Assembly (NCBI GenBank): GCA_965197465.1
Contig: OZ240209.1
Location: 5,078,477-5,142,476 of the forward strand
Length of the DNA stretch: 64,000 nucleotides
Direction: 5' to 3'
From: Candidatus Poribacteria bacterium
Lineage (GTDB): Bacteria > Poribacteria > WGA-4E > JAJDTR01
The notes under the pieces: generated by a model
The model's input: only the letters and a program-made list of their open reading frames with translations
The model's database searches: none
What the model was told of the DNA's origin: nothing
Position numbers and translations under genes: made by a program
Shown here: positions 1 to 64,000 of the stretch, in pieces
Position numbering within the stretch: position 1 is the first letter of the stretch
How the letters are laid out: every line of letters begins with the position of its first letter

Positions 1-492
1 CGAACAATCATGATTGAAGGACACTCAAAGACTTATGCAATGACCGGCTGGAGGTTAGGCTACGGCATCGCGCCTAAGCCCATAGCCGATAAGATCACCC
101 AGTTGACAATTAACTCCACTTCCTGTACAACCACGTTTATACAGATTGCGGGTATTGAAGCCCTCAAAGGCCCACAAGACTTTGTGGCGAATATGGCTGC
201 CGAATTCAAGATTCGTCGCGACGCCATTGTCGACGGTCTAAACGCACTTGAGGGAATTAGTTGTCGTAAGCCGCTCGGGGCGTTTTACGTATTCCCCAAC
301 GTGACGCAACTCCCCCTTTCTTGTCGCGACCTAGCCGACCATCTGCTCAATGAAGTTGGCGTCGCGCTTTTGCCGGGAACGGCGTTCGGAAAGTTCGGCG
401 ACGGGTATTTACGACTTTCGTACGCAAACTCCTTGGAAAATATCCATGAAGCCCTAAACCGTATGGAAGCAGGGATTGCAAAAATAGCCTAG
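1..492 (+). CDS. Class I/II PLP-dependent aminotransferase, C-terminal part (5' end outside window)
   Basis: The ORF is in frame from position 1. C-terminal aminotransferase-like sequence (..GWRLGY.., ..LPGTAFG..GYLRLSYA..). Followed 5 bp downstream by thrB. Confidence 0.7.
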   Translation, partial: RTIMIEGHSKTYAMTGWRLGYGIAPKPIADKITQLTINSTSCTTTFIQIAGIEALKGPQDFVANMAAEFKIRRDAIVDGLNALEGISCRKPLGAFYVFPNVTQLPLSCRDLADHLLNEVGVALLPGTAFGKFGDGYLRLSYANSLENIHEALNRMEAGIAKIA

Positions 493-496
493 GTGT

Positions 497-1417
497 ATGT
501 CTCGTAAAGCGATTGCGCGTATCCCTGCAAGCACGACCAACCTCGGTCCCGGCTTTGATGTGCTTGGGCTTGCGCTCCAACTGTATAGCAGCGTCGAGTT
601 AGAAGAGACGGAAAGCGGCAAGGAAGTTGTTGTATCCGGTATTGACGCGGACAAGATTCCCGGCACTAGCGAAAATATCAGCTTCCAAGCGGCAGAACTA
701 ATCTACAAACGCAGCGGAAATCAACCCAAAGGGCTTAGATTAGCTCTAACGAACGGAATTCCGGCAACCCGTGGGTTGGGAGGTAGCGGGACTGCCATCC
801 TTGGCGGTCTGTTGACGGCAAACGTGCTTTGTGGAGAACCGTTCTCGCACTCCGAACTCCTCAATTTCGCGTGCGAAATTGATGGGCACCCCGATAATGT
901 AGCTGCCTCGCTGCTAGGGAGTTTGGTTGTTTCCGTAATGGACTCGGATGTCGTCCACACGCTCAAGTTGGATTGCGGTACGGATCTCCATGTTGTGTTG
1001 GCAATTCCGGACTTCCCACTGTCAACCAAGGACGCACGTCGGCTTTTGCCCAAATCGGTCGAATTCAACGATGCGGTTTTTAATGTGAGTCGCAGTTCAT
1101 TGCTAGTCGCCGCCGTTGCGACGCGGAACTTCGAGATGTTATCGCAAGCGATGAACGATCGGCTACATCAGCCCTACCGAATTCCCCTAATACCCGGTTA
1201 CGATGAAATCGCGGAAGCGGCAACGCAGGCAGGTGCGTTGAGCGTTGCGCTGAGTGGGGCGGGACCGTCGGTTGCCGCCTATTGCACAACCGCGATGCAT
1301 GAGGTTGCCGAGAAGATGTCTCAGGCTTTCGCCCGCCATCAAGTCGCTTGTGATGTCAAGATTCTGCCCATTGATGCAACGGGCGCAACGGTACAACTCA
1401 TCCAACCAACGAATTAA
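497..1417 (+). CDS. thrB: Homoserine kinase (GHMP kinase family)
   Basis: 306 aa. GHMP motif PATRGLGGSGTA. N-terminal ..IPASTTNLGPGFDVLGLAL.. is typical of ThrB. Confidence 0.85.
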   Translation: MSRKAIARIPASTTNLGPGFDVLGLALQLYSSVELEETESGKEVVVSGIDADKIPGTSENISFQAAELIYKRSGNQPKGLRLALTNGIPATRGLGGSGTAILGGLLTANVLCGEPFSHSELLNFACEIDGHPDNVAASLLGSLVVSVMDSDVVHTLKLDCGTDLHVVLAIPDFPLSTKDARRLLPKSVEFNDAVFNVSRSSLLVAAVATRNFEMLSQAMNDRLHQPYRIPLIPGYDEIAEAATQAGALSVALSGAGPSVAAYCTTAMHEVAEKMSQAFARHQVACDVKILPIDATGATVQLIQPTN

Positions 1418-1539
1418 GTGCCCGCTTGAAAACCTATTTGGACCCGCCCCATTTGTCCTGAAGTCGATTTCCCTTCTTAGAACCTGTTTGAAAACTAGAT
1501 GGATAAGTCATTTTTGGGCATTTGGAGTGCTATTACCTG

Positions 1540-1665
1540 TCGCCCCGCTGGGGCTTAGGTGCATGGGGTTTCGGCGTTGCTACACACCTTTAGGATCTCT
1601 ATCGCACTCGCTATTCGCTCGCTTGATCCCCTCTGGGGCTTTTAGAAGCTGGTGCGCTGACACCC
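1540..1665 (+). repeat. Dispersed intergenic repeat, family A (GGGATyTCTATCGC..CTATTCGCTCGCTTGATC core)
   Basis: An inverse-orientation copy is duplicated at 9275-9440. Further copies at about 2950-3070, 4060-4290 (x2), 8200-8240, 20165-20210, 23700-23830, 25500-25600, 28590-28690, 35840-35880, 51340-51410, 52950-53170, 55490-55790, 57150-57240, 59290-59350. Confidence 0.8.
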
Positions 1666-1928
1666 TACAAGAGTGCTGATGAAAACCTTGGTTTTGAGGC
1701 GAATTGTGCTACAAAAATCAATTTTCAAACAGGCTCTTAGCTCGACTTTGTACAAAACTAGAATACTGAGGAGAATTCGTAGCAGGCCAATCGCACCCTA
1801 CAGAGGATATCCGCTCCTTTAATCGCTCGATTAACCCTACAACATGGTGGGCAGTAAGAGGGGGAATCAGGGATCCGACTATCCCCGATCCCACCTTACA
1901 GGACCTTGAAGTTAGCGGGCGTCGCAAG

Positions 1929-2765
1929 CTACGTTGTTAGTTCTCGGCTAACCACGGCTCTCGCCAAGTGTGGGAAGAGTTGGTCGTGGATTTCCATCGG
2001 CTGGCGGAGGTGAACCATGCGGTTCTCGTCAGCGGTATCTATCATGGTGGGATAGTATACGCCGGCTCCCGTTTTGAGCTTGTAACCCCCCGGCGAATGC
2101 GTGCTGAGGTATCGACGCGCAATGTCGAAATCTTCAGGTGACTTGGCGCGGCGGGTGCAATTCATGGTGAACATGCGCCTTCGATTTCCGCCGCCGAAAG
2201 AGGCGTGATAGAGATCGTGATTAAAAACCACAACATCGCCGGGATTGGTTTCCATAGCGACGCTGCCGGGGAACTCCCCGGGCGGGATACCGAAAAGCTC
2301 GAGCGAATTATTGACATCTATCTTCTGTGTGCGAACGTAGTGATCAGGTTTATGGCTCGCGGGAATGAAACGCAGCGCGCCGGTGTCGCGGGTTAGCGGA
2401 TCCAAATAGAACGCAATCTTGGCGGCGAAGAGTTTTCCCCAGCTTCCGTCAGGGTGCCAGCCGGTGTTGCCGCTGTAATAGTTGCCGTCACCGCCGCAAT
2501 AATTGAAATCCTCTCCCAGAATACTTCCGATGAGGTCAAGTATCACGGGGTGATCGAGTAGCGCGCACATGTCGGGTCTATGTTCAATGGGTTTCAGAAA
2601 CATGGTGCGGTGTGAACCGTCGTGATCTCGTCCGCCGCCGCAGTTCTGAATTGACCATTCAAATCTTTCGATGATTTCGTCTGTCTCTTCGGGTGGAAAC
2701 AGTTGTGGAATCATCAGGTAGCCAAAGGTGTCGAAGAAGCTCAGTTGTTCTTGAGTCAGTGGCAT
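1929..2765 (-). CDS. Phytanoyl-CoA dioxygenase (PhyH) family Fe(II)/2OG oxygenase
   Basis: 278 aa with PhyH-like sequence features (WHPD.., HxD..H arrangement). Confidence 0.6.
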   Translation of the reverse strand: MPLTQEQLSFFDTFGYLMIPQLFPPEETDEIIERFEWSIQNCGGGRDHDGSHRTMFLKPIEHRPDMCALLDHPVILDLIGSILGEDFNYCGGDGNYYSGNTGWHPDGSWGKLFAAKIAFYLDPLTRDTGALRFIPASHKPDHYVRTQKIDVNNSLELFGIPPGEFPGSVAMETNPGDVVVFNHDLYHASFGGGNRRRMFTMNCTRRAKSPEDFDIARRYLSTHSPGGYKLKTGAGVYYPTMIDTADENRMVHLRQPMEIHDQLFPHLARAVVSRELTT

Positions 2766-3058
2766 TTCTGTAACCTCCTAGAAGAAGGGGGTGGAAGGAT
2801 GGAAGCGGGGAAGGTTGGAAGGCTCCTTTTCGCGCCGCGTCCTATCCTCCGGAGCAGAACAAATGGGGGACAAATTGTTGGGTTTCACCGGGTTCAACGC
2901 AACCTACGGGATTGAAGGGGCGTAGAAACCGAGTTTTCAAGAAACACTCGGTTTCGTCGCGATTCGGAGATCGCTCCTACAGCCGGGCTGGAGGGATCTC
3001 TATCGATCAAGGGAGCGGCTAGTGACCGCGATAGAAATCTTGCTCCCTATCCGCTCGC

Positions 3059-3880
3059 TTAATCGCTCTGATTTGACCAGACGAGCGGGGTCTGAGATTC
3101 GTTGTTGAGGACATCTCCGATATCAAGGCTTTCTACCTGCTCATCGGACAGAACGTTTTGGATACCGTTGAATGTCGCACCATCCGGCATATAGATGCAG
3201 GTCATCGCCCGACGCGGATACGGTGTCATATTGGGGCCTGCGGCATGGGCAGTGAGTCCGTTGTGAAAACCGGCAGATCCAGCCTTCATCTCGGCAGCCA
3301 CAGGCTCAATCTCTCTGAAACCGGGATATTCGTCGAAGAGAGCTCCTATAGTGGGCCCAAAGTGCCCTTTCTTTTCATAATTTGTTAACTTGTGTGAGCC
3401 GGGCAGGTAGTACATGCAACCATTCTGTATCGTGGCGTCGTCCAAGGCAATCCAAATGGAGATTGCGTTAGGTGAGTGAAAAGACCAATTGGGATCGTCC
3501 ACGTGCCAGGACGTGGGGTTGTCCCAGGCACGTTTCTGCAATGTCTGATCGTGCCATACGCGGATGCCGTCAACGCTTGCGAGTTTGCACAGCATTTTCC
3601 CATGCTCGGGGTTCAGAAAATACTTTTTGACGGTGTCATTGATTTTCCACAGGTTGACGCGCTGGAGGAAGACTCTGTTGTAATAGGAATCCATCCCTTT
3701 ATTGAGCGCTTTGTTGCTTTCTCCTCCGTCGGCAATCCTGTCGTTCCCCATCTGCGTCACGGCTCCATTGACAGCGGAGCACATTTCCTCGAGTTCGTCG
3801 GAGGTAAGAAAGTCCTCGATTATGAGCCAGCCTTCGCGCTGGTAGGCTTCAATTTGTTGAAAGGTTAATGCGGTTTTCAT
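3059..3880 (-). CDS. Phytanoyl-CoA dioxygenase family protein (paralog A)
   Basis: 273 aa. About 75% identical to the neighbouring paralog at 4258-5103. ..WHVDDP.. / ..HNGLTAHAAGPN.. motifs. Confidence 0.6.
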   Translation of the reverse strand: MKTALTFQQIEAYQREGWLIIEDFLTSDELEEMCSAVNGAVTQMGNDRIADGGESNKALNKGMDSYYNRVFLQRVNLWKINDTVKKYFLNPEHGKMLCKLASVDGIRVWHDQTLQKRAWDNPTSWHVDDPNWSFHSPNAISIWIALDDATIQNGCMYYLPGSHKLTNYEKKGHFGPTIGALFDEYPGFREIEPVAAEMKAGSAGFHNGLTAHAAGPNMTPYPRRAMTCIYMPDGATFNGIQNVLSDEQVESLDIGDVLNNESQTPLVWSNQSD

Positions 3881-4257
3881 CTCAAAACTTGCCTGAATCG
3901 CGGATTAAACAGATTAAAGGATTTCACGGATTAAGATTGGCTAAGCGGTAAATCCCCTAGGGGTTGCGAAACATGACTCTTGTGCTAACTCCGTAAGATT
4001 TGAATAGTTAGAAAATATTCCATGTTAAGGCAGCCTAACATGGAAAATCTCTATCGCATTGGGAGTTCTATCGCACGGGATTAGCTATCAAGACTTTCTA
4101 TCGCCTTCACTATCCGTTCTGTTGATCGCTCGCTATTCAGTCGCTTGATCCTCGCCTACCATTATCGGGCGAGGGAACCTCGCCCCTACGGGCAATCGAC
4201 GTGAGTTGGGGCAACAGGATTGCTATCGCGGTCATTATCCATTCCCTTGATCCCTCG

Positions 4258-5103
4258 CTATTCACTCGGTTGATCGCTACCTGCAGCAGGCAGATTGGAC
4301 CAGACGAGCGGGGTCTGAGATTCGTCGTTGAGCACATCTCCGATATTGAGGCTGTCTACCTGTTCATTGGACAGGACGTTTTGGATGCCGTTGTAGGTCG
4401 CTCCATCCGGCATATAGATGCAGGTCATCGCTCGGCGCGGATTCGGCGTCATGTTGGGACCTGCCGCGTGAGCAGTGAGTCCGTTGTGAAACCCGGCTGA
4501 GCCAGCCTTCATCTCGGCGGCCACAGGCTCAATCTCTCTGAATTCGGGGTATTCGTCGAAGATTGCTCCCATATTAGGTCCAAAGTGCCCTTTCTTTTCA
4601 TAGTCTGTTACCTTGTGTGAACCGGGCAGATAATACAGGCAACCATTCTGAAGCGTTGCGTCGTCCAAGGCAATCCAAATGGAGATGGCGTTAGGAGAGT
4701 GAAATGACCAACTTGGATCGTCCACGTGCCAAGACGTGGGGTTGTCCCAGGCAAGCTTCTGCAACGTCTGATCGTGCCACATGCGGATGCCGTCAATGTC
4801 AGCGAGTTTGCATAGCATTTCGCCCAATTCGGGGTTCAGGAAGTACCTTTTGAGGGTGTCATTGATTTTCCATAGGTTGACTCGCTGCAGAAAGACTCTT
4901 CGGTTAAACGGCTTCACATCTTTGAAGAGCGCTTTGTTGATTGTTCCTCCGTCCGCAATTCTGGTGTCTCCCATCTGCGTCACGGTTTCACTGACAGCGG
5001 AGCGCATTTCCTGCAGCTCATCGGAGGTGAGAAAGTCTTCGATGATGAGCCAACCCTCGCGCTGATAAAGTTCAACTTGTTGGGATGTCAATGCTGTTTT
5101 CAT
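4258..5103 (-). CDS. Phytanoyl-CoA dioxygenase family protein (paralog B, tandem duplicate)
   Basis: The ORF runs to 5250, but the alignment with paralog A and an MKTALTSQQ start place the start codon at 5101-5103. Two dispersed-repeat copies lie in the spacer between the two paralogs. Confidence 0.6.
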   Translation of the reverse strand: MKTALTSQQVELYQREGWLIIEDFLTSDELQEMRSAVSETVTQMGDTRIADGGTINKALFKDVKPFNRRVFLQRVNLWKINDTLKRYFLNPELGEMLCKLADIDGIRMWHDQTLQKLAWDNPTSWHVDDPSWSFHSPNAISIWIALDDATLQNGCLYYLPGSHKVTDYEKKGHFGPNMGAIFDEYPEFREIEPVAAEMKAGSAGFHNGLTAHAAGPNMTPNPRRAMTCIYMPDGATYNGIQNVLSNEQVDSLNIGDVLNDESQTPLVWSNLPAAGSDQPSE

Positions 5104-5326
5104 CTTAATGCCTCCAAGTGATAGATTGTTGGAAATGAACGTAGCATCTCCCCTGCTCAAGCAAGTAGGTAGTTGATATATGCTTGCGCCAGCGAGTGCG
5201 AGATCTTGTCTGGAGCGTGTTAACCTAATCGCGGCTCCGATTCCCGACAAGTCGCGATTCGAAAATCGCTCCTACCGTTTAACGTAAGGTGGTTTACGGC
5301 ACATGGAGAACCACTTTGAAACGATG

Positions 5327-6178
5327 TCACCTAGGGTTTTTTATGTGCGCCCATGTCGTGACGAGTTTGCCTGTCGGAAAAACGGCTAGCGCAGCAGCCA
5401 ATCCCTCCTCGACAATTTGTCCGAGATCTTCATCGGACAGCGCATGATTAAAGACGGCAACATCGTCAATCATGCCGTCCAGATAGTGTTCGTCACGCGG
5501 CTTTGCCGTTCTTCCAATGTTTAGAGGCGCCCCTTTAGCATTACCCGCCGCGAGGGTGGTGGTCCAGTTTTTCTCGCCAATCAGTTTTCCATCGTAATAC
5601 ATCTTCATTTTGTTTCCGCTGCGCGCCATGGCGTAATGATGCCACTCCATATACTTATAGCGACCAGGGACTTGGGGGCCCATATCCGTACCACCGCCTC
5701 CTCCTCCGCCGCAACCTATACAGAAGTGAAAGTATAATTGTTCGCCGGCGCAGCAATGCCTTAACCTAAACCACCATCCATCCCAGAATACCGCATCCAA
5801 GTGTACAGTTGTATAGCCCATGATGTTGTAACGTCTGTCTTTTCCTCGTTGATCCATAAGGACGTAGGCAGCGATGGTAAAGTCGTCGTCTCCAAATGCC
5901 CAAGCATCGTTGGCGTTCGGCACCTCGACATAACTATCCTCGCCGTCCAGCACTATGCCGCCGCCAAACTTCCCCTTTCCCCAAGTGGCACCTCCCTTGA
6001 GTGTTCCGATGTTCCCATTACGGCTGAGATCTGCGCTTCGCTTTCCCTCACCTTCATCAAAGCTCAACGCGACTATGGCGCTCCTGATATTAATCTCGGC
6101 ATCGCTGGTTTCCATCATCAGACTGAGAGAGACTATTGCCACAGTTACCATGAGTGACGCATAAAGTAGACGTTTCAT
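5327..6178 (-). CDS. Secreted LamG / concanavalin-A-like lectin domain protein
   Basis: Signal peptide. ..LDGEDSYVEVP..DDFTIAAYV.. is a LamG_3-like signature, with a Gly7 linker. The C-terminus ..GKLVTTWAHIKNPR resembles the shared tail motif. Confidence 0.55.
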   Translation of the reverse strand: MKRLLYASLMVTVAIVSLSLMMETSDAEINIRSAIVALSFDEGEGKRSADLSRNGNIGTLKGGATWGKGKFGGGIVLDGEDSYVEVPNANDAWAFGDDDFTIAAYVLMDQRGKDRRYNIMGYTTVHLDAVFWDGWWFRLRHCCAGEQLYFHFCIGCGGGGGGGTDMGPQVPGRYKYMEWHHYAMARSGNKMKMYYDGKLIGEKNWTTTLAAGNAKGAPLNIGRTAKPRDEHYLDGMIDDVAVFNHALSDEDLGQIVEEGLAAALAVFPTGKLVTTWAHIKNPR

Positions 6179-7407
6179 TGGTTCACCTCTTAAAATTACA
6201 GTTCGTTCTCGTATAGCTTGGCCATTTTGAGGACGAACCGGTGATTGGATGTATACGGGTTCAACGCAAGTAACCTGTTAATGCGAACGGCAACATGCCT
6301 AATCCAAAAGTGAGTGCAGCAGGGAAGGGAAGAAACACACCTCATATCACGAAAACGTGCTGAAATTTTCAATGTCACCGCTGTTGAATTCTCGGGTCTG
6401 TCCACGGCAACTCGAGGCCTAGAGCGATCTGCACATAATCTCGATATGAGTCTACGTATGTTTTCAAGTTTACTATATCACATTATATGTTTTTTAATCA
6501 ACCTATCCCCCTTTTTAACTTATACGTTTGAGTTATTCCATTTCCAAATTTATGGGTTTCCAATGCCCGTGATCGGTTGGGTTATAGTTTGGTACATATT
6601 CAACCCGATACACAAAATCACCCCTTTTTGCCTGTCCTTGCCATTTATTTGTTTGGGGGTTAAGGTGGATATTTCGCACTGTGGAATAAGTAATCTTCAG
6701 GTTGCTAGATACTAGCCTATCACCCGAAATTGTTACTAGGGTTTTCTGTTGCTCAAGTTTTACCTGTAGGCAAGCCCTATCGGTTGCTGTGTGTTCTAGT
6801 AATTTACTTAAAACTTCCTCAGTGATTACGCTTGGCATATCTTGACTTATTCATCTATTCGGGGTTGGCTACAACGATCAACATGCCTGAGAATAGCCCA
6901 TAATTGCCCTGTATTCAATTCTTTTGGGGTTTTACGAACGGGTTTTTGCAGATAGCCAATCGCTCCTATTTCATCTTGACAGTTAATCCGTATTCTGTCA
7001 AGATTGAAAATGAGTTACTTCAGCCTTATTATTATACCAAGGGAGATTCCACCATGAAATTACGTGCAAGCGTGTTGATTTTCATTCTCAGTCTGTTGTG
7101 TGTAGAAAATGCAGATAGTACGATTCTAGACCTGAATGGTGTAATGCACTCACCAGAATCCTTCAGGCGTTGAAATTTGACCAGAATTAGTCGGGTTTTA
7201 TTACTAAAATCTCCTTATTTTCTGTATAAAGGATGGGGATAAGTTCACGTTTGGCTACGAGTATTCGCAACAAAAAGGTAACTTTCGGGTAGTAGAACTT
7301 ACCCTTATTGAAATTTTGCTTCATAATTGCTTTACATATGCTTTATATTTTATTGACTTTTTACTTGACACCCTTTTCTGCCAAGTGTTAATATGCCATA
7401 GTCAAAA

Positions 7408-7656
7408 ATGGGTGATTTCAAGTTAGCAGAATTTGAAAACAGAGAGAGGTTTATCATGGGCACAACGAAAAATCCGAAATCTATAAATCAAGTGATTGCA
7501 GAGCCACCAATGTTAGTTACACGTATGGCAATCCCTGAAGATGAGGATGATTTTTTGTACACCGATGAATCTATCGTAGCTTCTTTGAATCGGGCAAGAG
7601 AAGAAATGAGGCAGGGAAAATTCATCCCAAAAGAAGATGTAATAGAAGATGTTTGA
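7408..7656 (+). CDS. Type II antitoxin (RelB/Phd-like; alternative start 7456)
   Basis: Small acidic protein. Overlaps the downstream RelE/ParE toxin gene by 8 nt. AT-rich island. Confidence 0.5.
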   Translation: MGDFKLAEFENRERFIMGTTKNPKSINQVIAEPPMLVTRMAIPEDEDDFLYTDESIVASLNRAREEMRQGKFIPKEDVIEDV

Positions 7657-7903
7657 TTACCGCTTCATCAATGAATCAAGGAAGCAATATAGAAACCTTG
7701 ATGAGCCTACAAAACAACGTGTAAACGAAGCACTGAACGATATAATGGAATCACCGTTCCGAAATCCTCATATTAGCAAGTTGAAGGGAAGGCAAGATGA
7801 ATACAGATATAAACTTGGGGATTATAGGATTGTTTACCATACAGACAAACAGGAGAGAATGTGTACCATCCTTGCAATAGTAAGCCGTGAGGGTGCATAC
7901 TAG
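7649..7903 (+). CDS. RelE/ParE family type II toxin
   Basis: 84 aa with a RelE/ParE-like C-terminus (..GDYRIVYHTDKQERMCTILAIVSREGAY). Confidence 0.7.
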   Translation: MFDYRFINESRKQYRNLDEPTKQRVNEALNDIMESPFRNPHISKLKGRQDEYRYKLGDYRIVYHTDKQERMCTILAIVSREGAY

Positions 7904-8094
7904 ATACTCTTCCCGCCAAAATACCCCTCCATTATCGTGGCAGGTTAAGGAATGGTTTCAGAGTTGAGACTTTTATTGTCCGAAAACTGCCATCGGATTC
8001 GCCCGCTTTTAGTTTTTCTGAGTAGCCCTCGCAACTTTTTTCTAATCTCCCCAGATAGCTATCCATCCCCTAGCTAATCACTCAGTATTCGTGA

Positions 8095-8300
8095 ACTGAA
8101 CTTACCCCCATCCTTTAGACAGAAACTAACGAGATTTAAGTAATAAAATCCGGTTAAACTTGGTCAAATTTCAACGTCTGAGGTTATTGGAAATACACCT
8201 GGTAGGGATCTCTACCGCACGCGCTATCCGCTCGCTTGCTGGTGTACAGTAATCGAGCGATTGATGAAACCGATGTGAGTGTCGATGGGGAGATTCCTGT
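8095..8300 (+). repeat. About 200-bp direct repeat, copy 1 (promoter region plus 5' end of small Cys-motif gene)
   Basis: Near-identical to 20058-20262 (cttacccccatcctttagacagaaactaacgagatttaagtaataaa..ggtagggatctctaccgcac..gtaatcgagcgattgatgaaaccgatgt..). Confidence 0.85.
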
Positions 8301-8424
8301 TTACATTACTAAATCGGGCAAGAAATATCACAGGGAAAATTGCCGTTGGGTAAATAGACCGTTATCATTGGCAAAGGCAAGGGAAATCTACTCGCCATGT
8401 AACAAGTGTAATCCACCGAAGTGA
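8236..8424 (+). CDS. Small Cys-motif protein (..GKKYHxxxC..C-x2-C), putative Zn-binding
   Basis: 62 aa. Paralog of 20197-20472 (N-terminal 25 aa nearly identical). Confidence 0.5.
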   Translation: MLVYSNRAIDETDVSVDGEIPVYITKSGKKYHRENCRWVNRPLSLAKAREIYSPCNKCNPPK

Positions 8425-9200
8425 AGAGGAAGAAAATGTACGAAGAATACATAGACTTTGCTGTAACAGCCAAAGCCCATGTCAGGATTGTACAAGACGC
8501 TCTATTTTCTATAGAAAGTTCCCTAGAAAAGATTGCTGCGAACTACAATAAATGTGTAAACATCTTCAGAGCAGAATTGATTAGAAGAGCGTTGATTCAT
8601 GATAATGATAAGTTCGATGATGATGTTATCATCAATGGGAAGCAAGTACCTTTTCAGTTTGCCGAATACACCGTGGGCTCTGACTATTTCTTTGGCAATG
8701 GAGCTGCAGATATGGAATACGACTCTGAAGAATATCGTAAAATCAAATCAGCGGCGTATGCCGGGCTCAACGCTTTCGATAATCATAAAAAAAAGATTAA
8801 TGATCATCACCCAGAGTACCACGAAGACTGCAAAAAAGACATGAAACTTCTTCCACTAATTGAAATGGTATGCGATTGGTGGGGCTCTACTGCCTACTCT
8901 AATGAAGATCCGAAGTCTAAGTTTCGAGCAGATTCAGCCAAGAATATTTGTCATTATAGTTTTGACGGCTATCAGAAATTCGTAGTAGAACGAACTCGTG
9001 ATTTCATAGACACTCGTGCCGAAGATTTGATTGAAATCATTTACAAAGGGTGTACGAATTACCCGAAAGATTCTATGCCACCGTGTACTTCGGACGCCGA
9101 AAGTCAATTCTATAGAGAATTGAATGATTTTCTCAAAGAACGAATAAATTCACTAGCGCAAGCTAAAGCTAGGCGATCTAAAGCTTGGAAGACACTATGA
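8421..9200 (+). CDS. Hypothetical protein, possible HD-domain phosphohydrolase
   Basis: 259 aa, AT-rich. ..ALIHDNDK.. resembles the HD motif HDxxK, followed by a ..DHHPEYHEDC.. His cluster. GTG start at 8421 or ATG at 8436. Confidence 0.3.
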   Translation: MKRKKMYEEYIDFAVTAKAHVRIVQDALFSIESSLEKIAANYNKCVNIFRAELIRRALIHDNDKFDDDVIINGKQVPFQFAEYTVGSDYFFGNGAADMEYDSEEYRKIKSAAYAGLNAFDNHKKKINDHHPEYHEDCKKDMKLLPLIEMVCDWWGSTAYSNEDPKSKFRADSAKNICHYSFDGYQKFVVERTRDFIDTRAEDLIEIIYKGCTNYPKDSMPPCTSDAESQFYRELNDFLKERINSLAQAKARRSKAWKTL

Positions 9201-9948
9201 CTGAGAATCAGAGACAACACCTGATTGAGGGGTACAAAGCCCTAAGAGCCTGTTTGAGGAGTACATTTGTAGGGTGCGCACTGCGCACCAGCCTCTAAAA
9301 GCCCCAGAGGGGATCAAGCGAGCGAATAGCGAGTGCGATAGAGATCCTAAAGGTGTATAGAAACGCCAAAACCCCGTGCACCAAAGCCCCAGCGTGGGAT
9401 CAAACGAGTGGATAACGAGTGCGATAGAAATCCCACAGGTACGTAGCAGACAACAATAAAAACCTTCCTACAAATGACCAAAAATGGCTTTGCTACCGAT
9501 TATTCAAGCAGGCTCTAATGCAATACGGCGTACAATTGTCTCAAGACCATCTAAATTATGATAGAATAATCATGCCTCTGTCACTTGTCCCGGCTTATTT
9601 TGTATTAACCTCATTGGACGTACGAGAGGCCGGCTGGCCAGCCGAAGTATTGATATGGTGTGCAGGCCCTGTATTATTATTGTTTTGGCATCACCGTAAC
9701 TTGCGAAGCCAGGATAGGCTATATAAACTTTAGGACACAGTAGCCTGCATCAAGAAAAGGCTTTGCATCGTCGCCTACAGCACGGCCCACGATTATATGA
9801 ACGAATCACCCACACGACCTGACTTTAAATTAAAGGCTATGTTTGCTAAGGGTGTAGGATTGATATATTTTCTTGTGTTGTGCTACATGTTCTGGCGTTG
9901 GTCAACATGCTAAAAACGTCCGGTAAGAGCTGTTAAAGGAGGTGCATA

Positions 9949-10287
9949 GTGAATAAAAAGCATTGGTGGTGGATCGTCCCCGTCGCTTGCTTCCTGTTAT
10001 TCTGTTGTTTTAGCGCGTTCATGATATTCGTCGACGACGAATACGAGGGCCGTGTCCACCGAGATTTCGTGCACGTTAGGCTGTCCGAATTGACAAGAGG
10101 CGTTGAATACCCCAGTGAGGAATGGGACGCCGCCGCCGACCGTTACTTGGCCGAATATGATATGGTTATTGAGTCTTTGCCCCTGCGCCCTAAAGTAGAG
10201 CACCGGCTATGGCAGGTCTGGATCCCCATAGTATTCGACTTACGCTTAATTGACCTCTGGTTTTATCTAACAAACCACTTCCGATAA
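9949..10287 (+). CDS. Hypothetical membrane-anchored protein
   Basis: 112 aa. N-terminal TM segment (WWWIVPVACFLLFCCFSAFMIF). Confidence 0.3.
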   Translation: MNKKHWWWIVPVACFLLFCCFSAFMIFVDDEYEGRVHRDFVHVRLSELTRGVEYPSEEWDAAADRYLAEYDMVIESLPLRPKVEHRLWQVWIPIVFDLRLIDLWFYLTNHFR

Positions 10288-10319
10288 TGGCTGTTATGTG
10301 CCACTAGCTATTACGCTCC

Positions 10320-10510
10320 ACGATTTCACCTCATCATTTGTAGTTGTCCCTACCCATAGGTTACCCTGACACGGCACGACCCCACGAATTGTATCAAACT
10401 CACCCTCCGATGTGTCGCAGCGTTTCGTACTTTCCTATCTAACAAGTGAACACCAATGTTCATTTTTTATGCAAGAGGGGCATTGGCAGTTCTCGCAACA
10501 GTGCCTCTGT
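10320..10510 (-). promoter_or_regulatory. Conserved paralog-array leader element (orphan copy, no propeller gene downstream)
   Basis: About 85% identical to 11957-12235 and 46003-46262. Contains the gtgaacaccaatgttcatttttt palindrome. Confidence 0.6.
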
Positions 10511-10534
10511 CTTAACAATTTCTAGGGTGCGTCT

Positions 10535-10717
10535 ATGAAACGCCAGCTCGTTAAGGAAACGGTGATTAACAAGCAGACGCTGCTATTCGTATACACTGGT
10601 GGTGGAGCGTTCGGGCATGAGTTGGGGCTCGTTTTTGACGTTGGAGGAGGCAGAGGCGTTTGCCCGGCGCCACACCCACGGAGGAAAGGTGAACGATGTA
10701 TCAAGACAGGGGGCTAG
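10535..10717 (+). pseudogene. Degraded copy of the small divergent ORF (paralog of 12240-12458)
   Basis: Same N-terminus MKRQLV(K/R)ETVINK.TLLF. A roughly 20-bp deletion relative to 12240-12458 shifts the frame. Confidence 0.4.
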
Positions 10718-10845
10718 CCTCCCATGAATGTTTGAATCCGTACGAGGCGCACCTGTGGTGGCTGCCGATGTTCTTCTGGCGCAGCGCCCCGGATGTGACG
10801 ATGGCGGCGGTTGTTTTATCCTTTCTTCCTACCGCCTCCCCCATT

Positions 10846-11956
10846 TTATTGTTTTTGCTTTATGGCGCCCCAGGTGACGGCGGCTTTGTTGTAGGGTTGA
10901 AGGCGGGGAAAGGCGGCGCGGTAGATGCCCTCGTCCGTGGCGGCGTACAGGTCCGATCGATGGGATACGAGCGAGTCTACTTTGGCGCCGTTTAGTCCTA
11001 CGTAGGACCAGGTTTCGGATCGCTCATTAAACACGTACACGCCCCGGCGTCGAATTGCGGCAAAGATACGGTTGTCATGGGAAACCAGCGCATCTATATA
11101 GGCCCACTGCGAAGCCGATCGGTGATCGCGCGGGTGCGGCGGAAGGCCTTGGACAAGCGGGTGACTCAACGCGTTTTCGTATCGTGCGAAATAGGCGGTT
11201 TCCCCTTCGTCCCCTTCGTGATACTCTGCGGCAACATAGATTCGATTGTTGTGCACCACCCAGGCGGTAGGGAACCGGAGGCTTCCGTGCTGGGGGAGTA
11301 CGAATTCCCATGTGCGGCCGTTGTCTGGCGAACGTACTATCGTATATTTCAGGGCTGCCCACAGATAGCCGTCGAACTCTAGCAACTGGGCGTCATTATA
11401 AGAGAGGTAGTCATCAAGTGCGCCCTCGGCCGGCACGATCCACTCCAGCGTTACGTCCAGCCAGGTCTCGCCCCGGTCGTAAGATATATATATTGGGCCG
11501 CGCATCACGGCGATGACCGCGCCGGAACGTGTGACGAGTATTTGTTTAATCCAGCCGTAATAGGTACCTCCGTCGGCATATTCGAATAGGCGGAGCCCGT
11601 TGTTTATGGGCTTCCATGTCTCCCCCCGGTCGTCGGATCGCAACATGCCGACATCCCTATACGATCCGACATAGATGGTATTTCCATGGACGGTGAATGC
11701 GCTAACACCACGTTCGAATTCGGTCGTACGCCAAGTCCAAGTGGCACCGTTGTCGTCCGAGACTTCAAGTCCGCGCTCTGTCGCGCCGTAGAGGCGGCGC
11801 CCATCGGATTGGAGTCTGTACACACGATTATTGACCTCGGCGCCGCCGACCGGAATCCAGATAGTTTGGATGTCGGCATTCGATTGGTCCGCTAGCATAG
11901 TCATCATTACTAAGAAAATGAAAGCGGTTCGGATAAAACGTCGAGTCCATACCATT
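10846..11956 (-). CDS. Secreted BNR/Asp-box repeat beta-propeller protein
   Basis: Asp-boxes (RSDDRGETW, VSDDNGATW, SYDRGETW, RSPDNGRTW). Signal peptide starts at MVWTRRF, with the start codon at 11954-11956 behind a GGAGG RBS; the upstream in-frame extension to 12138 is probably not translated. C-terminus ..QPYNKAAVTWGAIKQKQ. Confidence 0.7.
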
Positions 11957-12235
11957 GGATTTCCTCCCTTCGAATCGATGGCTATCGGATTGATTGTGTT
12001 AGTAGAACTTGAGCAAGTTTTGTGCCACGCCCATAAGTTGCCGTGACTCGGCAGTATCCCACGAATTATATCAAACTTGCCCAGATGTGTCGCGGCGGTT
12101 TGTACTTTCCTATCTAACAAGTGAACGCCAATGTTCATTTTTTGTGCAAGAGGGGCGTTGGCAGCTATCGCAACAGTGCTTGTGTCTTACAATTTCGTGA
12201 GAGTGCAGGGCGGTGAACGCTCGGTTCAATTTCTA
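11957..12235 (-). promoter_or_regulatory. Conserved leader/promoter element upstream of the BNR gene
   Basis: Shared with 10320-10510, 14255-14381, 38860-39010 and 46003-46262. Palindrome tgaacGccaatgttca followed by T6. Confidence 0.6.
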
Positions 12236-12239
12236 GGAT

Positions 12240-12458
12240 GTGTCTATGAAACGCCAACTCGTTAGGGAAACGGTGATTAACAAGCGGACGCTGCTATTCT
12301 ACCGTCTGGAGAGCGGTTCGTATACGCTGGTGGTGGAGCGTTCGGGCATGAGTTGGGGCTCGTTTGCGACGTTGGAGGAGGCCGAAGCGTTTGCCCGGCG
12401 CCACATGCAGGGAGGGGAGGTGAACGATGTATCAAGACAGGGGGCTAGCCTCCGATGA
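12240..12458 (+). CDS. Small hypothetical protein, divergent from the BNR array
   Basis: 72 aa. Intact counterpart of the degraded copy at 10535-10717. Confidence 0.35.
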   Translation: MSMKRQLVRETVINKRTLLFYRLESGSYTLVVERSGMSWGSFATLEEAEAFARRHMQGGEVNDVSRQGASLR

Positions 12459-12974
12459 ATGTTTGAATCCGTGCAAGGCGCATCTGGGGTGGATACCGAA
12501 TGTTCCGGATCGGTTGGACGAAACCCCGGAGTAGGGTGACATGCTGTGTTTGTGGCCGCTGTTTTTGATGCGACCGGGCGACGGTACGATAGAGCACCGC
12601 GCCGTACACGCAGTGTGCTGATACGGTTCTGAGTGGAAGAGGCAGCCGACGTGCATCCGGCTCATTCGGTCAAGACGATCGACCGCATTAGGGATTCAAT
12701 GAAGGTACCTCTCCTTCGGTCAATCTCCGCATGCGTAGCGTAACAACGCGCCGCCGGAATGGCATTTCAGTCGTACCGCAATGCCGGCTTCGGCGGCATT
12801 GGCAGTTTCGTTCGTACAGTACGTCCAAATCTTCAGTGTCCGCCTTTCCAAATACCATTTCAAGATGGGGATTGTCGGACCGTTATCGGAGTCGGGTGCA
12901 TTGGTGACGGTGAGGCCGATAGGCGGTTCCGAAAAAACGACCTACGAGTAGGAGCAGTAGGATTAGTGGCTTCA

Positions 12975-13397
12975 TTAAGGTGTCCATGTGCGCAGTGTTG
13001 TGCGTCCGCAGCTCCACATTAAATCCCATTCGAGGACCTCGCCGCTGACAGGCGTGAAACGAATGCGGGATATGTCCTCGTTTCCAGCGCTGTACGACAT
13101 CGGACGACGAGGCCCATCGTGTTTAGCTCGTAAATAGCCGATGGGAGCCGAGAAGTAGACAGTGAACGACGCGTCTCCTGTTGCGTCGAATTCAGGGATA
13201 ATGGCACGCTTGGGAACATCATCGGGGGCGCTCCAATCGGCTGTAATGACCTGCATCGGTGGAGATACGCTGACCAGTAGAGCGGGATTGGCATCAAGGA
13301 TTACGTGCGGCACGACGTGGTTATGCTCTTGCGGGTCGTGTTGGTGGTCGCCGCAAGCGAAGAGAACGACCATCAGCAGCAGGCTTAAGCGTATCAT
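12975..13397 (-). CDS. His-rich lipoprotein (paralog family)
   Basis: Lipobox LFAC followed by GDHQHDPQEHNHVVPH. C-terminus ..LMWSCGRTTLRTWTP. Start assigned at MIRLSLLL (start codon at 13395-13397). Confidence 0.55.
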   Translation of the reverse strand: MIRLSLLLMVVLFACGDHQHDPQEHNHVVPHVILDANPALLVSVSPPMQVITADWSAPDDVPKRAIIPEFDATGDASFTVYFSAPIGYLRAKHDGPRRPMSYSAGNEDISRIRFTPVSGEVLEWDLMWSCGRTTLRTWTP

Positions 13398-13417
13398 GTT
13401 TTTCTCCTTTCGCCGGT

Positions 13418-13864
13418 TCACGGCGTCCAAACGGGCACTCGCGCGCTGCCGCAGTTCCAGATTAGTTCGAATTCCAGGTAGCGCCCCGGATAAGTCCGCG
13501 TGGACCACTGCACGTAATCTTGGCCCCCGGCCCCGGTGCCGTACCAGTTTACCGGAGGCGGATGCGGTCCGAGGTAACTAATGTGCACGTATAGCGGCGG
13601 CTTTGAGAAGGTGACGGTGATGACGTGGTCTTCTTTGTCGGCCGGCTCGAGGATAACGGCCTGCTTGACGACCGATGGGTGTGCGTCCCACTCGTCGGTT
13701 ACGGGCTTGAGCGGCGGGTCGATGTCTATGATAATAGCCGCGTCGGCGTCCACAACAAGCTGTGATACGACGTGTTCATGACCGTCGTCATGCTCGTGGC
13801 TGCAGGCGGCGAGTAGTAGCAGGAGTGGGGTTAGGATAAATGTTAAGCCGAGTTTGTTATTCAT
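13418..13864 (-). CDS. His-rich lipoprotein (paralog)
   Basis: LLAAC lipobox, then SHEHDDGHEHVV. C-terminus ..LIWNCGSARVPVWTP. Shares ..ITVTFSKPP.. with the 43978 and 44391 lipoproteins. Confidence 0.55.
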   Translation of the reverse strand: MNNKLGLTFILTPLLLLLAACSHEHDDGHEHVVSQLVVDADAAIIIDIDPPLKPVTDEWDAHPSVVKQAVILEPADKEDHVITVTFSKPPLYVHISYLGPHPPPVNWYGTGAGGQDYVQWSTRTYPGRYLEFELIWNCGSARVPVWTP

Positions 13865-14106
13865 GAATGGGCTCCTTCATTTTTTTTTAACGGCGAGCCA
13901 CCAGGGGGCGGCCAGCGGTTGCTCTTATCCGGCCATATATTCACAATCTGGACGTTCGGGCGGGGGGCGTCCGCCACGACGTGCGGCGGTGGGGATTCCT
14001 CGCCGCAGCCGGTTATCAGGACGACAGCACCGATGAAAAAGAATGCGTATAGGGCGACGATCACCGCCGCCTTAACGATTCGTACGAACAAATTGGAGCC
14101 GTTCAT
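13861..14106 (-). CDS. Small membrane lipoprotein
   Basis: 81 aa. TM segment then a ..ITGCGEE.. lipobox. A truncated relative lies at about 38700-38760. Confidence 0.4.
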   Translation of the reverse strand: MNGSNLFVRIVKAAVIVALYAFFFIGAVVLITGCGEESPPPHVVADAPRPNVQIVNIWPDKSNRWPPPGGSPLKKNEGAHS

Positions 14107-14254
14107 AGGGTTTTCACCTTTTCGGCAGTGTTAGTTCTCATAGCGGCAGCACTTCGTGAAAGTCGATCCGAGTTGAGTGCACAAAATTTGCCGTCTCTTG
14201 TAGAGTTGATAGTTCTTGAATTGATTGCGTTATTCGAGTGTGTGCAAGTTATGC

Positions 14255-14381
14255 GCCACTATCTATCACGCACCAAGGCTGTCCTAGTCCATAAGCTGCC
14301 CTGTATTAGCACTACCCTACGAATTGCATCAAACTCACCTCCTGCTGTGTCTTATTCGTATCTAACAAGCGAACGCTCGGT
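14255..14381 (-). promoter_or_regulatory. Conserved leader element (shorter copy)
   Basis: Aligns to the 5' part of the other leaders (..ccacgaattgcatcaaactcacc..tatctaacaagcgaacgc..). Confidence 0.5.
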
Positions 14382-14882
14382 TCAATGAAGGAGCCGCTCC
14401 GACGGATCTGCGCATGCGTACCGTAACAACGCGCCGCCGGAATGCCATTGCAGTCGTACTGCAAAGCCACCGCCGCCGGCTGCCGCTGTTTCCTCCGTAC
14501 AGTAGGTGGAAATCTTCGGTGTCCGCCCTTCCAAACGCCATCCCGATATGGGTATTGTAGAACGTCCGTCGGGGTCGGGTACGTCGGTGACGGTGAGGTC
14601 GATAGGCAGTTCAGAAAAAAGGACCCAGACCTGCTGCAGCCCCTCGTATGTGAGTTTTCCGATGCCGATTGGTTGTTTATCGCTGACGGATTGGCCCGGG
14701 TCTTCCCAGATGATTTGCGCATCGGGGTATGTGACTGGGGCGTGGGTATGGTCGGCCAGGCTGTGTTCGTGTGCTATGAGCGTATGCTCGTGGGTGTGGT
14801 CGTGTTCGTGTTGGTGGTCTGTTAGCGGGTGGTCGTGGCTGCAGGCGAGGAGGGTGATGAGCAGGAACATGAAGATTCTCAT
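14382..14882 (-). CDS. His-rich lipoprotein
   Basis: Lipobox LLAC followed by SHDHPLTDHQHEHDHTHEHTLIAHEHSLADHTH, a strong metal-binding signature. Confidence 0.55.
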   Translation of the reverse strand: MRIFMFLLITLLACSHDHPLTDHQHEHDHTHEHTLIAHEHSLADHTHAPVTYPDAQIIWEDPGQSVSDKQPIGIGKLTYEGLQQVWVLFSELPIDLTVTDVPDPDGRSTIPISGWRLEGRTPKISTYCTEETAAAGGGGFAVRLQWHSGGALLRYACADPSERLLH

Positions 14883-14896
14883 GAAACTTTGCCTCT

Positions 14897-15915
14897 TTAT
14901 TGTTTTTGCTTTATGGCGCCCCAGGTGACGACGGATTTGATGTGGGGGTGAACGACAGGTATTCTGGCTCGGTAGAGGCCTTTGTCTTCGACGGCGGCGT
15001 ACAGGTAATCCTGATGGGGTATGAGATCGACGACGAGAACATCGTGCAGCCCCGCCTTAACAAACGTTTCGGTGTGGTGGTCAAACTGGTAAACACCGGC
15101 GAAGAGGCGGCCGCGATGCACGGCCAAGCTTGTGAAATGCGGGGAGTCAGGTGAGGGTGGAAGCCCTTCGCTGAAATACTCCCAGTCGTGTTCGTCTTCG
15201 TTCCACCGGCCGAACACGTGGCGGATGACGTACAATCGGCCGTTAAATTCTTGCCAGTCGTCTATGCGGGTGAACTTAAATTTTTTAGTCCATCGCCACG
15301 TTTTGCCTCTGTATGGGGAACGGGTGATACCGCCGGTGGTGGCGGCCCACCAGTAACCGTCGAACTCGGCCATGGACCAGATATCGTGGCTAATGCGAAT
15401 CGTATTGTTAAAGTTCCCGGGAACGCGCCAGAGTTTGTAGGTACTCTTCCACCACTCGCCGCGGTTGGTGGATATATAGGCGCCCGCGTAATACTTGCAG
15501 GTTATGGCGGTGCCGGGGAGCGCGTAACGAGTATTTGGTTTACTTCGGCATACCTGCGCTCGTCGACAAACGGGCCAATGTCAAACGTGTCAATGCCGAC
15601 ACTTTTGTGTTCCCATGTGACGCCGCCGCTGTCGGAGCGGTATAGGCCGTGCTTAAGCGTGCCTGCATAGACGGCATTCTTACCGACGCCTATTGCAGTA
15701 ACGTGGCGGTCCGGCAGGGTTAATCGGAAGGTATAACCGGGGCCCCGGGACATGTAAAATCCGCCCGAATACCCGAGATAGAGGCGGTGCTCGTCGGATT
15801 CAAGGATGGTTGCATAATTCAGATCGTCGAAATCATAGACGAGCTCCCAGTCAACTTGAAGCGCGGCGTGGGCGACGGCAGCGAGTAGCATCGCGAGCAG
15901 AACTAGGTATTTCAT
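14897..15915 (-). pseudogene. BNR propeller paralog disrupted by frameshift/internal deletion
   Basis: N-terminal part (15502-15915, signal peptide MKYLVLLAMLLAAVAHA) and C-terminal part (14897-15373, ..EFDGYWWAA..VVTWGAIKQKQ) lie in different frames. About 70 bp is missing relative to the paralogs. Confidence 0.55.
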
Positions 15916-16943
15916 GGTCGTTTGATTGCTCCCCAGGTGACGGCGGCTTTGTTGTAGGAACTCAAGCGGGGGAAGGACGCGCGGTAGATCCCTTCCTCGG
16001 TGACGGCGTACAGATCGGATTGGTGGGATAAGAGCGAGGTCACGGTCACGCCGTCGAGGCCTGCGGGGAACCACTCTTCGGAGCGCTCGTCGAACACGTA
16101 AACGCCCCGGTTCACGAGTCCGGCGATCACACGACCGCGGTTAAGAACCAAGGCGTTTACCTCGCAACGGAGGGTTACGCCGCTGCTGTCCGGCAACCCG
16201 GCTACGGGATACCGCCACTGGTTGATGCGGTCGAACCGCGTTAAAAACGAGTTGCTCATCGGACCGTACTCCTTGGCGGTGATAAACACGGTATCATCGA
16301 GCACGGCCCAACCGGTAGGCCAAGCGAGCCAACGGAAGACCAGGTTACTATACTCGAAGATGCGAAAGCGGGCATCCTCTTCGGCTTTCAGTACGGCGGC
16401 GGTGGGGCTGCCGTGTTTGTCCAATATCGCGACGCCGCGTCCCACATGCCAGTCGGTGGCGTCGATGCGCCAGTTTCCACCAGCATCGCGCCACAAATTG
16501 CGGCCGTAGGGGGACTCATCGGTGCAGCACGCCATGGCACTGAATACAACGCCGTGAGGGGTGTAGAATTTGTACCGGTAGAGGCCGTAGTCAGCACCAG
16601 CCGGGAAGTCTCTTTGGGTATCGAAAAAGTGCAGCCCGCCGCCGACGTGCTCCCATGTTCTGCCACGGCTATCTGATCGATAGACGCCGTCATAGGCATT
16701 CGAGCCGACATAGACCTCGTCCGGGGTGGCTTCCAACACGCGCACCGGTTGAGTAAATCCGGTTAAACGCCAGGAGTGGCCGTTATCAAAGGACCGGTAG
16801 AGTCCGCGGGCAGTGCCGGCGTAGATGTTGCCGCCGTCACTTTTAATGATGTGCGCCGAATGTTCCGGGCCGTCGATTGGCGTCCAGGGCGAGGCGTGGA
16901 CGGAAGCGGCGAGCAGGATCACGATTAGGCTCAGGTATTTCAT
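15912..16943 (-). CDS. Secreted BNR/Asp-box beta-propeller protein
   Basis: Signal peptide MKYLSLIVILLAASVHA. Asp-boxes. C-terminus ..SSYNKAAVTWGAIKRP. Its stop TGA overlaps the ATG of the next copy (ATGA). Confidence 0.65.
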   Translation of the reverse strand: MKYLSLIVILLAASVHASPWTPIDGPEHSAHIIKSDGGNIYAGTARGLYRSFDNGHSWRLTGFTQPVRVLEATPDEVYVGSNAYDGVYRSDSRGRTWEHVGGGLHFFDTQRDFPAGADYGLYRYKFYTPHGVVFSAMACCTDESPYGRNLWRDAGGNWRIDATDWHVGRGVAILDKHGSPTAAVLKAEEDARFRIFEYSNLVFRWLAWPTGWAVLDDTVFITAKEYGPMSNSFLTRFDRINQWRYPVAGLPDSSGVTLRCEVNALVLNRGRVIAGLVNRGVYVFDERSEEWFPAGLDGVTVTSLLSHQSDLYAVTEEGIYRASFPRLSSYNKAAVTWGAIKRP

Positions 16944-16951
16944 GGTTTCCT

Positions 16952-17449
16952 CTAGCGGATGCCGAGGGTTAGCTTGGACTCGCCGATGGTGTAGAAATCG
17001 TTTCCGCTGATGAAGCTTGATATTTCGACGTCTATGGAGGTCACGATGCCCCGCCATTCGGGGTCGTGATTGTTTTTGTCCCAATCATAGGGCCACGCAT
17101 TGTAAAGGGAACAGTAAAAGTCATCCAATACTTTGGGAAAGATGCCGTAGTAAACGCTTGTGTCGGGGTATACGGTCACGTAGTACGGGGCGTCGTCTAT
17201 GACAAAATTACCGCCATCCCCGCTGAATCCTTTGTACGCAGCCCCCACGCGGACGGCTACCTGATAAGGCAGCGGCTCTCTCGCAACCAGCTTGTAGTGG
17301 TAGTATCTGTCAGAATCGGGAAAGTCCTCCTCCAGGGCTTCCTCGCCGCAGCCGGCTAACAGGCTTAACGCGGCGACGATGAATAGCACGGCGAGCGCAA
17401 TGAGCAGAGACAATTTTATGAGGCGTTCGTAGGCTTCGAAGCTGTGCAT
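16952..17449 (-). CDS. Lipoprotein, unknown function
   Basis: 165 aa. TM/signal then an LLAGCGEE lipobox. Tyr/Asp-rich. Confidence 0.5.
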   Translation of the reverse strand: MHSFEAYERLIKLSLLIALAVLFIVAALSLLAGCGEEALEEDFPDSDRYYHYKLVAREPLPYQVAVRVGAAYKGFSGDGGNFVIDDAPYYVTVYPDTSVYYGIFPKVLDDFYCSLYNAWPYDWDKNNHDPEWRGIVTSIDVEISSFISGNDFYTIGESKLTLGIR

Positions 17450-17750
17450 TTAGGTTGTCCTTGAGAAGTGACGGCATCCGGATAGACAATGACGGGCGAT
17501 AGAGGGCAAGTAGCGTGCCACTAGCGCAAACGCCGTCGCGGGCGTGGTTTTGCGGGGCGGCGGTTACAACAAAATGGACAGTGGTGTTCACTTTGTGTGC
17601 ACTGGCGAGGGTGGAATCGGGTGGGCTATTCTCGCCGGGAAAGGATGAATTAAGGTGAGAGAACGCATCAACCATTGCGATTGGCGGGCATCATAGCAAA
17701 GGTAAAATCGAGGTGTAAACAGAGAAACAATTAAGAAATACCAAGAGAAG

Positions 17751-18116
17751 TTGCAATTCTCATTCCCATCAGCTAAAATAGAGCACCACTTTTTTTGGGA
17801 AGGAGAATTACCAGTGCCGCAACGAACAAGCAAAATCTCGGATACCACACTCGTTGAGATTATCGCAAAACGGCTCCTTGGGGTAACACAGTCGGAAATT
17901 GCGAAAGAGTATGGGGTATCCAAACAAACCATTCAGTATTACGAGACAAAAGAGACCTCGAAGGATTTGAAGAAGATTGTACTTCAAAGGATAGCCGAAA
18001 CTGTGGGTGACGCACTCGGAGAACAGGCGCTTGAGCAACTGGCGATCCGGAAACATGATAAACCCGATAATGAGCCGGATGTACAGAGCGGCAACTTCGG
18101 CTTGAGCGCGAAATGA
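17751..18116 (+). CDS. HTH domain protein (putative DNA-binding)
   Basis: ..LLGVTQSEIAKEYGVSKQTIQYY.. is a classic helix-turn-helix. The start may be internal. Confidence 0.4.
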   Translation: MQFSFPSAKIEHHFFWEGELPVPQRTSKISDTTLVEIIAKRLLGVTQSEIAKEYGVSKQTIQYYETKETSKDLKKIVLQRIAETVGDALGEQALEQLAIRKHDKPDNEPDVQSGNFGLSAK

Positions 18117-18361
18117 AAAAGAGAACTGTTAATGCTATAAAGAAAGCAGTTTTGAATGCCGGCATCCCGTTTACGCTCTGCACGATCATTATAACCGTGG
18201 TGTTCATCGTGGTGATGAGACGAGACCAGATCCACGGTATTGAACTCTTGTACTGGTTTCTGGACTACGCTTTCGATTACATCGGCCTGCTCTGGATGGC
18301 GGCGTTCACCGTGTTCATCTTGGCGCTCTACTTTTACCAGTCGTCGTCCGACGACGAATAA
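18113..18361 (+). CDS. Small 2-TM membrane protein
   Basis: 82 aa with two hydrophobic helices. Overlaps the upstream stop. Confidence 0.35.
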   Translation: MKKRTVNAIKKAVLNAGIPFTLCTIIITVVFIVVMRRDQIHGIELLYWFLDYAFDYIGLLWMAAFTVFILALYFYQSSSDDE

Positions 18362-18389
18362 CCGTCCACGGCCCAATAGGGAGGAAACC

Positions 18390-19241
18390 ATGTTACGCCT
18401 AGCCTTTGTCCTTCTCGCCATTGTCCACGCCGGCTGTTCCCAGCATAAACCCGTCGAAGCGCCCGCCCCCGAGCCGTGGCCAGACGATAAACAGGCGCCT
18501 GTCGTTCATTACTGGCTCACGAACGATTTCGTTGACCTGACCCATAAGGACGTGGTCAAAATCGGCTCCGACATGGCGATAAGCTGCGGCACCGCACAAT
18601 TCCACGTGGGTTCCGGAGCGGCGCGGCACCGCCGAGAAGCGTTGGAGGACAGACTCAACCACTGGTTCGCCTCGATCGTAAAGCGCGTGGACGACGAGAT
18701 GAAGGCCGGAGGCGATGTGCGGGTGGTGCTCCGCCAGCTACAGGACGAGATCGGCCAACCCATCAACATCTTCCTGTCCAACGAAACGCTGACCGCCGAG
18801 GACGGCGGCAGGAGCGGCTTCATGGAACGCCTCGCCGAGGAACTCTACTTCGCCGAACGCACATTGGGAATGTCCCTCGAGCAGTTTGTTTCGGCAGCCT
18901 TTTACCACATTCAGGAAGGGATCGAGGCGGAACGACAAGACGAAGTTACAATAGAACTTCCGCCCGACATCAAAGCCGAGATCGCAGACGCCGAGCACCA
19001 ATTGGAGGACGCCGAAACCATGTGGCACGTCATCGAATCTGGCGTGGCACAGATGGTACGTGCCGAGACCGCATTAAAGGAGGTCGAAGAACTCTTCGAA
19101 GCAAACAGGCCCGGCTTAACCGAATCCGAAATTCGAGAATATGAGCGGCAAATCGGATACGCAAAGAGCGCTTTCCAATCCTTGAAAGAGCAAACCCGGG
19201 AGCTGCTGAAATCGACCGACAAGCAGATCCAACATGAATAG
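18390..19241 (+). CDS. Lipoprotein (paralog 1 of tandem pair)
   Basis: GGAGG RBS then ATG at 18390. Signal peptide ..LLAIVHAGCSQ. ..RREALEDRLNHWF.. is shared with paralog 2. Confidence 0.55.
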   Translation: MLRLAFVLLAIVHAGCSQHKPVEAPAPEPWPDDKQAPVVHYWLTNDFVDLTHKDVVKIGSDMAISCGTAQFHVGSGAARHRREALEDRLNHWFASIVKRVDDEMKAGGDVRVVLRQLQDEIGQPINIFLSNETLTAEDGGRSGFMERLAEELYFAERTLGMSLEQFVSAAFYHIQEGIEAERQDEVTIELPPDIKAEIADAEHQLEDAETMWHVIESGVAQMVRAETALKEVEELFEANRPGLTESEIREYERQIGYAKSAFQSLKEQTRELLKSTDKQIQHE

Positions 19242-20061
19242 CCCGTTCAGACGCCGGCTTTTAGCCGGACTACCTATACTCGCTGTGGCAAGCATCGTCC
19301 TAGCCGCCGGCTGTTGCGCCCACAAAGCAGCCGAACTGCCCTATATCGAGGAAACGATCGTCGCCCAAGTCGCGGGTTTTGCATGGGATACGCGCGATTT
19401 CGTCACGGCCAATAAACAGGGCAATTCCATAGACATGGGCAACATGAATACGACGGCGGACGGCACACGGGCCATGTACGACTACAACAACAGAACCCGC
19501 GAGCGCCGAGAAGCCTTGGTGGCCAGACTCAACGCCTGGTTCAAACCGATCGACCTGAGTGTTCTCACTCTGCTTGTCAACGGTGTCGACCCGCGGAACG
19601 TGATTACCAACTTGCCCGACCATGTCGGCAAGCCCTTCACGCCCTTCCTCTCGCCGGAAACCCTGGCTACCGAGAACCGCGAGGACTTTCTCGAACGCGT
19701 CGCCGATGATCTAGCGTTCGCCGAAGGAGCCTTGCACACCTCGCTGAGCAAATTTAGAGACCATGTGTCGTACTATCTCAAGGAGAAGATCAACAACGCC
19801 CTTGATGAGAAGTTCAAGCACCACCTCGAGCCGCCGAAATCGAAAAAACGCGACCATCCGAGTTACATATACGACCAAACCGCGGAGAAACTGCGACGCC
19901 TGTCCCTCGCCGAGCGCCGCGAATACCTCGAAGCACTGCGCGTGTCGTTGATCGAGGAATATAAAGATTCCCGGGATCCAGAATACCATGAGTTTTTGAT
20001 CCGCAGGTTCCTTCGCACCATGGAGGACCGGGACATCATTTTCGACGAAGAACGATACTGA
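19234..20061 (+). CDS. Lipoprotein (paralog 2 of tandem pair)
   Basis: Signal peptide ..LAAGCCAHK. ..RREALVARLNAWF... Overlaps paralog 1 by 8 nt. Confidence 0.55.
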   Translation: MNSPFRRRLLAGLPILAVASIVLAAGCCAHKAAELPYIEETIVAQVAGFAWDTRDFVTANKQGNSIDMGNMNTTADGTRAMYDYNNRTRERREALVARLNAWFKPIDLSVLTLLVNGVDPRNVITNLPDHVGKPFTPFLSPETLATENREDFLERVADDLAFAEGALHTSLSKFRDHVSYYLKEKINNALDEKFKHHLEPPKSKKRDHPSYIYDQTAEKLRRLSLAERREYLEALRVSLIEEYKDSRDPEYHEFLIRRFLRTMEDRDIIFDEERY

Positions 20062-20262
20062 ACTTACCCCCATCCTTTAGACAGAAACTAACGAGATTTA
20101 AGTAATAAAGTCCGGTTAAACTTGGTCAAATTCAGCGCCTGAGGTTATTGGAAATACACCTTGTAGGGATCTCTACCGCACTCGCTATCCGCTCGCTTGC
20201 TGGTTTACAGTAATCGAGCGATTGATGAAACCGATGTAAGTGTCGATGGGGAGGTTACTGTT
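20058..20262 (+). repeat. About 200-bp direct repeat, copy 2
   Basis: Near-identical to 8095-8300. Confidence 0.85.
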
Positions 20263-20472
20263 TACATTACTAAATCGGGAAAGAAATACCACCTAAAGAA
20301 ATACCACCTGGAGAGTTGCAACTGGGATAATAAGCCTATATCATTGACAGAGGTTAGGGATAGCTATGCTCCATGTGCTGTTTGTAATCCGTCGAAGTGT
20401 TCATGGCTCAAACCCAATAGAATTTCCTTGCTACTTGCCCGTAGCATCGTGTATGATAAGCACATGGTCTAA
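20197..20472 (+). CDS. Small Cys-motif protein (paralog; ..GKKYH..C..C-x2-C)
   Basis: N-terminus MLVYSNRAIDETDVSVDGE..VYITKSGKKYH is identical to 8236-8424. The C-terminus diverges. Confidence 0.45.
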   Translation: MLVYSNRAIDETDVSVDGEVTVYITKSGKKYHLKKYHLESCNWDNKPISLTEVRDSYAPCAVCNPSKCSWLKPNRISLLLARSIVYDKHMV

Positions 20473-20575
20473 TGTGGTCCATTTCTGCCACTCCCCCCAA
20501 TAGGTTGCAATTAGTAGGCTATATCTACCCACTGGCTCGAGTGGGAGCATTTAAGGTAGACTTTAAAGAAGTGTC

Positions 20576-20914
20576 TTGCTTGTCTTAGAACCTGTCGAGG
20601 AGATACGGATGTTTATCAAGACCGAATCTGGTATTATCCTTAATTGGGACGCAATAAGTAAGGTTGTCGTAGAACCACATACTAGTCGAGGTAATACATT
20701 TTTCACTCCTCCGCCGAATTGCAAAGTTGTAGCATACCTAGCACATTCAAATTCACCCATTGTAATTTCGTATTGTCATTTTGCAATGGCAAGAGAGATT
20801 ATGGATGCTATCGAAGAGGCACTAAGTGAGTCCCTCACACATCCCGATTTAGGGTCAATCTTTGCGAAACGACAACTCGCTCGTGAATTAGCAGGGCAGA
20901 ATGCCAATGAGTGA
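20576..20914 (+). CDS. Hypothetical protein (AT-rich island)
   Basis: ORF with a likely start at MFIKTESG. No recognisable domain. Confidence 0.3.
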   Translation: MLVLEPVEEIRMFIKTESGIILNWDAISKVVVEPHTSRGNTFFTPPPNCKVVAYLAHSNSPIVISYCHFAMAREIMDAIEEALSESLTHPDLGSIFAKRQLARELAGQNANE

Positions 20915-21323
20915 CGGGGATCGGGTTTCTCCGCTAAGTTTCAGAATCAAGTATCTGAAATCAGACTTGGTCTTTTTTTCTGTCGTATTATGTGTGTATA
21001 TTTTAATATTATTTCTGGACAAATCTCATACGGGGCTAGAGCGCATAATTTGGATTGTTGATCGTGTTGGCGTAGCTATACCTGTTGCCATTGTATTAAC
21101 ACTATACTTAGAATTAGGAGGGCTAGGTTTCGTGTTGTTAGCAAATTGGTACAACGAAATCCGCAATGCCAAGCGTGAGAAAGAACTTGAAGAGGCCAGA
21201 GAAGAAGGGCGACGTCAAGGACGTGCTGAGGCCGAAGCAGCGATGGAAGCGGCACAACAGGAGTCGTATGATGAAACTGCTTCCGATGCAGGAAACGAAT
21301 CCAGCTCGGACGAATCAGAGTGA
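20901..21323 (+). CDS. Hypothetical membrane protein with charged C-terminal tail
   Basis: Two or three TM helices, then a KREKELEEAREEGRRQGRAEAEAAMEAAQQE.. charged coil. Confidence 0.35.
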   Translation: MPMSDGDRVSPLSFRIKYLKSDLVFFSVVLCVYILILFLDKSHTGLERIIWIVDRVGVAIPVAIVLTLYLELGGLGFVLLANWYNEIRNAKREKELEEAREEGRRQGRAEAEAAMEAAQQESYDETASDAGNESSSDESE

Positions 21324-21401
21324 TTGGTTCGACATTTCGCACGCCGTGTTCTAATCCCTAGTTGTAAAGTTCTCCTGCGCCTATATTTACTTACTCAACA
21401 T

Positions 21402-21740
21402 CTAGTATGACTCCAACACTTGCTTAATCACTTTTCTCATCCCCTTTGTCGAGTTTGCGATATTGCACCCGCTATTCCCCTTTAACAATGGGTAGGTAGA
21501 ATTATATGGAGATTCCCTACCTTCTGTTAGCACTTCACAGATCGCTTCGCAAATCGGGGGAAGTGTTTTGACTGCCGATTCAACTTTGCCCAACAGTTCA
21601 TTCTCAATGACTACATTTGAGGGAAATCGTAATCGGGTTTCCTCAAGTGCCAACACATAATCATCTTTCAATTCTGCCTGCTGTTCATAATTACGAAGCC
21701 CAGCCTTGACTGACGCCACGCAGTCTGTTCGACAAAGCAA
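21402..21740 (-). CDS. Hypothetical protein
   Basis: 112-aa ORF in the AT-rich island. No recognisable domain. Confidence 0.25.
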   Translation of the reverse strand: MLCRTDCVASVKAGLRNYEQQAELKDDYVLALEETRLRFPSNVVIENELLGKVESAVKTLPPICEAICEVLTEGRESPYNSTYPLLKGNSGCNIANSTKGMRKVIKQVLESY

Positions 21741-21789
21741 AATCGCTGAAATTGCCTATGTCCCTTGCCTCCTTGTGGTCACGTGTCGC

Positions 21790-23598
21790 TTACTGCACAG
21801 GCAAGACTTGTGCGGGGATAAACCGTTTGACGTCGTGCATTGGCGTACTCCCCGATTTGAGGTGTTCGCGTTGGAAGAAGAGATATCTGTTCTCCGCGGC
21901 TTCGTCGTCGGATTCGCGCGGGGTGATGTCGATCACCGTGTTGCCTCGAAACTTCACCGTGTAGAGCGTGCCACAGATGGTATAGCGTTCGGTGGTTTCC
22001 GGCATGGGAAATTCAAGGTGAAGTTCCTCTCCGCCGGCAAGACCGTCGAACCGAATGTAACCGCCAACGCGGTGTACACCAATCGGCTTATTGTCCACGT
22101 AACAGGCAACTTGAGGCGCATCAATCCACCTCGGGAGGCGCACGTAAACCGCCCGCGCCTGCTTGTTACGGATGGCGACCTTGCCTTCGTAGGGGAGATA
22201 ACTGTGGATGTCCATCCACGGCGCCGCCCGATTGAGGAGCAGATTCACGGTGGCTGCGCCGTTGGAAAACCGCGTGATGCCTTCCCACACGGTATATAAA
22301 GCGCGGCTCCCGTTTGCCGTACAGCATCCGAAAACGGAGGAGTGCGGGTTGACGAGTAACTTTGCTTGCGTGAAACCGCCCAGAAATTGCCGATGCACTT
22401 CATCGTATGCGTGGCTGCCACAGGCATGCTGCATGCGCTCTAGGTCTGTCACCTGTAACTCCACGAAATGGTTGCGAACAATGCTGTCTACGTCATCCCA
22501 ATAGTCGCCCAGCCCGGCATCGGTGAGTCGAATCGCCAGGATCAGCGTGTCCGCAACCCCGCAGCCTTCATTTTGCTCCAGACTCCACTCTCGGTCCCTG
22601 CCCATCATCGGCTTGATCCAGCCGGGCATGAAGCCTAGCCGAATGACGCCGTGGCGACGTGCATGTTCGTAGCCTTCCCGCACAACTTGCGAGAGCGCTG
22701 AATCGTTTTCGGTAAGGGCAAAATGTAGAAGGGTTTCCAAGAAACCCATATTCCCGTGGAAATGTCCGGTAAACTGACCATGTTCATGCGGCGGGACGCT
22801 CGTATCGTCAGTCTCCTGGCTCCAGAGTGCCGGCTTCAGGCAAAACTTGACCAGCTTTCGTGCGCAAATCAGCGCCTCCTCATCGCCCGTCATTTGGTAA
22901 CATTGCATTAGCGCCTTGATGGGGGCGGCGTGCTCGAACTTCACCGTGCCTTCCTGCCCCTGCGAGTCGTGTATCGGTTCGTCGGGCGGCGAGTAGGGGA
23001 GATATCCGGGTGCGTCGCCGCGACCGCGCAGCGTCCAACGCCAAACACCTGACGAATCGAGGCTGCATTCAGGGGGGATATAGGCGTACTCTCCGCAGTC
23101 AATCATCCCTCGCTTCAGACCACGCCACAGTAGGTGAAGCCATGGCAACCAGACATCGTCCCCGTCGACTCCGATCCGCAACGCCAATGCCTGCGCCAAG
23201 ATACCGTTGAACATCGGGTAGGAGGTGTTAGGAGGGGGACCATCGCCGCTGATGGGGCAATAGAGCAAGCCATCGGGATGAATTTGGTTGAGGAACGCCT
23301 GCCACGCTAGGTTTTCCGCATCAAGATTTTGATCGCTTCCGCACATCAAGCGGACGAGCGGCAATGTCCTCAAGAATTTGGGTGTCAGCCAGTTCGGCGG
23401 TCCTATCATCGGCGGCTGTTGGCTAAAGCGATATGTTTGCGTTATGGCATAGCCTTCATCGGGGCGGAAATTCGTCAGTGCGTTAACCGCCAGCGTTGCG
23501 CGCTCCGCCAAATCGAGCGTATCGGGGGCAGTAGTCGTATTGTGCTCCCCGGGTGGGGCGCCAATGGCAACGTCATGATGATTCATGGTTTTTAGCAT
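21790..23598 (-). CDS. Hypothetical protein, possibly (alpha/alpha)6-toroid glycoside-hydrolase-like (GH127/DUF1680-like?)
   Basis: 602 aa. The assignment is a guess from size and composition; no catalytic motif was verified. Confidence 0.3.
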   Translation of the reverse strand: MLKTMNHHDVAIGAPPGEHNTTTAPDTLDLAERATLAVNALTNFRPDEGYAITQTYRFSQQPPMIGPPNWLTPKFLRTLPLVRLMCGSDQNLDAENLAWQAFLNQIHPDGLLYCPISGDGPPPNTSYPMFNGILAQALALRIGVDGDDVWLPWLHLLWRGLKRGMIDCGEYAYIPPECSLDSSGVWRWTLRGRGDAPGYLPYSPPDEPIHDSQGQEGTVKFEHAAPIKALMQCYQMTGDEEALICARKLVKFCLKPALWSQETDDTSVPPHEHGQFTGHFHGNMGFLETLLHFALTENDSALSQVVREGYEHARRHGVIRLGFMPGWIKPMMGRDREWSLEQNEGCGVADTLILAIRLTDAGLGDYWDDVDSIVRNHFVELQVTDLERMQHACGSHAYDEVHRQFLGGFTQAKLLVNPHSSVFGCCTANGSRALYTVWEGITRFSNGAATVNLLLNRAAPWMDIHSYLPYEGKVAIRNKQARAVYVRLPRWIDAPQVACYVDNKPIGVHRVGGYIRFDGLAGGEELHLEFPMPETTERYTICGTLYTVKFRGNTVIDITPRESDDEAAENRYLFFQREHLKSGSTPMHDVKRFIPAQVLPVQ

Positions 23599-23959
23599 AC
23601 GGATTTATGCCTTCTACAAGGGTTGGCTATTTAGCTATTCCTGTATTAGTGGTTTTCTCGCCGAGTGAATAGGGTAAGTGTTGGGTGTCGATATTTAACA
23701 TTGTCTGAACTGTGATTCATGGGATCTCTATGGGATTTCTATCGCAGTCACTATTCGTTCCTTTCATCACTCGCTATTCGCTCGCTTGATTGGTCGGTTG
23801 ATTCTACGGAGTTGCGAGTAAAACTCGCTCCTACAGAGGACACGCAATAAATGAAGATCCCATCTTCGATTTGACGATCGAAGGGCGCTACTGTAAACCG
23901 AACTGCGTAAATCCTATATGTTTAATTCTTAGTTGCACTGACTATAGTAGCGAATTGGG

Positions 23960-25429
23960 TTAGTACGCCACTGAGGTCAGAACCTCGTGTACAATGATCG
24001 GGTTGTCTGTCTTATCTAGCTTAGAATCGCACCAGACAGTTAGGTCGTTGCGTCCCACGTTCATGATGTCGGAGGGTACTTCTGCCGAATAGCAGCCGTT
24101 CCGGGGCTGCAGGTCTAGCAGCGTATGGTTGAGGCGCATCCAGACCTTTGCGTCAGTGCCTCCGCCGGTGGTCAGTGCATGAATCCGGAAGTGCGCGTCG
24201 GGATTATTCGCGTCGGGTCCCATCTTCAGAGGTAATCTGCGTTCATGGATGTCCAACGGAATGGGAAGCGGAGCGATCTCGGAAGCCTGACTGAACATTC
24301 CTGCGACCGCGAGCGGTTCGATGCCGTAAAGCTTGTTCTTGCCGGCAATTTCGGCAGGATCGCCAATTTCTTTTAGCGGCGCGTGGACACGCTTGCTATC
24401 CAATCCCCGCACGTCTACGTGGGTGAAAATGTTAAACAGATAAATACCATTAACGCCTTCGTGCCACCACCAGGCGGCGGCTCCACGGATGTATTCCTGC
24501 CATGCGTAAGGCTGCGCCGCTATCTCGGGGCACCACCGGAGAGGAGGTCTGGCACAGAACGAAGGATAGACGGACACCCCGTAACGCTCCCCCACGGCTT
24601 TCCAGCCCTCTAGATTGAATGTGAACGGCATTAACCCCATGCCGACAACCAAGACATCCACCAGCCCTTGCGACAGCCAGGTTTCGATGTCCTGTCCAAG
24701 GAGAAGGGAGCTCTCAATGGAATCCATCACACGCACCACCAATGTGTATGGACGATTACGTTGGCGGGCGATAGCGTTCAACTCAGAGCGTACGCTCCGC
24801 ACGAAGTCTGTCATGAGCGGGGCAAGTTCGCGTTCTCTGCCCAACGGGAAGTTCCAGATCCAGCGCGAAAAATCCAGCTCGTAGCCGTCGAAGTCGTGGG
24901 CGGCGGCATTGCGGCGGATGAAATCGAGCCGATACTCTCGCACTTCGGGGCGCTCGAAGTTGAAGGCGGTACGCAACATACGTTCAATCTGTTCTTCGGG
25001 GAGATTGCGGTCGTCGGACTTTCCGATTAGGTATTCGGGATGTTCGGCTTTAAGGGGATCGTTGGTTTCCTCCATGTCGAGTTCGTGGTCGTGCAGGTCG
25101 TTCATGCGAAGCGAACCCCAGATCTCCATCTGCTGGGCGTGGCACGCTTCGACGATGAGGTCGGTTGCGCGCTGTGATGAACCGAGCACGGGCCAGACAG
25201 GGCCACGGTGTTTGGGACCCCAAACGGGCCCCCACGGCGGATCGCAGCCGTTTCCGACACACCAGACGTATGTGTCGACGTGCGTGTCGAAGGTCGGTGT
25301 GGTTCTGGCATCAATGAACGATTGCTCGTCGGTGACGTTGTACCAGTGTTTGCGGCTGCTCTGGTTTGTTTGCTGGTATGCGTCATCGTTATAGATGAGG
25401 CGTCGTTTTCGGTGCTTTTCAAATAGCAT
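23960..25429 (-). CDS. Hypothetical protein, possible TIM-barrel glycosidase-like
   Basis: 489-aa ORF rich in Trp and acidic residues. Family not recognised with confidence. Confidence 0.3.
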   Translation of the reverse strand: MLFEKHRKRRLIYNDDAYQQTNQSSRKHWYNVTDEQSFIDARTTPTFDTHVDTYVWCVGNGCDPPWGPVWGPKHRGPVWPVLGSSQRATDLIVEACHAQQMEIWGSLRMNDLHDHELDMEETNDPLKAEHPEYLIGKSDDRNLPEEQIERMLRTAFNFERPEVREYRLDFIRRNAAAHDFDGYELDFSRWIWNFPLGRERELAPLMTDFVRSVRSELNAIARQRNRPYTLVVRVMDSIESSLLLGQDIETWLSQGLVDVLVVGMGLMPFTFNLEGWKAVGERYGVSVYPSFCARPPLRWCPEIAAQPYAWQEYIRGAAAWWWHEGVNGIYLFNIFTHVDVRGLDSKRVHAPLKEIGDPAEIAGKNKLYGIEPLAVAGMFSQASEIAPLPIPLDIHERRLPLKMGPDANNPDAHFRIHALTTGGGTDAKVWMRLNHTLLDLQPRNGCYSAEVPSDIMNVGRNDLTVWCDSKLDKTDNPIIVHEVLTSVAY

Positions 25430-25699
25430 GTGCTCACAATCTTCCTAAAATATCTATTCGCCAAGAATTTATGGTAGGTATTGGGCGTCGGAAGTTTACA
25501 TTGTCTGAATTGTGATTCATGGGATTTCTATCGCACGGGATCTACTATCGCGTTCCCTATCCGGTCACTTGATCGCTCCGCTGGAGCGAAAGAGTGAGCG
25601 ATTCAATTCTGATTAGAAATCCGTTGGGTTTAATAAGGCAGTAACTCCGGTCATTTATGACAATGGGTTTGCTGCCCATCTGATGCAGTCCATCGGTTT

Positions 25700-26953
25700 T
25701 TACTGATAAAACCATTCCAATGGATAGATGCGCAGTACACGTTCACTGGTCAAGCGTGCCTCCTCGCCTTGCTGTGCCATCCAACCGCGGGAGTAGATCA
25801 CGTAGACCTTGTCGGCGGCGAAGCAGATGTTGGGATAGTAGATGTTCGCGTAATCATCGGGCAGAGTGCCGACATAGTGCTGGGATCGCACCGGTCGAAT
25901 GGGGTATTCCGCGGGGATGCGCTCCACATCCTCCAGCCCCGCGCTAAGCTCCAAAGTCTTAAAGTTCTCCCAGGTTGCACCGCTGTCACGGGATATTGCG
26001 GCTGATAATCGCCCTCTGAGATATCCGCGGCGTATCTCTGCGTTAGAGACCTGATTCCACACACATATTAGATCGCCCGTCCCAGGGATGCGACGCAGCC
26101 GCGGCGGTGAATAGGAGCACCCCAATTCGGTGGGCTTGACGGCACTCCACGTCTGGGCATCGTCTCTGCTGTAGCTGTAGAGTATCCTGCCAACGGTCGA
26201 TCGAGCAAAGAATAACACCCCGCCGTCTTTGGTTTCAGCTACCGAGGGCTCATCACAGGGCGTCACGCCGCAATTGCCGTTGACCACACCCTCGAAATCG
26301 AACCAACCCATCAGGCAGCCGTATTCCTTAAAGGGGCTCCACGTGCGCCCCTCATCGTCGGAGTAGTACACGAAGGCAATCTCCATCTGTGGGCAGTGCC
26401 CCTCTCCTTCGACCGAAGCCGGCAACCCTTTCCAGGTGCCCCATCCCTCGCACTCCGGGACACGGGACGCGCCGCCTATCGGCAACCCAAAGCCATCGTC
26501 AGGATGGTAGCCTCCCAACACGGTTCTTCGCGGGCACAACAGTCTACCGCCGGACAGTTGGATTATGGTGTCAGACCAGCCGCGTTTAGCGGTATCCAAG
26601 GGAATATGGCGAGGTCTATCCCACGTTTCTCCATTGTCTTGCGATATCCATATCCGGTCGTCGCTCGTCAGCGCTATTGCGCCTGAATTGAGGCAGGTCA
26701 ACCCGTTTCCGTCTACCCCGTCACCGAATGAGCGTGGCTCGCTCCAGGTTCTGCCTCCGTCCGAGGAGACGCTCCCGTTTTGCGCCAGCAGGCTTCCATC
26801 GGGCAGCTCCACAAGGCTGCTGACGCCGGTACCGATAATTTCGACCACTCCTTCGGGGGGCGGCTTGCGCCAGCCTGGCTTGGTTGCTGCTTGTTCAGCG
26901 GTGTTGCCAACGGAATTGTATACTAGAGCGCCCAAAAAAGTTGATATTTGCAT
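25700..26953 (-). CDS. BNR/Asp-box repeat sialidase-like (GH33-like) secreted protein
   Basis: Asp-boxes SSDGGRTWSE, SQDNGETWDR, SDDEGRTWSP, SRDDAQTWSA, SRDSGATWEN. Signal peptide from MQISTFLGAL. Lacks the TWGAIK tail. Confidence 0.6.
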   Translation of the reverse strand: MQISTFLGALVYNSVGNTAEQAATKPGWRKPPPEGVVEIIGTGVSSLVELPDGSLLAQNGSVSSDGGRTWSEPRSFGDGVDGNGLTCLNSGAIALTSDDRIWISQDNGETWDRPRHIPLDTAKRGWSDTIIQLSGGRLLCPRRTVLGGYHPDDGFGLPIGGASRVPECEGWGTWKGLPASVEGEGHCPQMEIAFVYYSDDEGRTWSPFKEYGCLMGWFDFEGVVNGNCGVTPCDEPSVAETKDGGVLFFARSTVGRILYSYSRDDAQTWSAVKPTELGCSYSPPRLRRIPGTGDLICVWNQVSNAEIRRGYLRGRLSAAISRDSGATWENFKTLELSAGLEDVERIPAEYPIRPVRSQHYVGTLPDDYANIYYPNICFAADKVYVIYSRGWMAQQGEEARLTSERVLRIYPLEWFYQ

Positions 26954-27459
26954 GGTATGATTTTTCCTGGTCAAGTATCTATAGGAGAACTTAGCGTCGG
27001 TGACTCTCCTGTCGCCTTGTTTTCCATCCGGGGATAGCGGTCATTAAAAATTATACCATTTCTATAAAACGAAAGTGCATTGATAATGTGATCGAGTAAA
27101 GAAACTTGCGTAGAGTGGAGTAAGAACCCTTGTCTCCGCGCAAAGTCGGCGGGGCAAGATGCCCCGCCTACGGAAAAATTGAACGATATCACCAAGACAT
27201 CATATGCACTGTCATTCAAGCGAAATGGTATTAGTTTTCCGTGAGACGGCGTTTTTGGCAGCGGACACGCCCAACATTGGTGATTCTACTCAATCTTTGG
27301 GACAATGTCAAGAAGTCGGTACAGGAGAACCGCATCTAAAGGCCTGTTGTCGGTGATTAGGGGTGAGTTAAAACCAAAGATTTGCGAAGGAGTCCATCTT
27401 CGATGGGTTGGGCAGCACCATCGGCAAAAACAACCCGCACAGTTTGAGGTGTTCTATTT

Positions 27460-27545
27460 CGGTTCAAGTCTGCCTCATTGAAAAGCGGAAGCTCATTGTG
27501 CTTGATAGCCATTCGCGTTTAACCACTCAACCCAACCCACGGCAC
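27460..27545 (+). repeat. About 90-bp direct repeat, copy 1 (flanks the coiled-coil gene)
   Basis: tttcggttcaagtctgcctcattgaaaagcggaagctcattgtgcttgatagccattcgcgtttaaccactcaacccaacccacggcac is about 93% identical to 28415-28500. Confidence 0.8.
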
Positions 27546-27654
27546 TGGCCACTGTCTTTCCGCTTGACACCATCGCGAAACTAGACTATAATTGGTTTGT
27601 ACCGAGATAGATAGTAGGTCCAACCTTCAGCACATTGAGCGGGAGTATTAAATC

Positions 27655-28053
27655 GTGTCCTTGTCGGAACTAATACCATTATTGGCACTTGTCGTTACCA
27701 ATCTAGTTGCAGTGGTGGGTATTGTCTATTATATGGCATCGACACTAGGCAAGCGAATAGACGGTCTCGACAAGCGGATAGACGGTCTCGACAAGCGGAT
27801 AGACGGTCTCGACAAGCGGATAGACGATCTTAACTCCAATATGAACGCGCGGTTCAGCGATGTGAATGCGCGGTTAGGCGATTTAAGCCACCAGATGGAC
27901 ACTCGCTTTAGCGATATGAACGCCCGGATCGATGACCTCCGAACACAAATGAACCGGGAACACGACAACCTCTCCCGGAAAGTCGATACCCTGACCGACA
28001 CAGTCACCGCTCACATCGCCAATCAGGAAATTCACCAGAGCCCGCGAGTTTGA
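27655..28053 (+). CDS. Membrane-anchored coiled-coil protein with tandem heptad repeats
   Basis: N-terminal TM. Four tandem repeats of GLDKRID encoded by exact 21-bp tandem DNA repeats (27750-27833), followed by NARFSD-like repeats. Confidence 0.55.
   Translation: MSLSELIPLLALVVTNLVAVVGIVYYMASTLGKRIDGLDKRIDGLDKRIDGLDKRIDDLNSNMNARFSDVNARLGDLSHQMDTRFSDMNARIDDLRTQMNREHDNLSRKVDTLTDTVTAHIANQEIHQSPRV
27750..27833 (+). repeat. Four tandem 21-bp repeats inside the CDS
   Basis: gacaagcggatagacggtctc x4 with minor variation. Confidence 0.85.
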
Positions 28054-28414
28054 GGACAATCCGCCTAAGGAGAAAACGCCTCCGTAAGTGCTTAGGTCCA
28101 CGTAATACGATCTCAAAATCGTAACTGTTTAGTCCATTGTTTTCTGGGGTCGAGTGCTATAAATATAGACGGTCTTTTTGCTATTTTTTCAGGCGTACAA
28201 CGTGTGGACACCCATTCCTCTGGTTCGTAGTAGGGCAATTCATTGCCCGTCTTATGCCTTCAGGGGGTTTACTAACCACTAATCACTAGCCACTAAACAC
28301 TTACTCAAAATCTATATGTTACAGCCGATTCGAGACGCGCAATGAATTGCGCTACTACGAACCCTTGGTTCTTGTAACTTACGGAATACGAATTAGTATA
28401 AGTTGGGTTTCGTT

Positions 28415-28500
28415 CCATTTCGGTTCAAGTCCGCCTCATTGAAAAGCAGAATCTCATTGTGCTTGATTGCCATTCGCATTTAACCACTCAACCCAACCTA
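28415..28500 (+). repeat. About 90-bp direct repeat, copy 2
   Basis: Matches 27460-27545. Confidence 0.8.
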
Positions 28501-28727
28501 CGGCACCTCCATCTACAATCACCGACTCCCCAATCTCTCTCTCCCTGCCACGCTTATGGGGTCGCGACCGGGAGGTTGCTCCTACCATGGGATTTACTAT
28601 TGCCTTAAGATTTCTATCGCGTGCCCTATATGGTCACTTGATCGTTCGCTTGATCCCACCCCACAAAATGGCTTGATCCCTATGTCGCGCCTAACGATGT
28701 CCTCTTGAGGGATTGACGCGCCTTGGT

Positions 28728-30710
28728 TTAGTGAATTGAGAAGGTATAGGGCGGGATGTGGAGGATGATGCCAAGCGCGCTCCAAAAACTACCCACCACA
28801 AATTCGCCGAGGACTAGCCCCAAGAAAAACGGAATGGCTTTCCGATGAGCGCGTAACCCGCCGCATTTGATGATTACCCATTTTGCAACGGTACTAATCA
28901 CCAAGCAGAACCAGATATAGTCTGTACCAAAGTTGATGGAGAAGGCGTAGCCTGCCGGGTGAAATGGCCACCAGAGGAATCGCTGGCGCATCGCCATCAG
29001 CAGCATGGTAAAGCTAAACCCGAGCCCCATAGCTAGAACCGCACCGTAGTTTGTTCCTGACGGGTGAGACAACCCTTTGTGCATCGCCGTGAAGCCCTCC
29101 CTCCCGCTGAAGGTAAACGGCATCCCGCCTTCGTACGAATAATGCAACAGAATCCAAAAGGAGGTGGGAATTGCCACAACTGCCGCCAACATCATGCCGA
29201 TCACGAGATGCCGTAAGCCTATATTCGCCTGCTCGCCGATTTTAAGATTTTCCAAGTATTCCGGCATCGGATGACTGGGATAATTGCGGTTGAAAAACCG
29301 GAAAAGGGCAATAACACTCAGGTTCGACGCTCCCAATCGACGAGGGCCGAAAACATTTACGACGATTCCGCTTGCATTGACAGCCCACAAATTCTGGTGA
29401 GCGGGGGCACTCTCCGCACGCGCTCTCGACAATGCGAGGAATATGGCGTAGTCGATGCCGAAAAACACCACAATGACCCAAGGTGACATCCCGGCATAAT
29501 AGGAGAACCCAAAGATAAACAACATGCTCCCAGCGAGTCCTACGAATGCCCACCGCTGATGCCGTACTTCCTCCCAATTCGATGCGGTGCGGGGTCGGAG
29601 TAATCCCCGGAAAACCGTCACGAAATGTCGACGCGTGAGCCACAACGCCAGAACGGCTATGCCCAACCACGCGCCTTGGGCTTGATAATCGAAAAAACGG
29701 CCGCTGCCCCGCGGGTAACTGTGGCCGCCTGCAATGGCTACCGGTACCTGAAGTATCTTCCTAAAGAGATAGAAAAACCAGAGAGAAAAGGATAGATCCA
29801 GCGGCAGGAAAAAACTCATGCCGATGACGAAGGGATAAAACGAAATGGGAGTCCAGCCGATAGCGTTCCAAGGCGGCTCTGTGAAAAGTGGGCCAATACT
29901 GCGCAGTTTTACGTGTAGATAGGGAACAACTGGGAATAGGAAGTGGAGTCCGTTAAGGGTATCAATCCCCGCAGCAATGGCAAACCCCGCCCACAGCAAC
30001 TTTGACTTGAACACCCTAGACTGCCTGTGTGTCATCACGAGCGGCACCTGAATGACAGGATAGGCGAGTTTTTCACGCTCGACCCACTGCTTTCGGACAA
30101 TTACGCAGAGACAGAACATACCTGTGAGGAGCGCCAGGATGAACAGCGACCACCAGAAAACGGGAACAATCCACGTGAAGACGTGCAGGTCGGTGTAGAG
30201 GGTGGACTGCCCCTCGAAGAATCCCTGTACAGCGCGTTTGTCGCTGATGGTAAGCCAGGTGGGAACGTGAGGGTGGATGAGTTGCGCCCATTCATTTTCC
30301 GGGGTTGCAAACCAATGGGCATAAGGAATAGTTGGGACAAGCAAGGGGAGAAAATGATGTCCGGCAATTGAGGTTGCAACACACAGCATGGCGTAGATTG
30401 TCAATAACTCCTCGCGCCGCATCGCCCTTAACGGGGCAATCTTCTGCAGTAACCGATTGATTGACAGGAGGACGAATAGACTAAAAACGGTGTTGAAGAA
30501 TAGCGTTGTAAGTGTCGGATGCCCCGCATTCCATATATCCTCCGACATGATAACCCAGTAACAATTTAGGGGTACCAGCACCAATCCGAGCGCAATAGTG
30601 CGCCAAGGCGTGAGGGTAGAGGAACTTGGTTTGTGCGAGGACGCTTGGAATTGGCTTGGTTCAAGCGGCATGGAGTAGGCTCCATTTGTTGCAATAGCGC
30701 AGACATGCAA
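28728..30710 (-). CDS. Large polytopic membrane protein, unknown function (paralog of 61885-63816)
   Basis: More than 12 predicted TM segments. Shares ..ATPENEW.QL.., ..EREKLAYPV.., ..EPPWNAIG..FYPFVIG..LPLDL.FS.W.F.. blocks with the 61885 gene. Alternative start at 30671 (MPLEP). Confidence 0.55.
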   Translation of the reverse strand: MHVCAIATNGAYSMPLEPSQFQASSHKPSSSTLTPWRTIALGLVLVPLNCYWVIMSEDIWNAGHPTLTTLFFNTVFSLFVLLSINRLLQKIAPLRAMRREELLTIYAMLCVATSIAGHHFLPLLVPTIPYAHWFATPENEWAQLIHPHVPTWLTISDKRAVQGFFEGQSTLYTDLHVFTWIVPVFWWSLFILALLTGMFCLCVIVRKQWVEREKLAYPVIQVPLVMTHRQSRVFKSKLLWAGFAIAAGIDTLNGLHFLFPVVPYLHVKLRSIGPLFTEPPWNAIGWTPISFYPFVIGMSFFLPLDLSFSLWFFYLFRKILQVPVAIAGGHSYPRGSGRFFDYQAQGAWLGIAVLALWLTRRHFVTVFRGLLRPRTASNWEEVRHQRWAFVGLAGSMLFIFGFSYYAGMSPWVIVVFFGIDYAIFLALSRARAESAPAHQNLWAVNASGIVVNVFGPRRLGASNLSVIALFRFFNRNYPSHPMPEYLENLKIGEQANIGLRHLVIGMMLAAVVAIPTSFWILLHYSYEGGMPFTFSGREGFTAMHKGLSHPSGTNYGAVLAMGLGFSFTMLLMAMRQRFLWWPFHPAGYAFSINFGTDYIWFCLVISTVAKWVIIKCGGLRAHRKAIPFFLGLVLGEFVVGSFWSALGIILHIPPYTFSIH

Positions 30711-30911
30711 ATCTCAGTGTTGCAGTTTGCCTTTTGAAGCGACTAGGACAGATAGGATTGGAAGGATGGAAGGGTGGAAGGTTCCCATCCACGCCACCTT
30801 AAATTCTCGGGAGCGAAAAAATGGAAGCCAAAAAGTTGGGTTTCACAGGGTTCAACCCAACCTATAGGTTAGATAAAGATTTTCCGGATTTGTAAATTCA
30901 GCAGGAGCGAC

Positions 30912-31331
30912 CTAAACCTTGATGGAATTGCAGCTTTCAATATAATAGTTTACGCACTTAGTAGATTTTGGCTCATTGTGCCGAGAATTTTTCACACTAG
31001 ATAGTTTCCGACTTTTTCTCGGTGGTGAGGTTTGCAATTGTCGGCTGGAAAATGCGAGTTGTAGAGATGGCCGTGTGGGCATTTTTGGGGAAAGAGAAGG
31101 GATTGCATAAGAAAGGGCATTATGCGTTCCTGAAGGTTTCCAGTCTATTCCTAAATCCTTAACAGTTGCACGGAAAGTTCCTATTGGCACATCGTTGCCA
31201 CCGTGACATGGCAAAGTGGCAATCCTTTGGTTACGTGAGTTTAACCACCCTCGGTGCGAACCCTTGCCGTATCTTTTTAGCTCCGAACATCCTAATCGTC
31301 TGAGTTTTGTTGCAACTCTTCGATAATTCAC
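30912..31331 (-). CDS. hicA: HicA family toxin (mRNA interferase) with unusual C-terminal extension
   Basis: The N-terminal ~65 aa (MNYRRVATKLRRLGCSELKRYGKGSHRGWLNS..) is HicA-like. The ORF continues for about 70 more low-complexity residues. Confidence 0.55.
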   Translation of the reverse strand: MNYRRVATKLRRLGCSELKRYGKGSHRGWLNSRNQRIATLPCHGGNDVPIGTFRATVKDLGIDWKPSGTHNALSYAIPSLSPKMPTRPSLQLAFSSRQLQTSPPRKSRKLSSVKNSRHNEPKSTKCVNYYIESCNSIKV

Positions 31332-31633
31332 GGCGTGTGGAAAGCAGATCCACTAGGAGATACAGCGGTTTGGAAGCACAAATTAGTTACATTGTCTTTC
31401 GGAGTAATTGTTTGGAACTTTGCGCTAGGAAACTCATCTACGATAACACTATCTGGCAATGAACGTCCTAATGATTCATATGTTTCGAGTAAGGTAACAA
31501 ACGCATCTGCAGCATTCTCCAATGCTTCGTCAATTGTTTTGCCATCCGTTACTAACCCAGGAAAATCCTCAGACGTTACAACATAATAATCTTCTGGCTG
31601 ATACTCCAGTGCCACACGCACTTTATAGTACAC
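31328..31633 (-). CDS. hicB: HicB family antitoxin
   Basis: ..YYVVTSEDFPGLVTDGKTIDEALENAADAFVTLLE.. is a HicB/UPF0150 fold. Overlaps hicA by 4 nt. Confidence 0.65.
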   Translation of the reverse strand: MYYKVRVALEYQPEDYYVVTSEDFPGLVTDGKTIDEALENAADAFVTLLETYESLGRSLPDSVIVDEFPSAKFQTITPKDNVTNLCFQTAVSPSGSAFHTP

Positions 31634-32074
31634 TGTGCATCCTCCCCAATGGACAGTCGATAATCTTTACAGCGCCTAGCTCAACCAATACTAATACCAT
31701 TTCGCTTAAATGATGGTGCATATGATGTCTGAATTGTATCGTTCGCCTTCTCCGTAGGCGGGGCATCTTGCCCCGCTTTGGAAAGACTTGATTAACGCTT
31801 TTTATGCACTGCAAATATAGAGAAATGGTATAACAAATCCTCATTCTAATTTGAAGTGGCCTACATTTATTGTTTTTTCGGAACTCGTAACCGTATCAGA
31901 AAACCAGTCAGAATAATACCATGTAAGTCCACTTTTTTCAAATCACAGTTGGTATACATACGCCGCGGCGGCTAGGTATATTCCGATCAACTATGAATTT
32001 CAAGATAATTTGGCGTGAGGCGGAATTGAATTTGTAGGATTTCAATTGCGCTTTTTGTGTAAGTCCCAATAAAT

Positions 32075-32929
32075 TCAAATGCGGGATGTTTCGTCAAGGA
32101 GCGGACGCAGAAAATCGCGGAAGCGGATTGTTTCACTCAGATTGTCAGCTCGGTTGCAGCCCTCCCAGTCGACCCATACATACTCCAAGGTGAGGAAGCC
32201 TGAATACCCGACTGACTTCATCGCTTTCACGATCCGCGCGAAATCGATTGTGTTGTCTTGGAATGTTGCTTGGAGCATTCCTCGTCGGGCGCCACGGACG
32301 TGGAAATGGCTCGCATGGGGGATGAGGGGTTCAACCTCGGCGTCGGGGACGCCAACGCAGGTGAAATGTCCGTAGTCAAGAGAGAAGGTTAACCCCGGCA
32401 CCTTGGAAATCAGCCGAAGCGCCGATTTGGGTCGAGAGGCAATTGAGCGGATGTGCGGCTCTACGCCCATGACAATCTGGTAGGCGTCGGCACGTTCTAT
32501 CCGCCACGAAAGTTCGTCACAACCACGTGCGCGCGAATCCGCCCGGGGTTGATCATCGAAATAGACGCCCGGGCTTATCGTCACATGCTTGGCGCCGCAT
32601 GCAGCGGCATAATCCAACGTGCGCTCAAACCAGTCGCGAGCCTTTCGGCGGCGCGAGGCATCCGGCTGATTGATGGCGTAAGACATGCCATCGTCGTCAA
32701 CTTGAAGGAACACATCCGCGAGATTCAAGCCCTTGGAATCCAACCTCTTTTTCAAGGTTTTTGCCGAACGGGTGACGTTCTCGAATTGGTCGGACGGCTG
32801 CAAGTGGGACCGATGCTCGAACAGACCGATATCCACGTCGCGAATGCCAAGCATAGCAATCAGTGTCAGAACGTCGTCGTGCGGTAATAATGGAAATGTA
32901 TAGTCAGCGCAGGCGAGTTTAAGTGTCAT
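32075..32929 (-). CDS. Sugar phosphate isomerase/epimerase (xylose-isomerase-like TIM barrel)
   Basis: AP-endonuclease-2 / xylose-isomerase-like sequence. Start at MTLKLACADYTF. ATGA overlap with the upstream oxidoreductase gene. Confidence 0.6.
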   Translation of the reverse strand: MTLKLACADYTFPLLPHDDVLTLIAMLGIRDVDIGLFEHRSHLQPSDQFENVTRSAKTLKKRLDSKGLNLADVFLQVDDDGMSYAINQPDASRRRKARDWFERTLDYAAACGAKHVTISPGVYFDDQPRADSRARGCDELSWRIERADAYQIVMGVEPHIRSIASRPKSALRLISKVPGLTFSLDYGHFTCVGVPDAEVEPLIPHASHFHVRGARRGMLQATFQDNTIDFARIVKAMKSVGYSGFLTLEYVWVDWEGCNRADNLSETIRFRDFLRPLLDETSRI

Positions 32930-34017
32930 GGCGCCGAACCCTCCTCTACGATCACGTTGCCACCGGTACGCGCCGACTCGCACGCCGCTTCAATCAATTT
33001 CATGGCACTGAATCCCAGCTTTGCAGGCGACTGGTTGGGCGCAACGCCCAGGACGGCATCTACCAAATTATCGGTTGGCGCGTATATGGGATAAACCGCA
33101 TCCTCGGGAAGATTCGGATAGTTGTACACGTTGCCCGCACGAGGGTGGTATTGCATCGCTCCCTTCCATAGTTCCATGAATATCATGCCTTCGCTCCCGA
33201 AAACGCGCACTTCATAGTTCCGATCGCTAGGCATAGTGGCTCCGGTGCTGGAAATCGACACAAGGGTTCCACTATCGAGTTTGACGTTCAGTGTGTTATA
33301 CACATCAACGCGTGTACCATGATTGTCAAACCGTGCGAATACCTCAATGGGTTCTTGACCGGTAATGAATGCCAAGTGTCCGCCGACGTGCGAGACTTGG
33401 TTGTAAATCTGACCGCCACCGCACACCGCCGGGTCGCTGCTCCCCGCCGGTTCCGGTTTCAGGTAGGGCGGCTGCGCGGTCTCAAACGAGTCGGTATCTG
33501 CGAAGATCTCCTCCCAGGGCAGCCCGCGAAAAAAACCCAAACAGAAATTTGTCATCAACACGCTAATCATCTTGATGTCGCCAATCGCACCTGATTGGAT
33601 CAAACGCCGCGCCTCAACACCATGCTCGGTGTAATGCCAGGGGCCGCTGATTAGAAACTGCACCCCCTGTTCATCCGCGAGATCGACCAGTGTCTTGGCT
33701 TGGGTTGCGTTGAATGTCATCGGCTTTTCGATTAGCACGTGAAGCCCCTGTTCCAACGCCGCTTTGGCTTGCGGATAGTGCATATTTACCGTGGAACTGA
33801 TAACCACCGCGTCAAGGACATCAATCGCAAGCACGTCGTCCACGCAGGACACACCGAGGGGGATTCCAAAATCGTGGGCAATTTTTCGTGCAGTGTCTTG
33901 GTCGCGATGATGGACGCACAACAGTTCTGCTTTGGGGTGGCGTAGTAACGCGGGTATATGGGCGGTGGTGCCCCACCAACCGGCGCCAATGACTGCGCAA
34001 CGCACTTTGTTTTTCAT
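32926..34017 (-). CDS. Gfo/Idh/MocA family NAD(P)-dependent oxidoreductase
   Basis: N-terminal Rossmann ..RCAVIGAGWWGTTAHIPAL... 363 aa. Confidence 0.75.
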   Translation of the reverse strand: MKNKVRCAVIGAGWWGTTAHIPALLRHPKAELLCVHHRDQDTARKIAHDFGIPLGVSCVDDVLAIDVLDAVVISSTVNMHYPQAKAALEQGLHVLIEKPMTFNATQAKTLVDLADEQGVQFLISGPWHYTEHGVEARRLIQSGAIGDIKMISVLMTNFCLGFFRGLPWEEIFADTDSFETAQPPYLKPEPAGSSDPAVCGGGQIYNQVSHVGGHLAFITGQEPIEVFARFDNHGTRVDVYNTLNVKLDSGTLVSISSTGATMPSDRNYEVRVFGSEGMIFMELWKGAMQYHPRAGNVYNYPNLPEDAVYPIYAPTDNLVDAVLGVAPNQSPAKLGFSAMKLIEAACESARTGGNVIVEEGSAP

Positions 34018-34563
34018 GGTGGACTCAGAATACGTTGGGTTTCAACGCCGATAGCGTGCTATCAACATGCGAGACTCATCTTCGATTTGATGATCGAAGA
34101 TCTCCACCGGAGCGGGAGGGCCTCGCTAATCATGTTCTATCAACATTCCGCACCTCTGGAGCGTGGAGCGCTACAGAATTTTGCAAGAAAGAAACCAATC
34201 AAGCGAGCGGATGGTGGTTGGCCAAAACTTCTGGTTGCTGAAGCCGGTCGGTTCATCGGGCAGTAGAAATGCGAGAACTGTTGCACCCGTTGAGAAGGAA
34301 TGGTCGGGAAGGGCTGAAACGCAAAAGTTGTGTTAAGTCTCGTGAAATGGGGTTATTAACCTACGAAAGGTTCAGGGGTAGATAGAACAGCGCACATGCA
34401 GAGGTTGGATGCGATTCTTGATTTAGCGGAGTGACAACGGTGGCGTGCACACGACAAACCAAAAGGGCGTTGGGTTGACGTGCGCACCATACCGTTGATG
34501 TTAGAATCCACACGAAAATCGGATATCGCTTGCACCCGAACTACCGATGGGCTGCAAGCAGGG

Positions 34564-35385
34564 CTAATGGTCAGCTTTTATCTGACCCCAGATTAGCGGA
34601 AGTTTCCCCACGGGTTCAACAGCAGTAACGGCGGCTCCGCTCATTGCTTGAACAATTTGTGTTTCGTTCAAAGCCCCCCTCCACGCGCGAACCTCGTCGA
34701 TCAGACCGTCAAACCAACCCCTATTCTTGTGGCTTCTGCCAAGATACAGATTGGTGGTGTTATCAATTGAACCAGCGGCTGCGGCTTCTCCAATTTCGTG
34801 GTCGAGTACACCATCTATCCAGAACTGGATGATTGATGTATCCTTCCGAGTCACAACCACATGATGCCATTCGCCATCGGCAACCGAGGTGTCACCACCC
34901 CTAACGAAGCCTTCGTTGGCGAGCCGGTCTTCGTCCGGGACGCCATCATTGAATATGGTATCAAGCTGGCCGCCCGGCTCAATAGTAAGCCGGTATCCCC
35001 TACAGCACGGAGTTTCCGGCGCCTCCCAGGGGCCCCACTTGTTAAAGATGTAAGACTGCTCCTGGTCAAAAGGAGTCTTAACCCAGGCTTCCAAGCTAAG
35101 ATCGCCAGTGCCAAAGTTTGTGGCGGGATCCGGGAAAATCTCAATGGCTTGTTCACTAGCACGTGTGAACTGAATTGCGTTTCCGTGTTTACCGGCAACC
35201 ACGGCGGGACCATTTTCAAGAATTCCCACCATGCCATTGACATCCATGGTTTCGTCACCATTTATTTCATCCATGGTGAAGTGGAATGCTACTTCGGGGA
35301 CTTGGGCGCTATTTCTCAGAACAGGGAAGACACTGACAAACACGACGATAAAAAAGCAGATTGCGAGGTGTTTCAATCGCACCAT
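34564..35385 (-). CDS. Secreted LamG / concanavalin-A-like lectin domain protein
   Basis: Signal/TM from MVRLKHLAICFFIVVF. LamG-like core. C-terminus ..VGKLPLIWGQIKADH resembles the shared tail motif. Confidence 0.5.
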   Translation of the reverse strand: MVRLKHLAICFFIVVFVSVFPVLRNSAQVPEVAFHFTMDEINGDETMDVNGMVGILENGPAVVAGKHGNAIQFTRASEQAIEIFPDPATNFGTGDLSLEAWVKTPFDQEQSYIFNKWGPWEAPETPCCRGYRLTIEPGGQLDTIFNDGVPDEDRLANEGFVRGGDTSVADGEWHHVVVTRKDTSIIQFWIDGVLDHEIGEAAAAGSIDNTTNLYLGRSHKNRGWFDGLIDEVRAWRGALNETQIVQAMSGAAVTAVEPVGKLPLIWGQIKADH

Positions 35386-35763
35386 TTTGGTTTCCTCCAA
35401 TTTATGTTTTAGTTGAGCCTTACAGTGTCGAATTATCCCAATTCACCACCCGATTAACATCAATTTGGGTGGCTTCAAACGCAGACACCGTGAGGAGTTG
35501 AGCGACTCTTTCCGTGGTTCCTGACCTTCTGATGCACATGGCTTACCGTCCACATTCTCTAAAGTAGCTTATGCGAACGAATGGATATCAGGAATTATAG
35601 GGGTTGATGGGTACGAAGTCAAGCACAAATATTAAGATTCTGCTTGACTAATGGCTGGCGCTAGTCAAGTGTTGCGGAAAAACGGAAGATATTTTGATTG
35701 TCTAGCTTCTTGGTTGACCATTGAAAATGTCGCCCGTGGTTTATGATATCATGCAGATGAGGT

Positions 35764-35832
35764 GTTGGGTTTCACTGGTTTTAACCCAACCTACGGGTTA
35801 GCTGTGGGCGGGGCAAGATGCCCCGCCTACGC
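35764..35832 (+). repeat. Dispersed hairpin repeats, families B (GTTGGGTTTCAC..AACCCAACCTACGG) and C (GGCGGGGCAAGATGCCCCGCC)
   Basis: Family B also at 2877-2912, 30835-30870, 46365-46480 and 49900-49935. Family C also at 27150-27175, 31750-31775, 49978-50003 and a degenerate copy at 56940-56960. B is often preceded by TGGAAGG-rich runs (2780-2830, 30745-30790, 55415-55450). Confidence 0.75.
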
Positions 35833-36588
35833 TGCTAGTGGGAACTCTATGGGATTTCTATCGCGCTCCTTTTAACATATGTATGGTACATTTTAGTAGA
35901 GATTAAGCTGTTGTGTCGGAAAAATTGGCACTTCCGAGATCTCGATAGGAAAAATAGGTTTCAGGATTCCTGAAACCTATTTATTTGGATTAACACCGTT
36001 GGACGCTTGAAGCGCTGCAAATTGGGGATTGATTGCCGAGAAAGCGTCTCACGCTCCGACAGTCATCGACGAGTTTGGCAAGCATTTCCTTTGTTTGTTC
36101 GGCCGAGGCTCGGTAGAGTCGGTAGAGCTTGCGCGGCGGCGGTAGGCGAAGTCGTAGTATCTGAAGGGGACACAATTCTTCATTCTGTGCGGTTCCTCCG
36201 TGCGGTACATTGTTAAGGCTGGATTGGTCAACGACATTGCAATGCTCAAGAGTTCAAAATGATTAAGTACGACCTGAAAATCTATCAGAGCGGCGAATGC
36301 ACCAAGAAGACGCAGTGCTGGGCAGATACAGCGCAGTCAGCAAAGAATTACGCCACGCGCTGGGCGATGCGGACGATCAGGTTGCCGTTGAACAAGCGGT
36401 ACCGCTGGTCGCCACTCTACAACGAGACGCGCGGCATTGTGGGCTTCGTGCGGGATTTTGTGAACTGCTCCGTTCTGATTAAAACTAACCAGAACATTAC
36501 CGTCTAAAATGGTAGTGTGCTGCAAGAGCCCGCCGGCGGCGGACGCCGGCTGATTCAATAACTTAAACGATGTTAACTAGGGAGGTTT

Positions 36589-37329
36589 ATGATGAAATAC
36601 GTTGTGTCAACACTAACGCTGCTTGCGCTTTGCTTCATGAATGTTTCGTATGGAGCGATGGGCATAAGCAGGGACAATCTGGACATTTTATCGCATTTGA
36701 AAATGGTTGAGAATTCTGAATTGGTCGTCACGGGTCGGGTGAAGAGTATGGTATTTGCGCACCGTACCAACGTCACGCCGGCCGGAGGCGGTATGCCCAC
36801 GACCGACGTCACGATCGCGGTTGACGAGGTCATCAAAGGCACCCCCAACGCGGGGGAAGAGCTTGTCACATTTATGATCGAAGGGGGCAAAGGCGTCAAT
36901 CCCGAGACCGGCGAGGGGCAGCATTTAAAGGTTACCCACCAGGGCAATTTTAAGGTTGGAGAGGATGTACTGCTTTTCCTGGGAAAGGCGGAGGGCGACG
37001 CCTACCACGCCAATTTTGCTCATGACGGGTTACATCTATATTTTGGTGATTACGGCAAGCGGCTGGTTAAGGATGATATCGTGGGGCTCTTATACGAGGG
37101 CGCGGGTAAGAGACTGAAACTTACCAAGGTGCCGGTCGATTTGGCTGTGACACTCGGGCAAGCGGCGGTGCTGGACATGGAGCGTGCCGCCCTGGTCGAG
37201 AACGTCATCAAAGCACTGGTGCTCGCCGAATCGGAAGACACTGTTTCTATCACGACGGCGATATCGGCCGTTTTGACTCAGAATGCGCAACAAATCATCG
37301 ATGACAACACCGAGTCTGAAAGCGACTAA
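36589..37329 (+). CDS. Secreted hypothetical protein (first gene of operon)
   Basis: Signal peptide MMKYVVSTLTLLALCFMNVSYGA. 246 aa with an acidic C-terminus. Confidence 0.45.
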   Translation: MMKYVVSTLTLLALCFMNVSYGAMGISRDNLDILSHLKMVENSELVVTGRVKSMVFAHRTNVTPAGGGMPTTDVTIAVDEVIKGTPNAGEELVTFMIEGGKGVNPETGEGQHLKVTHQGNFKVGEDVLLFLGKAEGDAYHANFAHDGLHLYFGDYGKRLVKDDIVGLLYEGAGKRLKLTKVPVDLAVTLGQAAVLDMERAALVENVIKALVLAESEDTVSITTAISAVLTQNAQQIIDDNTESESD

Positions 37330-37383
37330 ACCGCAAACGGGCGGCTGGTCTATTCACAACCACAAACAATAGGAGGGTATATC

Positions 37384-38067
37384 ATGTTACGGAAACGCGC
37401 GGCATTGGTTGGATTTATTTTTTGTCTGGTTCTTTCTTCCGCTTATCTCGTCTGGTCGCATTGCCACAACACGGACAGCTGCGAAGACCTGGTAAATGAT
37501 TTGGTGGCGAATCAAGCTTGGAGCAACCCTAACATCGATTACAAAGTCAATGTGCTGCATAACTATGGCAAGGATGAGTTAAGGCCAACCCTGGAAGCTG
37601 CGACTCCCGCCTGGAGCGATTTGCGCGTTAACGGGGTGGACATCGAATTTTCGTTGCACTACGCCGGGACAACGTATGAAACGCCGGGCGGCAACTCGGA
37701 CGGCGAGAATACCATAGGCTGGAGAAACTTGGGCAACGGCGACGGGTATCCATTGGCTCATACGTATACCTATTTGCACCCCACCGACTCCAGCCGGATC
37801 ATAGAATGCGATCTCGGCTTCAACTATTACCAGCCTTATGACGAGCATGGAAGTACGAACGATACGGAATATTGTATTCAAAACGTAACAACACATGAGT
37901 TTGGACATTGGGTTCGGTTGTTCGACTTAGGCCAAACTAACGGTTGTAATAGCTCCTATAGTCATTACACAATGTGGAGAACGGCTGGTAAGAACGAACA
38001 CACAAAAGAGGACCTTCGGTGCGAAGACAAGTGGGGACTGTGGTACACCTATCACGGTAGTCCGTAA
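37384..38067 (+). CDS. Secreted zinc metalloprotease, metzincin/snapalysin-like (M7/M10-like)
   Basis: Signal peptide. ..GYPLAHTYTY..ECDLGFNYYQPYDE.. then HEFGHWVRLFD (HExxHxxxxxD, Asp third ligand as in snapalysin). 227 aa, similar to the snapalysin precursor length. Confidence 0.5.
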   Translation: MLRKRAALVGFIFCLVLSSAYLVWSHCHNTDSCEDLVNDLVANQAWSNPNIDYKVNVLHNYGKDELRPTLEAATPAWSDLRVNGVDIEFSLHYAGTTYETPGGNSDGENTIGWRNLGNGDGYPLAHTYTYLHPTDSSRIIECDLGFNYYQPYDEHGSTNDTEYCIQNVTTHEFGHWVRLFDLGQTNGCNSSYSHYTMWRTAGKNEHTKEDLRCEDKWGLWYTYHGSP

Positions 38068-38079
38068 TCGCAGGTTAGA

Positions 38080-38526
38080 ATGACGTGGAGAAATTACGGC
38101 AAATCTGCCGCGGTAGGCTTTTTCTTTTGGCTGTTGGTTGCGTTGTTGCTTACGGTTCACCATTTCTGTTTCGCCCACGACGGCGACATAGGCGGTACGC
38201 ACAAGGTGCGTGATGAAGGGGTTAAGGAACATTACTATTATCACGAGCATAAAGGCAAAAATCAGTGGGGGCACGTTATTAGACATGACAAGCCCACTCA
38301 TTTTCATCGTGTGGGTCATCATATTACAGGACCGACGAAACAAGATGGGGCACCATACGCCTATGAGTTCCACTGGCACGAGGGCGAGGAAAACAACTGG
38401 CATCCGGCAGAAACAAGTGGGTGTCAAACGATTGCGGACACGGCAATGCTGCACGAGCATTCTCATGCCCATATAAACACGCCGACCACCTTTAGCTCGA
38501 CTTTGTACAAAACTGAAGGGGAATAA
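38080..38526 (+). CDS. Membrane-anchored extremely His-rich protein (putative metal-binding)
   Basis: N-terminal TM, then HHFCFAHDGD, HYYYHEHKGKNQWGH, HDKPTHFHRVGHH, EFHWHEGEENNWHP, LHEHSHAHIN. 13 nt downstream of the protease gene. Confidence 0.5.
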   Translation: MTWRNYGKSAAVGFFFWLLVALLLTVHHFCFAHDGDIGGTHKVRDEGVKEHYYYHEHKGKNQWGHVIRHDKPTHFHRVGHHITGPTKQDGAPYAYEFHWHEGEENNWHPAETSGCQTIADTAMLHEHSHAHINTPTTFSSTLYKTEGE

Positions 38527-38859
38527 GGTAAAATTAGTCGAAAAAGCAATACCATTCGACTGAGGAGGTACGCCTTGATTCCCCATTGCTAATAACGCTG
38601 GTAACTCCGTTTGAATCGTTGTTTCGACGCCCTAGCCGGGTTAAATTCCAAATCTTGATCGTTGGAGCAATTCTGTTATAACCAGTAGGCAAACAGGGCG
38701 ATGGTCACCGCAGCCTTAACGATTCGTTCGAGCAGGTCGAAAGCGTTCCTTTGTTTTCACCTTTTCGGATGCGCGCGATGATGCTTCGCACGGTATGGAC
38801 ATGCACGGTGTTGCCGGTCTCCTTCTCGAGGATAATTGCGCTAGAGTAGCTAACGCAAG

Positions 38860-39010
38860 TTGTGTGCCATTATCTATTACGCACCAAGATTTCACTTCAT
38901 CATTTGTGGTTGTCTCAATCCATAGGTTGCCCTGACTCGGCACTAATCCACGAATTGCATCAAACTCGCCCCCCAATGTGCCATGGAGACGCAACAGAGC
39001 CTGTGTCTTA
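38860..39010 (-). promoter_or_regulatory. Conserved leader element (partial copy) with truncated small-lipoprotein remnant downstream (38700-38760)
   Basis: Aligns with the 5' part of the leaders. The remnant encodes ..ERIVKAAVTIALFAYWL and lacks a start codon. Confidence 0.45.
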
Positions 39011-39560
39011 CAATTCTGGTATACTCAGCATCGGTTAATTTTGCGCAATTGTGCACCGAAGGTTTGTAGGAGCGATCTCCGAATCGCGACGGTCGGGAAT
39101 CGGAATTCCCTCCTACCACCTGCAAAACTCACGCTCCATTTCTTGACTCTAAAAAAACGCAACTTCCAACAGCGTAGAGTATAGAGCACCGGTGCTGACC
39201 TACCCTCGTGTTGGTAATACCATCACAAGAGGCATAGCCCTGTCGGAGCCATTCTCTCTTTGGCGGTGGTGTTTGCCCTAATGGACATAGCACAACCTCA
39301 ATGTCTCCTCATACCAATTCGTAATCCATAAGTTACAAGAACTGGGGGTTCGTAGTAGCGTAATTCATTGCGCGTCTCGTATCTGCTGTAACATTTAGAT
39401 TTTGAAATCGTATCAGAATTTATTATTGTCGTTCGGCAGTAGGGAATAACGATTGTTGAAAGAAGGGAAATCGACGATTTGATGATTCTCGATTTCTACA
39501 AACCCTTTGCCGCAATATCAAATTATTGCCAAAATCATCATTTTGCGCGTTCTGTGTACG

Positions 39561-40313
39561 TCAGTCCTGGCACCTGACCACGACATCGGTACTTAGCTCC
39601 AAGGCGGGGTTAATCTCAAGCAGCACACAGAGCAGCGATGTATCCACAAGGCTTTGATTGTGGTAAAGACCGAGCCCGCGCAATTGGATTAAGCCCGCCA
39701 ACGGCGTGATGTCCGTGATTTGATTATGGGCAAGGTGTAGCCAGCCTAATTGAGTTAAGCCTGCCAATGGCGCGATGTCCGCGATTTGATTGTGGGAAAG
39801 TTCTAGCTCGGTTAATTGGGTTAAACCTGCCAACGGCGTGACATCGGCAATCTGATCGTGGGAAAGGAATAGCCTGGTTAATTGGGTTAAGCCCACCAAC
39901 GGCGTGGTGTCCATAATAATTGGATTGCCCGGGTCGTCCAGAATTCGATTGTAGAAAAGCCACAACTCTCTTAATCGGGTTAAACTCGCCAATGGCGTGA
40001 TGTCTACAATCTGATTGGAGTCAAGTTCTAGCGTTGTCAGACTGGTGGCAAAATTCAAACCCGTTAAATCGCCGATGTTGCTATTTACCGCGCTAAGATC
40101 GGCCAACGTCGCCATCTCCTCGTCGGTGATGGGGGCGCCCTGCGCTTTACCGAGCGCCCGTTCAACCGCCTTACGGAGGTTGGGGTCGGGGATGTTCACT
40201 TGTACGGGGGCGGGTCGATAGCTTCCGATTAATTCTTCACGTGGATGTTCAGCCTCGCCGCAACCTGACGCGAAAAGGATGAGGAGAAAGACGAGGGGAA
40301 GCGTGCGAGTCAT
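39561..40313 (-). CDS. Leucine-rich-repeat (internalin-like) lipoprotein
   Basis: Lipobox LFASGCGE. At least eight 22-aa LRRs (LxxLxLxxNQIxDIxPLAGLTQL), encoded by near-identical 66-bp tandem DNA units around 39680-39960. Confidence 0.65.
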   Translation of the reverse strand: MTRTLPLVFLLILFASGCGEAEHPREELIGSYRPAPVQVNIPDPNLRKAVERALGKAQGAPITDEEMATLADLSAVNSNIGDLTGLNFATSLTTLELDSNQIVDITPLASLTRLRELWLFYNRILDDPGNPIIMDTTPLVGLTQLTRLFLSHDQIADVTPLAGLTQLTELELSHNQIADIAPLAGLTQLGWLHLAHNQITDITPLAGLIQLRGLGLYHNQSLVDTSLLCVLLEINPALELSTDVVVRCQD

Positions 40314-40467
40314 TTGTTTTCACCTTTCTTGATGCTTTGGATTATAGGTCTGAGGGAGCTGACTCGGATGGTGGTGCCAACGATTGTGCCGATGAGCATG
40401 ATGCCGGCGCCGAGCAGGGCGCAGGCGAGTAGGAAGATGAGCGGGGAGCGGACTTTTTCGCGTTTTT

Positions 40468-41565
40468 TCATCGTCGTTTAATGGCACCCCACGTGATGGC
40501 GGCTTTGCCGTAGGGTTGCACGGTCGGGATTGAAGCGCGATAGATGGCTCCGGGGTCGTCGGTTGCGGCGTAAAGATAGGATTGATGGGATCCGAGTGCG
40601 GTAACATGAAACTCCTCCAGACCGGCGGGAAACCACTTTTCGGATCGCTCATCAAACATGTAAACTCCGAATTCGTAGAGTCCGGTAAAGAGACGCCCGC
40701 GATTAACAGCCAGGCTTGTTATGCCTTTCGGCGGGAGTCCTTGGCTGAGATCCTCCCATGTGAGTTCGGTTTCGTTCCATCGCCCAATGCCTTCGTGCCC
40801 GACGACATATAATCGATCGTCAAGCACCGCCCAGTCGACGATTGTGCCGAAGTCGGCAATGCTGCCGCCGTCTGCCCAGTAGGGAAGACCTTCCCACATT
40901 TCGCCGTTGTCAGGGGAACGGAATGCCTGGCTACTCGAATAGGCCACCCAAAGATAGCCGTCGAACTCGGTCATCGACCGGACGCGGTGGGCTATGTAGA
41001 CGGGCGGGAATCCGCGCGGGCCGTCTCTTCCGGGCCGTATCCATTCGTCTGCGACGTTGTGCCATGTCTCGCCGTGGTTGTTGGATATATACGTGCCGCC
41101 GGTGTACCCCACTGCGATGACCGTGCCGGAGCTGGTGACGAGTATATCCGAAAAGATTGGGTATCCACTCTCTCCGTTGTCGCGCTCCCACATGCGGATG
41201 CCGTTGTTTTTGGGATTCCATGTTTCCCCGGGACTGTCGGAGCGAAATACGCCACGGAGAAACGTGGCTGCATACACAACATCCCTACTGATTGCAATTG
41301 CACTAACACCGTGTTGCGGCTCGGTTGAACGCCAGGTGTCACCGTTATCAAGGGAGATGTAGACCCCCTCCCACGTCGCGGCGTAGAGGCGTCGTCCATC
41401 GGTTTCAATCGCGTTCACGCCCCAGCCCTCCGTGCCGGGGAGTGGAATCCACTCCACCCGGATTTCGGCATGGGCGTTTGGCGCGCAAGACCTGATGGCG
41501 ATCGCCAGCAGAGCAGAGGCAATGAGAAGGCTTAACAGGGTGACGATAAAGGTTAGGAATTTCAT
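40468..41565 (-). CDS. Secreted BNR/Asp-box beta-propeller protein
   Basis: Signal peptide MKFLTFIVTLLSLLIASALLAIA. Asp-boxes. C-terminus ..QPYGKAAITWGAIKRR. Start overlaps the stop of the upstream paralog (ATGA). Confidence 0.65.
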   Translation of the reverse strand: MKFLTFIVTLLSLLIASALLAIAIRSCAPNAHAEIRVEWIPLPGTEGWGVNAIETDGRRLYAATWEGVYISLDNGDTWRSTEPQHGVSAIAISRDVVYAATFLRGVFRSDSPGETWNPKNNGIRMWERDNGESGYPIFSDILVTSSGTVIAVGYTGGTYISNNHGETWHNVADEWIRPGRDGPRGFPPVYIAHRVRSMTEFDGYLWVAYSSSQAFRSPDNGEMWEGLPYWADGGSIADFGTIVDWAVLDDRLYVVGHEGIGRWNETELTWEDLSQGLPPKGITSLAVNRGRLFTGLYEFGVYMFDERSEKWFPAGLEEFHVTALGSHQSYLYAATDDPGAIYRASIPTVQPYGKAAITWGAIKRR

Positions 41566-42608
41566 TTTTGTTTAACGGCGCCCCAGGTGGTGGCGGCTTT
41601 GCCGTAGGGTTGGATGATCGGGATTGAAGCGTGGTAGATGCCTAGGGGTTCGGTGCTGTTGCGGATTTTCTCAGAGGCTGCCGCGTACAGGTCGGATTGA
41701 TGGGATACGAGCGCGGCAATTCCGAACTCCTGCAGGCCTGCGGGAATCCATGTTTCGGAGCGGTCATCAAACATGTAAACACCGTAGTAGCGTAGTCCGG
41801 CGAAGAGACGGCCGCGATTCACTGCCAGGCTTGTAAAATGCGGCTCGTCGGTCCCGGTTTCAAGACTTTCGCTAAAATACTCCCAGGCTCGTTCGGCTTC
41901 GTTCCATCGCCCGAAACTGTACTCTCCGGCGGCGTATAATCGATCATTAAACACCTCCCAGTCGGTTATCCGGCCGTGGTTAAAGTGCCTAGTCCATTTC
42001 CAGGTTTGGCCCTTGTCAGCGGAACGTAACATGCCTCCGGTTGAGGTGGCGGCCCAAAGATAACCGTCGAACTCGGTCATGGACCAGATATTACCGCCTA
42101 GGCGACCAGATTCAACGACCCAGTCGTCGTATATGTCGTGCCACGACTCACCTCGGTTGGTGGATATATAGGTGCCGGCGTGGTACTTGCCAGCGATGAC
42201 TGTGCCGGACCGCGTGACGAGTATTTGCTCTATGGGGGAATACTGGGGCGGTCTGCCAGCGAAGGTGAATAAGGCGAATCCGGCGTTTTTGGGTTTCCAT
42301 GTGTTGCCGTGACTGTCGGAGCGAAATAAGCCGTGTTTAAATGTGCCTGCATAGACAGCATTCGTACTGATAGCAATTGCAGTAATTTCGTGGTCCGGGA
42401 GGGTTAAGCGCCAGGTATAACCGTGATCTCGGGACATGTAGAGCCCATCCCTCCTCCCGAGGTAGAGGCGGTTCTCGTCGGTTTCAAGCGTGGTCACATA
42501 ATTGATATCCTCGCCCTCAACGAGTTGCTCCCACTCGGCGTGAATCCGGGCATGGGCGTGGCTGCATCCGAGGAGGGCGATGAGTAATAGGACGAGGGTT
42601 CGTGTCAT
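41562..42608 (-). CDS. Secreted BNR/Asp-box beta-propeller protein
   Basis: Start at MTRTLVLLLIALLGCSHA (start codon at 42606-42608). C-terminus ..QPYGKAATTWGAVKQK. Confidence 0.65.
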   Translation of the reverse strand: MTRTLVLLLIALLGCSHAHARIHAEWEQLVEGEDINYVTTLETDENRLYLGRRDGLYMSRDHGYTWRLTLPDHEITAIAISTNAVYAGTFKHGLFRSDSHGNTWKPKNAGFALFTFAGRPPQYSPIEQILVTRSGTVIAGKYHAGTYISTNRGESWHDIYDDWVVESGRLGGNIWSMTEFDGYLWAATSTGGMLRSADKGQTWKWTRHFNHGRITDWEVFNDRLYAAGEYSFGRWNEAERAWEYFSESLETGTDEPHFTSLAVNRGRLFAGLRYYGVYMFDDRSETWIPAGLQEFGIAALVSHQSDLYAAASEKIRNSTEPLGIYHASIPIIQPYGKAATTWGAVKQK

Positions 42609-42619
42609 GGTGCCTCCTT

Positions 42620-43189
42620 TCAGTCGCACCAGAGGCCTAACCAAATGGTGGACGGGTCGCCAACCTTGTACGGGTTGAACTGATAACCTTCGGGCAACTG
42701 GATGTCCCCCTGATGGTACGGCAGGTGTTGGGATCGTTCGTCCATCGACTTTATTTGCAGCTCTAAGTAGGACGGTGAGTAGTCATAGCTCTCGAAAGGA
42801 CATACTTTCGAGAAGACGACGCGCTCGGATTCGAGCTCGCCTTCGGCCATGCGGACGAAACGGTCGTTTACCAAAATGTAGGTTGTGTTCGGTTTGGGGA
42901 TATCCGACGCCAGCCAGAAATAAGCGGAGCGGCGGATGGTGTTATCCGAGCGAGTCCCCCTACCCCCTCCACTGTCCTTTGGAGAAAAGCTAATGGTGGG
43001 CACCGGCGGTTCGGGGGCTGGCATAGGGCGATTATCCGTCTCGCTGCAGCCGAGGCACATGTTCAGCGCCAGGAGCAGGATGATTATGAGGTACTCGATG
43101 GGTACGCGGCTTAACGAGGCTCGTGTTCCGTGTTCCGTGGCCTCGGAAGCGTTGAACGATAAGGTAGCTAAACATGAGAATTGTGGCAT
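42620..43189 (-). CDS. Lipoprotein, unknown function
   Basis: Hydrophobic leader ..IIILLLALNMCLGCSE. The start may be a non-ATG codon upstream of MCLGC. Confidence 0.45.
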   Translation of the reverse strand: MPQFSCLATLSFNASEATEHGTRASLSRVPIEYLIIILLLALNMCLGCSETDNRPMPAPEPPVPTISFSPKDSGGGRGTRSDNTIRRSAYFWLASDIPKPNTTYILVNDRFVRMAEGELESERVVFSKVCPFESYDYSPSYLELQIKSMDERSQHLPYHQGDIQLPEGYQFNPYKVGDPSTIWLGLWCD

Positions 43190-43275
43190 TCGCCAGGAGC
43201 GACAAAAGGTTTGACAGGAATTCGAGAGCGGTTTCTCCCGGCGACGCCAATTCTATCTCCTTTTTTGGACGTCCG

Positions 43276-43330
43276 ATAACACCCATTATCGAACTTTCTG
43301 TTTTATGGCGCCCCAGGCGGTGAGGGCTGC
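43276..43330 (-). pseudogene. Orphan remnant encoding only the conserved C-terminal tag (..AALTAWGAIKQKVR*)
   Basis: The reverse-strand translation reproduces the tail motif, with stop codons immediately upstream. Adjacent 11-bp perfect hairpin ggctgcttaac..gttaagcagcc (43322-43352). Confidence 0.5.
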
Positions 43331-43428
43331 TTAACGGAGGGGTTAAGCAGCCGGACGGGCGGCGGTTGTCTTATCCTTTCTTCCTGCCGCCTATCCATTT
43401 TTATTACAACAATACGTGATAAGTACGA

Positions 43429-43935
43429 TCACTGATTGGGAATGCGTTCCCAATAAAAAATCCAATGAACACCGCTTTTAAATCTACCAAATTCCAATTT
43501 TAGGGTGTTTCCCAGCCACCAAAAATGGTTCCCACCAGTAATGGTGCGGACATCGCTATCGAGATGCAGATAGGTTAAGGCGACGCGATCGGGCTCGTCA
43601 TATTGGGGCCTTGGTTTCAGAACCTGATACAAACCCTTGATACGAATGCGTTCCTGCGGCAGCTGCACATCCATTGCAAATGTACCGGTTCCTAGTGTTA
43701 ACTGCCCGGTGATATGCGGATATTTATAGGTAGTTTCTACCTTGGTATACACGATAGGATCGTCGCGGTTGGGGCCCCCGACATCCATTATGTCATGGCC
43801 GACGGCTTTCGCGAGGATAAATGTGCATTTGAACGTCTGGTTTATCGGTTCGACGAGATCCGATTCGCTGCAGGCACTGAGGGCGAGGCAGATGAGCATA
43901 ATGATACGGTAATCATGCTGAAATTGTGAAAACAT
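43429..43935 (-). CDS. Lipoprotein, unknown function
   Basis: LICLALSACSE lipobox. 168 aa. Preceded by the conserved RBS-bearing sequence ggcggcaggaagaaaggataa. Confidence 0.5.
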   Translation of the reverse strand: MFSQFQHDYRIIMLICLALSACSESDLVEPINQTFKCTFILAKAVGHDIMDVGGPNRDDPIVYTKVETTYKYPHITGQLTLGTGTFAMDVQLPQERIRIKGLYQVLKPRPQYDEPDRVALTYLHLDSDVRTITGGNHFWWLGNTLKLEFGRFKSGVHWIFYWERIPNQ

Positions 43936-43977
43936 GGTGGTTTTATCCTTTCTTCCTGCCGCCCCTCCACTTTATTG

Positions 43978-44370
43978 TTATTCGTCCGGGCACCTATAGC
44001 TGAGTTGCATGTAGCCTGTATCCCAGTGGACTCTGAAAACAGTCGTCCGACCCGGGGCTCGCCGCCCTACCCAGCCGCAAGATGTTCGTATCGTGAGGAC
44101 GCGGTCTTTCAGCACCCATTGAGACACCTTAGGGTATGTATAAGATACGCCTAGGCCTTTAGGTCTTTCGGAAAACGTTATGGTGATCGGTTGCCAGCCT
44201 TCCTCGGTTAAGTCTGCAAGGTTCATTTGCGCTTCGTGGGGACGCCCTTCGTCGAGGATCGGAGGGTCGACGCTAACGATATAGGCGCCGGTAGTCGGCT
44301 CGCCGCGCTCAGGTGTCTCGCTGCAGGCGAGGAGGGTAAAGCATAGGAGTAAGACGAGGGTTCGTGTCAT
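43978..44370 (-). CDS. Small lipoprotein (tandem paralog 1)
   Basis: MTRTLVLLLCFTLLACSETPERGEP... ..ITITFSERP.. shared with 44391 and with 13418. Confidence 0.5.
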   Translation of the reverse strand: MTRTLVLLLCFTLLACSETPERGEPTTGAYIVSVDPPILDEGRPHEAQMNLADLTEEGWQPITITFSERPKGLGVSYTYPKVSQWVLKDRVLTIRTSCGWVGRRAPGRTTVFRVHWDTGYMQLSYRCPDE

Positions 44371-44390
44371 GGTGTAGGGCCTCCTTGTTC

Positions 44391-44774
44391 TTAGTCCGGG
44401 CACTTATAGTTTAGCTTGATGAAGCCTGCATCCCAAGAGACGACATAGGTAAACGTCCGGCCGGGGTACCATCGCGAGTCGCAAAATGTTTTTATAGTAA
44501 GTACGGGGCCTATCAGCACCCATTGCGATGCCAGGCCGTCATTGAGATTTATCCATAGGTCGTCAGGTCTTTCGGAGAAGGTGATGGTGATGGGTTGCCA
44601 GCCGTCCGTTCTTAATTCGCCAATGTTGATCTGATCGTCGTCGGGCTGGCCTTCGTCCAAGATCGGGGGGTCGATGCTAACGATATAGGCGCCGGTGACG
44701 GGTTCGTCCCGCTCGGGGGTTTCGCTGCAGGCGAGGAGGGTGAGGAAGATGAGTAGGAACATGGAGATTCTCAT
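44391..44774 (-). CDS. Small lipoprotein (tandem paralog 2)
   Basis: MRISMFLLIFLTLLACSETPERDEP... About 60% identical to paralog 1. Confidence 0.5.
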   Translation of the reverse strand: MRISMFLLIFLTLLACSETPERDEPVTGAYIVSIDPPILDEGQPDDDQINIGELRTDGWQPITITFSERPDDLWINLNDGLASQWVLIGPVLTIKTFCDSRWYPGRTFTYVVSWDAGFIKLNYKCPD

Positions 44775-44907
44775 GGTACTGTACCTCCGAGTGTAGGTGA
44801 CGGGATACCGGAGCATCCCGTCGGTTGGGAAAGGTAGGTGCACACATTCAGAAAATAAACAGTTAGTCCCTGACATTTTTCATAACACGCACCTCTAATT
44901 CACAGAT

Positions 44908-46002
44908 TCATTGTTTTATGGCGCCCCAAGTGGTGGCGGCTTTGCCGTAGGGTTGCACGGCCGGGATTGAAGCGCGGTAGATGCCTTTGTCATCGACAGC
45001 TGCGTACAGCTCGGATTGATGGGAAATGAGCACACTAACTGAAGAGCCCTGAAGACCTGCGGGAACGAACGTGTCTATGCGGTCATCAAACATGTAAACA
45101 CCTCCCTCAGCTCCGGCGTGATCGTAAAGTCCGGCAAACAAACGGCCGCGATAAACGGTCAGGCTTTTTATACTGGCTGTGGCTCCGATGGATAGGACTG
45201 GAAGCCCTTCGGAGAAATACTCCCAAGCCGGTTGAGTTTCGTTCCATCGGGCAAGGCCGTTTCGCGTACCAGCGTATAATCGACCATTGAGCACCGACCA
45301 GTCGGCTATCTGACCGTACTTTTGTTCGCGAGTATATTCCCACGTTTGGCCATTGTCAGTGGACCGGAATATGGATCTGGAGGTGCTTGAATAGACTGCC
45401 CACAGATAGCCGTCGAACTCGATCATCGACCAGATGCTATCGCCTATTATCCAGTCGGGCGCTACGCGTTGGCGCACTTTCCACTCTAGTGTTACGTCGT
45501 CCCATGTGTCGCATCGGTCGGTTGATGTATGCGTACCGCTGTGGTACCCCACAGCGACGACTGTGCCAGAACTAGTGACCAGTATTTGCTCAATGTATGG
45601 GAGACGGATTTCGCCGTTATCAACATTAATTGTGCGGATTCCGTTGTTTATGGGCTTCCATGTGTCCCCGAGATTGTCGGAGCGAAATACGCCGTGCGAA
45701 TCTCCTCCTGCATACAGAGTATTCTGATCAATTGCAATTGTATTAACGCTGTGATTCAGCTCGGTTGGATTCCAGGTGTAACCGTTATCTCGGGAGATGT
45801 ACAGTCCACTCTCCGCTCTGATTCCCGCCGCGGCGTAGAGGCGGAATCCATCAGTCTCAAGTACGCGCACACGATCCATGGGCTGCCCGTCAGTGAGTTG
45901 AGCCCACTCGGCGCGGATATTCGCATCCGATTCGTTCGCTAACATAGTCATCGTTACTAAGAAAATGAAAGCGGTTCGCATTAAACGTCGAGTCCATATC
46001 AT
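44908..46002 (-). CDS. Secreted BNR/Asp-box beta-propeller protein
   Basis: Start at MIWTRRLMRTAFIFLV. Asp-boxes. C-terminus ..QPYGKAATTWGAIKQ. Confidence 0.65.
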   Translation of the reverse strand: MIWTRRLMRTAFIFLVTMTMLANESDANIRAEWAQLTDGQPMDRVRVLETDGFRLYAAAGIRAESGLYISRDNGYTWNPTELNHSVNTIAIDQNTLYAGGDSHGVFRSDNLGDTWKPINNGIRTINVDNGEIRLPYIEQILVTSSGTVVAVGYHSGTHTSTDRCDTWDDVTLEWKVRQRVAPDWIIGDSIWSMIEFDGYLWAVYSSTSRSIFRSTDNGQTWEYTREQKYGQIADWSVLNGRLYAGTRNGLARWNETQPAWEYFSEGLPVLSIGATASIKSLTVYRGRLFAGLYDHAGAEGGVYMFDDRIDTFVPAGLQGSSVSVLISHQSELYAAVDDKGIYRASIPAVQPYGKAATTWGAIKQ

Positions 46003-46262
46003 TGGATTGCCCCCCTCAGAACTGATGGCTATCGGATTGATTGCGTTAGTAGAGTATGAGCAAGTTATGTGCCACGCCCACAAGCTGCCCCGACTTGGCA
46101 CTACCACACGAATTTCATCGGCATTGTCGTCCGATGTGTTCCGGAGACGCAACGGCGTTCCGTGCTTTCGTATCTAACAAGTGAACACCAATGTTCATTT
46201 TTTGTGCAAGAAGGGCATTGGCAGTTCTCGGGACAGTGCCTGTGTCCTACAATTCTGGTAGA
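46003..46262 (-). promoter_or_regulatory. Conserved leader/promoter element upstream of the BNR array
   Basis: About 85% identical to 11957-12235, including the gtgaacaccaatgttcattttttgtgcaag palindrome with T-run. Confidence 0.6.
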
Positions 46263-46566
46263 GCACCAATGTTGCCCCAACCTACGAGGTGGAAGCCTGC
46301 TCACAGGAGTTATGGAACGAGTCTCATGTTTTGTACGGGGTTGTGGACGGATTAGGTTTGGCTAACAGTGTTGGGTTTCGCTTGAATTGCGGCGTTTTCG
46401 GGCAGAATGAAATATCGGAAGTCTTGTCTCTGTGCGCGATTTCAATTGGATTTCCGCTCAACCCAACCTACGGGCTAGGGCATTCAAAGGCTGGTGCGCA
46501 GTGCCCACCCTACAACTGTACGAAGTCGAGCTTAGCATGACAGTCGATTGGAGTTTTAACGTCAGG

Positions 46567-48003
46567 TTATTGCGCTTCGATTTGCCGAATCATGGCTTTT
46601 GTCTTATCGGCTTCCGGGAAGCGAGGCGAAAGCTCCAAAGCAATCTTGAACGCCTTCAGCGCATTTCGGGTGTCCCGATTGCCGAAATATGCCATGCCGA
46701 GATGGTAGTAAACCGTGGGTGAATCGGGGATAAATTGGAGGGCGAGTGTGAGAGTTTTCAATGCGGCAGTGTAATTGCCTCGCTTGAAATACACCCAGCC
46801 CAGCGTATCGAGAGACATGGGGTGCCCCCCATCCTCGGGTCCAACTTTCGCGGCTTTCCGGGCAAGGTTCAGCGCTTCGTCCAAATTCCTGCCGTTCTCG
46901 GCATAGTAAAACGCCAAGTTGTTCATTGCTCTGATCGATGTTGGGTCGAGCGCCAAAGCCTTCTGCAGATACCCTTCAGCCAGTTCCGGATGTCCTGCTC
47001 GACCATGGGCGATTGCAAGGCTGTTATAAATCTTCAGCAGGTCTTTCTCGTTCTGATGGTCATTGCTGCGGCTGGCAGACAGCGCACGTTCCAAGGCTTC
47101 GGCTGCCGCCTCGTAGCGTTCGATTCCGAGCAAAGAGACACCGTAGAGATACCAGATTAACGGGTTTTTCTCGCCCTCCGAGACTACAACAGCCAGTTCT
47201 TCGACGGCACGTTCAAAATCTTTTGCCATGAAGTACTGCCGTCCGCGCCGCGTGAACCAGAACTTGCTTACACCGGCTTTTTCGATCTCCTTGTATAGCG
47301 GGTCGGGCATCTCATTGTATTTTGTCGGCACCTGCGTCGCTTGAGCGTGCCGATTGGCGGCGTTCTTGTCACCTAATGCCAAGTAGACTTGCGCGAGCGC
47401 GGCGTGCACCTCACTCTGTTTTGGATTCAGCGTCAAGGCACGCTGCAGGTGGTCACGCGCCGTCTCGAACTGTTTGGCGGAGAGCGCAAGCTGTCCCAAT
47501 CTCAATTCGGAAAACGGATTTTGGGGTGCCAGTTCGAGGGCACGCTCGAAATGCCGTTGTGCAATCTCTAACTTGCCTATATTTCTGAGGGCATTGGCAT
47601 AGCGAATATGGGCGGGCGCGTATGTCGAGTCCAAAAGGATTGCTTTCGCGTACACATCAGCCGCGTTCACAGGATCATTGTCTACGGCTCTCCCAAGGTA
47701 GTAAAGCCAGCGAAACGCATCAGGGGCAATCTTTGCCGCGTTTCGGTAACAGCGGGTGGCTTCGGCGCGCCACTCGTGAGCCAGATAGACATTGCCCAGC
47801 CGACCCCAAGCGGCGGCGGATGCGAGGTTTTTCGCGAGGGCGTTCTGGGCGGATTCGACTGCCTGCAGGAGCCGGTCATTGGAGACTTGTGCGAGATCGC
47901 GCGGCTGAGGTATTCCGTCCGGTGCGATTGGCTGGGGGATTGCCGCTTCAATGCCGGTAACGCCAACACAAACAGAGAGTATCACGAAGAAGAGTTGCTT
48001 CAT
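46567..48003 (-). CDS. Secreted tetratricopeptide (TPR) repeat protein
   Basis: Signal peptide. More than 10 TPR-like 34-aa repeats (..AWGRLGNVYL.., ..YYHLGMAYF..). Confidence 0.7.
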   Translation of the reverse strand: MKQLFFVILSVCVGVTGIEAAIPQPIAPDGIPQPRDLAQVSNDRLLQAVESAQNALAKNLASAAAWGRLGNVYLAHEWRAEATRCYRNAAKIAPDAFRWLYYLGRAVDNDPVNAADVYAKAILLDSTYAPAHIRYANALRNIGKLEIAQRHFERALELAPQNPFSELRLGQLALSAKQFETARDHLQRALTLNPKQSEVHAALAQVYLALGDKNAANRHAQATQVPTKYNEMPDPLYKEIEKAGVSKFWFTRRGRQYFMAKDFERAVEELAVVVSEGEKNPLIWYLYGVSLLGIERYEAAAEALERALSASRSNDHQNEKDLLKIYNSLAIAHGRAGHPELAEGYLQKALALDPTSIRAMNNLAFYYAENGRNLDEALNLARKAAKVGPEDGGHPMSLDTLGWVYFKRGNYTAALKTLTLALQFIPDSPTVYYHLGMAYFGNRDTRNALKAFKIALELSPRFPEADKTKAMIRQIEAQ

Positions 48004-49694
48004 AATGCGTCCCCGCTTCCTTTACGGACAGTCAGTTCTCGGTCAACTCCGGGTACCGTGAAACGTTCTCGGCTATTATCTTGCCACTTTACTTCAATTG
48101 ATTTAACTACCTTGGTTGCGCCGAGGCCAAAATGTGCGCGTAGTTCGCTGCTACTGAGATAGCTGTAGCCGGGGAGTATAAGTCTGACATAGTTAGCCTC
48201 CGCCGTCACGACCGTCACTTCTGCGCCGATTGCGTCTCGGTTTCCATCAATGGCTCGCACGCGCAGCCAGCGATTGCTCGGCGGAGGGGCATCATTGCGG
48301 AACACCCGCATCCCACCGAGGTTTCCAACGACCAAATCGATGTCCCCATCCAGATCGGTGTCGCCAAAGGCGAGTCCGCGACTCACTTCAACTTGCTCAG
48401 CGAAAGCGCCCGCGAGCGAACTGATATCGGTGAAATTGCCGCTGCCATCGTTTTGGAACAGCAGGTTCGGCTCGGCGTACAAGTTCCAGAATTCGCCGAG
48501 ATTCGCTCCCGGGAACTTCGATCCGCGCCTGACGCTGCCATTGACAAGGGCGAGGTCAAGGTCTCCGTCGTTATCATAGTCGAAGAATCCGCAGCCGAAA
48601 CCGGTGTAACCTCGATCGATTGCCGCTAAGCCCGAAGTTTCCGATGCGTCAATGAAAATCCCGTACTCCGTGGCGATATAGAGCGTGTTGGTCTCATCTC
48701 TCAGGTGTGTCATGAACAGGTCGAGGCGCCCGTCGCCGTTTACATCACCGGCGGTCACACCCATGCTTGCTTCCGCCTCTCCGTAGGCATTGAACGCAAC
48801 GCCGCGTATAACGGCTTCGTCAGTAAAAGTACCATCCCCTCCGTTGACCCAAAGGTGGTTTGCCTCCTGATCGTTGGCGACATAGATATCTACCCAACCA
48901 TCTCCCGTCAAATCTGCGCAGACTATACCCAATCCATTGCCCGGTAAGGTGATGCCAGCCTCTGCAGTTACGTCGGAAAAGCTACCGTCCCCGTTATTAC
49001 GGTAGAGCGCGTCAAGCACCCCTTCGAAGCTTTGGGGGCCGCAATAAACCGGTCTGTCAGTTCTGCTACGACACTCGATGCCGGAGTCGAATAGAAGATA
49101 GTGTACGATGTAGAGGTCAAGATCGCCGTCGCGGTCGTAGTCGAGGAATGCACCCGACGAACTCCAATGGTCACCGGAAAATCCGGCGGTAGCGGTGGCG
49201 TTGACGAAGGTACCATCTCCGTTGTTCAGGTAAAAAGCGTCACGTCCAAAGTTGGTCACGTAGACATCCAAGTCGCCGTCGTTGTCGGTGTCTCCGACTG
49301 CGGCGCCCTGTCCATAACCCGGGTCATCCAAGCCGGCAGTGGATATCACATCCAGAAACGTCCCGTCGGGCTGCTGTTGGAAAAGCCGATTGGGTGCCGG
49401 CAGGTGAGGCTGACCGGGCGGAGGGAAGCATATCCGGAGAAGGTCGAGATCGCTGTCGCCGTCGTAATCGAACAGGGAAACGCCCCCACCCATAATTTCC
49501 GGCAGGGAATAGGTGCCGTCGGGCAGCAGATTGGGCGTGGCGTTCAAGAGTAAGTCTGAAGTGATTTCGGTGAAGAGTGGTTTGATCCCATCGGTGGTCG
49601 TGGGTGGAGGATTTCCTATTGCAACGTGGATTGTCGCGGAGAGGAAGAGAAGATTGAGAGCCGTCGTTCTGAGGAGGGTTGTGGTTTTGTGCAT
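48000..49694 (-). CDS. CRTAC1-like protein (FG-GAP/VCBS repeats + ASPIC/UnbV C-terminal domain)
   Basis: Repeats DYDGDSDLDLL, GDTDNDGDLDVYV, DYDRDGDLDLYIV. C-terminal ..RWLRVRAIDGNRDAIGAEVTVV.. is ASPIC/UnbV-like. Start at MHKTTTLL (start codon at 49692-49694). ATGA overlap with the TPR gene. Confidence 0.65.
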   Translation of the reverse strand: MHKTTTLLRTTALNLLFLSATIHVAIGNPPPTTTDGIKPLFTEITSDLLLNATPNLLPDGTYSLPEIMGGGVSLFDYDGDSDLDLLRICFPPPGQPHLPAPNRLFQQQPDGTFLDVISTAGLDDPGYGQGAAVGDTDNDGDLDVYVTNFGRDAFYLNNGDGTFVNATATAGFSGDHWSSSGAFLDYDRDGDLDLYIVHYLLFDSGIECRSRTDRPVYCGPQSFEGVLDALYRNNGDGSFSDVTAEAGITLPGNGLGIVCADLTGDGWVDIYVANDQEANHLWVNGGDGTFTDEAVIRGVAFNAYGEAEASMGVTAGDVNGDGRLDLFMTHLRDETNTLYIATEYGIFIDASETSGLAAIDRGYTGFGCGFFDYDNDGDLDLALVNGSVRRGSKFPGANLGEFWNLYAEPNLLFQNDGSGNFTDISSLAGAFAEQVEVSRGLAFGDTDLDGDIDLVVGNLGGMRVFRNDAPPPSNRWLRVRAIDGNRDAIGAEVTVVTAEANYVRLILPGYSYLSSSELRAHFGLGATKVVKSIEVKWQDNSRERFTVPGVDRELTVRKGSGDAL

Positions 49695-50022
49695 CAGTAC
49701 AGGACGTGCAATGAATTGCACTACTACAAACCTGAAATCAGTGACCAATGCCACTTGGGGTACGTGTATAATGATAAGGCGAATGCATGCTGTTCTCAGC
49801 CTCCATAGAATCGGAGGCGATGGCTCTGCATTCGCCCCAGGAATAAATGGACTAAACGGGTACAATAATCGTAAGCAATTATCAAGAATGAGAGCTGAAT
49901 TGTTGGGTTTCGCTGTGCTCAACCCAACCTACGGGGATAGCAGTAGGCCGAGCAAGATGGCGTGCTCTATTCACAATCCGGCGGGGCAAGATGCCCCGCC
50001 TACAGAAAGGCAATAAATGGTA

Positions 50023-51225
50023 TTATGGTCTTGTCGGGCTGCCGTCGGGCAGTCGGGTCTGTGTCCAGCCTACTACCTCGTCGGTGCAGGGGTATTTTGC
50101 GGCTAACTCCTCGTTGACATCGATCCCCAAGCCGGGTTGGTCGTTGGGGTACATGTATCCGCCGCGAACTTCGGGGGTGCCGGGGAAAACCTCGTACACA
50201 GCTTCGGAGAAACGGCACCATTCCTGGATGCCGAAATTCGGCGCCCAGAGATCGAGGTGCAGGTTGGCGGCGTGTCCCACGGGCGAGGTGTCGCCGGGGC
50301 CGTGCCACGCGGTTCGGATGCCGTACATGTTGGCGAACGCGGCGACGTTGCGGGCAGGGGTTATTCCTCCCATCTGGCTGACGTGCATGCGGAGGAAATC
50401 GATCAGCTTGTCGGCAATCAGGGGCTGCCACTCGCGCGGGCTATTGAAGAGTTCACCCATGGCGATTGGCGTGCTGCATTGCTGTCGGATATGGTGGAAC
50501 CATTCCAAATCTTCCGGCGCCAAGGGATCTTCCAAGAAGAACAGCTTGAAACGCTCGACATCTTTGGCGAATTGGACGGCGTCAATGGGTATCAAGCGCT
50601 CATGGATGTCGTGCAGGAGTTCAATCTCGTCGCCGACTTTGGAGCGTACGTGTTCCATCATTCGCAGCATATCGCGCATGTACGCCTTGGGATCGAAGTA
50701 CGCCCCCGGCGGAGCGCCCTCGGGTTTGACGAGCTTTTCGGCTTGACCGCCGTAGCCGCCCATCTGGATGCGTATGTAGCGGTAACCTTGCGCTATGTAC
50801 TTTCGGACGCTGTCTTCGACTTCGTGCTCATCTCTTCCGTCGGCGTGGCCGTAGACCGCCGCCCCCTCGCGGCATTTCCCGCCCAAGAGCTGGTAGAGCG
50901 GCATGTCGGCTTGCTTGCCTTTGATGTCCCAGAGGGCTTGGTCTGCGCCGGAGATGGCGTTGTTTAGGACGGGTCCGTTGCGCCAATAGCCGTTGACCAT
51001 CCCCATCTGCCAGATTTCCTCAATGCGGGAAACGTCTCGTCCAATCAGAAAGGGTTTGAGGTGTTTTTCGATTGCGGCGTGGACGGCGTGAAAGCGTTGC
51101 GTGAAGGTGGCGCAGCCGAGACCGTATAGCCCTGGCTGCGATGTGATGATTTTCACGATGATTAATCGTGAGCCTTCGGGTTGAGTCAGGATTGTTTGGA
51201 CGTCTTTGATGGTTGTGGTAGCCAT
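50023..51225 (-). CDS. Enolase-superfamily dehydratase (mannonate/galactonate dehydratase, MR/MLE-like)
   Basis: 400 aa. ..IIVKIITSQPGLYGLGCATFTQR.. N-terminal capping domain, with acidic metal-ligand blocks (..LHDIHERL.., ..FLEDP..). Confidence 0.65.
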   Translation of the reverse strand: MATTTIKDVQTILTQPEGSRLIIVKIITSQPGLYGLGCATFTQRFHAVHAAIEKHLKPFLIGRDVSRIEEIWQMGMVNGYWRNGPVLNNAISGADQALWDIKGKQADMPLYQLLGGKCREGAAVYGHADGRDEHEVEDSVRKYIAQGYRYIRIQMGGYGGQAEKLVKPEGAPPGAYFDPKAYMRDMLRMMEHVRSKVGDEIELLHDIHERLIPIDAVQFAKDVERFKLFFLEDPLAPEDLEWFHHIRQQCSTPIAMGELFNSPREWQPLIADKLIDFLRMHVSQMGGITPARNVAAFANMYGIRTAWHGPGDTSPVGHAANLHLDLWAPNFGIQEWCRFSEAVYEVFPGTPEVRGGYMYPNDQPGLGIDVNEELAAKYPCTDEVVGWTQTRLPDGSPTRP

Positions 51226-51694
51226 TTTGGGTTTCCTGTAGGATTATGTAAAATTGATTCTCTACGGATAATCTATTTCGCGGTTGATATAGACGCGCAC
51301 GAGTTATCATGGAACGGCACAGGGGCCGTCCCCTACAGCGGTTTTGGTCGCGATTCGGAGAAGATCTCTATCGCCCTCCCTGTTCGGTCGGTTGATCGTT
51401 AGCCATTTTGGATCCCCTGAACGGTTATGAAAGATTGATTCTATACCGATAATCTAGAGTTGGGTGTAACAAGCCATTATAACACATTCGAGAATGGGTG
51501 TATACAGTTCGGTGTCGAGTTTTGGAGGGAATGTCTGAATCACGGATTAGGAGATTGTACGCGGGCACAGAGGGCAGGGGAGCCGACGAGAGGAAGTCGG
51601 GATTCGGTGATCGCAGATTGCATCCTAAAGGAATGTGCAAGAAAGTAACCGAGTTTTGAGGAAAAAACTCGGCTTCGTCACGGTCGGGAGATTG

Positions 51695-52498
51695 CTACAA
51701 CTTTCTGGGGCAGCCACCGTCAACGTTTAGCATTTCGCCGGTGATGAATTGAGAATCGTCTGACACCAAGAACAGCATCGCGTTGGCGATATCATCGGGT
51801 TGACCGGGGCCATCCAGAATCTGCGTCATGTCAAAGAGTGCTTTGAACCAGTGGTCGCCCTGATCGTTCGTCGCACCGGGAGTATTGACCTGGCCAGGGC
51901 GTATACCATTAACCCTGATGTGGTGCCGTCCACCTATGCCCGCGGTGTAGCGGGTAAAGGCGTCCACGCCGGCCTTGGCGGCGTAATAGGAGGAGGAGGC
52001 AATACCCCCACCGATGACATCTAGCATGTTCTTGTTGAAACCGGCTGTTGCCGCCAACGATGAGATGTTGACGATGGCGCCGCCTCCGGCGGCTATCATG
52101 TGGGGCCACACCGCTCTGGACATGTAGAACGTGCCGTAGAGATTCCTTTGAATCACGGCATCAAAATTGTCATCGTCTTCGTTCGGAAAGTTCTGGCCGC
52201 TGCCGCCACCGGCGTTGTTCGCGAGGATATTGACAGTTCCGTAGGTTGCGACCACCTTTGCCACCGCCGTATCAACCGCGCTACTGTCCGAAACGTCGCA
52301 GGCGATAAACGTGGCTTCTCCGCCATCGCTCTGAATTGCGTCCTGCACGGCTCGACCTTGTGGCTCTCGGCGTGCCATGAGAGCAACCTTTGCGCCTTCT
52401 TTCGCAAACAGATGGGCGGCGGCTTCGCCGATGCCGGAGTTTCCGCCGGTTACGATTGCGACTCGTCCTTCCAGTTTCTTTGCCATTATTGCCTCCAT
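51695..52498 (-). CDS. SDR family oxidoreductase
   Basis: TGGNSGIG cofactor motif. ..NNAG.. and a YxxxK arrangement. Confidence 0.8.
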   Translation of the reverse strand: MEAIMAKKLEGRVAIVTGGNSGIGEAAAHLFAKEGAKVALMARREPQGRAVQDAIQSDGGEATFIACDVSDSSAVDTAVAKVVATYGTVNILANNAGGGSGQNFPNEDDDNFDAVIQRNLYGTFYMSRAVWPHMIAAGGGAIVNISSLAATAGFNKNMLDVIGGGIASSSYYAAKAGVDAFTRYTAGIGGRHHIRVNGIRPGQVNTPGATNDQGDHWFKALFDMTQILDGPGQPDDIANAMLFLVSDDSQFITGEMLNVDGGCPRKL

Positions 52499-53327
52499 TC
52501 GGCTAGATATTCCTTAAGAGTGTACGATAGCGAAATCCGACATCTGCGAGTTTCTGTTTGGGTTGTGGAATCGTTGCCTCCTTTTTTTAAGGGTGAGAAC
52601 ATCAAACGTACTATCCTAACAATCTCTATTATAGCAAAATTGCAGAAGCAGTTAAACAGAAACCATATCTCCAAGAACTCACATCTTGCTCTCGTTTTGG
52701 GACTCTGATTCCCGGAGGTAAGTCCTTGATGTTATACCCGCACGGTGATACAGCCATAGCCCTGAGGTCGCACGAAGGCGGGGTCGGGTGTATTTTTCTG
52801 TTTCTGGCGATTTTTGGTTACTTTCCCTGTTTGCCTATGATAAAATGGCACTGCAGAGGGAGAACCGCGAATCGTAACTGTTTACAACCTGTTTGGCTAA
52901 TGGGAAGGAAATCCATTTTCGGTCATTTGAGTTCCTATGCACCGTGGAGATCTCTATCGCGCTGGGGCTTTTGATGTTCGTGTAAAGAGAAGGGGAAAAA
53001 TCGGTGATTTAGTGATTGCAAAGAAGATTCCTCCAGCTCTAGAATCAGGTGCGATTGCCCTGATGAGACAACCTTTTATCACTGCTATCAAGTAACACTC
53101 GACATTGCGCTCCGCTGGAGCGCGGGAATTTGGATCTATCGTATTCTATCAACATATCAATCCTCTGGATCGAAAACCTGAACTCCATGTAGTAATAAGT
53201 GTTACTTGCTGAAAGAATCATTCCGACAGGAATGGTGGGGTGCTATAAACTGAGCTAAACAGTTGCCAGAATTTTTATTATTGCGAAAGCTGAGGCAGCA
53301 ACACCACCAAAACCATGGAGGTAACCG

Positions 53328-55025
53328 ATGCACGATTTAGTCATTCGCAATGGAACTATCATCGATGGCACCGGAAAGCCGGGCGTCAAGGGCGATGTCG
53401 CCATTGATGGTGAACGTATTACGACTGTTGGCAGGGTGACCGAACCGGGATACAAGACGATTGAGGCTAAAGATCGTCTGGTAACACCAGGGTTCGTTGA
53501 TACACACACGCATATGGACGGTCAGTTCATGTGGGATCCGCTGGGTACACCCGCCTGTTGGCACGGCATCACGACGCTAGTTTTGGGCAGTTGTGGTGTT
53601 AGTTTTGCGCCTGTTAAAAAAACAGATCACATGATGCTCGCGAAAGTGCTGGAAAGCGTCGAGGGTATTCCTGCAGAGAGTATCATGGCGAGCTTGCTTT
53701 GGAATTGGGAAACGTTCGGCGAATATTATGATGCGCTTGATGCCTGCCCGAAGGGCGTGAATGTCTGTGGCATGATTGGGCACGTTGCCACACGTCACTA
53801 CGCTCTGGGCGAAGAAAGTGTCGACAAAGACAGACAACCCACTCCCGACGAACTGAAGACGATGGGACATCTTGTCGATGAGGCGATGGAAGCGGGCGCA
53901 CTCGGCTTCTCGACTTCTCGAACCTTGAGCCACAGAACTTCAACAGGTGTTCCGATTCCCGGAACATTCGCACATCTTGAGGAATTGGTCGCTATGGCGC
54001 AAGCAGTTGGTCGACACAACAAGGGGGTTTTCCAATGGGCGCCTGGTTTCGGGGAATATGAAAATTACCCCACGGAGGACTATCCGGAAGCGCGGAAGGA
54101 GATCCACCGTATCGCCGAAGTCAATCGGCAGAGCGGGCGTCCAGTAATCTTCAGTGCGTTCACACATAAGTCCGTACCAACGATTCAAACCCTATATCTG
54201 GGTTGGCTCGATGAAGAACGAGCGGCCGGCGCGGACGCGCGACCAATGGTTTCTTCACGTGTCAATACGGTGATGGTCGGGCTTTGCAACTGGATGCCGA
54301 ATGTTCGGGATTCTGCCGGCTGGAGAGATTTGTACAACCGTCCATATCCGGAGCGCCTAACGGCGATTCAGGATGAAGCGACTCGGCGACAACTGCTGGA
54401 TGTTCCGGCAGACAGCGATGAACGTCTGGGTAAACTGTTGTACATATTCGGCCCTGAAGAGTGTTCATATGTTCCCACGCCGGAAAACCTATTAGCCAAC
54501 GTTGCAGCAGCAAATGGCGAACGTCCGGTAGAAACAATCGTTCGACTTCTCTGCGAAACCGATGGGCGTCAACTTTTCAACTACGCGACCAATAATCACA
54601 ACATCGGCCATGTCGAGGAGGTGTTGACTTACCGCGACACAATTCTCGGTTTGGGAGATGCGGGCGCTCATGTGAACGCTATCTGCGACGCTTCACTGAC
54701 AACGCATGCCTTGACGCATTGGCACAAAGAGCGGAATGTCTTCAGTCTTGAAGAAACGATACGACGACTAACTTCCGACGGTGCCGAGGCGTTTCAGATT
54801 CCGCAACGTGGCGTGTTGAAGCCTGGTTACTACGCTGATGTTAACGTCATCGACTTCGACAATCTCCGCATGGAAGTTCCTGAGTTCGTTTTTGACTTGC
54901 CAGTCGGAGCGGGGCGCTGGACGCAACGGGCGCAGGGTTACGACTACACCATTGTTAACGGTCAGATTGTTATTGAGAATGATTGCCATGCTGGACGTCT
55001 CGTTGGAGACCTTATCAGAATTTAA
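53328..55025 (+). CDS. Amidohydrolase, N-acyl-D-amino-acid deacylase (D-aminoacylase) family
   Basis: 565 aa. N-terminal ..LVIRNGTIIDGTG..PGFVDTHTHMDG.. is typical of D-aminoacylases. Confidence 0.7.
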   Translation: MHDLVIRNGTIIDGTGKPGVKGDVAIDGERITTVGRVTEPGYKTIEAKDRLVTPGFVDTHTHMDGQFMWDPLGTPACWHGITTLVLGSCGVSFAPVKKTDHMMLAKVLESVEGIPAESIMASLLWNWETFGEYYDALDACPKGVNVCGMIGHVATRHYALGEESVDKDRQPTPDELKTMGHLVDEAMEAGALGFSTSRTLSHRTSTGVPIPGTFAHLEELVAMAQAVGRHNKGVFQWAPGFGEYENYPTEDYPEARKEIHRIAEVNRQSGRPVIFSAFTHKSVPTIQTLYLGWLDEERAAGADARPMVSSRVNTVMVGLCNWMPNVRDSAGWRDLYNRPYPERLTAIQDEATRRQLLDVPADSDERLGKLLYIFGPEECSYVPTPENLLANVAAANGERPVETIVRLLCETDGRQLFNYATNNHNIGHVEEVLTYRDTILGLGDAGAHVNAICDASLTTHALTHWHKERNVFSLEETIRRLTSDGAEAFQIPQRGVLKPGYYADVNVIDFDNLRMEVPEFVFDLPVGAGRWTQRAQGYDYTIVNGQIVIENDCHAGRLVGDLIRI

Positions 55026-55829
55026 CGCTGTCACGGCTTCAGAAAGGAGCTCCACTTATGACTAAAGAGGCACAAACACCGACCTCAGACGATCCAAAGA
55101 GCGAACGGTTCAGAGCGTATATTCGTGAGCGACAACTCGAAATGCTCTCTGAAGAATTGTGGGATGAGTTTTTATGGGGAGAGTTGGGAGCGGCCAGACG
55201 CGATTTCGACACAGAGGAATGGGGCAAAAACCAAGAACAAGCGAGCAAAGTGCCGTCACAGTGACTTGGTTCTTTCCAGGCGCCTCACGCGCACTTCGAT
55301 CTCCGCGTCTTTGCGTTGAATAAGCATCCGCGGGAAGGTTGTCATGGAAATGTTTTTCCCCGTTGACGCCATGGAGTTCCCACGTTTTTCCGGCATTCGC
55401 ACCTTCATTAGGAAAAATAGGATTGGAAGGCTGGAAGAGTGGAAGATTCCCTTCCATGCCACTCTCAATCCTCTGGAGCGAGAGAATGGAAGCGGAATAG
55501 TTGGGTTTCACTGGGATTTCTATCACGCTGGGATCACTATCGTACTCGTTGTACACTCAGTTGCTCGCACGCTGGGCTTTTGATGTTCGTGCAAAGAGGA
55601 GCGGGCAAATCGGGGATTTGATGATTGTCGATTGAACAAGACATCGCGACCGGGAGATCGCTCCTACAAGGACCTACACTTGGAGGCCCCCATCTTTAAT
55701 TTGATGAGGGATTTCTATCGCGGTAGGATCTCTATCGTACTCCTTGTTCAGTCGCTTGATCTTCCTGGATTGCGCTAGAAGCTGTATTAGTCAACGAGAT
55801 GGTTTACACGTCGTACTGCTTCCGCGGAT

Positions 55830-56849
55830 TCAGCGTAGTCTAAGCTCGTACTTGTAGTCTTTCGCGATCCCCAGCTTCGGCGGGCCGGGCTGCTCTTTTG
55901 CCTTGTAGCGGTAATCGGGATCAGCGTTTTCCTTGGGGCTAACGATGTTGCGCAACACGCCGATGCCTTCGACCTCAAGCTCAACTACGTCTCCCGGCTG
56001 GAGGAAGCGAGCATTTTCGTTGCCCTTGAGAATCGCTTCCCCAATTGAGCCGCCCCCAACAGTGCCACTTCCCAACACGTCCCCCGGGGCGATGCGGCTA
56101 TCCTTAGACGCGCGCTCTACAAACGATCCCCACGTGTGATACGAGACGCCGCCCTTACTTTCTCGCAACCAGACCTCGCCATTGACCGTGGCGGTACAAT
56201 TCACGTGTAGTCTGCCGTCACGGAGGTATGGCGCCATTTCATCTGTCGTGACTAGCCACGGGCCGAGGGACGATGCCGAGTCCTTGCCCTTGGCGGGGCC
56301 AAGACCAACGGCCATCTCATCACGCTGGAGATCGCGGCAACTCCAGTCGTTGAAGATGCAGAAGCCGGAGATGTATGACAACGCATCCGCCTCCGAGATG
56401 TTGCTTCCTTCACGACCGATAACACATCCGAGCTCAAGCTCGTAGTCAAGTAGCTCGGATGCCGACGGATATGGAATGTGGTCATCAGGTCCGAAGATAC
56501 GGAGCGGGTTGGAAAAGTAAAAGACTGGCATGCGGTACCATGCCTCTGCACACTTCCTGGTACCCTGACCTGTGGTGTGTTCCTCAAAACTCATGAAGTC
56601 GCGCACGGTGGGCGGCTGCAGGATGGGGGCGCGCAGCCGAACGTCGCCCAGAGGCACGCGCGGCGCGGCGGTGTTCTCCGCCAGTGCGTCGCCCACTCGG
56701 TCTATTGGCGAGTCTCCAAGCTCAAGCAGCGCGCGGACATCCCGCAAGGTTCGATCAACGCCGAGCAACGCAGTCACATCGACTGCGCAGTCGTCCTGAA
56801 GGACACCACAACGCGGTCCGGTTCCTGTGTCATATGTCAGCAGTTTCAT
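55830..56849 (-). CDS. Fumarylacetoacetate hydrolase (FAH) family protein
   Basis: 339 aa with an FAH-fold C-terminal domain (..ELELGCVIG.., ..GDVVELEVEGIG..). Confidence 0.65.
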   Translation of the reverse strand: MKLLTYDTGTGPRCGVLQDDCAVDVTALLGVDRTLRDVRALLELGDSPIDRVGDALAENTAAPRVPLGDVRLRAPILQPPTVRDFMSFEEHTTGQGTRKCAEAWYRMPVFYFSNPLRIFGPDDHIPYPSASELLDYELELGCVIGREGSNISEADALSYISGFCIFNDWSCRDLQRDEMAVGLGPAKGKDSASSLGPWLVTTDEMAPYLRDGRLHVNCTATVNGEVWLRESKGGVSYHTWGSFVERASKDSRIAPGDVLGSGTVGGGSIGEAILKGNENARFLQPGDVVELEVEGIGVLRNIVSPKENADPDYRYKAKEQPGPPKLGIAKDYKYELRLR

Positions 56850-57231
56850 CTATTCTCACTCCTCCTTTTCACGGGCGAGATGATTCTTATACCATTTCCC
56901 TATATTTACAGTGCATAAATGGCGTCAATCAAGTCTCTCTAATGCGGGGCAAGAAGATTTCTATTGCGCACGCGGGTCGGGCTGGATGAAGATTAAGTAT
57001 TTAAATCGGTAATTTCAGTTTTCCTTAAACTCGGTAGGTGCGGTTTCTAACCGCACCGAGCATCGTTAGAACATTACCGACTTATTTTTTAAACTTCATG
57101 AAGCCCGACCTACCGAAAATGGGTAGTAACCGTGGTCGCGACCAGGAGGGAATCTCTATAAGAACTCTATCGCACAGGATTTTCTATCGCGGTCACTATC
57201 CGTTCCCTTGATCGCCCCTATAAGGATTATG

Positions 57232-59187
57232 TCAATCCGTTTGGGTAAACTCGGATATGGCGCTGGGGTTGAGGCCGGCGCGGACAAGCGCGTCCCAACT
57301 ATGAACCGGCGAGGTTTTGAGTGTCGTTAGGAGGTGCTCCCGCAGGTCGCGGATAAGCGGCGGTGTCGACTCTCCCTGCGGCTGCAAGTTGGCGAGGCGG
57401 GTTAACGCATCGGAAGCGAATCCGACGCATACAGTGTTCCGATCGTCTTGCACGACGGCTTTCAGCGCATGTATCGTCGGCTCGAGTGCATCGCCCATGA
57501 TTGCGGCACCATGTGAGCAGAGCATGACGATAGACCACAGGACGTTTTCGCGCACCGCCGAACGCACCGGCTCAAAACGCTCGTAATCGTCCTGTATCGG
57601 TCCGCCCTCACACACATCGCACTCTTCCGTCGGACGTGCAAACTTGATGCCCCGGTTTTGCGCCCGGTTCACACACAGCCGATTCGCCTCGCGCTCCAAA
57701 CTCGCCGCCAGCGCCTCAAGGCAGGCGGGAATCAGTGATGTGCCGACGCCCGCGGCGATGGCGCGCCGCCCCAAACACCCCAAACTTCCGGCGGCAACGG
57801 AACGCACATAGACCGACGGGTCATCCTCCAGACGGGTTACAACGGCTTTCAAAACCTCATGGTTGAGCGGGCTGACATCGCCCAGACCGAATACGCCCGC
57901 CTTGCGGACCCATTTGAGCGGCGAGGTTGCCGCCTCAAGAAAGACGCCGGTCGCGTCCCGTCCAACGGCAACCAGTCCATAGGTAGCGGCTCGCCGTACG
58001 CTCTCCCGTTCGTCGTACAAGGCATCGGCAAGCAGCCTTAACGCCAATTCGTTGTCACCGATGGAGGCAAGTCTATAGGCTGCGCCGATTCGTGCGGGCT
58101 CCGCTTGGTCGTGTTTCGCGTAAAGCTGCTCCGATAGTCCTGCAGCCTCTTTTTCCCGTTTTTCAGCCGCCAAGGTAGCAGCATCCGATCGCGGCGGAGG
58201 CAGTTGACCGGTGTGCATCCAGTGATAGTGATGCCGCCAGACCGCAGTCAGGTCGTCGCCGGCTTGGATCAGATCGGTGCGGGTCAGCGGGTCTATGCCC
58301 AGCCCGTTCCAATCAATTTCGGGCGGCGATCCGTTCCCGCGGTAATCGGCAGGCTCGGTCGTGCGGTACAGCCAAAACCGCCACATGAAGCGCGGGCGAA
58401 CGTTCCACGTACGCCAGTCGTCGCGCCTGTGATTCGCTCGATGGAAGATGTTGTGAGAACACAGGATGACGCTGCCGGCGCGCAGCGGTGCCACCTCAAA
58501 CTGGCGCACAAGCGGCCAATTCAAATCGGAGACCGCCTTTTTCATCCGGATGTCATGCGCCGTACGGCGGTGGATGATGTCGTCTTCGTCGTATGGGGAG
58601 TCGGGTCCAGTGACAGATTGATTTTTCATGTTCTCAATCATGTAGTTGAAATCAATATGGTCCGACCCTGCGAAATTGTCCTGATTCTCTTCGTGATTGA
58701 GCGTCCAGTAGTGAGAATAGGGCGCGATCGCCGTCGGTCCCATGTCATCGGCGACCGCCTGCGGATAGTACAGTATCTCGATCTGCACGGCGTGGTGGTG
58801 ACGCTGTTTTCTGCCGTTCGCGGGGCTGTTGTCGTCCTTGTGCCAAATCTGATCTTTGCCGTTGCTGGCGAGGGGCACGGCGGTAAACGGAACGATTGCC
58901 CAGTTCTTGCCCACGAGTCGGTTGCACGCGGCGACGACGCCGGGCGCGTTGAGTATCTCTAGCACCTCCGGGACTTGAGAAAGCAGAGCACGTTGCGGGG
59001 GTTCGGTCGCACGCTTTTGGCGCTTATAGATGCGGTCGTGAGTATTGAGGGGAATCCCCAGGTCCTCCGGCGCGAGGACAACCAGCCCTCGGCAGGCGAA
59101 GTCTTGGATGAGTCGGTCGGTCGGGGTGTATATCAGTGGATTCGAGTCGGGGGAATCAGAAGCGACCGGTGTTCTGTCGTCGGTCAA
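57232..59187 (-). CDS. Phytanoyl-CoA dioxygenase-like domain fused to C-terminal HEAT/PBS-lyase repeats
   Basis: The N-terminal ~330 aa is PhyH-like. The C-terminal ~300 aa has repeated ..VRRAATYGLVAVG.. / ..VYVRSVAAGSLGCLG.. HEAT-like units. Confidence 0.5.
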   Translation of the reverse strand: MTDDRTPVASDSPDSNPLIYTPTDRLIQDFACRGLVVLAPEDLGIPLNTHDRIYKRQKRATEPPQRALLSQVPEVLEILNAPGVVAACNRLVGKNWAIVPFTAVPLASNGKDQIWHKDDNSPANGRKQRHHHAVQIEILYYPQAVADDMGPTAIAPYSHYWTLNHEENQDNFAGSDHIDFNYMIENMKNQSVTGPDSPYDEDDIIHRRTAHDIRMKKAVSDLNWPLVRQFEVAPLRAGSVILCSHNIFHRANHRRDDWRTWNVRPRFMWRFWLYRTTEPADYRGNGSPPEIDWNGLGIDPLTRTDLIQAGDDLTAVWRHHYHWMHTGQLPPPRSDAATLAAEKREKEAAGLSEQLYAKHDQAEPARIGAAYRLASIGDNELALRLLADALYDERESVRRAATYGLVAVGRDATGVFLEAATSPLKWVRKAGVFGLGDVSPLNHEVLKAVVTRLEDDPSVYVRSVAAGSLGCLGRRAIAAGVGTSLIPACLEALAASLEREANRLCVNRAQNRGIKFARPTEECDVCEGGPIQDDYERFEPVRSAVRENVLWSIVMLCSHGAAIMGDALEPTIHALKAVVQDDRNTVCVGFASDALTRLANLQPQGESTPPLIRDLREHLLTTLKTSPVHSWDALVRAGLNPSAISEFTQTD

Positions 59188-59356
59188 TCGGTTTGTCCTC
59201 CGTTTTTGTGCGGGTTACGGCATACGGAGTATGCCTACTACGATTCAGGTTACGGCACGACAGAGCGTGCCTACTACGTTTTTCCGCCTCAGTTGGATTG
59301 AGTTCAGTTGATCCTATTCGGTCGCTTGACCCATTCGTTCTTTGATATCCCTTGAT

Positions 59357-59632
59357 CTATTCCCAGGTAGACTTCAACTTACCCGGGGGCTCCACCGCCC
59401 GCGCAAAACGGGTTCGAACCAAGCTGGCTCGCTGTCCCGTAGCGGGATTGTTTGTCAACCTGGTTTGTTTCCTCCCATCGGTATTCATGACGTAGATTTC
59501 AAAGTGCCAATCCCGATTGGAGTGGAAGACCATCTGCGCTAGTTCGGTCTCTTGCGCCGATGGCTTTATCATTACCACAATACCACTCAATAGCACGAAA
59601 ATCGTTAACATAGTGAATCGGGATTTCCACAT
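59357..59632 (-). pseudogene. TolB-like beta-propeller fragment (single repeat, probably truncated)
   Basis: 91 aa. Signal peptide plus ..VFHSNRDWHFEIYVMNTDGRKQTRLTNNPA.., a single TolB/WD40-like repeat. Confidence 0.4.
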
Positions 59633-60059
59633 GGCGAAAACCTCCGGCGTACGCGTACGCTTCTATTTTGATCCTCGCTCTACACTTTACTGCTCCGCTA
59701 AAAATCGTAATGCTTTTCGCCAGTTGCACAAACACGCCACCACGCAGCGAAAATGATGTAAATTAGGGTTTCATTGTCACGCGATTTGCTTTCAGGTACA
59801 GAAAACCCCAAAAACGGAACAAACAACCCTTGAATCGCATCTGAATGAGGGAACGTTCACGTCTTCATGTGATTGTATGATATACTGTTGGTTACGTCAA
59901 TAGAATGATCGCCAATTCGTAGGGCAGTCGTCTCCGATTTCAAGGTTTCAGTGATTCGCGTGGATTGTCGTGCGACGGAAATCGTATACAATGATATACT
60001 TATACTAATTGTTGATCTATGAGCTACGAATAGGTATAATGATAGTCTGCAACACTTCT

Positions 60060-61200
60060 GCGGCGTTGATTAGAGTCAGCAAATTTAGTGTGTAATCAAT
60101 GAACCACCCCTCCGCACGAGCAAAGGAGGCATCATGCCCGAACAGAACATAGACCCACTCAAGCAGCGGCTTGAACAAGCCGCCACCCTTTCGGAGTACC
60201 GCCGTGTGCAATGCGTCTATCTAAGAGAGAACTACGGTTATTCCTCGCACCAAATCGCTGAAATAACCAGTTATCACCCAGTAAGTGTCCGGAGAATCCA
60301 AAGTGAATATCGTAAAAATGGGATTGCTGCGCTAACACCCAAGTCTAAAGGGGGCAGATATCATCAAAACCTATCTCTTGCTGATGAGCAAGTGTTTGTT
60401 GCCGATTTAGCGACAAAGGCAGAAAGTGGTCAACTCATTGAGATTTCGCAGATTCATCGCGCCTATGAAGAAAAAGTGGGAAGACCGGTAGGAAAATCGA
60501 CAGTTTACGCGCTGTTGCGCCGACATCAATGGCGAAAAGTGGTACCGAGACCCCAACACCCGAAACACGATGAGCAAGCTGTTGATGCTTTTAAAAAAAT
60601 TCCCCACACTCATCGAACAAGCTCAACAGGAAGCCGAGCAAAGCGGCCTGCCTTTGCGAGTCATGCTCCAGGACGAGGCGCGGTTTGGTCGAATCAATGA
60701 ACCGAAACGATGTTGGGCTCCCAAAGGCATTCGTCCTGTGGTTTTGAAACAAACTGTCAGAGAATACACCTATGCATATGGAGCAGTTAGTCCGGTTGAT
60801 GGCGTGTGCGATTTCCTGATTTTGCCTACGATGGACAGTTATTCCATGAACCTTTTCCTTAATGAAGTGTCCCAAAGACACCCCGATGAGTTCATTTTAA
60901 TGATATATGACCAAGCACCAAGCCATAGCAAATCCGCCTTGCAAATTCCGGAGCAGATGATGGTTGAAACGCTGCCTCCCTACTGCCCGCAACTCAATCC
61001 GGTTGAAAATGTCTGGGACGAATTGCGGGAGAAATACTTCCCTAACCTAATCTTTGACGATATGACACACTTAGAAGACAAGTTGATTGAAGGTTTGCTT
61101 TACTTTGAGGCTCAATCAGACATCGTTCAATCCATTACCGGTTTCGACTGGATTGTGTGTAATATTTAGATTTGTAATTGGTATAAGACCTCACGTTGTT
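60060..61200 (+). mobile_element. IS630/Tc1-mariner family insertion sequence (boundaries approximate)
   Basis: Transposase in two ORFs (60134-60700 and 60570-61169), shifted at the ttttaaaaaaatt tract. DDE-type catalytic region (..DEARFG.., ..YDQAPSH.., ..NPVENVWDELRE..). Terminal inverted repeats not confidently identified. Confidence 0.7.
60134..61169 (+). CDS. IS630-family transposase (frameshifted; N-terminal HTH + DDE domain)
   Basis: ORF1 ends ..DAFKKIP.. and ORF2 begins ..KKFPTLIEQAQ... A single extra A in the A7 run would fuse them into one ~345-aa transposase. Confidence 0.7.
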
Positions 61201-61884
61201 CACGATCTAAGGACCTCCAAAATGATTTGTCGGGTAGCAAGAGGTTGCTTTGATTGTTCATCGCCATGTTCATCTCCGTTTATTTGACTCCGTTCTAATT
61301 TGCTTCGGCATCCTCCGCCTCCCTTTTGTAATGTTCAGCAAACAGTGCACCGCAATTTTCGTGAGCGTCTCATCTGTTATAGGTGAGAAATTCAACAGAG
61401 CCACCTGCTTTTTGATTTCAGAGGCTATCGCATGTTTTTCAATCTCAGGGAGTTGGTTGAATGCTTCCAATATGTTTTGTGGGGTTGCGTACACTCGGAC
61501 CTCCGTGTGGCAAGAGCGTAAAGTTTGTGCGAATTATACACGATGCCTTGACGAAATTTAAAGCTTTCTCTACATTCCAATAGAGCCATCTAATTTTTGG
61601 TTCTCTGTCGGTGGTCCAGTGTAAGTTGCAATTCAGCAACCACGCCGAAGGTTCAACCGATTTCACTTCACCATTAAGTCAAATTATGGCTAAGAAGTCG
61701 CGACCTGGAGATCCCTCCTACAGACGTTTTGTTGTAACAATCTTCAGTCGTCAAATCAAGCATTTTCGTTCTTTCCATTTCGTGTCTGATGGGGCGTCCA
61801 CTTGCCCGTACCGCAACATGTGTAAATATATGAATGCAAATGACTATAGACAAGATTATGACACGTTCTGCGAAGCGGTAGAAG

Positions 61885-63816
61885 ATGAATAGGGTGAACA
61901 GGATGTCCCCCGGCATTACCTGGAAATCCATAGCTATAACGATCGCCTTAATTCCATTCAACTTCTACTGGATAATCGCCGGTGAAGTGGGACTTGTCGG
62001 ATATGCTCTGAACACCTACGCTGTCCCATTCTACAATGTCATATTCTCAGTATTTGTGCTCGTACTTCTGAGGATTATCGTAAGAGGAGCTCTCGGCGTT
62101 TCCATCCTTGACAATGCGGAACTGCTTACCGTATACGTCCTATTGAGTGTAGCCTGCGCCCTCCCCTCAATAACGTTGATGACGCTCTTGGTTACGAGCG
62201 TGGGTCACGCTTTCTGGTACGCAACTCCGGAGAACGAGTGGCAGCAACTGTTCTGGAACTATCTCCCCGACTGGCTTGTCGTTAAGAACAGGAGCGTCCT
62301 GGGCGGTTATTATGAGGGAGAGTCAACTTTATACACGCTTTCTCATGTCAAGGCGTGGCTTCAGCCGGCAGCATACTGGACGATATTCACCACCTGTCTC
62401 ATATTCGTGATGTTGTGTATAAACTCGATCTTGAGGAAGCGATGGATCGAGCGCGATCATCTGGCTTATCCTGTCACACAGATCGCCTATCAATTAGCCT
62501 GCAACACCAACAGGCTCTTCTCCAGCAAGATGCTCTGGATGGGGTTTGCGGTAGCCGCCTCGATAGCTATCATTAACGGGTTGAGCTTTCTGTTTCCCGC
62601 CATACCCACCATCCCAGTAAAACGAGACAGCAGTTGGCACGGCATCGGTCATCTATTTACAGAAAAACCGTGGAATGCCATCGGCCACATCCGCTTCTCA
62701 TTCTACCCGTTTGTCATCGGTCTCGGTTTCCTTATGCCTCTGGATCTTGCATTCAGCAGTTGGCTCTTCTTTCTATTCTACAAGGCGGAACTGATACTCA
62801 CCAGCGCTCTGGGCATAAACATACCCGGATTTCCCTATCACAATGAGCAATGCTTCGGAGCGGCAGTAGGAATATGCCTGACACTTCTCATATGCAGCAG
62901 GAAATATGTATTCGGCGTTTTCAAGGCAGCGTTTACGAATAGCCCCATGGATGATGAAGACGAGCCTGTGGGATACAGATTTGCCATAGTGGGCATCATT
63001 CTGGGATTCGCTTTTCTCGTTATGTTTTCTCTAAGGATTGGGATGTCTCCCTGGCTCATTCCCATATTCTTTGCCATCTACTTTGTCATATTACTCGTGA
63101 TAACCAGAATGCGCGCCGAGCTGGGTTTCCCTGTTCACGCCATGGAAAATATGCCGACTTACGGCATTTTAACAGGTTCTATCGGGACGCAAACGCTAGG
63201 TACAAACAATCTCGTAGCGCTATCACTTTACAAGTGGTTCAATAGAAGTTTTACCAGCAATTCGATGCCGCATCAGATGGAAGGGTTTAAACTGGCTGAT
63301 AGGTCCGGAATCAACACCAGAAGGTTGTTTTTTTCTATCATCGGAATAACAGCTCTAGGTTCGGTTACCGTGTTCTGGGTCATACTCCACTCATTCTATA
63401 AAGTCGGTGCGGTATCGGGGCGCGGTTGGTCCCTGGGTTTTGGATGGTATGTATATGACGGGCTAAAGAACTGGCTTTATTCCTCGACGGAACCCAACTA
63501 TTACGCTGTGGGGGGAATGACTTTCGGTTTGCTGTTCTCGCTTATACTGACGTTCATGAGGTCAAGGTTCCCTTTCTGGCCGTTCCACCCCATCGCTTTT
63601 GTGATATCCGGTGATTGGGGCATGAAATACTTATGGAGTTGCATGTTGGTCAGTTCTGTTGTAAAATGGATGGTGCTGAAGCTTGGAGGGCGAAGAGCAT
63701 CGCAGCAACTTGTCATCTTTGCCATCGGTCTTATACTTGGCGATTTCATCATAGGCGGTTTATGGAGCCTGCTTGGAGTATTCACAAAGACGCCAATGTA
63801 TAACTTCTGGCCATAG
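61885..63816 (+). CDS. Large polytopic membrane protein, unknown function (paralog of 28728-30710)
   Basis: 643 aa with more than 12 TM segments. Conserved blocks shared with the 28728 gene. Confidence 0.55.
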   Translation: MNRVNRMSPGITWKSIAITIALIPFNFYWIIAGEVGLVGYALNTYAVPFYNVIFSVFVLVLLRIIVRGALGVSILDNAELLTVYVLLSVACALPSITLMTLLVTSVGHAFWYATPENEWQQLFWNYLPDWLVVKNRSVLGGYYEGESTLYTLSHVKAWLQPAAYWTIFTTCLIFVMLCINSILRKRWIERDHLAYPVTQIAYQLACNTNRLFSSKMLWMGFAVAASIAIINGLSFLFPAIPTIPVKRDSSWHGIGHLFTEKPWNAIGHIRFSFYPFVIGLGFLMPLDLAFSSWLFFLFYKAELILTSALGINIPGFPYHNEQCFGAAVGICLTLLICSRKYVFGVFKAAFTNSPMDDEDEPVGYRFAIVGIILGFAFLVMFSLRIGMSPWLIPIFFAIYFVILLVITRMRAELGFPVHAMENMPTYGILTGSIGTQTLGTNNLVALSLYKWFNRSFTSNSMPHQMEGFKLADRSGINTRRLFFSIIGITALGSVTVFWVILHSFYKVGAVSGRGWSLGFGWYVYDGLKNWLYSSTEPNYYAVGGMTFGLLFSLILTFMRSRFPFWPFHPIAFVISGDWGMKYLWSCMLVSSVVKWMVLKLGGRRASQQLVIFAIGLILGDFIIGGLWSLLGVFTKTPMYNFWP

Positions 63817-64000
63817 AATTGACCCTGATTATTCCTATGAAGTGTGGCTGCGAGAATTGTCCACTTTGTAAATCCCTTAGCGCCCATTCACCCACGAATG
63901 TGCACAGTGCCCTGATTTTGATGTGGCAAAATTCTGGATGAAAGGGTTTTGCACAGCAATTCTCATTTTGAATTTTAGTGATTTTGTGGTTTGATTCTGT

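Follow-up and report, generated by a model that had tools for sequence, protein, structure and literature searches.

A small-gene repeat in a Candidatus Poribacteria genome is very probably the decayed right end of an IS3-family element

Our analysis of a 64,000-nt stretch of a Candidatus Poribacteria genome (the window) indicates that the direct repeat heading two small Cys-motif genes is very probably the decayed IRR end of an IS3-family insertion sequence, an element present in multiple copies in Candidatus Poribacteria genomes. The best reading of the locus is ordinary genome scarring, that is, IS decay and homologous recombination between IS remnants and small-gene paralogues. The candidate cassette system of the original prediction is removed and a concrete annotation takes its place. 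Part of this annotation is an unnamed IS3-family element with defined ends and target duplication, which is found widely in Candidatus Poribacteria (sponge symbionts and relatives). Decayed IS ends can imitate a conserved gene head, and the results are of use both for annotating these long-read MAGs and for avoiding false N-terminal extensions of small ORFs through IS remnants. The locus also illustrates in detail how an intergenic site can be hypervariable: strains carry between 48 bp and 15 kb there, with turnover of IS remnants, toxin-antitoxin modules and small genes. The annotated features are listed below by coordinates and strand.

6489-21731, no strand: strain-specific segment of 15.2 kb with three IS remnants, a toxin-antitoxin pair, DUF5662, a BNR-like paralogue array and small hypothetical genes
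7163-7247, minus: copy 3, a solo 85-nt IRR-end remnant whose outer terminus (7247) faces the toxin-antitoxin module
7408-7903, plus: antitoxin and ParE/RelE-family toxin pair (Pfam ParE_toxin, 8.5e-11; PHROG RelE-like toxin, 1.2e-16)
8097-8203, plus: copy 1 IS segment A, IRR terminus (TGAACTTACCCCCATCCTTTAGACAG) followed inwards by subterminal non-coding DNA (blastn to positions 1200-1309 of the full IS in L012)
8204-8241, plus: copy 1 nested 38-nt REP-like repeat, holding the TTG (8236) that opens the 62-aa ORF
8242-8276, minus: copy 1 IS segment B, last 11 codons of the IS3 transposase orfB (..RFHQSLDYCTP; blastn to IS positions 1166-1201, 89%)
8275-8424, plus: copy 1 small gene core, VYITKSGKKYH..C..PC..C, predicted Ada-N-like zinc domain
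8421-9200, plus: DUF5662 protein gene directly after copy 1, 259 aa (Pfam E 6.7e-15)
20059-20237, plus: copy 2 remnant of the IS3 right end, with the REP-like insert at 20165-20202
20236-20472, plus: copy 2 small gene paralogue, with KKYHL encoded twice by a 15-nt tandem duplication (20280-20294 / 20295-20309) and an extended C-terminal tail

The predicted direct repeat of about 200 bp was borne out and extends further, to approximately 240 bp. Segments 8095-8331 and 20057-20292 are identical at 225 of 236 aligned positions (~95%, one 1-nt gap), a similarity that, as judged from the alignment, cannot be of chance origin. The repeat spans 141 nt 5' of the TTG-started ORF and 32 codons of the ORF. 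Identity between the two copies is 96-97% in the IS-derived part, 91% over the first 18 codons of the gene core and 67% over the remaining gene after ...AAGAAATAYCAC (8331), and drops to 38%, the random level, in the DNA beyond the gene. Absent from the original prediction were the third head copy, which is inverted and shorter than the others, the dispersed 38-nt repeat nested within the head, and the tandem duplication in copy 2, which lies where identity falls.

A 20-mer from the head occurs at 31 loci in approximately 15 Poribacteria genomes, with five chance loci elsewhere, and in 14 to 16 of the Poribacteria loci it forms the end of an element of ~1.3 kb. Heads of the full IS copies (15 Poribacteria genomes) are 79-87% identical to the window heads, and this is also the range for the closest full IS. 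The element was defined from seven full-length copies in OZ252032.1, where eight near-identical copies are present and one is cut by the locus end. It is 1309 bp long with ends TGAACTTACCCCC...GGGGGTAATTACA and imperfect TG..CA terminal inverted repeats (IRR TGAACTTACCCCCATCCTTTAGACAG, IRL TGTAATTACCCCCAAAAACTAGACAG), in agreement with the termini and the length range (1.2-1.55 kb) of IS3 elements. Target duplications of 3 bp (ACC, TGT, GAC, AAG and TAA) were found at five of the seven copies, within the 3-5 bp typical of the family. In the full copy at L012 3829-5137, orfA corresponds to HTH_Tnp_1 (3.7e-8) and orfB to HTH_21, rve (6.7e-20) and rve_3; orfB is also intact in L011. Full copies carry the IS3 arrangement of a DDE transposase with rve preceded by an HTH_Tnp_1 orfA and, like the family (IS3, IS911, IS150 and IS407 types), they have the two ORFs in separate frames with an overlap at an A-run. 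The difference is one of direction: across the A9 run the frame of orfB is +1 to that of orfA, whereas the textbook arrangement is -1 at an A6G motif. The length of this homopolymer is uncertain in these long-read assemblies, and the +1 frame could reflect transcriptional slippage or long-read homopolymer error.

In the window, blastn matches to the element are confined to IS positions 1166-1309 (8097-8276 and 20059-20237) and 1258-1309 (7196-7247); copy 3 as a whole, 7163-7247, corresponds to 1222-1309. The first ~180 nt of the repeat are accordingly 144 nt of IS terminus split by the 38-nt repeat. In all three copies the collinear homology starts at the terminal base of the IS and the flanks differ right outside TGAAC, as is expected of IS remnants. 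The window contains no IS3 transposase ORF, and neither the 64-kb window nor L037 contains a second IRL- or IRR-like sequence at up to 8/26 mismatches. Unlike complete IS3 elements, the window copies are three truncated right ends alone; in two of these a REP-like insert is nested, and an internal fusion joins them to an unrelated small gene. In copy 1 the IS homology ends at 8276, and its minus-strand translation meets stop codons just upstream of RFHQSLDYCTP. The REP-like repeat is present in at least 11-18 copies on both strands of the window; in the head it is placed in the loop of an ACACC..GGTGT hairpin in the region of the transposase stop codon, and an IS copy in L007 carries the same insertion. 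Neither the 38-nt repeat nor the head is a palindrome, and the 38-nt repeat is not hairpin-like either. Orthologous copy 3 remnants are present in L033 and L042. Synteny with OZ242354.1 (L033) breaks exactly at the outer terminus of copy 3, and in L042 this terminus adjoins a 3' fragment of a small Cys gene.

The ORFs at 8236-8424 (62 aa) and 20197-20472 (91 aa) are paralogous across the whole Cys-motif domain. The copy 1 ORF is open from TTG 8236 across IS-derived sequence, and GTG 8275 is a possible start. TTG 20197, within the REP-like insert, is the sole start codon that copy 2 shares with copy 1, and the TTG in the insert is also the only one common to all three composites, the third being that of the metagenome contig L037 described below. 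The N-terminal residues VYSNRAIDE are the antisense of the transposase C-terminus, and the transposase frame is closed by stops just beyond. HMM and structure searches, proposed earlier for the 62-aa protein, gave no match of the window small proteins to a Pfam or NCBIfam model, and the best PDB folds for its structural model (pLDDT 80) were Ada 1zgw and 1u8b (TM 0.53-0.59, E 0.7-0.9, probability ~0.6). Relatives were found among library proteins (1631 at E<=1e-3), with weak, below-threshold Pfam matches to Ada_Zn_binding / DUF6233. The ligand-like H, C, C, C residues are kept across 16 family members, and the His ligand is gone in the L037 composite (KYY). The fold model and residue pattern suggest that the product is a stand-alone Ada-N-like H/C-C-C domain of a kind widespread elsewhere. 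It shares the H/C-x..-C-x2-C ligand pattern with the Ada N-terminal zinc-binding domain (PF02805) but has His, not Cys, as first ligand. The pattern is also common to an unnamed TGxKYHxxxCRYL...PCxxCxPP domain on secreted SNase-like and metallo-beta-lactamase (ComEC-like) proteins. Most small family members have a signal peptide or linker, whereas the window proteins have neither.

The expectation that one head would precede differing gene 3' ends and downstream genes held in three contexts, two in the window and one in L037. In L037 the same junction and REP insert are present, and the left flank, the 3' half of the gene and the downstream genes all differ. Compared with L037, the window copies are 94-97% identical across the IS part; identity then falls to 87-93% over the 5' part of the gene and to 67-70% over its 3' part, and dS is 0.1-0.3 in the former gene part versus 0.7-1.1 in the latter. 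All three composites lose identity at nearly one place, a coincidence not expected from random recombination; crossovers may favour this point, or selection may act. L037 and L043 both hold a 5'-truncated C1-type fragment that begins at window-equivalent ~8338, the point at which identity drops between the window copies. The existence of only two copies had been named as evidence against the original prediction. This is not the case, but in the opposite sense, the head being a multicopy mobile-element end across a phylum.

The 15.2-kb island lies between a conserved Laminin_G_3 gene (5327-6178) and a 602-aa gene (21790-23598). In L038 and L039 a 48-bp stretch replaces window 6489-21731, and L040, L042, L043 and L037 have other contents at this site. 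Overall, at least six strains differ in what they carry here (48 bp, ~1 kb or other sets of genes, against 15.2 kb in the window), and the suspected insertion hot spot is upheld. The regions downstream of the heads are AT-rich as described, with GC of 0.41-0.45 at 8-10 kb and 0.44-0.47 at 20-22 kb versus a window mean of 0.52. Family searches gave no match for the three small ORFs after copy 2. The 259-aa protein, suggested to be an HD-domain protein, matched DUF5662 in Pfam and no HD family. In both L037 and L043 its gene is found linked with a 3' fragment of the C1-type small gene; L021 has it without the small gene. The toxin-antitoxin pair is enclosed by the outer ends of copies 3 and 1.

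The nature of the head, its junction with the small gene, the three contexts and the empty site are direct observations; the sequence of events and the part played by recombination are inferred as follows. An IS tail would have received the 38-nt REP-like element by insertion, and decay would have left the terminal 144 nt of the 1309-bp IS in copies 1 and 2 and 85 nt in copy 3. A single past deletion may have joined the IS interior (transposase 3' end, antisense) to an Ada-N-like small gene, stripping the N-terminal leader borne by most members of the domain family. The resulting chimeric 5' module (IS tail and first ~18 core codons) is today attached to at least three diverged paralogue 3' halves. 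Homologous recombination between dispersed IS copies would swap the left flank, and would explain why that flank always changes exactly at the IS terminus, while recombination or deletion between tandem small-gene paralogues would swap the 3' half together with whatever is downstream. Neither a recombination intermediate nor a population variant was seen. The setting is a hypervariable intergenic site where strains vary in IS remnants, toxin-antitoxin modules and small genes, and dedicated site-specific machinery would not be involved. It is possible, though unlikely, that the IS tail and first ~18 codons act as a portable homology 'handle' for repeated, recombinase-independent swaps of zinc-domain 3' halves and cargo (toxin-antitoxin, DUF5662, small ORFs) at one hot spot, with a preferred crossover at the KKYH codons.

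Other explanations were weighed against this scarring. Campbell-type integration of a circular DNA bearing the IS-tail/small-gene module would insert ~12 kb and make the genes at the two junctions hybrid. Compared with L043 the window does have an extra 11.75 kb (9944-21694) that includes copy 2, each copy combines the common 5' module with a 3' half of its own, and the 15-nt duplication lies at the copy 2 breakpoint. However, the extra segment is shifted by ~1.7 kb from the repeats and not bounded by them. Plasmid and phage genes are lacking from it, and the BNR-like array it holds has paralogues at 39-46 kb of the window. DUF5662, whose link to the C1 3' half is seen in L037 and L043, comes after the left copy where simple integration predicts the right one. 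We regard such an integration as quite improbable. Slightly less credible still is a non-autonomous unit (MITE-like or 'transporter IS') made of the head and small gene (~330 bp, perhaps with cargo) and moved by IS3 transposase in trans with a surrogate second end. The left boundary is the exact IS terminus in three contexts, and the IS family does yield short derivatives in which the two ends are retained, of 135 bp in L014 and of 385 bp in L021. Such units should have two inverted repeats and a target duplication, but the search for a second end described above came up empty and none of the three units is flanked by a target duplication. Identity is moreover uneven along the unit (96% to 67%), so recent transposition of the whole unit is not the expected source.

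It is very improbable that the head serves the small genes as a cis-regulatory leader or small RNA. The non-coding DNA 5' of the ORF is highly conserved and forms a hairpin with compensatory changes among IS subfamilies, but this hairpin with its U-run looks like a terminator when read along the transposase strand and has degenerated in the copies of the window, the transposase gene rather than the small gene follows the same sequence in most genomes, Rfam gives no match, and no sigma-70-like promoter was seen on the plus strand of the head. A site-specific cassette system (integron-like or shufflon) with the head as recombination site, akin to the cassette or shufflon-like loci of the original prediction, is almost certainly wrong. 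As in integron arrays and shufflons, a constant head precedes changing downstream genes, and toxin-antitoxin modules and variable small AT-rich ORFs at one site resemble chromosomal integron arrays. Against this, an IS3 end and the antisense transposase C-terminus account for the head base for base. The recombinase scan covered ~58 island and window ORFs against Pfam (ORFs <100 aa from the island only, with ~19 of 54 mechanical ORFs >=150 aa set aside, mostly overlapping scanned genes in other frames), and among these there was no tyrosine or serine recombinase, integron integrase (IntI) or invertase. Repeat searches, as distinct from an attC covariance model, found no attC-like or sfx-like repeat recurring at the other gene boundaries of the island. 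The only inverted pair (7163-7247 and 8097-8181) consists of two IS ends of unequal length that are conserved in place in L033 and L042, and the inverted copy 3 is a shorter remnant with a conserved position, not an invertible segment. No evidence of inversion was seen.

Two of the remnants also supply stop codons to neighbouring ORFs. The first three bases of copy 2, TGA, are the stop codon of a 275-aa ORF (19234-20061), and copy 3 provides that (7171-7173) of a small signal-peptide ORF at 7055-7173.

The direct repeat described in the original prediction is real and extends further, with 225 of 236 aligned positions identical between copies 1 and 2. A repeat search over 7000-22500 recovered it as two adjoining families divided by a 1-nt indel, and also detected a third copy. 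Identity between copies 1 and 2 falls along the repeat, from 96-97% in the first ~180 nt (the head) to 91% over the next 55 nt and 67% in the last 90 nt of the small Cys-motif ORF, and is random past the stop codon.

Repeat copies in the window
8095-8170 and 20057-20132, first repeat family of copies 1 and 2
8167-8331 and 20128-20292, second repeat family of copies 1 and 2
7163-7247, copy 3, 85 nt, inverted, matching the first part of the head, 86% identical to copy 1
20280-20309, perfect 15-nt tandem duplication in copy 2 (AAAGAAATACCACCT twice)

The 15-nt duplication doubles KKYHL of the metal-binding motif and lies exactly at the identity drop between the repeats.

The source of the head was determined by scanning its 20-mer CCCCATCCTTTANACAGAAA against one genome per species. 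Matches were obtained at 36 loci, 31 of them in approximately 15 Candidatus Poribacteria genomes (up to 8 copies per genome) and the other five being isolated chance matches in unrelated taxa; a viral scan for the head returned 0 matches. In most of the oriented loci the flanks were unlike up to TGAAC, followed by ~1.3 kb of near-identical sequence. Contig OZ252032.1 contains eight near-identical copies of this insertion sequence (IS), seven full-length and one cut by the locus end, and seven are collinear for 1290-1300 nt. The full-length copies define an element of 1309 bp with the ends TGAACTTACCCCCATCCTTTAGACAG... and ...CTGTCTAGTTTTTGGGGGTAATTACA, and five of the seven have 3-bp direct target duplications. 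The first ORF, orfA, matches the Pfam domain HTH_Tnp_1 and the second, orfB, matches HTH_21, rve and rve_3; the two overlap at an A9 run (IS positions 381-391; copies L012 3829-5137 and L011). Ends, target duplications and ORFs together give the architecture of the IS3 family, judged by what is established for that family. The element is an unnamed new example of a well-known kind, and no relevant literature on Poribacteria IS elements was found. Across all loci there are 14 to 16 full copies and a series of truncated solo ends. Short derivatives keeping both ends, of ~135 bp (L014 3604-3740) and ~385 bp (L021 3911-4300), are MITE-like, non-autonomous and located in other Poribacteria genomes. 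The orfB frame is +1 relative to orfA, versus the usual -1, and in-frame stops in both ORFs are common to the eight OZ252032.1 copies; transcriptional slippage, inactive copies or homopolymer errors in long-read assemblies are possible reasons.

The head corresponds to the IRR side of the IS, beyond the 3' end of orfB; it runs from the terminus towards the interior and is therefore antisense to the transposase. When the full IS was compared with the window using blastn, only IS positions 1166-1309 matched copies 1 and 2, at 8097-8276 and 20059-20237, with a 38-nt insert splitting the match in both. At copy 3, IS positions 1258-1309 matched 7196-7247, and closer IS copies lengthened this match to 7163. 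The orfB C-terminus, RFHQSLDYCTP, is encoded at 8242-8276 on the minus strand, so the first residues of the small ORF, LVYSNRAIDE, are merely the antisense of the transposase tail. Stop codons lie directly upstream in the RFHQSLDYCTP frame, and the transposase gene thus does not continue there. The 64-kb window yielded no further IS3 sequence and, at up to 8 mismatches, no 26-mer resembling IRL or IRR; neither the window nor L037, the metagenome contig described below, contained a second IS end. The head also contains a hairpin in which IS subfamilies differ by compensatory changes. This hairpin, with a U-run after it on the transposase strand and in degraded form in the window copies, reads as the transposase terminator and not as a leader of the small gene.

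The insert belongs to a REP-like element of 33-38 nt with further copies across the window, some on each strand. Four matches were found at no more than three mismatches, where none is expected, along with at least 11 to 18 looser copies, often as tandem overlapping pairs offset by 17-23 nt. The consensus is about GGGATCTCTATCGCACTCGCTATTCGCTCGCTTGATC, and the 38-nt repeat is not palindromic.

REP-like repeats in the window (both strands among the copies)
1591-1628, REP-like repeat
3005-3047, REP-like repeat
4090-4275, REP-like repeat
8204-8241, REP-like repeat
9310-9440, REP-like repeat
20165-20202, REP-like repeat
23731-23791, REP-like repeat
25520-25574, REP-like repeat
28606-28643, REP-like repeat
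51360-51397, REP-like repeat
55529-55761, REP-like repeat
57159-57213, REP-like repeat

Several further Poribacteria loci contain the element too. In the IS tail it occupies the loop of a hairpin (ACACC..GGTGT) at the stop codon of the transposase, and an IS copy in OZ242354.1 (L007) has this insert in the same place. Separately, 1543-1657 and 9283-9397 form a 115-nt inverted repeat pair with 94% complementarity, made up of a GTAGGGTGCGCACTGCGCACC-type hairpin and the REP-like element, which may be a composite MITE-like element; a related hairpin lies at 46475-46521.

From 8275 onward the small ORF encodes VSVDGEIPVYITKSGKKYHRENCRWVNRPLSLAKAREIYSPCNKCNPPK. Sequence searches of Pfam, NCBIfam and PDB with the window small proteins gave no match. 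A word-indexed homologue search returned no candidates. The domain emerged only from a full HMMER search, in which a profile built on the two paralogues recovered, from 1.84 billion representatives, 1631 proteins at E<=1e-3. The motif usually occurs in these homologues as one to three C-terminal copies, in SNase-like or metallo-beta-lactamase proteins or in small proteins with a signal-peptide-like leader. Relatives show sub-threshold Pfam matches to Ada_Zn_binding and DUF6233, and the best PDB matches of an AlphaFold model (pLDDT 80) were the Ada N-terminal zinc domain structures 1zgw and 1u8b, both weak (TM 0.53-0.59, E about 0.7-0.9). The domain may correspond to the "sunset domain", a name for which nothing relevant was found in the literature. 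The window small genes have no leader, IS sequence standing in its place; the only start codon that all known copies share, a TTG, lies within the REP-like insert, and the head contains no sigma-70-like promoter. For these reasons the chimeric small ORFs are only putatively expressed. The 259-aa protein downstream of copy 1 (8421-9200), previously suspected to have an HD domain, matched only DUF5662 in Pfam and PDB sequence searches, and the HD assignment was dropped.

One homologue, P0005, begins MYIDRAIDETDVSVDGEV..., so its reading frame crosses the same IS tail. A third composite lies on its contig, the ENA metagenome scaffold L037, with the IS terminus, REP insert, IS tail, same junction and small gene; the flank to its left, the 3' half of the gene and the genes that follow all differ from the window. 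Every pair of the three composites is alike in its profile: the IS part is 94-97% identical, the 5' portion of the gene 87-93% and its 3' portion 67-70%. Synonymous divergence amounts to 0.1-0.3 for the 5' portion and 0.7-1.1 for the 3' portion, the latter with a dN/dS of 0.3-0.5. This identifies the 3' halves as old paralogues on which some purifying selection has acted. The 5' module descends from a far more recent common source. A metagenome scan for the 5' 28-mer of the gene gave 0 matches. DGR-like diversification was rejected given the presence of all substitution types in the variable part, the dN/dS of 0.3-0.5 and the lack of a reverse transcriptase among the scanned ORFs. That three independent composites have a common breakpoint at the KKYH codons is mildly unusual.

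For a comparison of the site across strains, we fetched the contigs of orthologues (86-90% identity) of the 602-aa protein encoded at 21790-23598. In L038 and L039 only 48 bp separate this gene from the Laminin_G_3 gene (window 5327-6178), versus 15,243 bp (6489-21731) in the window, and at least six different contents occupy the site among strains.

Contents of the site in other strains
L037, same site, left flank equal to window 6470-6504; composite, toxin-antitoxin pair, truncated C1-type (copy 1-like) small-gene fragment, DUF5662 gene
L040, about 1 kb with a HicB-like gene
L041, common to the window over at least 21148-23599
L042, signal-peptide ORF and copy 3, then a toxin-antitoxin pair
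L043, decayed 5'-truncated C1-type fragment, then DUF5662 and 152-aa genes beside the 602-aa gene

In L042 the outer terminus of copy 3 directly adjoins a fragment from the 3' end of a small Cys gene of the L037 type. Synteny between OZ242354.1 (L033) and the window stops exactly at the outer terminus of copy 3, beyond which L033 has an intact IS630-like transposase whereas the window has a ParE/RelE toxin-antitoxin pair. IS-derived bases also supply the stop codons of the signal-peptide ORF (7171-7173) and of a 275-aa ORF (20059-20061). IS termini are thus rearrangement breakpoints throughout the locus.

The variation is best explained by IS activity together with homologous recombination. 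An old deletion would have fused an IS3-family right-end remnant, with its nested REP-like element, to a small Ada-like zinc-domain gene. The truncated C1-type fragment starts at window-equivalent ~8338, a few bases from the identity collapse (8331) and coincident with the position of the 15-nt duplication of copy 2, so copy 1 appears to have arisen by recombination between tandem small-gene paralogues or by a deletion between them, which would retain the 5' module furthest to the left and the 3' half of a downstream paralogue. The conserved head with swappable genes had suggested cassette or shufflon-like behavior or an insertion hot spot. Variation of the downstream parts and the hot-spot character of the site (48 bp to 15.2 kb) are borne out, but the head itself is an IS3-family right-end remnant. 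In a Pfam scan of approximately 58 ORFs from the island and elsewhere in the window, none matched an integrase, invertase, resolvase or reverse transcriptase. The junctions between other island genes have no recurring repeat, and the head-plus-gene unit is bounded by neither a second IS end nor a target duplication. The integron-like, shufflon-like and MITE-like readings thus each lack a defining feature. Rfam (gathering thresholds) and tRNA scans of the window found nothing.

The sole other mobile-element gene among the scanned window ORFs is an IS630-like ORF pair (60134-61169), whose first ORF matches HTH_33, HTH_23 and HTH_32 and is overlapped by the second (60570-61169). IS110-, ISL3-, IS1595- and IS66-type transposase genes lie near the site in L038 and L039. 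Toxin-antitoxin modules (ParE/RelE, HicAB-like, PhdYeFM with PIN) recur at variable sites in these genomes, and a HicB-like antitoxin at window 31352-31636 is 40% identical in amino acids to the gene filling the site in L040 (8996-9322). Array I (BNR/Sortilin-like lipoprotein, 10300-17450) is paralogous to a second array at 38900-46250 (60-91% nucleotide identity in blocks), which suggests that it arose by intragenomic segmental duplication rather than as foreign DNA.

Follow-up and report, generated by a model that had tools for sequence, protein, structure and literature searches.

Candidate sigma-54 enhancer-promoter cassettes in arrays of exported propeller and lipoprotein genes of Candidatus Poribacteria

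In this work, we analyzed a 64,000-nt stretch (the window) of a genome from Candidatus Poribacteria, a sponge symbiont, along with comparison loci labelled L001-L032. Our results indicate, with somewhat better than even confidence, that a gene array in the window (array I) comprises three transcription units and one dead promoter of a Poribacteria-specific, exported envelope or surface multigene system. Each unit would begin with a DNA cassette of ~250 nt, having a putative sigma-54 (RpoN) -24/-12 promoter at its 3' end and inverted repeats in its upstream part, chiefly TGAACATTGGCGTTCA, as candidate sites for a shared enhancer-binding ATPase; with one activator acting at these repeats, the arrays would switch on together by one signal. 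The predicted products are Asp-box beta-propellers of ~7 blades, each with a Sec signal peptide and a conserved, disordered C-terminal tail, and small lipoproteins in which a flexible, often His-rich linker joins the lipid anchor to a single Ig-like domain. These families probably arose by ancient tandem duplication, each copy being maintained under selection, and the promoter plus signal-peptide cassette, which is better conserved than any other part of the locus, may supply the homology for recombination, by which mature domains would be swapped and remnants left. Fold neighbours of the propellers (TM 0.5-0.6) suggest a non-catalytic role at the cell envelope, where the propellers might bind nutrients or ligands from the host matrix.

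Organization of the arrays

The first unit of array I, entirely on the minus strand, would start with a lipoA-type candidate enhancer-promoter cassette (17450-17779), of which ~260 nt are conserved in L001, L004, L013 and L024, and which harbors an exact sigma-54 -24/-12 match, TGGCACGCTACTTGC (17506-17520), separated from the lipoA ATG downstream by 57 nt. It is followed by lipoA (16952-17449; 165-aa lipoprotein, lipobox LLAGC), BNR1 (15912-16943; 343-aa exported Asp-box beta-propeller with the C-terminal end ...YNKAAVTWGAIKRP), BNR2 (14897-15915; a propeller in two ORF pieces, 15502-15915 and 14897-15373) and His1 (14382-14882; 166-aa lipoprotein with lipobox LLAC, His-rich linker and Ig-like beta-sandwich). 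Leader C (14189-14377), a 5'-truncated promoter cassette, precedes the 'small lipoprotein' (13861-14106; 81 aa, lipobox ITGC), His2 (13418-13864) and His3 (12975-13397), the latter two being His-linker Ig-like lipoproteins of 148 and 140 aa, respectively. Leader B (11957-12200), a complete enhancer-promoter cassette, precedes BNR3 (10846-11955; 369-aa exported propeller of ~7 blades), and leader A (10293-10524) is an orphan cassette with no gene behind it; all of these genes and cassettes are also on the minus strand. The genes and repeated leaders listed in a preliminary description of this region are all real, as are the lipoboxes and His-rich tracts, and a single coordinate was off by one, the end of BNR3 being 11955 and not 11956. 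The reported overlap of a propeller stop with the next propeller start as ATGA is likewise real (BNR1/BNR2, 15912-15915), and a second case occurs between the small lipoprotein and His2 (13861-13864). No minus-strand terminators were predicted.

Additional features had been missed, namely a pseudogene of a fourth His1-type lipoprotein (12720-12975, minus strand), a plus-strand ORF of 72 aa (12240-12458) divergent from the BNR3 cassette, and a broken second copy of this ORF (10526-10727, plus strand), with a deletion of ~20 nt. The second copy is intact in L001 and broken in L002 and the window; in other loci the ORF is sporadic and often degraded, and the search for a family match to the copy at 12240-12458 found none.

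The array has a near-mirror continuation at 38.8-46.3 kb (array II, 38814-46260, minus strand), a second array with the same families, comprising cassette E (46004-46260; sigma-54 site at 46060-46074), three propellers (44908-46005, 41562-42611 and 40468-41565), four lipoproteins (44391-44774, 43978-44373, 43429-43935 and 42620-43189), an LRR protein (39561-40313) and cassette D (38814-39023; sigma-54 site at 38855-38869).

The exported products

Paralogy among the array genes was borne out by all-vs-all BLASTP, in which the propellers are 30-53% identical and His1, His2, His3 and two array-II lipoproteins constitute one family. Export is supported as well, with type-I signal peptides in the propellers and lipoboxes in the others. 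Among the homologues found, the propeller family is present in Poribacteria genomes only (every named homologue and each of the 30 genome loci belongs to Candidatus Poribacteria), where its genes form same-strand arrays of up to ~10 copies, in which members of the Ig-like lipoprotein family are often interspersed.

In His1, 13 of the 35 residues that follow the lipobox Cys are His; they belong to a His-rich linker of ~40 residues that is low-confidence in the AF2 model, and the model (pLDDT 82.9) shows an Ig-like sandwich with generic Ig-like matches. No Pfam or NCBIfam model reached significance when searched with the lipoproteins themselves; their family profile matches single repeats within giant Ig-repeat proteins (CARDB, Big_5/Big_12, HYDIN/VesB-like), from which they differ in being single-domain and lipid-anchored, and in having an 'ITVTFSxPP' block, a Cys pair and an optional His-rich linker. 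At least four His are present in 20 of the 35 non-identical family members, which points to the His-rich linker as a recurrent trait, and about half of the family, including both array-II members, has no His tracts. A homologue of lipoA was found at L010:18373-19044 (26% identity, E 1e-13).

The preliminary description proposed a secreted multi-component system, a propeller plus a metal-binding lipoprotein partner, that is being duplicated and pruned; in a strict form of this model, no propeller would work outside a complex with its His-rich partner. The co-occurrence that it predicted was found: the lipoprotein profile matches same-strand ORFs inside propeller arrays at nine Poribacteria loci (L003, L006, L008, L010, L012, L013, L015, L018 and L024), and propeller genes are also present in two of three informative lipoprotein-centred look-ups; the His-rich linkers, stop/start overlaps and remnants fit the proposal too. 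However, stoichiometry varies wildly, from ~10 propellers with 0-2 lipoproteins to ~9 lipoprotein ORFs with one propeller; several ~10-copy propeller arrays have few or no lipoprotein genes (none in L005 and L019, one weak match in L004), and one lipoprotein cluster has no propeller within 10 kb. Pairing is thus not obligate. Taking into account the members devoid of His tracts, species splits younger than the duplications, and a BNR2 frameshift confined to one assembly, we regard the obligate complex as unlikely, if still deserving some weight.

Support for assigning the propellers to the BNR/Asp-box type, as had been done previously, is weak to moderate (Pfam BNR at 31 bits for BNR3, a partial match to NCBIfam F510_1955), and strict SxDxGxTW boxes number four in BNR3 and fewer in the others. 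The propeller model (pLDDT 82.7; C-terminal tail <50) best matches non-catalytic 7/8-bladed propellers, GH74 and Ycf48 (TM about 0.57/0.66 for the latter). The tail, residues 355-369 in BNR3, is disordered yet conserved as KxxTTWGxIK; in metagenomes, it also terminates many secreted proteins that are otherwise unrelated, and it had no match among Pfam and NCBIfam models. The single-domain Asp-box propellers Ycf48/HCF136 and 3b7f (a structural-genomics 'glycosyl hydrolase, BNR repeat' protein), the latter matching the propeller profile with E 9e-12, are alike in having ~7 blades, 300-390 aa, SxDxGxTW hairpins and export. Unlike them, the propellers studied here form tandem arrays, were found only in Poribacteria and carry, besides the tail, their own conserved blocks EFDGYLW and VSHQSDLYA, sequence being shared in the Asp-box blades only.

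These matches also bear on a reading of the propellers as secreted sialidase- or GH74-like glycoside hydrolases whose family expanded for the digestion of sponge or seawater glycans, with the lipoproteins as glycan-binding accessories, a role modelled on polysaccharide-utilisation loci. Such an activity would fit the NCBI name of one homologue ('sialidase family protein'), the partial match to the glycosylhydrolase model F510_1955, GH74 xyloglucanases as best PDB sequence matches, and the CARDB and Big-type repeats matched by the lipoprotein profile; however, every match spans just 1-2 Asp-box blades, and scores fall under family cut-offs (59 vs 175 bits; 21 vs 31.4 for Pfam BNR_2). GH74 enzymes require two propellers (~730 aa), and GH33 sialidases, although similar in their Asp-box repeats and signal peptide, have six blades, an Arg triad with the RIP motif and a Tyr-Glu nucleophile. 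The window propellers show none of these, the conserved N-terminal RIP motif included; sialidases are matched only at E 2e-4 to 1e-2, via one Asp-box stretch, and none appears among the best 50 fold matches. Asp-boxes are described as structural rather than catalytic in one source (PMC2716378), and the arrays are devoid of SusC/D or transporter genes. A hydrolytic function is accordingly a distinctly unlikely reading.

Age, decay and reuse of cassettes

Every copy has an orthologue in another genome (71-93% identity; 93% for BNR1 in L031, 71% for His1 in L008) that is closer than any paralogue in the window (<=53%). This divergence indicates that the duplications are ancient, and the tempo implied by the earlier "being duplicated" was wrong. 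As to pruning, the remnants are real, and decay is limited. The BNR2 frameshift, which had been counted as decay, results from two extra C (CC) inserted into a C-run at ~15517-15518, the sole difference over 1019 nt from L001/L002, where BNR2 is intact (338 aa); it is private to this assembly and may be a sequencing error. Among the remnants, the small lipoprotein, a signal-peptide cassette with 44 unrelated residues behind it, matches a full-length L010 protein (215 aa) at 89% identity over 37 aa and shows no homology thereafter. In the fourth lipoprotein pseudogene, the signal-peptide start MKPLILLLLLV directly adjoins the His3 stop and is followed by an internal deletion and a frameshift; its last 73 aa share 67% identity with His1, and its state is identical in L001/L002.

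The lipoA signal-peptide cassette (MHSFE..LLxGC) is joined to a lipoA-family mature domain in the window and to an Ig-like domain in L001/L002/L013, and positions 16919-17347 of the window have no match in L001/L002. From one strain to another, promoter plus signal-peptide cassettes carry different mature domains. Similarly, the 'upstream homology box' families of Borrelia (Erp/OspE/F/Elp) are exported protein or lipoprotein multigene families with a near-identical upstream region and signal peptide, whose mature parts diverge and recombine. Those families are plasmid-borne, sigma-70/RpoS-controlled and belong to a pathogen, whereas the Poribacteria families are chromosomal, tandem, sigma-54-type and from a sponge symbiont, and evidence of antigenic variation was not found for their arrays.

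A contingency or antigenic-variation locus, in which silent copies recombine into expression sites via the conserved 5' cassettes and short homopolymer slips toggle copies, varying the symbiont surface, would account for different mature domains behind the same promoter and signal peptide in ~99%-identical strains, for BNR2 being disrupted in one strain by a 2-nt C-run change, and for the orphan and truncated cassettes. Nevertheless, most copies have their own promoter or operon position, each is kept as an orthologue across species, the C-run is just 2-4 nt, the three strains are otherwise collinear, and no recombinase or invertase family was detected among the window ORFs scanned against Pfam, a subset of the total. 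We therefore grant this alternative only a small probability.

The leader cassette and the integrity of the region

The cassette is present in at least 12 genomes, with ~45 non-identical copies in L001-L032 (nhmmer); every copy shares the strand of the genes, and most are immediately followed by a propeller or lipoprotein gene. Its best-conserved block is a canonical sigma-54 -24/-12 promoter sequence, TGGCAC-N5-TTGC: in an alignment of 30 sequences and 314 columns, the TGG of the -24 element provides three of the six invariant columns, and CAC and TTGC are >=90% conserved. The motif has 4 matches in the window vs 0.14 expected, all on the minus strand, and 41 exact matches across 733 kb, 41/41 on the gene strand, many of them from overlapping or sibling loci and hence not independent; in most cases, an ATG with a GGAG-type ribosome-binding site follows at a distance of 40-90 nt. 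The palindrome (3 exact matches vs 0.00 expected) is located about 100 nt upstream. Leader B has the palindrome at 12122-12137, the -24/-12 element TGGCACAAAACTTGC at 12013-12027, and a GGGAGG ribosome-binding site before the BNR3 ATG. Leader A retains the palindrome (10447-10462) and the -24 TGGCAC (10293-10303), and diverges at the expected -12 TTGC position; leader C keeps only the right half of the palindrome, and its TGGCGCATAACTTGC (14244-14258) has one mismatch to the -24 consensus (TGGCGC), a variant also found in L010 and L032. A 47-nt insertion between repeat and promoter is tolerated, and a sigma-70-like site (GCGACA-17-TATAAT) inside cassette B has a spacing that is not conserved across copies.

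Identity reaches 73-86% in the cassette and 78-85% in the signal-peptide codons, vs 44% in the upstream flank and 52-78% (mostly 59-73%) in the remaining gene; the cassettes look like sigma-54 enhancer-promoters better conserved than the genes they drive. Their geometry agrees with established knowledge of sigma-54 systems, and NtrC/NifA-type promoters share the TGGCAC-N5-TTGC element at a fixed start-codon distance and the inverted repeat 100-150 nt upstream. Unlike in those systems, the whole enhancer-promoter is copied here as a unit, dozens of times per genome. The enhancer-dependent mechanism is outlined in PMC4987338 and PMC9017345. Since neither rpoN nor an enhancer-binding protein (GAFTGA motif) was found in the 733 kb searched, dependence on sigma-54 in vivo is proposed from the promoter sequence, and the palindrome is a putative activator site.

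The preliminary description called these elements leaders; in our reading, they are upstream enhancer-promoters and not transcribed leaders. Their high non-coding conservation and several inverted repeats might suit a structured RNA (riboswitch, sRNA or attenuator) controlling the downstream genes, but this is very improbable: no Rfam family matched, RNAalifold gave -3.4 kcal/mol over 314 columns with no compensatory pairs, and transcription from the best-conserved block, the promoter at the 3' end, would leave out most of the element. Lastly, a misassembly of the repeat-rich array through collapsed or chimeric repeats has a practically negligible chance, as the window repeats are too divergent for collapse (<=91% identity over <500 nt) and the gene order is collinear at ~99% identity in three independent long contigs, including those of two sibling assemblies (L001/L002; 5.96 and 6.52 Mb).

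Gene content, class and age of the arrays

Array I lies on the minus strand and comprises lipoA (16952-17449), BNR1 (15912-16943), BNR2 (14897-15915, in two ORF pieces), His1 (14382-14882), a small lipoprotein gene of 81 aa (13861-14106), His2 (13418-13864), His3 (12975-13397) and BNR3 (10846-11955). The ORF listing and the minus-strand sequence bear out the gene list of the preliminary description, apart from the upper boundary of BNR3, which had been placed at 11956, a position that breaks the frame. The ATGA stop/start overlap reported for the propellers is seen at BNR1/BNR2, and a second one occurs at the small lipoprotein/His2 junction of the minus-strand sequence. According to all-vs-all BLASTP, the propellers form one family (30-53% identity) that includes three copies from array II (40.4-46.0 kb), and His1, His2 and His3 form one lipoprotein family together with two array-II proteins. 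A direct-repeat search recovered the repeated copies of the upstream element previously termed the "leader", as well as a 220-nt repeat (12723-12942 vs 14406-14625, 80%) that had been missed. The exact BNR3 protein is also encoded on ENA contigs of 5.96 Mb (locus L001) and 6.52 Mb (locus L002), both collinear with the window through array I at ~99% identity; because of this collinearity, and because divergence between the copies is too great for them to have been collapsed, mis-assembly is ruled out.

BNR3 carries four strict Asp-boxes (SxDxGxTW), the other propellers having 0-2 strict boxes plus degenerate ones. Pfam and NCBIfam signals for BNR/Asp-box in the propellers are weak only, BNR3 scoring 31 bits against Pfam BNR (cut-off 27 bits). 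The AF2 model of BNR3 (pLDDT 82.7) displays ~7 four-stranded blades, with residues 355-369 disordered. With repeated SxDxGxTW hairpins set in a propeller, the array proteins belong to the Asp-box (BNR) beta-propeller superfamily. Fold neighbours of the BNR3 model at TM 0.5-0.6 include WD40 and designer propellers, Ycf48, the BT4663 glycan-sensor domain, DAIP and GH74, and no sialidase appears among its top 50 Foldseek matches.

Two catalytic families were considered. GH74 xyloglucanases have two tandem seven-bladed propellers (~730 aa) making the catalytic cleft, whereas the array proteins are 338-369 aa long with a single propeller; GH74, 3b7f and sortilin were matched in the PDB-sequence profile search over one or two Asp-box blades only, the GH74 matches being confined to query positions 52-118, and this identity was rejected. 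GH33 sialidases are six-bladed propellers with an N-terminal RIP motif/Arg triad and a Tyr-Glu nucleophile; the array proteins score 21 bits against Pfam BNR_2, below the cut-off of 31.4 bits, have ~7 blades rather than six, and in no copy carry a conserved R[IVL]P within the first blades, nor is this motif among the invariant columns of the propeller alignment. Together with the absence of a sialidase fold match, these observations discard GH33. The NCBIfam model NF045728 (F510_1955 family glycosylhydrolase) was likewise set aside, with 59, 41 and 17 bits against the required 175 and only partial profile coverage. Given the fold neighbours, the short PDB matches and the lack of a conserved RIP, we classify the propellers as single-domain Asp-box propellers and not as GH33 or GH74. 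Compared with the array propellers, a larger, separate BNR_2-type propeller at 25700-26974 stands closer to true sialidase-like families.

The lipoproteins display, by inspection, the lipoboxes LLAGC (lipoA), LITGC (small lipoprotein), LLAC (His1), LAAC (His2) and LFAC (His3), with the lipobox Cys at least 90% conserved in the family alignment; a lipobox of the form [LVI][ASTVI][GAS]C after a signal peptide predicts them to be bacterial lipoproteins (Lgt/LspA substrates). They had no Pfam, NCBIfam or PDB sequence match. Exhaustive profile search of 1.84 billion representatives yielded 53 relatives, among which are single repeats within giant Ig-repeat proteins, and a word-indexed search with His2 yielded 2. 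In the His1 model a lipid-anchor helix leads through a His-rich linker of low confidence into an Ig-like sandwich, and the linker (CSHEH…HEH) is present in 20 of the 35 non-identical family members.

The propeller profile retrieved 30 genome loci, all of them Poribacteria MAGs, and named homologues are from "Candidatus Poribacteria". Same-strand propeller arrays of up to ~10 consecutive genes occur in seven of these loci (L003, L004, L005, L006, L013, L018 and L019), and the lipoprotein family is often interleaved within the propeller arrays of other Poribacteria, so the co-occurrence anticipated by the preliminary description holds. Interleaving is thus frequent, yet lipoprotein-centred look-ups were mixed, with propellers present in L153 and L156 and none in L157, and therefore the two families are neighbours in one gene neighbourhood rather than a fixed pair; they probably constitute one regulon. 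LRR and dockerin proteins, too, are often encoded near the lipoprotein clusters; on other Poribacteria contigs (L156, 2719-4805; L157, 2138-4213; L158, 1119-3740) Dockerin_1, GHL15 and LRR proteins adjoin them, a hint that the lipoproteins go together with exported proteins of several kinds and not with propellers alone.

The closest orthologues in other genomes are 93% identical for BNR1, 77% for BNR3, 93% for the array-II lead propeller (44908-46005) and 71% for His1, each window copy being nearer to its orthologue elsewhere than to any window paralogue (≤53% identity). This pattern indicates that the duplications are old and that each copy has been maintained individually. The propeller/lipoprotein array of the preliminary description is therefore real, and its reading as a secreted system of linked families stands, the products being exported; an obligate metal-binding complex was overstated, as L157 lacks a propeller and the families are not a fixed pair, and so was ongoing duplication, with orthologues at 71-93% and window paralogues at ≤53%.

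A predicted sigma-54-type promoter cassette upstream of the genes

Alignment of the five window copies of the "leader" revealed a modular element of ~250 nt, and an nhmmer profile retrieved ~45 non-identical copies across Poribacteria loci (E 1e-20 to 1e-80), all on the gene strand and most reaching to within a few nt of the start codon of a propeller or lipoprotein gene. Pairwise DNA comparison of 13 cassette-plus-gene units taken from different genomes gave mean identities of 73-86% for the cassette and 78-85% for the signal-peptide codons, 52-78% (mostly 59-73%) for the rest of the gene, and 44% just 5' of the cassette. Control DNA and signal-peptide codons are hence better conserved than the proteins under their control, and are reused on different mature domains.

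Sigma-54 promoters possess -24 GG and -12 GC elements (consensus TGGCAC-N5-TTGC) and need RpoN and an enhancer-binding AAA+ activator. In a 30-sequence cassette alignment, the TGG of GTGGCACAnAACTTGCT accounts for three of the six invariant columns, and its CAC and TTGC are at least 90% conserved; this block reads as a canonical, predicted sigma-54 -24/-12 promoter. The pattern TGGCAC-N5-TTGC occurs four times in the window against 0.14 expected, always on the minus strand: before BNR3 (12013-12027), before lipoA (17506-17520) and twice in array II (38855-38869 and 46060-46074). Across the 733 kb examined there are 41 matches, some from overlapping or sibling loci, all 41 on the gene strand, and most sit 40-90 nt 5' of an ATG with a GGAG-type ribosome-binding site, in the sequence and orientation predicted for sigma-54 promoters. 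Regular-expression searches found neither an rpoN gene (RpoN box) nor an enhancer-binding protein (GAFTGA) in these 733 kb, as compared with a 6-Mb genome, and no literature was found that links Poribacteria with sigma-54 or deals with these arrays.

The inverted repeat TGAACATTGGYGTTCA lies 100-150 nt upstream of the promoter (three exact matches vs 0.00 expected) and is a candidate upstream activator sequence, TGAACATTGGCGTTCA being a putative site for candidate activators; GGCA-N13-TGCC and GAAACGC-N4-GCGTTTC are further inverted repeats of the cassette alignment. The promoter region of lipoA belongs to a related, second type of cassette that is conserved across five genomes. Cassette C (14189-14377) is 5'-truncated and retains only half of the inverted repeat and a TGGCGC variant, which is also present in L010 and L032. 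In the orphan cassette A the palindrome and the -24 element are preserved, but the sequence diverges exactly at the expected -12 TTGC, and its promoter is probably dead.

A sigma-70-like site within cassette B was rejected for its non-conserved spacing, and sigma-70 promoter and intrinsic terminator predictions over 10.0-17.8 kb did not exceed the counts in shuffles. A structured cis-regulatory RNA, the other meaning that "leader" might carry, was also rejected: Rfam search gave no match, and RNAalifold found no conserved structure in the cassette (-3.4 kcal/mol), with no covariation and no compensatory pair. Taken together, the sigma-54 block, the upstream repeats and the lack of a conserved RNA structure argue for an enhancer-promoter cassette and not a transcribed leader, with a predicted UTR of only ~45 nt. 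A 25-mer of the leader core had no match in JGI metagenome contigs or viral contigs, so nothing points to a phage or mobile origin; the lineage is absent from that JGI metagenome set.

Two other features were observed. Ten copies of a 41-nt motif, TTTCTATCGCnnTCACTATCCGTTCnnTTGATC, are spread over the intergenic DNA of the window (1590, 4089, 4214, 8203, 20164, 23730, 25536, 28605, 51359 and 57175), and the related CTCTATCGCCCGTCATTGTCTATCCGG is located 3' of the lipoA sigma-54 match (~17470-17500); they may represent a second regulatory site, built of two CTATC half-sites. A candidate local regulator is an Xre-type HTH protein (17751-18116, plus strand; Pfam HTH_3, E 1e-6), whose gene lies immediately upstream of the lipoA-type cassette on the other strand.

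Cassette exchange and gene decay

Behind the lipoA-type promoter, the signal peptide MHSFE…LLxGC is followed in the window by a lipoA-family mature domain, and is joined to an Ig-like domain in L013 and in the ~99%-identical L001 and L002. Comparison of window positions 16919-17347 with L001/L002 positions 4584-5039 revealed unrelated mature domains between ~99%-identical flanks, a cassette replacement whose limits are the signal-peptide codons and the start of BNR1. The small lipoprotein matches the full-length 215-aa protein of L010 over its first 37 residues only (89%), and is a cassette remnant now placed before His2-His3. In the model favoured here, the promoter and signal-peptide cassettes are both conserved and recombinogenic.

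Directly 3' of His3 lies a fourth lipoprotein gene that has an intact signal peptide followed by an internal deletion and a frameshift, and that retains 67% identity to His1 over its C-terminal 73 aa; it is in the same state in the window, L001 and L002. The BNR2 frameshift, in turn, does not signal long-term decay: over 1019 nt the window departs from L001/L002 only in having CC inserted into a C-run at ~15517-15518, and BNR2 is intact (338 aa) in both loci. Either the lesion arose very recently and is private to this strain, or it is a homopolymer error.

Some cassettes are bordered on their upstream side by a divergent 72-aa ORF on the plus strand (12240-12458 and 10526-10727), one copy of which has a ~20-nt deletion in the window and L002 and is intact in L001. 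It had no family match, and its copies in other genomes are sporadic and mostly fragments; for these reasons a role as local regulator was rejected and the ORF is not considered part of the core system.

A C-terminal tail shared by unrelated secreted proteins

Of 116 full-length propeller ORFs, 103 end in …GKAATTWGAIK(xx). The general form is …V.P..GKLATTWGxIK plus 0-7 residues before the stop, a disordered stretch of ~15 aa without a hydrophobic helix, and within the window it maps to 10858-10875, 14909-14926, 15921-15938, 40477-40494, 41571-41588, 44914-44931, 5339-5356 and near 34570. Synonymous sites of its codons vary between direct-repeat copies, which indicates that selection acts on the peptide. 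The tail also ends LamG proteins (window 5327-6178 and 34564-35400), PD40/TolB-like proteins and others. A back-translated pattern matched at least 120 metagenome contigs (L033-L152); among the matches listed, the tail falls within 10 codons of the stop in 119 of 121, its carriers are unrelated secreted proteins (LamG, Kelch, PD40, LVIVD, esterase and BNR propeller), and contig G+C spans 36-61%. A LamG homologue search for its taxonomic range gave four close matches only.

Known C-terminal sorting signals consist of a motif followed by a TM helix and a basic tail, or of a 70-100 aa CTD. PEP-CTERM, LPXTG, GlyGly-CTERM and T9SS CTD identities were all rejected on the length, disorder and lack of a hydrophobic helix of the tail, which no NCBIfam or Pfam model matched even at E ≤10; no literature was found containing the motif string. 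The Ig-like lipoproteins are unlikely to be its general receptor, since the tail is widespread in metagenomes and they have only 53 relatives. Large DUF6785/DUF6784 membrane proteins are encoded twice in the window (28728-30710, minus strand; 61885-63816, plus strand), and lie near tail-bearing genes in 7 of the 120 metagenome loci listed (L040, L057, L066, L070, L083, L096 and L117; ~four look directly adjacent), a count that carries no background rate for comparison. They could be linked to the handling of tail-tagged proteins, which we regard as a lead and not a result.

In the best-supported model, the arrays are a lineage-specific, probably sigma-54-co-regulated family of envelope or surface proteins, whose function we infer to be binding rather than catalysis; should the sigma-54 reading fail, they would be an ordinary though large lineage-specific paralogue family. 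What is new is the cassette and the widespread, unannotated tail. Poribacteria are dominant, uncultivated sponge symbionts, and the locus bears on how they sense and touch the sponge host. The ~250-nt cassette defines a regulon by sequence, so a genome-wide search could list co-regulated exported proteins for comparison with metatranscriptomes, and the tail, if a true sorting signal, marks a secretion or anchoring route missed by current annotation. A broader proposal, which we consider speculative and rather improbable as a whole, is that the tail is an undescribed sorting/anchoring signal of many uncultivated bacteria, with the Poribacteria propeller arrays as its sigma-54-co-regulated main cargo in a switchable surface-display regulon; this would imply an export/attachment machinery, DUF6785/DUF6784 being the lead.

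The window surroundings include three PhyH paralogues (1929-5250), LamG (5327-6178), LRR (39561-40313), and TPR and FG-GAP/ASPIC-UnbV proteins (46567-49922). Such neighbouring expanded or "eukaryote-like" families are typical of Poribacteria, the PhyH expansion having been described in this group (PMC3909097).

Follow-up and report, generated by a model that had tools for sequence, protein, structure and literature searches.

The C-terminal tail shared by BNR propeller and LamG proteins in the window (the whole 64-kb stretch of DNA that was analysed) is a modular peptide tag. It occurs across the phylum Poribacteria, mostly on small exported-type proteins with binding domains. We think it probable that the tail works as an address or anchor label of a new kind.

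Eight genes and one relic in the window share the tail

Eight minus-strand genes of the window end in V-x-P-x-G-K-[LA]-x-x-T-W-G-x-I-K followed by one to three residues. Nine tails had been quoted in an earlier note on this DNA, and all of them were found in place on the minus strand:

5327..6178, minus strand: LamG (Laminin_G_3) carrier, 283 aa, signal peptide MKRLLYASLMVTVAIVSLSLMM; tag codons 5330-5389 (..LAVFPTGKLVTTWAHIKNPR, then stop)
10846..11955, minus strand: BNR/Asp-box propeller carrier, 369 aa from MVWTRRF; tag codons 10849-10908 (..FPRLQPYNKAAVTWGAIKQKQ, then stop)
14897..15373, minus strand: truncated BNR paralogue, 158 aa, without N-terminus or signal peptide; tag codons 14900-14959 (..IPVVHPHIKSVVTWGAIKQKQ, then stop); identical to P0036
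15912..16943, minus strand: BNR propeller carrier, 343 aa from MKYLSL; tag codons 15915-15971 (..FPRLSSYNKAAVTWGAIKRP, then stop)
34564..35385, minus strand: LamG carrier, 273 aa; tag codons 34567-34626 (..VTAVEPVGKLPLIWGQIKADH, then stop)
40468..41565, minus strand: BNR propeller carrier, 365 aa; tag codons 40471-40527 (..IPTVQPYGKAAITWGAIKRR, then stop)
41562..42608, minus strand: BNR propeller carrier, 348 aa from MTRTLVLLLIALLGC; tag codons 41565-41621 (..IPIIQPYGKAATTWGAVKQK, then stop)
43286..43330, minus strand: orphan tail relic (AALTAWGAIKQKVR, then stop) between two small lipoprotein ORFs; strain variant L002 has the same relic
44908..46002, minus strand: BNR propeller carrier, 364 aa from MIWTRRL; tag codons 44911-44964 (..IPAVQPYGKAATTWGAIKQ, then stop)

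The carriers are thus five full BNR propellers, one BNR fragment and two LamG proteins. Six BNR genes had been counted before, but ORF 14897-15373 has neither an N-terminus nor a signal peptide, so that five full genes and one fragment remain. The two LamG proteins, described earlier as unrelated, are indeed unrelated to the BNR family, but both belong to PF13385 and are related to each other. The reported orphan gene remnant is a real relic; it holds the tail only, and a propeller remnant, sought there in every frame, was not found. Gene arrays vary between co-existing strains.

Performing a six-frame scan of the window for W[GAS]x[IVL]K, we obtained 12 matches. Ten of these, without exception on the minus strand, have a stop no more than four residues away. 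About 2.7 such 5-mers are expected by chance (an estimate), in line with the two internal matches. The T-W-G-A-I-K DNA pattern occurs five times in the window vs 0.00 times expected from 100 dinucleotide shuffles. The mini-ORF 28637-28690 (..ILWGGIKRTIK, then stop) was rejected as a further tail, since the upstream half of the motif is missing and the match probably arose by chance.

The conserved unit spans about 17 residues and is under selection as a peptide

The earlier note had described a conserved unit of 12-15 residues, which proved too short. Numbered from the Trp, the unit has about 17 residues, from L(-12) A/P V(-10) E/D P(-8) x G K(-5) to T T W G x I K(+4). The consensus is L-[A/P]-V-[E/D/S/Q]-P-x-[G/D]-K-[L/A]-x-T-T-W-G-x-[I/L]-K, and 0-14 (usually 2-3) mostly basic or polar residues follow. 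The 100% frequency of K(+4) is no independent sign of conservation, because both search patterns (the DNA pattern and the regex) demanded it. Beyond this Lys, length and sequence are variable. Of 174 unique tails, 3 stop right at it; the residues after it are enriched in R/K (185 of about 620), and the carriers end mostly in R, K, S, Q or N. Within the tag, each fourfold site uses all four codons. The synonymous sites are therefore scrambled, which shows that the peptide and not the DNA is under selection.

The tail holds no membrane-spanning segment: in 125 of 193 tagged ORFs, the last 30 aa contain at most 8 residues in a row that are not K/R/D/E, and the mean Kyte-Doolittle hydropathy of the K..K 10-mer is -0.09. 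In agreement with the earlier note, no known sorting consensus fits. No Pfam or NCBIfam model matched the tag, with six tails searched alone (NCBIfam E<=10) or with full-length carriers (NCBIfam E<=0.1). As a control for this profile search, P0019 does match TIGR02595. Duplicated tails also occur, with two tails 100 nt apart in L062 and tandem tails in P0053.

The tag is found on more than 20 unrelated protein families

We searched 185,579 species genomes for K-x-x-TTWGAIK with a degenerate DNA pattern. At least 118 loci were found vs about 13 expected by chance, and about 98 of them are labelled Poribacteria. All 126 of 126 occurrences lie 0-14 residues, most often 3, ahead of a stop codon. 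The carriers form 33 BLAST clusters with more than 20 unrelated families. They include LamG (Laminin_G_3) and other ConA-like folds, DUF1349/GH43_C2 and DUF1080-like proteins, four propeller types (BNR, PD40, YncE/NHL, Kelch), CBM9, ankyrin and a metallopeptidase with dockerin; in L019, a tagged protein carries a dockerin too. Confinement of the motif to one paralogue family, which the earlier note had named as a possible refutation, is thus contradicted.

The tagged proteins are small (median 268 aa) and are mostly non-catalytic binding-domain proteins. Using a hydrophobicity heuristic to call signal peptides, we find an N-terminal hydrophobic signal-like segment in 81% of 193 tagged vs 29% of 552 untagged ORFs. 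The previous statement that the tail always sits on signal-peptide proteins therefore holds for most carriers, including every full-length one in the window, but fails for the fragment 14897-15373. Lipoboxes are rarer in tagged proteins (10/150 vs 31/152, p=6e-4, by a crude test). Next to tagged genes lie carbohydrate-catabolic genes such as PhyH, GFO/IDH/MocA, enolase-superfamily and sulfatases. The samples behind both results contain orthologous loci and lack independence. No partner, receptor or enzyme for the tag was found, and no cognate membrane-embedded sorting protease was seen in about 1 Mb of DNA flanking tagged genes.

The tail is predicted to lie outside the carrier fold

The AlphaFold model of the BNR carrier 40468..41565 (pLDDT 85.8) is a Ycf48-like propeller whose last strand covers residues 339-345, and its tail is unstructured, with pLDDT <50. 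The tail is thus not modelled as part of the last propeller blade, the other refutation raised earlier. In the LamG carrier 34564..35385, a LamG sandwich is followed by tail residues 258-273 below pLDDT 50. These models suggest that the tag is an unstructured extension appended to the carrier, outside its fold.

The tag differs from known C-terminal signals

In the tripartite sorting domains (PEP-CTERM, LPXTG, GlyGly-CTERM, PGF-CTERM, MYXO-CTERM), too, a lineage carries one short signature at the very C-terminus of many unrelated proteins with signal peptides. The V-E-P sub-motif of the tag resembles PEP, and its end is short and mostly basic, usually with only 2-3 residues after the final Lys and sometimes with none. 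Size-matched single-domain LamG homologues carry known signals in the same slot: PEP-CTERM in P0019 (TIGR02595 15.8 bits, cut-off 16) and a T9SS type A domain in P0021 (TIGR04183 46.2 bits). However, a tripartite architecture is the defining feature of small sorting domains (Haft 2023, bioRxiv 10.1101/2023.06.07.544157). Tripartite domains have a transmembrane helix after the motif and a cognate membrane protease; the tag has no such helix, its longest uncharged run being typically 8, and no such protease is known for it. The analogy to PEP-CTERM and GlyGly-CTERM drawn in the earlier note thus fails in architecture, and it stands as regards a C-terminal motif on many unrelated exported-type proteins. 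With no membrane-spanning segment and no match to a Pfam, NCBIfam or curated sorting profile, the tag is not a PEP-CTERM, GlyGly-CTERM, LPXTG, MYXO-CTERM or T9SS domain.

The T9SS C-terminal domain (TIGR04183 / PF18962, type A) shares with the tag the form of a helix-less C-terminal add-on on Sec-exported lectin-like or propeller cargo. It is, however, a folded beta-sandwich of 70-100 aa, while the tag has about 17 aa, is predicted disordered (pLDDT <50), matches none of TIGR04183, TIGR04131 and PF18962, and occurs in a CPR lineage too. The extensions removed by Ctp/Prc S41 proteases (pD1/CtpA, FtsI/Prc) are also short and C-terminal, and an S41/PDZ gene adjoins the tagged gene in the CPR lineage. 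Those extensions belong to single substrates without a shared consensus and have non-polar ends, whereas the tag is lineage-wide on more than 20 families, has a basic, variable end, and its cleavage is hypothetical. Dockerin-cohesin pairs resemble the tag in function only, with one terminal module joining many proteins to one scaffold; dockerin, a domain of about 70 aa, binds Ca, and no cohesin-like receptor is known for the 17-residue peptide. In Braun lipoprotein, L,D-transpeptidases join a C-terminal Lys to peptidoglycan. The tag has a Lys near its C-terminus, and peptidoglycan is common to its lineages, which differ in envelope type, but the likeness is speculative: the Lys of the lipoprotein is terminal, that of the tag rarely so, and no YkuD is found near tagged genes. 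A similar case, again in function only, is the PilC/PilY1 tail (bioRxiv 10.64898/2026.09.18.752573), a short C-terminal 'plug' peptide and an example of such a motif directing the position of a protein.

Two further classes were rejected. An outer-membrane beta-signal is the terminal aromatic of a beta-barrel, and the carriers are soluble LamG or propeller folds with mostly polar or basic last residues. Peptides of encapsulin or microcompartment cargo mark cytoplasmic proteins, and about 80% of carriers have an N-terminal signal-like segment.

The tag also occurs outside Poribacteria

Two Oligoflexales genomes carry the tag on a single protein family, and a Paceibacterota (CPR) lineage likewise has one tagged family. 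The CPR family retains it despite 34-59% divergence of the protein body, and the tag is the sole similarity between Oligoflexales and CPR carriers. In three of four recovered CPR contexts (contigs L123, L124 and L126), the single tagged gene is immediately preceded by a PDZ+Peptidase_S41 gene of the same orientation, and FtsE/FtsX are just downstream in CPR loci. The context of the most divergent homologue (L125) has no S41 gene nearby. Since each lineage outside Poribacteria tags a single family, the role could be narrower than general sorting.

One might imagine a receptor on the Poribacteria envelope, with the CPR and Oligoflexales lineages, which come from assemblies of the same kind, having copied the tag to one secreted family of their own so that their proteins or cells dock on Poribacteria. 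We hold this to be very improbable. If true, it would be mimicry of the sorting label of a host bacterium by an episymbiont and a predator, and would offer a sequence-level handle for predicting attachment partners among uncultured bacteria.

How the tag may be read

It is rather likely that exported proteins are localised, anchored or processed through the tail, which they would share as a recognition tag. This role is suggested by the distribution of the tag and by the known sorting signals that LamG homologues carry in its position. We infer that the tail is a signal for sorting to, or retention in, the envelope, and that its type is new and not tripartite. As to mechanism, we tentatively prefer a tail bound by one shared envelope partner. 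Sec export would come first and leave the tail exposed; the partner would bind it as an extended strand or short hairpin and then retain or display the cargo. A fast-changing repertoire of lectin-like modules could thus be plugged onto one receptor. The spacer after the last Lys is variable, so the free C-terminus lies outside the recognised sequence, and docking alone leaves the strict C-terminal placement unexplained.

Cleavage after recognition is possible, and we treat it as the main rival. The tail would then be a removable C-terminal pro-peptide, read by a PDZ-containing S41 protease of the Ctp/Prc type, and its cleavage would mature the protein; by analogy with Braun's lipoprotein, it could bare a Lys as a new C-terminus for peptidoglycan linkage. 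Ctp trims pD1 and Prc trims FtsI at a C-terminal extension, and the tail length of 17-30 aa is within the range that they remove. The upstream S41 genes in CPR fit such a protease, as do the varying residues after K(+4), with three unique tails stopping exactly there, and the presence of peptidoglycan and S41 proteases in all three phyla, CPR (not known to have an outer membrane) included. However, a ctp gene often adjoins envC/ftsEX-type division genes in bacteria, and with FtsE/FtsX just downstream the CPR adjacency is perhaps independent of the tag. It is missing at L125, and neither an S41 homologue nor a YkuD motif turned up in the tagged loci of Poribacteria and Oligoflexales (about 1 Mb). 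The Ctp/Prc PDZ domain, moreover, normally reads the last few residues and prefers non-polar ones. We regard this reading as unlikely. Recognition by an outer-membrane translocon is still less probable in our view, given that the tag is conserved in a CPR family and that CPR bacteria are not known to possess an outer membrane; the missing TIGR04183 match and the small size of the tag also speak against it. On the other side, lectin-like modules and propellers are cargo with T9SS domains in other phyla, and Poribacteria have T9SS-like tails but no T9SS genes (Kamke et al. 2014), which leaves their secretion route open.

The unit might also act at the level of nucleic acid or translation, as a 3'-end recombination or cassette boundary or as a nascent-chain arrest peptide at which the ribosome would pause close to termination until the chain is pulled on by export. 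Orphan and duplicated tails (43286-43330, L062, P0053) and the strain differences in gene arrays would suit such a role. Motif length and stop distance would put the motif in the ribosomal exit tunnel, and the arrest peptides SecM and TnaC also depend on a Trp. Yet the third codon positions are fully mixed, which argues against a conserved DNA or RNA element; the distance from motif to stop ranges from 0 to 14 codons, and known arrest peptides are single regulatory ORFs, not hundreds of structural genes. We find this highly improbable. That the similarity reflects only recent paralogy or an element of the carrier domain (last blade, Velcro strand) has next to no chance. Six of the eight window carriers are BNR paralogues, and the tails of 10846 and 14897 have identical TWGAIK codons; the distribution on more than 20 unrelated families and across phyla nevertheless refutes it already, and the scrambled synonymous codons and the tail that is unstructured in two different folds speak against it.

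Significance

Earlier C-terminal signals led to their machines: LPXTG to sortase, PEP-CTERM to exosortase, GlyGly-CTERM to rhombosortase and the T9SS domain to T9SS. The tag shares their logic of many proteins under one label. As it has neither a transmembrane helix nor a T9SS-type fold, its reader should be another kind of machine. Its presence on unrelated CPR and Oligoflexales proteins is unexpected, and would mean either a very widespread envelope partner or use of a label across species. Lectin-like, propeller and ankyrin proteins are the usual candidates for contact with the matrix and cells of the host, and the tag marks a large set of them in a dominant sponge symbiont phylum. It also offers an easy way of predicting from sequence where these proteins are localised, and of fishing for the partner.

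Eight window ORFs end in a common C-terminal tag

Eight minus-strand ORFs of the window share one pattern over their last 15-20 residues, here called the tag; proteins ending in it are called carriers.

Tagged ORFs of the window
10846-11955, minus strand, full BNR/Asp-box propeller (Pfam)
15912-16943, minus strand, full BNR/Asp-box propeller (Pfam)
40468-41565, minus strand, full BNR/Asp-box propeller (Pfam)
41562-42608, minus strand, full BNR/Asp-box propeller (Pfam)
44908-46002, minus strand, full BNR/Asp-box propeller (Pfam)
14897-15373, minus strand, tagged propeller fragment of 158 aa
5327-6178, minus strand, tagged Laminin_G_3 protein (Pfam)
34564-35385, minus strand, tagged Laminin_G_3 protein (Pfam)

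The earlier note had reported six BNR propellers with a common tail. We find the tail in all six, but one is the 158-aa fragment and five are full propellers. The two LamG proteins said to end similarly are both tagged Laminin_G_3 proteins. The orphan tail is real (43286-43330), and a propeller remnant is absent there in every frame. Performing a six-frame scan of the window, we obtained 12 matches to W[GAS]x[IVL]K; 10 of them lie at most four residues from a stop, and these are all on the minus strand. Five places in the window fit the DNA pattern for T-W-G-A-I-K, where shuffles predict 0.00. A tail-like mini-ORF at 28637-28690, in which the motif's upstream half is missing, is probably a chance match.

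Anatomy of the tag

A relaxed scan of all loci gave 193 tagged ORFs with 174 unique tails. All 126 occurrences in the matches of the degenerate DNA search described below lie 0-14 residues from the stop, three being the commonest distance; the tag is restricted to C-termini.

Residues of the tag, numbered from Trp = 0
-12: L 49%
-11: A or P
-10: V 91%
-9: E, D, S or Q
-8: P 59%, A 22%
-7: variable
-6: G or D
-5: K 98% (the scan admitted K or R only)
-4: L 65%
-3: A or T
-2: T 74%
-1: T 91%
0: W
+1: G 94%
+2: variable
+3: I or L
+4: K (required by both search patterns, hence not independent evidence of conservation)

After position +4 comes a short end in which R, K, S, Q and N are frequent. 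All synonymous codons are used at third codon positions inside the tag, showing that it is the peptide, not a DNA repeat, that is under selection. The longest uncharged run is typically eight residues, so the tag holds no membrane-spanning segment; the mean net charge is +2.6 over the last 20 residues. Some tags are doubled or displaced. Locus L062 has two tags 100 nt apart (3151-3281), the second within a 36-aa ORF, and the protein P0053 (100 aa) carries two in tandem. At the Oligoflexales locus L015 (5794-7051) the tag lies behind its gene in another frame; a frameshift or faulty assembly might explain this.

The tag is carried by unrelated small proteins

Once the tails were removed, the carriers fell into 33 BLAST clusters. 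Their representatives match Laminin_G_3; BNR/Sortilin-type, PD40 (TolB-like) and YncE/lactonase/NHL propellers; Kelch; DUF1349/GH43_C2, CBM9 and 3-keto-disaccharide-hydrolase-like domains; ankyrin repeats; and, in one case, a metallopeptidase with dockerin. Several carriers have no Pfam match. With so many families, the motif reaches beyond one paralogue family; confinement to one was the first finding that would have refuted the earlier note. Tagged proteins are small (median 268 aa, maximum 466 aa), and their genes are often clustered in arrays of four or five inside 8 kb.

Signal peptides had been said to be always present. A signal-peptide-like segment does open every full-length window carrier, but across the loci an N-terminal hydrophobic segment is found in 81% of tagged ORFs, compared with 29% of untagged ORFs (≥150 aa). 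When only ORFs with this segment are compared, a lipobox is less frequent in the tagged than in the untagged (10/150 versus 31/152, p = 6e-4; the test is heuristic and its samples are not independent).

We examined AlphaFold2 models of two carriers. The LamG model (34564-35385) has a mean pLDDT of 74.5, with residues 258-273 below 50. The BNR model (40468-41565; mean pLDDT 85.8) is a Ycf48-like propeller whose last strand spans 339-345, while residues 352-359 fall below 50; the tail thus lies outside the last propeller blade, whereas a place within it was the second finding that would have refuted the earlier note. In both predicted structures the tail lies apart from the fold of its carrier. 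The tag is a linear peptide, detachable and kept by purifying selection.

The tag is a feature of Poribacteria and occurs sporadically beyond

Performing a degenerate DNA search for K-x-x-T-T-W-G-A-I-K in one genome per bacterial and archaeal species, we found at least 118 stretches, with about 13 chance matches estimated for the whole collection. As 98 of the 118 matches listed are labelled Poribacteria, the window comes from a genome of this phylum and the motif is a feature of it. Another 11 of the 118 are labelled 'uncultured bacterium', and at least two of these (L091 and L117) hold the same protein families as Poribacteria. The single Pseudomonadota-binned match among those listed (L096; JAPPIL010000261.1, 2,040 bp) encodes the only ankyrin-repeat carrier found. 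It comes from the same sponge-type sample series as the Poribacteria bins and more probably reflects wrong binning than a fourth phylum. L100 (Planctomycetota) and L101 (Flavobacteriaceae) look like chance matches. MAGs named as open-water are also tagged (L078, 3000 m ocean; L071, 150 m Caspian Sea), and we therefore rejected a sponge host receptor as the main idea for a partner.

Five of the 118 matches listed come from two Oligoflexales chromosomes (OZ245333.1 and OZ244057.1), where a single lineage-specific family without a Pfam match has at least seven tagged paralogues; their genes are flanked by housekeeping genes, miaB and queG among them. One match is on a 661-kb Paceibacterota chromosome (lineage of OZ241963.1), in a secreted protein whose gene has neighbours typical of CPR genomes (cysS, transketolase, GroES/EL and FtsE/FtsX). 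This carrier consists of a signal peptide, a short N-terminal segment (coiled-coil-like by eye) and an unknown domain, and 8/8 database homologues (34-59% identical) keep a slightly shifted tag, ..P-x-G-K-K-L-T-T-W-G-x-I-K. The tag is the sole similarity between Oligoflexales and CPR carriers, and PDB sequence searches with both found nothing. Two genes away from the tagged gene and an S41 protease gene, the Paceibacterota genome encodes a protein with a Spondin_N domain (PF06468; L126:5779-6684; also L123 and L124, 5764-6681), which is characteristic of extracellular matrix proteins in animals.

Searching 5.8 billion proteins with a tail profile padded by one longer row gave 18 candidates, including Kelch and other carriers, which are not a census. 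Against 1.84 billion representatives the profile (43 positions) gave 31 matches at E ≤ 1e-3, a number that is no prevalence estimate. The strict pattern had 0 matches in viral contigs. The tag thus ends unrelated proteins, mostly with a signal-peptide-like N-terminus, phylum-wide and sporadically beyond.

Neighbours and strain variants of tagged genes

The neighbours of tagged genes are mainly carbohydrate-catabolic. The recurring families are limited to catabolic genes, TPR and FG-GAP/ASPIC, probably because orthologous loci are syntenic, and ABC ATPases (5 loci) are not enriched. No partner for the tag was found among these neighbours. An untagged PhyH-like family (by eye) recurs beside tagged genes in 36/118 loci listed; in the window, three tandem minus-strand ORFs (1929-5250) resemble PhyH (phytanoyl-CoA dioxygenase), also by eye.

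Small minus-strand ORFs of 166-189 aa accompany each BNR gene (12975-13508, 14382-14882, 42620-43189, 43429-43935, 44391-44876). They have a lipoprotein-type start (..LLACS..) and no Pfam match, and a related family lies beside BNR genes in other Poribacteria loci, e.g. L119:4289-4711. This looks like a propeller-plus-lipoprotein cassette independent of the tag.

The array 39561-46152 differs between co-existing strains (compared with L001:2009-5614, L002 and L003) and is a hot spot where cassettes and repeat numbers vary. L001 has neither the lipoprotein ORFs nor the inner pair of BNR genes; a 297-aa LamG-like tagged gene (..SVDPRDKLATTWGSLK) stands in their place, and the L001 copy of the 44908 gene has a variant tail (..TTWVSVKQGVLAK). 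The LRR lipoprotein (39561-40313) has 250 aa in the window and 228, 294 or 360 aa in variants. The window LamG protein recurs with identical sequence on a 5.96-Mb contig of metagenome assembly ERZ25072076 and is also on two shorter strain-variant contigs. Adjoining the LamG gene are two plus-strand signal-peptide proteins without Pfam matches (36589-38067), a pair kept in L001-L003; the second (37384-38067) has a HEFGH zinc-protease motif.

A large membrane protein with DUF6785 and DUF6784 (E about 1e-150) has two window copies (28728-30710 and 61885-63816), and a mini-ORF with a chance-level tail-like end sits just downstream of the first. The family is found again in other tagged loci, e.g. 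L055:3380-5296. In strain variants (L001:13566-18312, matching the surroundings of the 28728-30710 copy) precomputed Pfam annotation places toxin-antitoxin genes on either flank of the DUF6785 gene, a HicB-like antitoxin at one end and PIN with PhdYeFM at the other.

Comparison with catalogued signals

A T9SS domain is a folded module of 70-100 aa, which the tail is not. No Pfam or NCBIfam model matches the tail, whether in full-length proteins or in tails alone at E ≤ 10, which bears out the earlier statement that it does not fit the PEP-CTERM or GlyGly-CTERM consensus. PEP-CTERM-like ends are absent from the 903 ORFs of the loci. Three parts define the known small sorting domains: the signature motif, a transmembrane segment that is hydrophobic, and a cluster rich in Arg (Haft, bioRxiv 10.1101/2023.06.07.544157). 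The tag differs in having no transmembrane helix, which speaks against membrane-embedded enzymes of the sortase type. The analogy drawn with PEP-CTERM and GlyGly-CTERM holds for a short lineage-wide C-terminal signature but fails for the architecture. Judged by sequence, the tag would belong with lineage-wide C-terminal sorting tags, yet there is no catalogued class whose defining architecture it shares. All that Kamke et al. 2014 (PMC3909097) mention are T9SS-like tails in Poribacteria without T9SS genes; Poribacteria genomics papers, this one included, do not describe the tag, and the motif strings were not found in the literature searched.

We compared LamG homologues that share the single-domain layout. 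P0019 (274 aa) terminates in ..VPEPTCLVLLTAGSGLLAIWRKRR and scores 15.8 bits with TIGR02595 (cut-off 16), P0021 has a T9SS type A domain at its end (TIGR04183, 46.2 bits), P0027 has a FlgD-Ig/T9SS-like module there, and P0016 (30% identity) retains the tag. The tag thus occupies the slot held by PEP-CTERM or T9SS signals in these homologues. It is this 'choice of anchor' pattern that chiefly speaks for a role in sorting or anchoring.

Possible function of the tag

Of the sorting, anchoring or processing role first suggested, the terminal peptide on unrelated, mostly signal-peptide-like proteins is observed, and from it we infer that a shared envelope partner reads the tag. An outer-membrane translocation signal is disfavoured, since CPR bacteria are not known to possess an outer membrane. 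In one model an S41 protease would process the tail as a pro-peptide, perhaps leaving Lys at +4 exposed, a reading we regard as unlikely. It draws on three CPR contigs in which a gene for a PDZ and Peptidase_S41 C-terminal processing protease lies directly upstream of the tagged gene on the same strand (in L126, 8171-9829 for the protease and 10001-10996 for the tagged gene; the most divergent CPR context, L125, is without the protease gene), on the variability of the residues after this Lys, and on the fact that all three phyla have peptidoglycan and S41 enzymes. However, ctp/envC/ftsEX is a conserved gene neighbourhood, and the ctp adjacency may merely reflect it; moreover, outside the CPR contigs, about 1 Mb of Poribacteria DNA around tagged genes holds no S41 homologue or YkuD motif.

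Docking, which we prefer tentatively, agrees with the cargo types, the 'choice of anchor' pattern and the lipobox depletion. In the docking model, the tail would serve as a docking strand, holding lectin-like modules on one common envelope receptor.

Follow-up and report, generated by a model that had tools for sequence, protein, structure and literature searches.

The enterobacterial glnAp2 is a sigma-54 promoter that is activated from NtrC dyad sites at approximately -108 and -140. The repeated element described here was found in a 64-kb stretch of Candidatus Poribacteria DNA (the window, meaning the whole of the stretch that was analysed). It resembles glnAp2 in having a -24/-12 sequence of the TGGCAC-N5-TTGC type, a dyad centred at approximately -140, a second site further upstream in some copies and, in the module copy termed c2 only, possibly a weak sigma-70 promoter between the putative enhancer and the predicted sigma-54 promoter. 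Unlike the NtrC sites (TGCACC-N5-GGTGCA), the dyad of the module is TGAAC-N6-GTTCA, and unlike glnAp2 the module belongs to the phylum Poribacteria and has as its cargo secreted BNR propellers and lipoproteins rather than genes of nitrogen assimilation.

Sigma-54 was reportedly viewed by Francke et al. in 2011 as a controller of the cell exterior. In the zraP-ZraSR and pspA-PspF envelope-stress regulons sigma-54 promoters drive periplasmic or exported proteins, as would be the case here, and the His-rich lipoproteins carried by the module recall the His-rich, zinc-binding ZraP, an analogy in which any link to metal is speculative; two-component genes are however not found nearby, and the likeness is drawn from promoter type and cargo. 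Putative mobile promoters, or promoter propagation, are said to have been described by Matus-Garcia et al. in 2012. As with these, a single promoter sequence recurs many times in a genome, stands before several genes that are not homologous to one another and leaves relics, but the module would be a sigma-54 promoter with an enhancer, it often includes signal-peptide codons and it occurs in different species of one phylum. The 5-N6-5 geometry of the dyad is that of CRP-family sites (TGTGA-N6-TCACA for CRP/FNR), although the half-site differs and there is no fixed distance to a sigma-70 promoter. The LexA Cheo box GAAC-N4-GTTC shares the GAAC/GTTC half-sites, but the spacer in the module is N6 (main form) or N5 (variant), with no instances of N4, and its genes are unrelated to DNA repair. 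The type of switch proposed is itself well known, and the Poribacteria cassette is a new example of it; the most probable reading of the element is a portable promoter cassette for sigma-54, which has its palindromic activator site approximately 140 bp upstream and which a sponge-associated Poribacteria genome sets before families of secreted proteins, and not an RNA element.

Copies of the module and their layout

Five copies, termed c1 to c5, were found in the window by a profile HMM (nhmmer), all on the minus strand and with E-values from 1.5e-100 to 4.5e-44; these are c5 at 45974-46292 (1.5e-100), c2 at 11927-12209 (6.8e-85), c1 at 10221-10560 (1.3e-61), c3 at 14172-14462 (1.6e-45) and c4 at 38785-39099 (4.5e-44). 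All of the five leader copies proposed in the initial annotation were recovered in this way, each lying inside a profile match. Their position upstream of paralogous operons holds for the intact copies but not for c1 and c4, which are relics with no credible gene downstream. Relic c1 ends after its -24 element (TGGCACATAACAGCC, 10289-10303, minus strand), the -12 element having been lost, and the copy in L038 is in the same state (loci related to the window carry L numbers). In c4 the sigma-54 element remains at 38855-38869 (minus strand), and the palindrome segment was lost by deletion between two TTGCG repeats. A diverged sixth copy, p6, at 17506-17590, had been missed in the initial annotation, and neither the module profile nor BLAST detected it.

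The large paralogous genes are on the minus strand (region 11700-12700 and the ORF list; for example 10846-11955), and the element must therefore be read as the reverse complement of the way in which it was first described. On the gene strand the order is a conserved upstream block, an A6 tract, TGAAC-N6-GTTCA, a conserved block of approximately 95-150 nt with optional insertions and TGGCAC-N5-TTGC, which is followed 3' by a predicted 5'UTR of approximately 46 nt, GGGAGG, an ATG and a signal peptide. In c2 the A6 tract is at 12138-12143 (minus strand), directly 5' of the palindrome, and it has high information content in 27 copies. It corresponds to the T-run that had been noted as following the palindrome; the run is present, but on the gene strand it consists of A's and comes first. 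The central conserved block of c2, between the palindrome and the promoter (12028-12121, minus strand), includes the weaker dyads CATC..GATG and TGCC-N7-GGCA. Transcription of c2 is predicted to start at approximately 12001, which is downstream of the palindrome, so that only the approximately 46 nt at 11956-12001 (minus strand, with the RBS GGGAGG at 11963-11968) would count as 5'UTR, and not the approximately 200 nt that had been suggested.

A protein-guided scan yielded 18 loci from the genomes of eight Poribacteria species, and in 13 of these (14 copies) the same layout stands ahead of the homolog; the palindrome, approximately 123 nt, TGGCAC-N5-TTGC, and then an ATG 57 or 72 nt past the T of TGGC, with GGGAGG 7 nt ahead of it. 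Six extra loci were obtained via homologous proteins and the L038 locus was added later. In approximately 275 kb of Poribacteria DNA there are 28 module copies above 100 bits, or 29 nhmmer hits once L038 is counted, and one of the 29 is the second fragment of the L012 copy, which is split between the -12 element and the 5'UTR by an insertion of approximately 158 nt (2795-2952). The cassette is present in all eight of the Poribacteria species genomes returned and in five further assemblies. GG...TTGC is kept in 27 of the 29 hits and the dyad, across at least eight species, in 26, and indels of 11, 13, 26 and 47 nt take away or add whole dyads. A metagenome scan with TGAACATTGGYGTTCAYNTNTT produced no new copies; its 13 matches are all unrelated, seven encoding the MNIGVH motif within another CDS and the rest lying in unrelated sequence, and the -24/-12 motif accompanies none of them. 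No flanking inverted repeats were found around the element, and an invertible promoter was rejected on account of their absence.

The predicted -24/-12 promoter

Alignment of the five copies on the gene strand revealed an invariant GTGGCACATAACTTGC. When the minus strand of the window was searched with the pattern TGGC-N7-TTGC, sites were returned at 12013, 14244, 17506, 38855 and 46060, each upstream of paralog operons. The strict form TGGCAC-N5-TTGC occurs 24 times in the 275 kb of Poribacteria DNA, every time in a module copy or in p6, and its GG and GC dinucleotides are exactly 10 nt apart (27 of 29 module copies and p6). Information content reaches 8-9 (of 9) across GTGGCACA and CTTGC, falls to 0 in the first position of the spacer and is 2-3 directly past TTGC; the drop in conservation right after TTGC gives the profile that is expected of sigma-54. 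The module sequence also agrees with the published sigma-54 consensus, TGGCAC-N5-7-TTGCT (PMC12316311).

The predicted promoters are all on the minus strand. That of c2 is TGGCACAAAACTTGC at 12013-12027, in which the GG and TTGC are essentially invariant among the copies (27 of 29) and the N5 spacer varies. The promoter of c3, TGGCGCATAACTTGC at 14244-14258, would drive the small lipoprotein genes 13861-14106, 13418-13864 and 12975-13508, and that of p6, TGGCACGCTACTTGC at 17506-17520, would drive 16952-17449 and the BNR paralog 15912-16946. The c5 promoter, TGGCACATAACTTGC at 46060-46074, would drive 44908-46002 and probably also the downstream lipoprotein, BNR and LRR genes to approximately 39561.

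A second GG-N10-GC family, TGGCAGG-N4-TTTGC, which is unrelated in sequence to the module, is located approximately 100 nt upstream of the ATG of LamG genes at six loci (L003 2521-2535, L004 366-380 and 5976-5990, L008 1436-1450, L010 2534-2548, L012 1291-1305 and L035 7361-7375, minus strand). The presence of this second sigma-54-like family suggests that the phylum uses sigma-54. The family is noncoding, is transcribed divergently from the module and is absent from the window.

Sigma-54 use in Poribacteria is assumed here. The rpoN gene was not found in the 64-kb window, in approximately 210 kb of related loci or in the 10 kb beyond the window's left end, and the same sequences contained no AAA+ activator gene, Sigma54_activat domain or GAFTGA motif; for the activator, 30 window ORFs were compared with Pfam, all loci were scanned for motifs and the gene tables of the six extra loci were read. 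The literature returned nothing linking Poribacteria with sigma-54 or BNR, and nothing on the motif itself. It is quite likely that the repeated element is a sigma-54 promoter.

The upstream dyad and competing readings

The exact TGAACA-N4-TGTTCA palindrome (6+6) occurs in the window only at 10447-10462, in relic c1, and at 46182-46197, in c5, and with 0 expected from 100 shuffles it is far beyond chance. Three copies had been credited with the perfect form, but the copy at 12122-12137, TGAACGCCAATGTTCA, is 5+5. On the gene strand this main palindrome of c2 reads TGAACATTGGCGTTCA, and its core is TGAAC-N6-GTTCA. The inner pair varies over 27 copies, being A/C in the majority and otherwise A/T or G/C, and it is therefore TGAAC-N6-GTTCA that constitutes the conserved dyad. 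The dyad of c3, TGAACCGAGCGTTCG (14370-14384, minus strand), overlaps the stop codon of the gene 14382-14882, and p6 has the palindrome-like TGAACACCACTGTCCA (17575-17590, minus strand) 70 nt upstream of its -24 element. The candidate TGAACGCGCGGTTCA at 27842-27856 lies within a coiled-coil CDS and was discarded as unrelated.

From the start of the dyad to the T of TGGCAC the distance is 110-112 nt in five copies, 122-125 nt in 13 and 137-170 nt in eight. Relative to the predicted start, the centre of the dyad is at -88.5 in p6, approximately -128.5 in c2, -141.5 in 13 copies and as far as -188.5. The sites of enhancer-binding proteins are usually located 100-150 bp ahead of a sigma-54 promoter (PMC7057263).

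A distal second dyad in c2, TGAACCGAGCGTTCA (12214-12228, minus strand, 5-N5-5), also missed in the initial annotation, is located 91 nt upstream of the main palindrome. The same 15-mer is present in L036, L037 and L038, with different flanks and again 91 nt upstream of the main dyad; a second upstream dyad is restricted to c2 and these three loci, and most copies have one clear site. Half-sites occur in three contexts, namely the main form with its ATTGGY spacer, a form with a CGAGC spacer (c3 and the distal sites of c2, L036, L037 and L038) and the diverged p6. In c3 the CGAGC-spacer dyad is the only one, 126 nt from the -24 element. Copy p6 keeps TGAACAccacTGTCCA 70 nt from a perfect TGGCAC-N5-TTGC and little else besides a few short flanking and 5'UTR motifs. 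This retention, together with the second form of the dyad, argues for more than plain inheritance of a duplicated block. An inverted orientation of the p6 palindrome with respect to its promoter was also considered and rejected, as the flanks align directly and p6 is a diverged direct homolog.

The position of the dyad and the adjoining -24/-12 promoter point to an enhancer, or UAS, for a sigma-54 activator and not to a classical operator. An operator for a dimeric regulator had come closest among the three readings offered originally; the dyad is real and selected, and it is the role of operator that its position and the adjacent promoter disfavour. We lean towards the dyad being the enhancer of the sigma-54 promoter, and the combined reading, of a sigma-54 promoter with an upstream enhancer dyad for a dimeric activator, is put at a probability of roughly 0.6 from sequence evidence.

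Judging from the workings of sigma-54 systems, RNA polymerase with sigma-54 would sit as a closed complex on the -24/-12 element. A dimeric helix-turn-helix AAA+ enhancer-binding protein, presumably encoded elsewhere in the genome, would bind the TGAAC/GTTCA dyad and, in some copies, also the second dyad 91 nt further upstream. This activator would oligomerise, loop the DNA and open the promoter using ATP, with the A-tract and the central block possibly assisting the looping; no match to the IHF site WATCAANNNNTTR was seen between enhancer and promoter when the aligned copies were inspected by eye. The cassette would in this way turn on operons for secreted BNR beta-propellers, His-rich small lipoproteins and an LRR lipoprotein. 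Against the enhancer model, the distances between palindrome and promoter differ by 12, 14, 24, 37 and 47 nt and do not step by whole helical turns, and c3 and c4 retain the promoter with a degenerate palindrome or none. Moreover, conservation alone does not single out the dyad, since it extends over the spacer and all of the surrounding 45 nt; and as palindrome and promoter co-occur in one homologous, recombining module, their association is not independent evidence.

The dyad may instead be the site of another dimeric factor, such as an HTH repressor or activator (CRP/FNR-like, TetR-like or other), and not of an AAA+ activator. Such a factor would modulate either the sigma-54 promoter itself or a weak sigma-70 one located in the central block, in the manner of the tandem glnAp1/glnAp2, and a tandem weak sigma-70 promoter, as at glnA, is possible in some copies. 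The CRP-family geometry of the dyad would fit such a factor, and the activator gene is linked to no copy in the window or the related loci. Some sigma-54 activators, furthermore, lack a DNA-binding domain. In the central block of c2 there is a good sigma-70-type promoter, GCGACA-17-TATAAT with a TG extension (12093-12065, minus strand), but it is the only good one, and nearly all other copies have hexamers of poor sequence or wrong spacing (19-20 nt), with TGCAAT, TGAAAT or TGAAGA, which lack A2 or T6, in the place of the -10. Class I or class II activation by CRP/FNR acts at a fixed distance from a sigma-70 -35/-10, whereas the distances here are variable. The 70 to 250 nt between dyad and promoter suit an enhancer, and not class I/II activation or promoter occlusion. 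A different dimeric factor is judged rather unlikely. The window also contains a canonical sigma-70 promoter, TTGACT-17-TATAAT, at 35594-35622 (minus strand), upstream of the LamG gene 34564-35400, which indicates that the genome uses the standard sigma-70 consensus.

The similarity between copies raises the question of whether the palindrome has a regulatory role of its own, or is a passenger in a cassette kept similar by recent duplication and gene conversion, or a recombination hot spot. Between paralogs the mean nucleotide identity is 0.77 for the module and 0.82 for both the 5'UTR and the first 25 codons, compared with 0.62 (0.50 for amino acids) for the rest of the CDS, and the module exceeds the CDS in 79 of 91 pairs. 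Between the orthologs c5 and L007 or L009, the CDS is 0.96-0.97 identical and the module only approximately 0.85. The element had been described as more conserved than the coding sequences downstream, and this is correct for paralogs but is reversed in true orthologs.

Copies are also mosaics. When 46292-45974 and 12209-11927 were compared with L001, L005, L007, L009 and L036, segments were found that are 94-98% identical to a non-orthologous copy and 74-85% to the orthologous one. The upstream segment of L007, for example, is 97% identical to L001 and 95% to a copy in front of a lipoprotein operon, as against 85% to that of its CDS ortholog, and the central block of L009 is 94% identical to L036 and 74% to its ortholog's. 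This suggests gene conversion among the promoter cassettes, and recombination among copies therefore adds to their similarity, alongside constraint. The cassette, 5'UTR and signal peptide would duplicate with the genes and the copies would also swap segments by recombination, which helps to explain why the cassette looks better conserved than the paralogous CDS. It had been proposed that the promoter and a divergent small ORF are carried along on duplication; the promoter cassette does travel with the genes, but the divergent ORF (12246-12458, plus strand, 70 aa, no family match) accompanies only a few copies, and in two of these it is damaged, by a frameshift (10535-10721) or by an internal stop (L004).

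The mosaic copies, the divergence of modules between orthologs with nearly identical CDS, and the gene-less relics that still hold the palindrome would all suit a passenger. Few positions are as well conserved as the half-sites, however, and these turn up again in other flanks and around another spacer, and persist in p6, where most of the module has decayed; the retention of the dyad, in 26 of 29 copies and at least eight species, also counts against a passenger. A palindrome with no role of its own is regarded as quite improbable.

An attenuator or cis-regulatory RNA in the 5'UTR had been among the original readings, with covariation as the check for a structured RNA. No compensatory substitutions were found in the module copies, and the covariation terms are positive. 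RNAalifold gave -8.5 kcal/mol over 400 columns for 20 copies, with a covariation term of +0.37, and -6.8 kcal/mol with 0 compensatory pairs for the 5'UTR and early CDS. Complementary cells amount to 90% for TGAAC-N6-GTTCA and 88% for the four named dyads, versus 26-40% for the whole four-dyad structure with partners slid by 1-3 columns, and the one double substitution equals the shuffled mean. The 279-nt region folds no better than its shuffles on either strand (z = +0.22 and -0.92), and Rfam returned no match at the gathering threshold nor at an E of 1 or less. On the plus strand the palindrome does give a 9-bp AU-rich stem followed by U's (-7 to -7.7 kcal/mol; z = -3.5 for one copy), and most one-sided changes in the dyads would still allow a G-U pair on the gene strand. 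The genes are however on the opposite strand, where the hairpin is weak (-3.8 to -4.3 kcal/mol, z approximately +0.2) and is positioned after an A-run, and the plus strand has no upstream gene to terminate, which is not the arrangement of an intrinsic terminator. Most copies have an A-C mismatch at the inner pair, and whole dyads are lost or gained through indels of 11-47 nt. It is extremely improbable that the region works as a terminator, an attenuator or a structured leader RNA whose hairpin and U-run act in the transcript; this reading is largely refuted in silico, failing on the refuting conditions given in the initial annotation.

Cargo genes and neighbouring sequence

The main cargo of the predicted sigma-54 cassette is a family of secreted BNR/Asp-box beta-propellers of approximately 365 aa, with 231 homologs at an E of 1e-5 or better; in the sources these Poribacteria proteins carry the names "sialidase family" or "PQQ-like propeller". 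The paralog behind c2 (10846-11955, minus strand, 369 aa) starts MVWTRRFIRTAFIFLV, with GGGAGG 7 nt before the ATG. Another ATG, within the palindrome (ATGAACATTGGCGTTCAC, MNIGVH), opens an in-frame 61-codon extension of this BNR gene (ORF 10846-12138), and the database protein P0083 (425 aa) is called with such an N-terminal extension. The extension was rejected as an artefact, given the indels of 11, 13, 26 and 47 nt and the strong RBS and signal peptide at the real start; since these indels between copies are not triplets, the stretch from the palindrome ATG is noncoding. For annotation this is a warning that the palindrome ATG generates false N-terminal extensions, and also that a noncoding region apparently better conserved than its gene can stem from recombination between promoter copies.

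His-rich small lipoproteins are found behind the same cassette in c3 of the window and in L004, L036 and L037. They combine His-rich N-termini (CSHDHPHEHPL...HEH) with a conserved Cys-containing C-terminal domain (14382-14882, 13418-13864, 12975-13508 and 44391-44876, minus strand; L004 812-2406), and a metal-binding role is conceivable. These genes travel with the BNR genes and are the first gene behind the sigma-54 cassette in several loci.

If the reading as a sigma-54 promoter with an enhancer is true, it would provide the first concrete regulatory handle on this uncultivated, sponge-symbiont phylum. The expanded family of secreted beta-propellers, with more than 200 homologs, and the His-rich lipoproteins would then be one sigma-54 regulon, marked by a defined enhancer motif, and both signal and activator could be found by scanning genomes for this motif and for activators whose DNA-binding domains match. 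A more far-reaching idea, which is speculative and unlikely, is that enhancer, sigma-54 promoter, 5'UTR and signal-peptide codons make up a recombining cassette that is shuffled among dozens of paralogous genes for surface or secreted proteins. Exported BNR propellers and His-rich lipoproteins would on this idea be diversified or switched by gene conversion under a single signal, perhaps in connection with living in the sponge host, and the relics would be footprints of the process.

Several further features were observed in the window. The N- and C-terminal halves of one BNR paralog are in separate ORFs (14897-15373 and 15502-16074, minus strand), and this gene, which lies inside the p6 operon, is probably a pseudogene resulting from a frameshift or truncation. 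Divergent from the p6 promoter is a helix-turn-helix-like ORF of 100 aa (17814-18116, plus strand, containing ..LGVTQSEIAKEYGVSKQTIQYYE..), which is a possible local regulator. The c5 gene string ends in an LRR lipoprotein (39561-40313, minus strand) that has 66-nt (22-aa) tandem repeats at 39653-39912. The first paralog island is flanked by a 165-nt direct repeat, 93% identical, the copies of which are approximately 12 kb apart at 8167-8331 and 20128-20292. Finally, 1929-5250 (minus strand) contains three tandem PhyH (phytanoyl-CoA dioxygenase) paralogs, in which 3070-3369 and 4293-4592 share 300 nt at 88%, and these are accompanied by LamG, xylose-isomerase-like and GFO/IDH genes, a typical Poribacteria repertoire.
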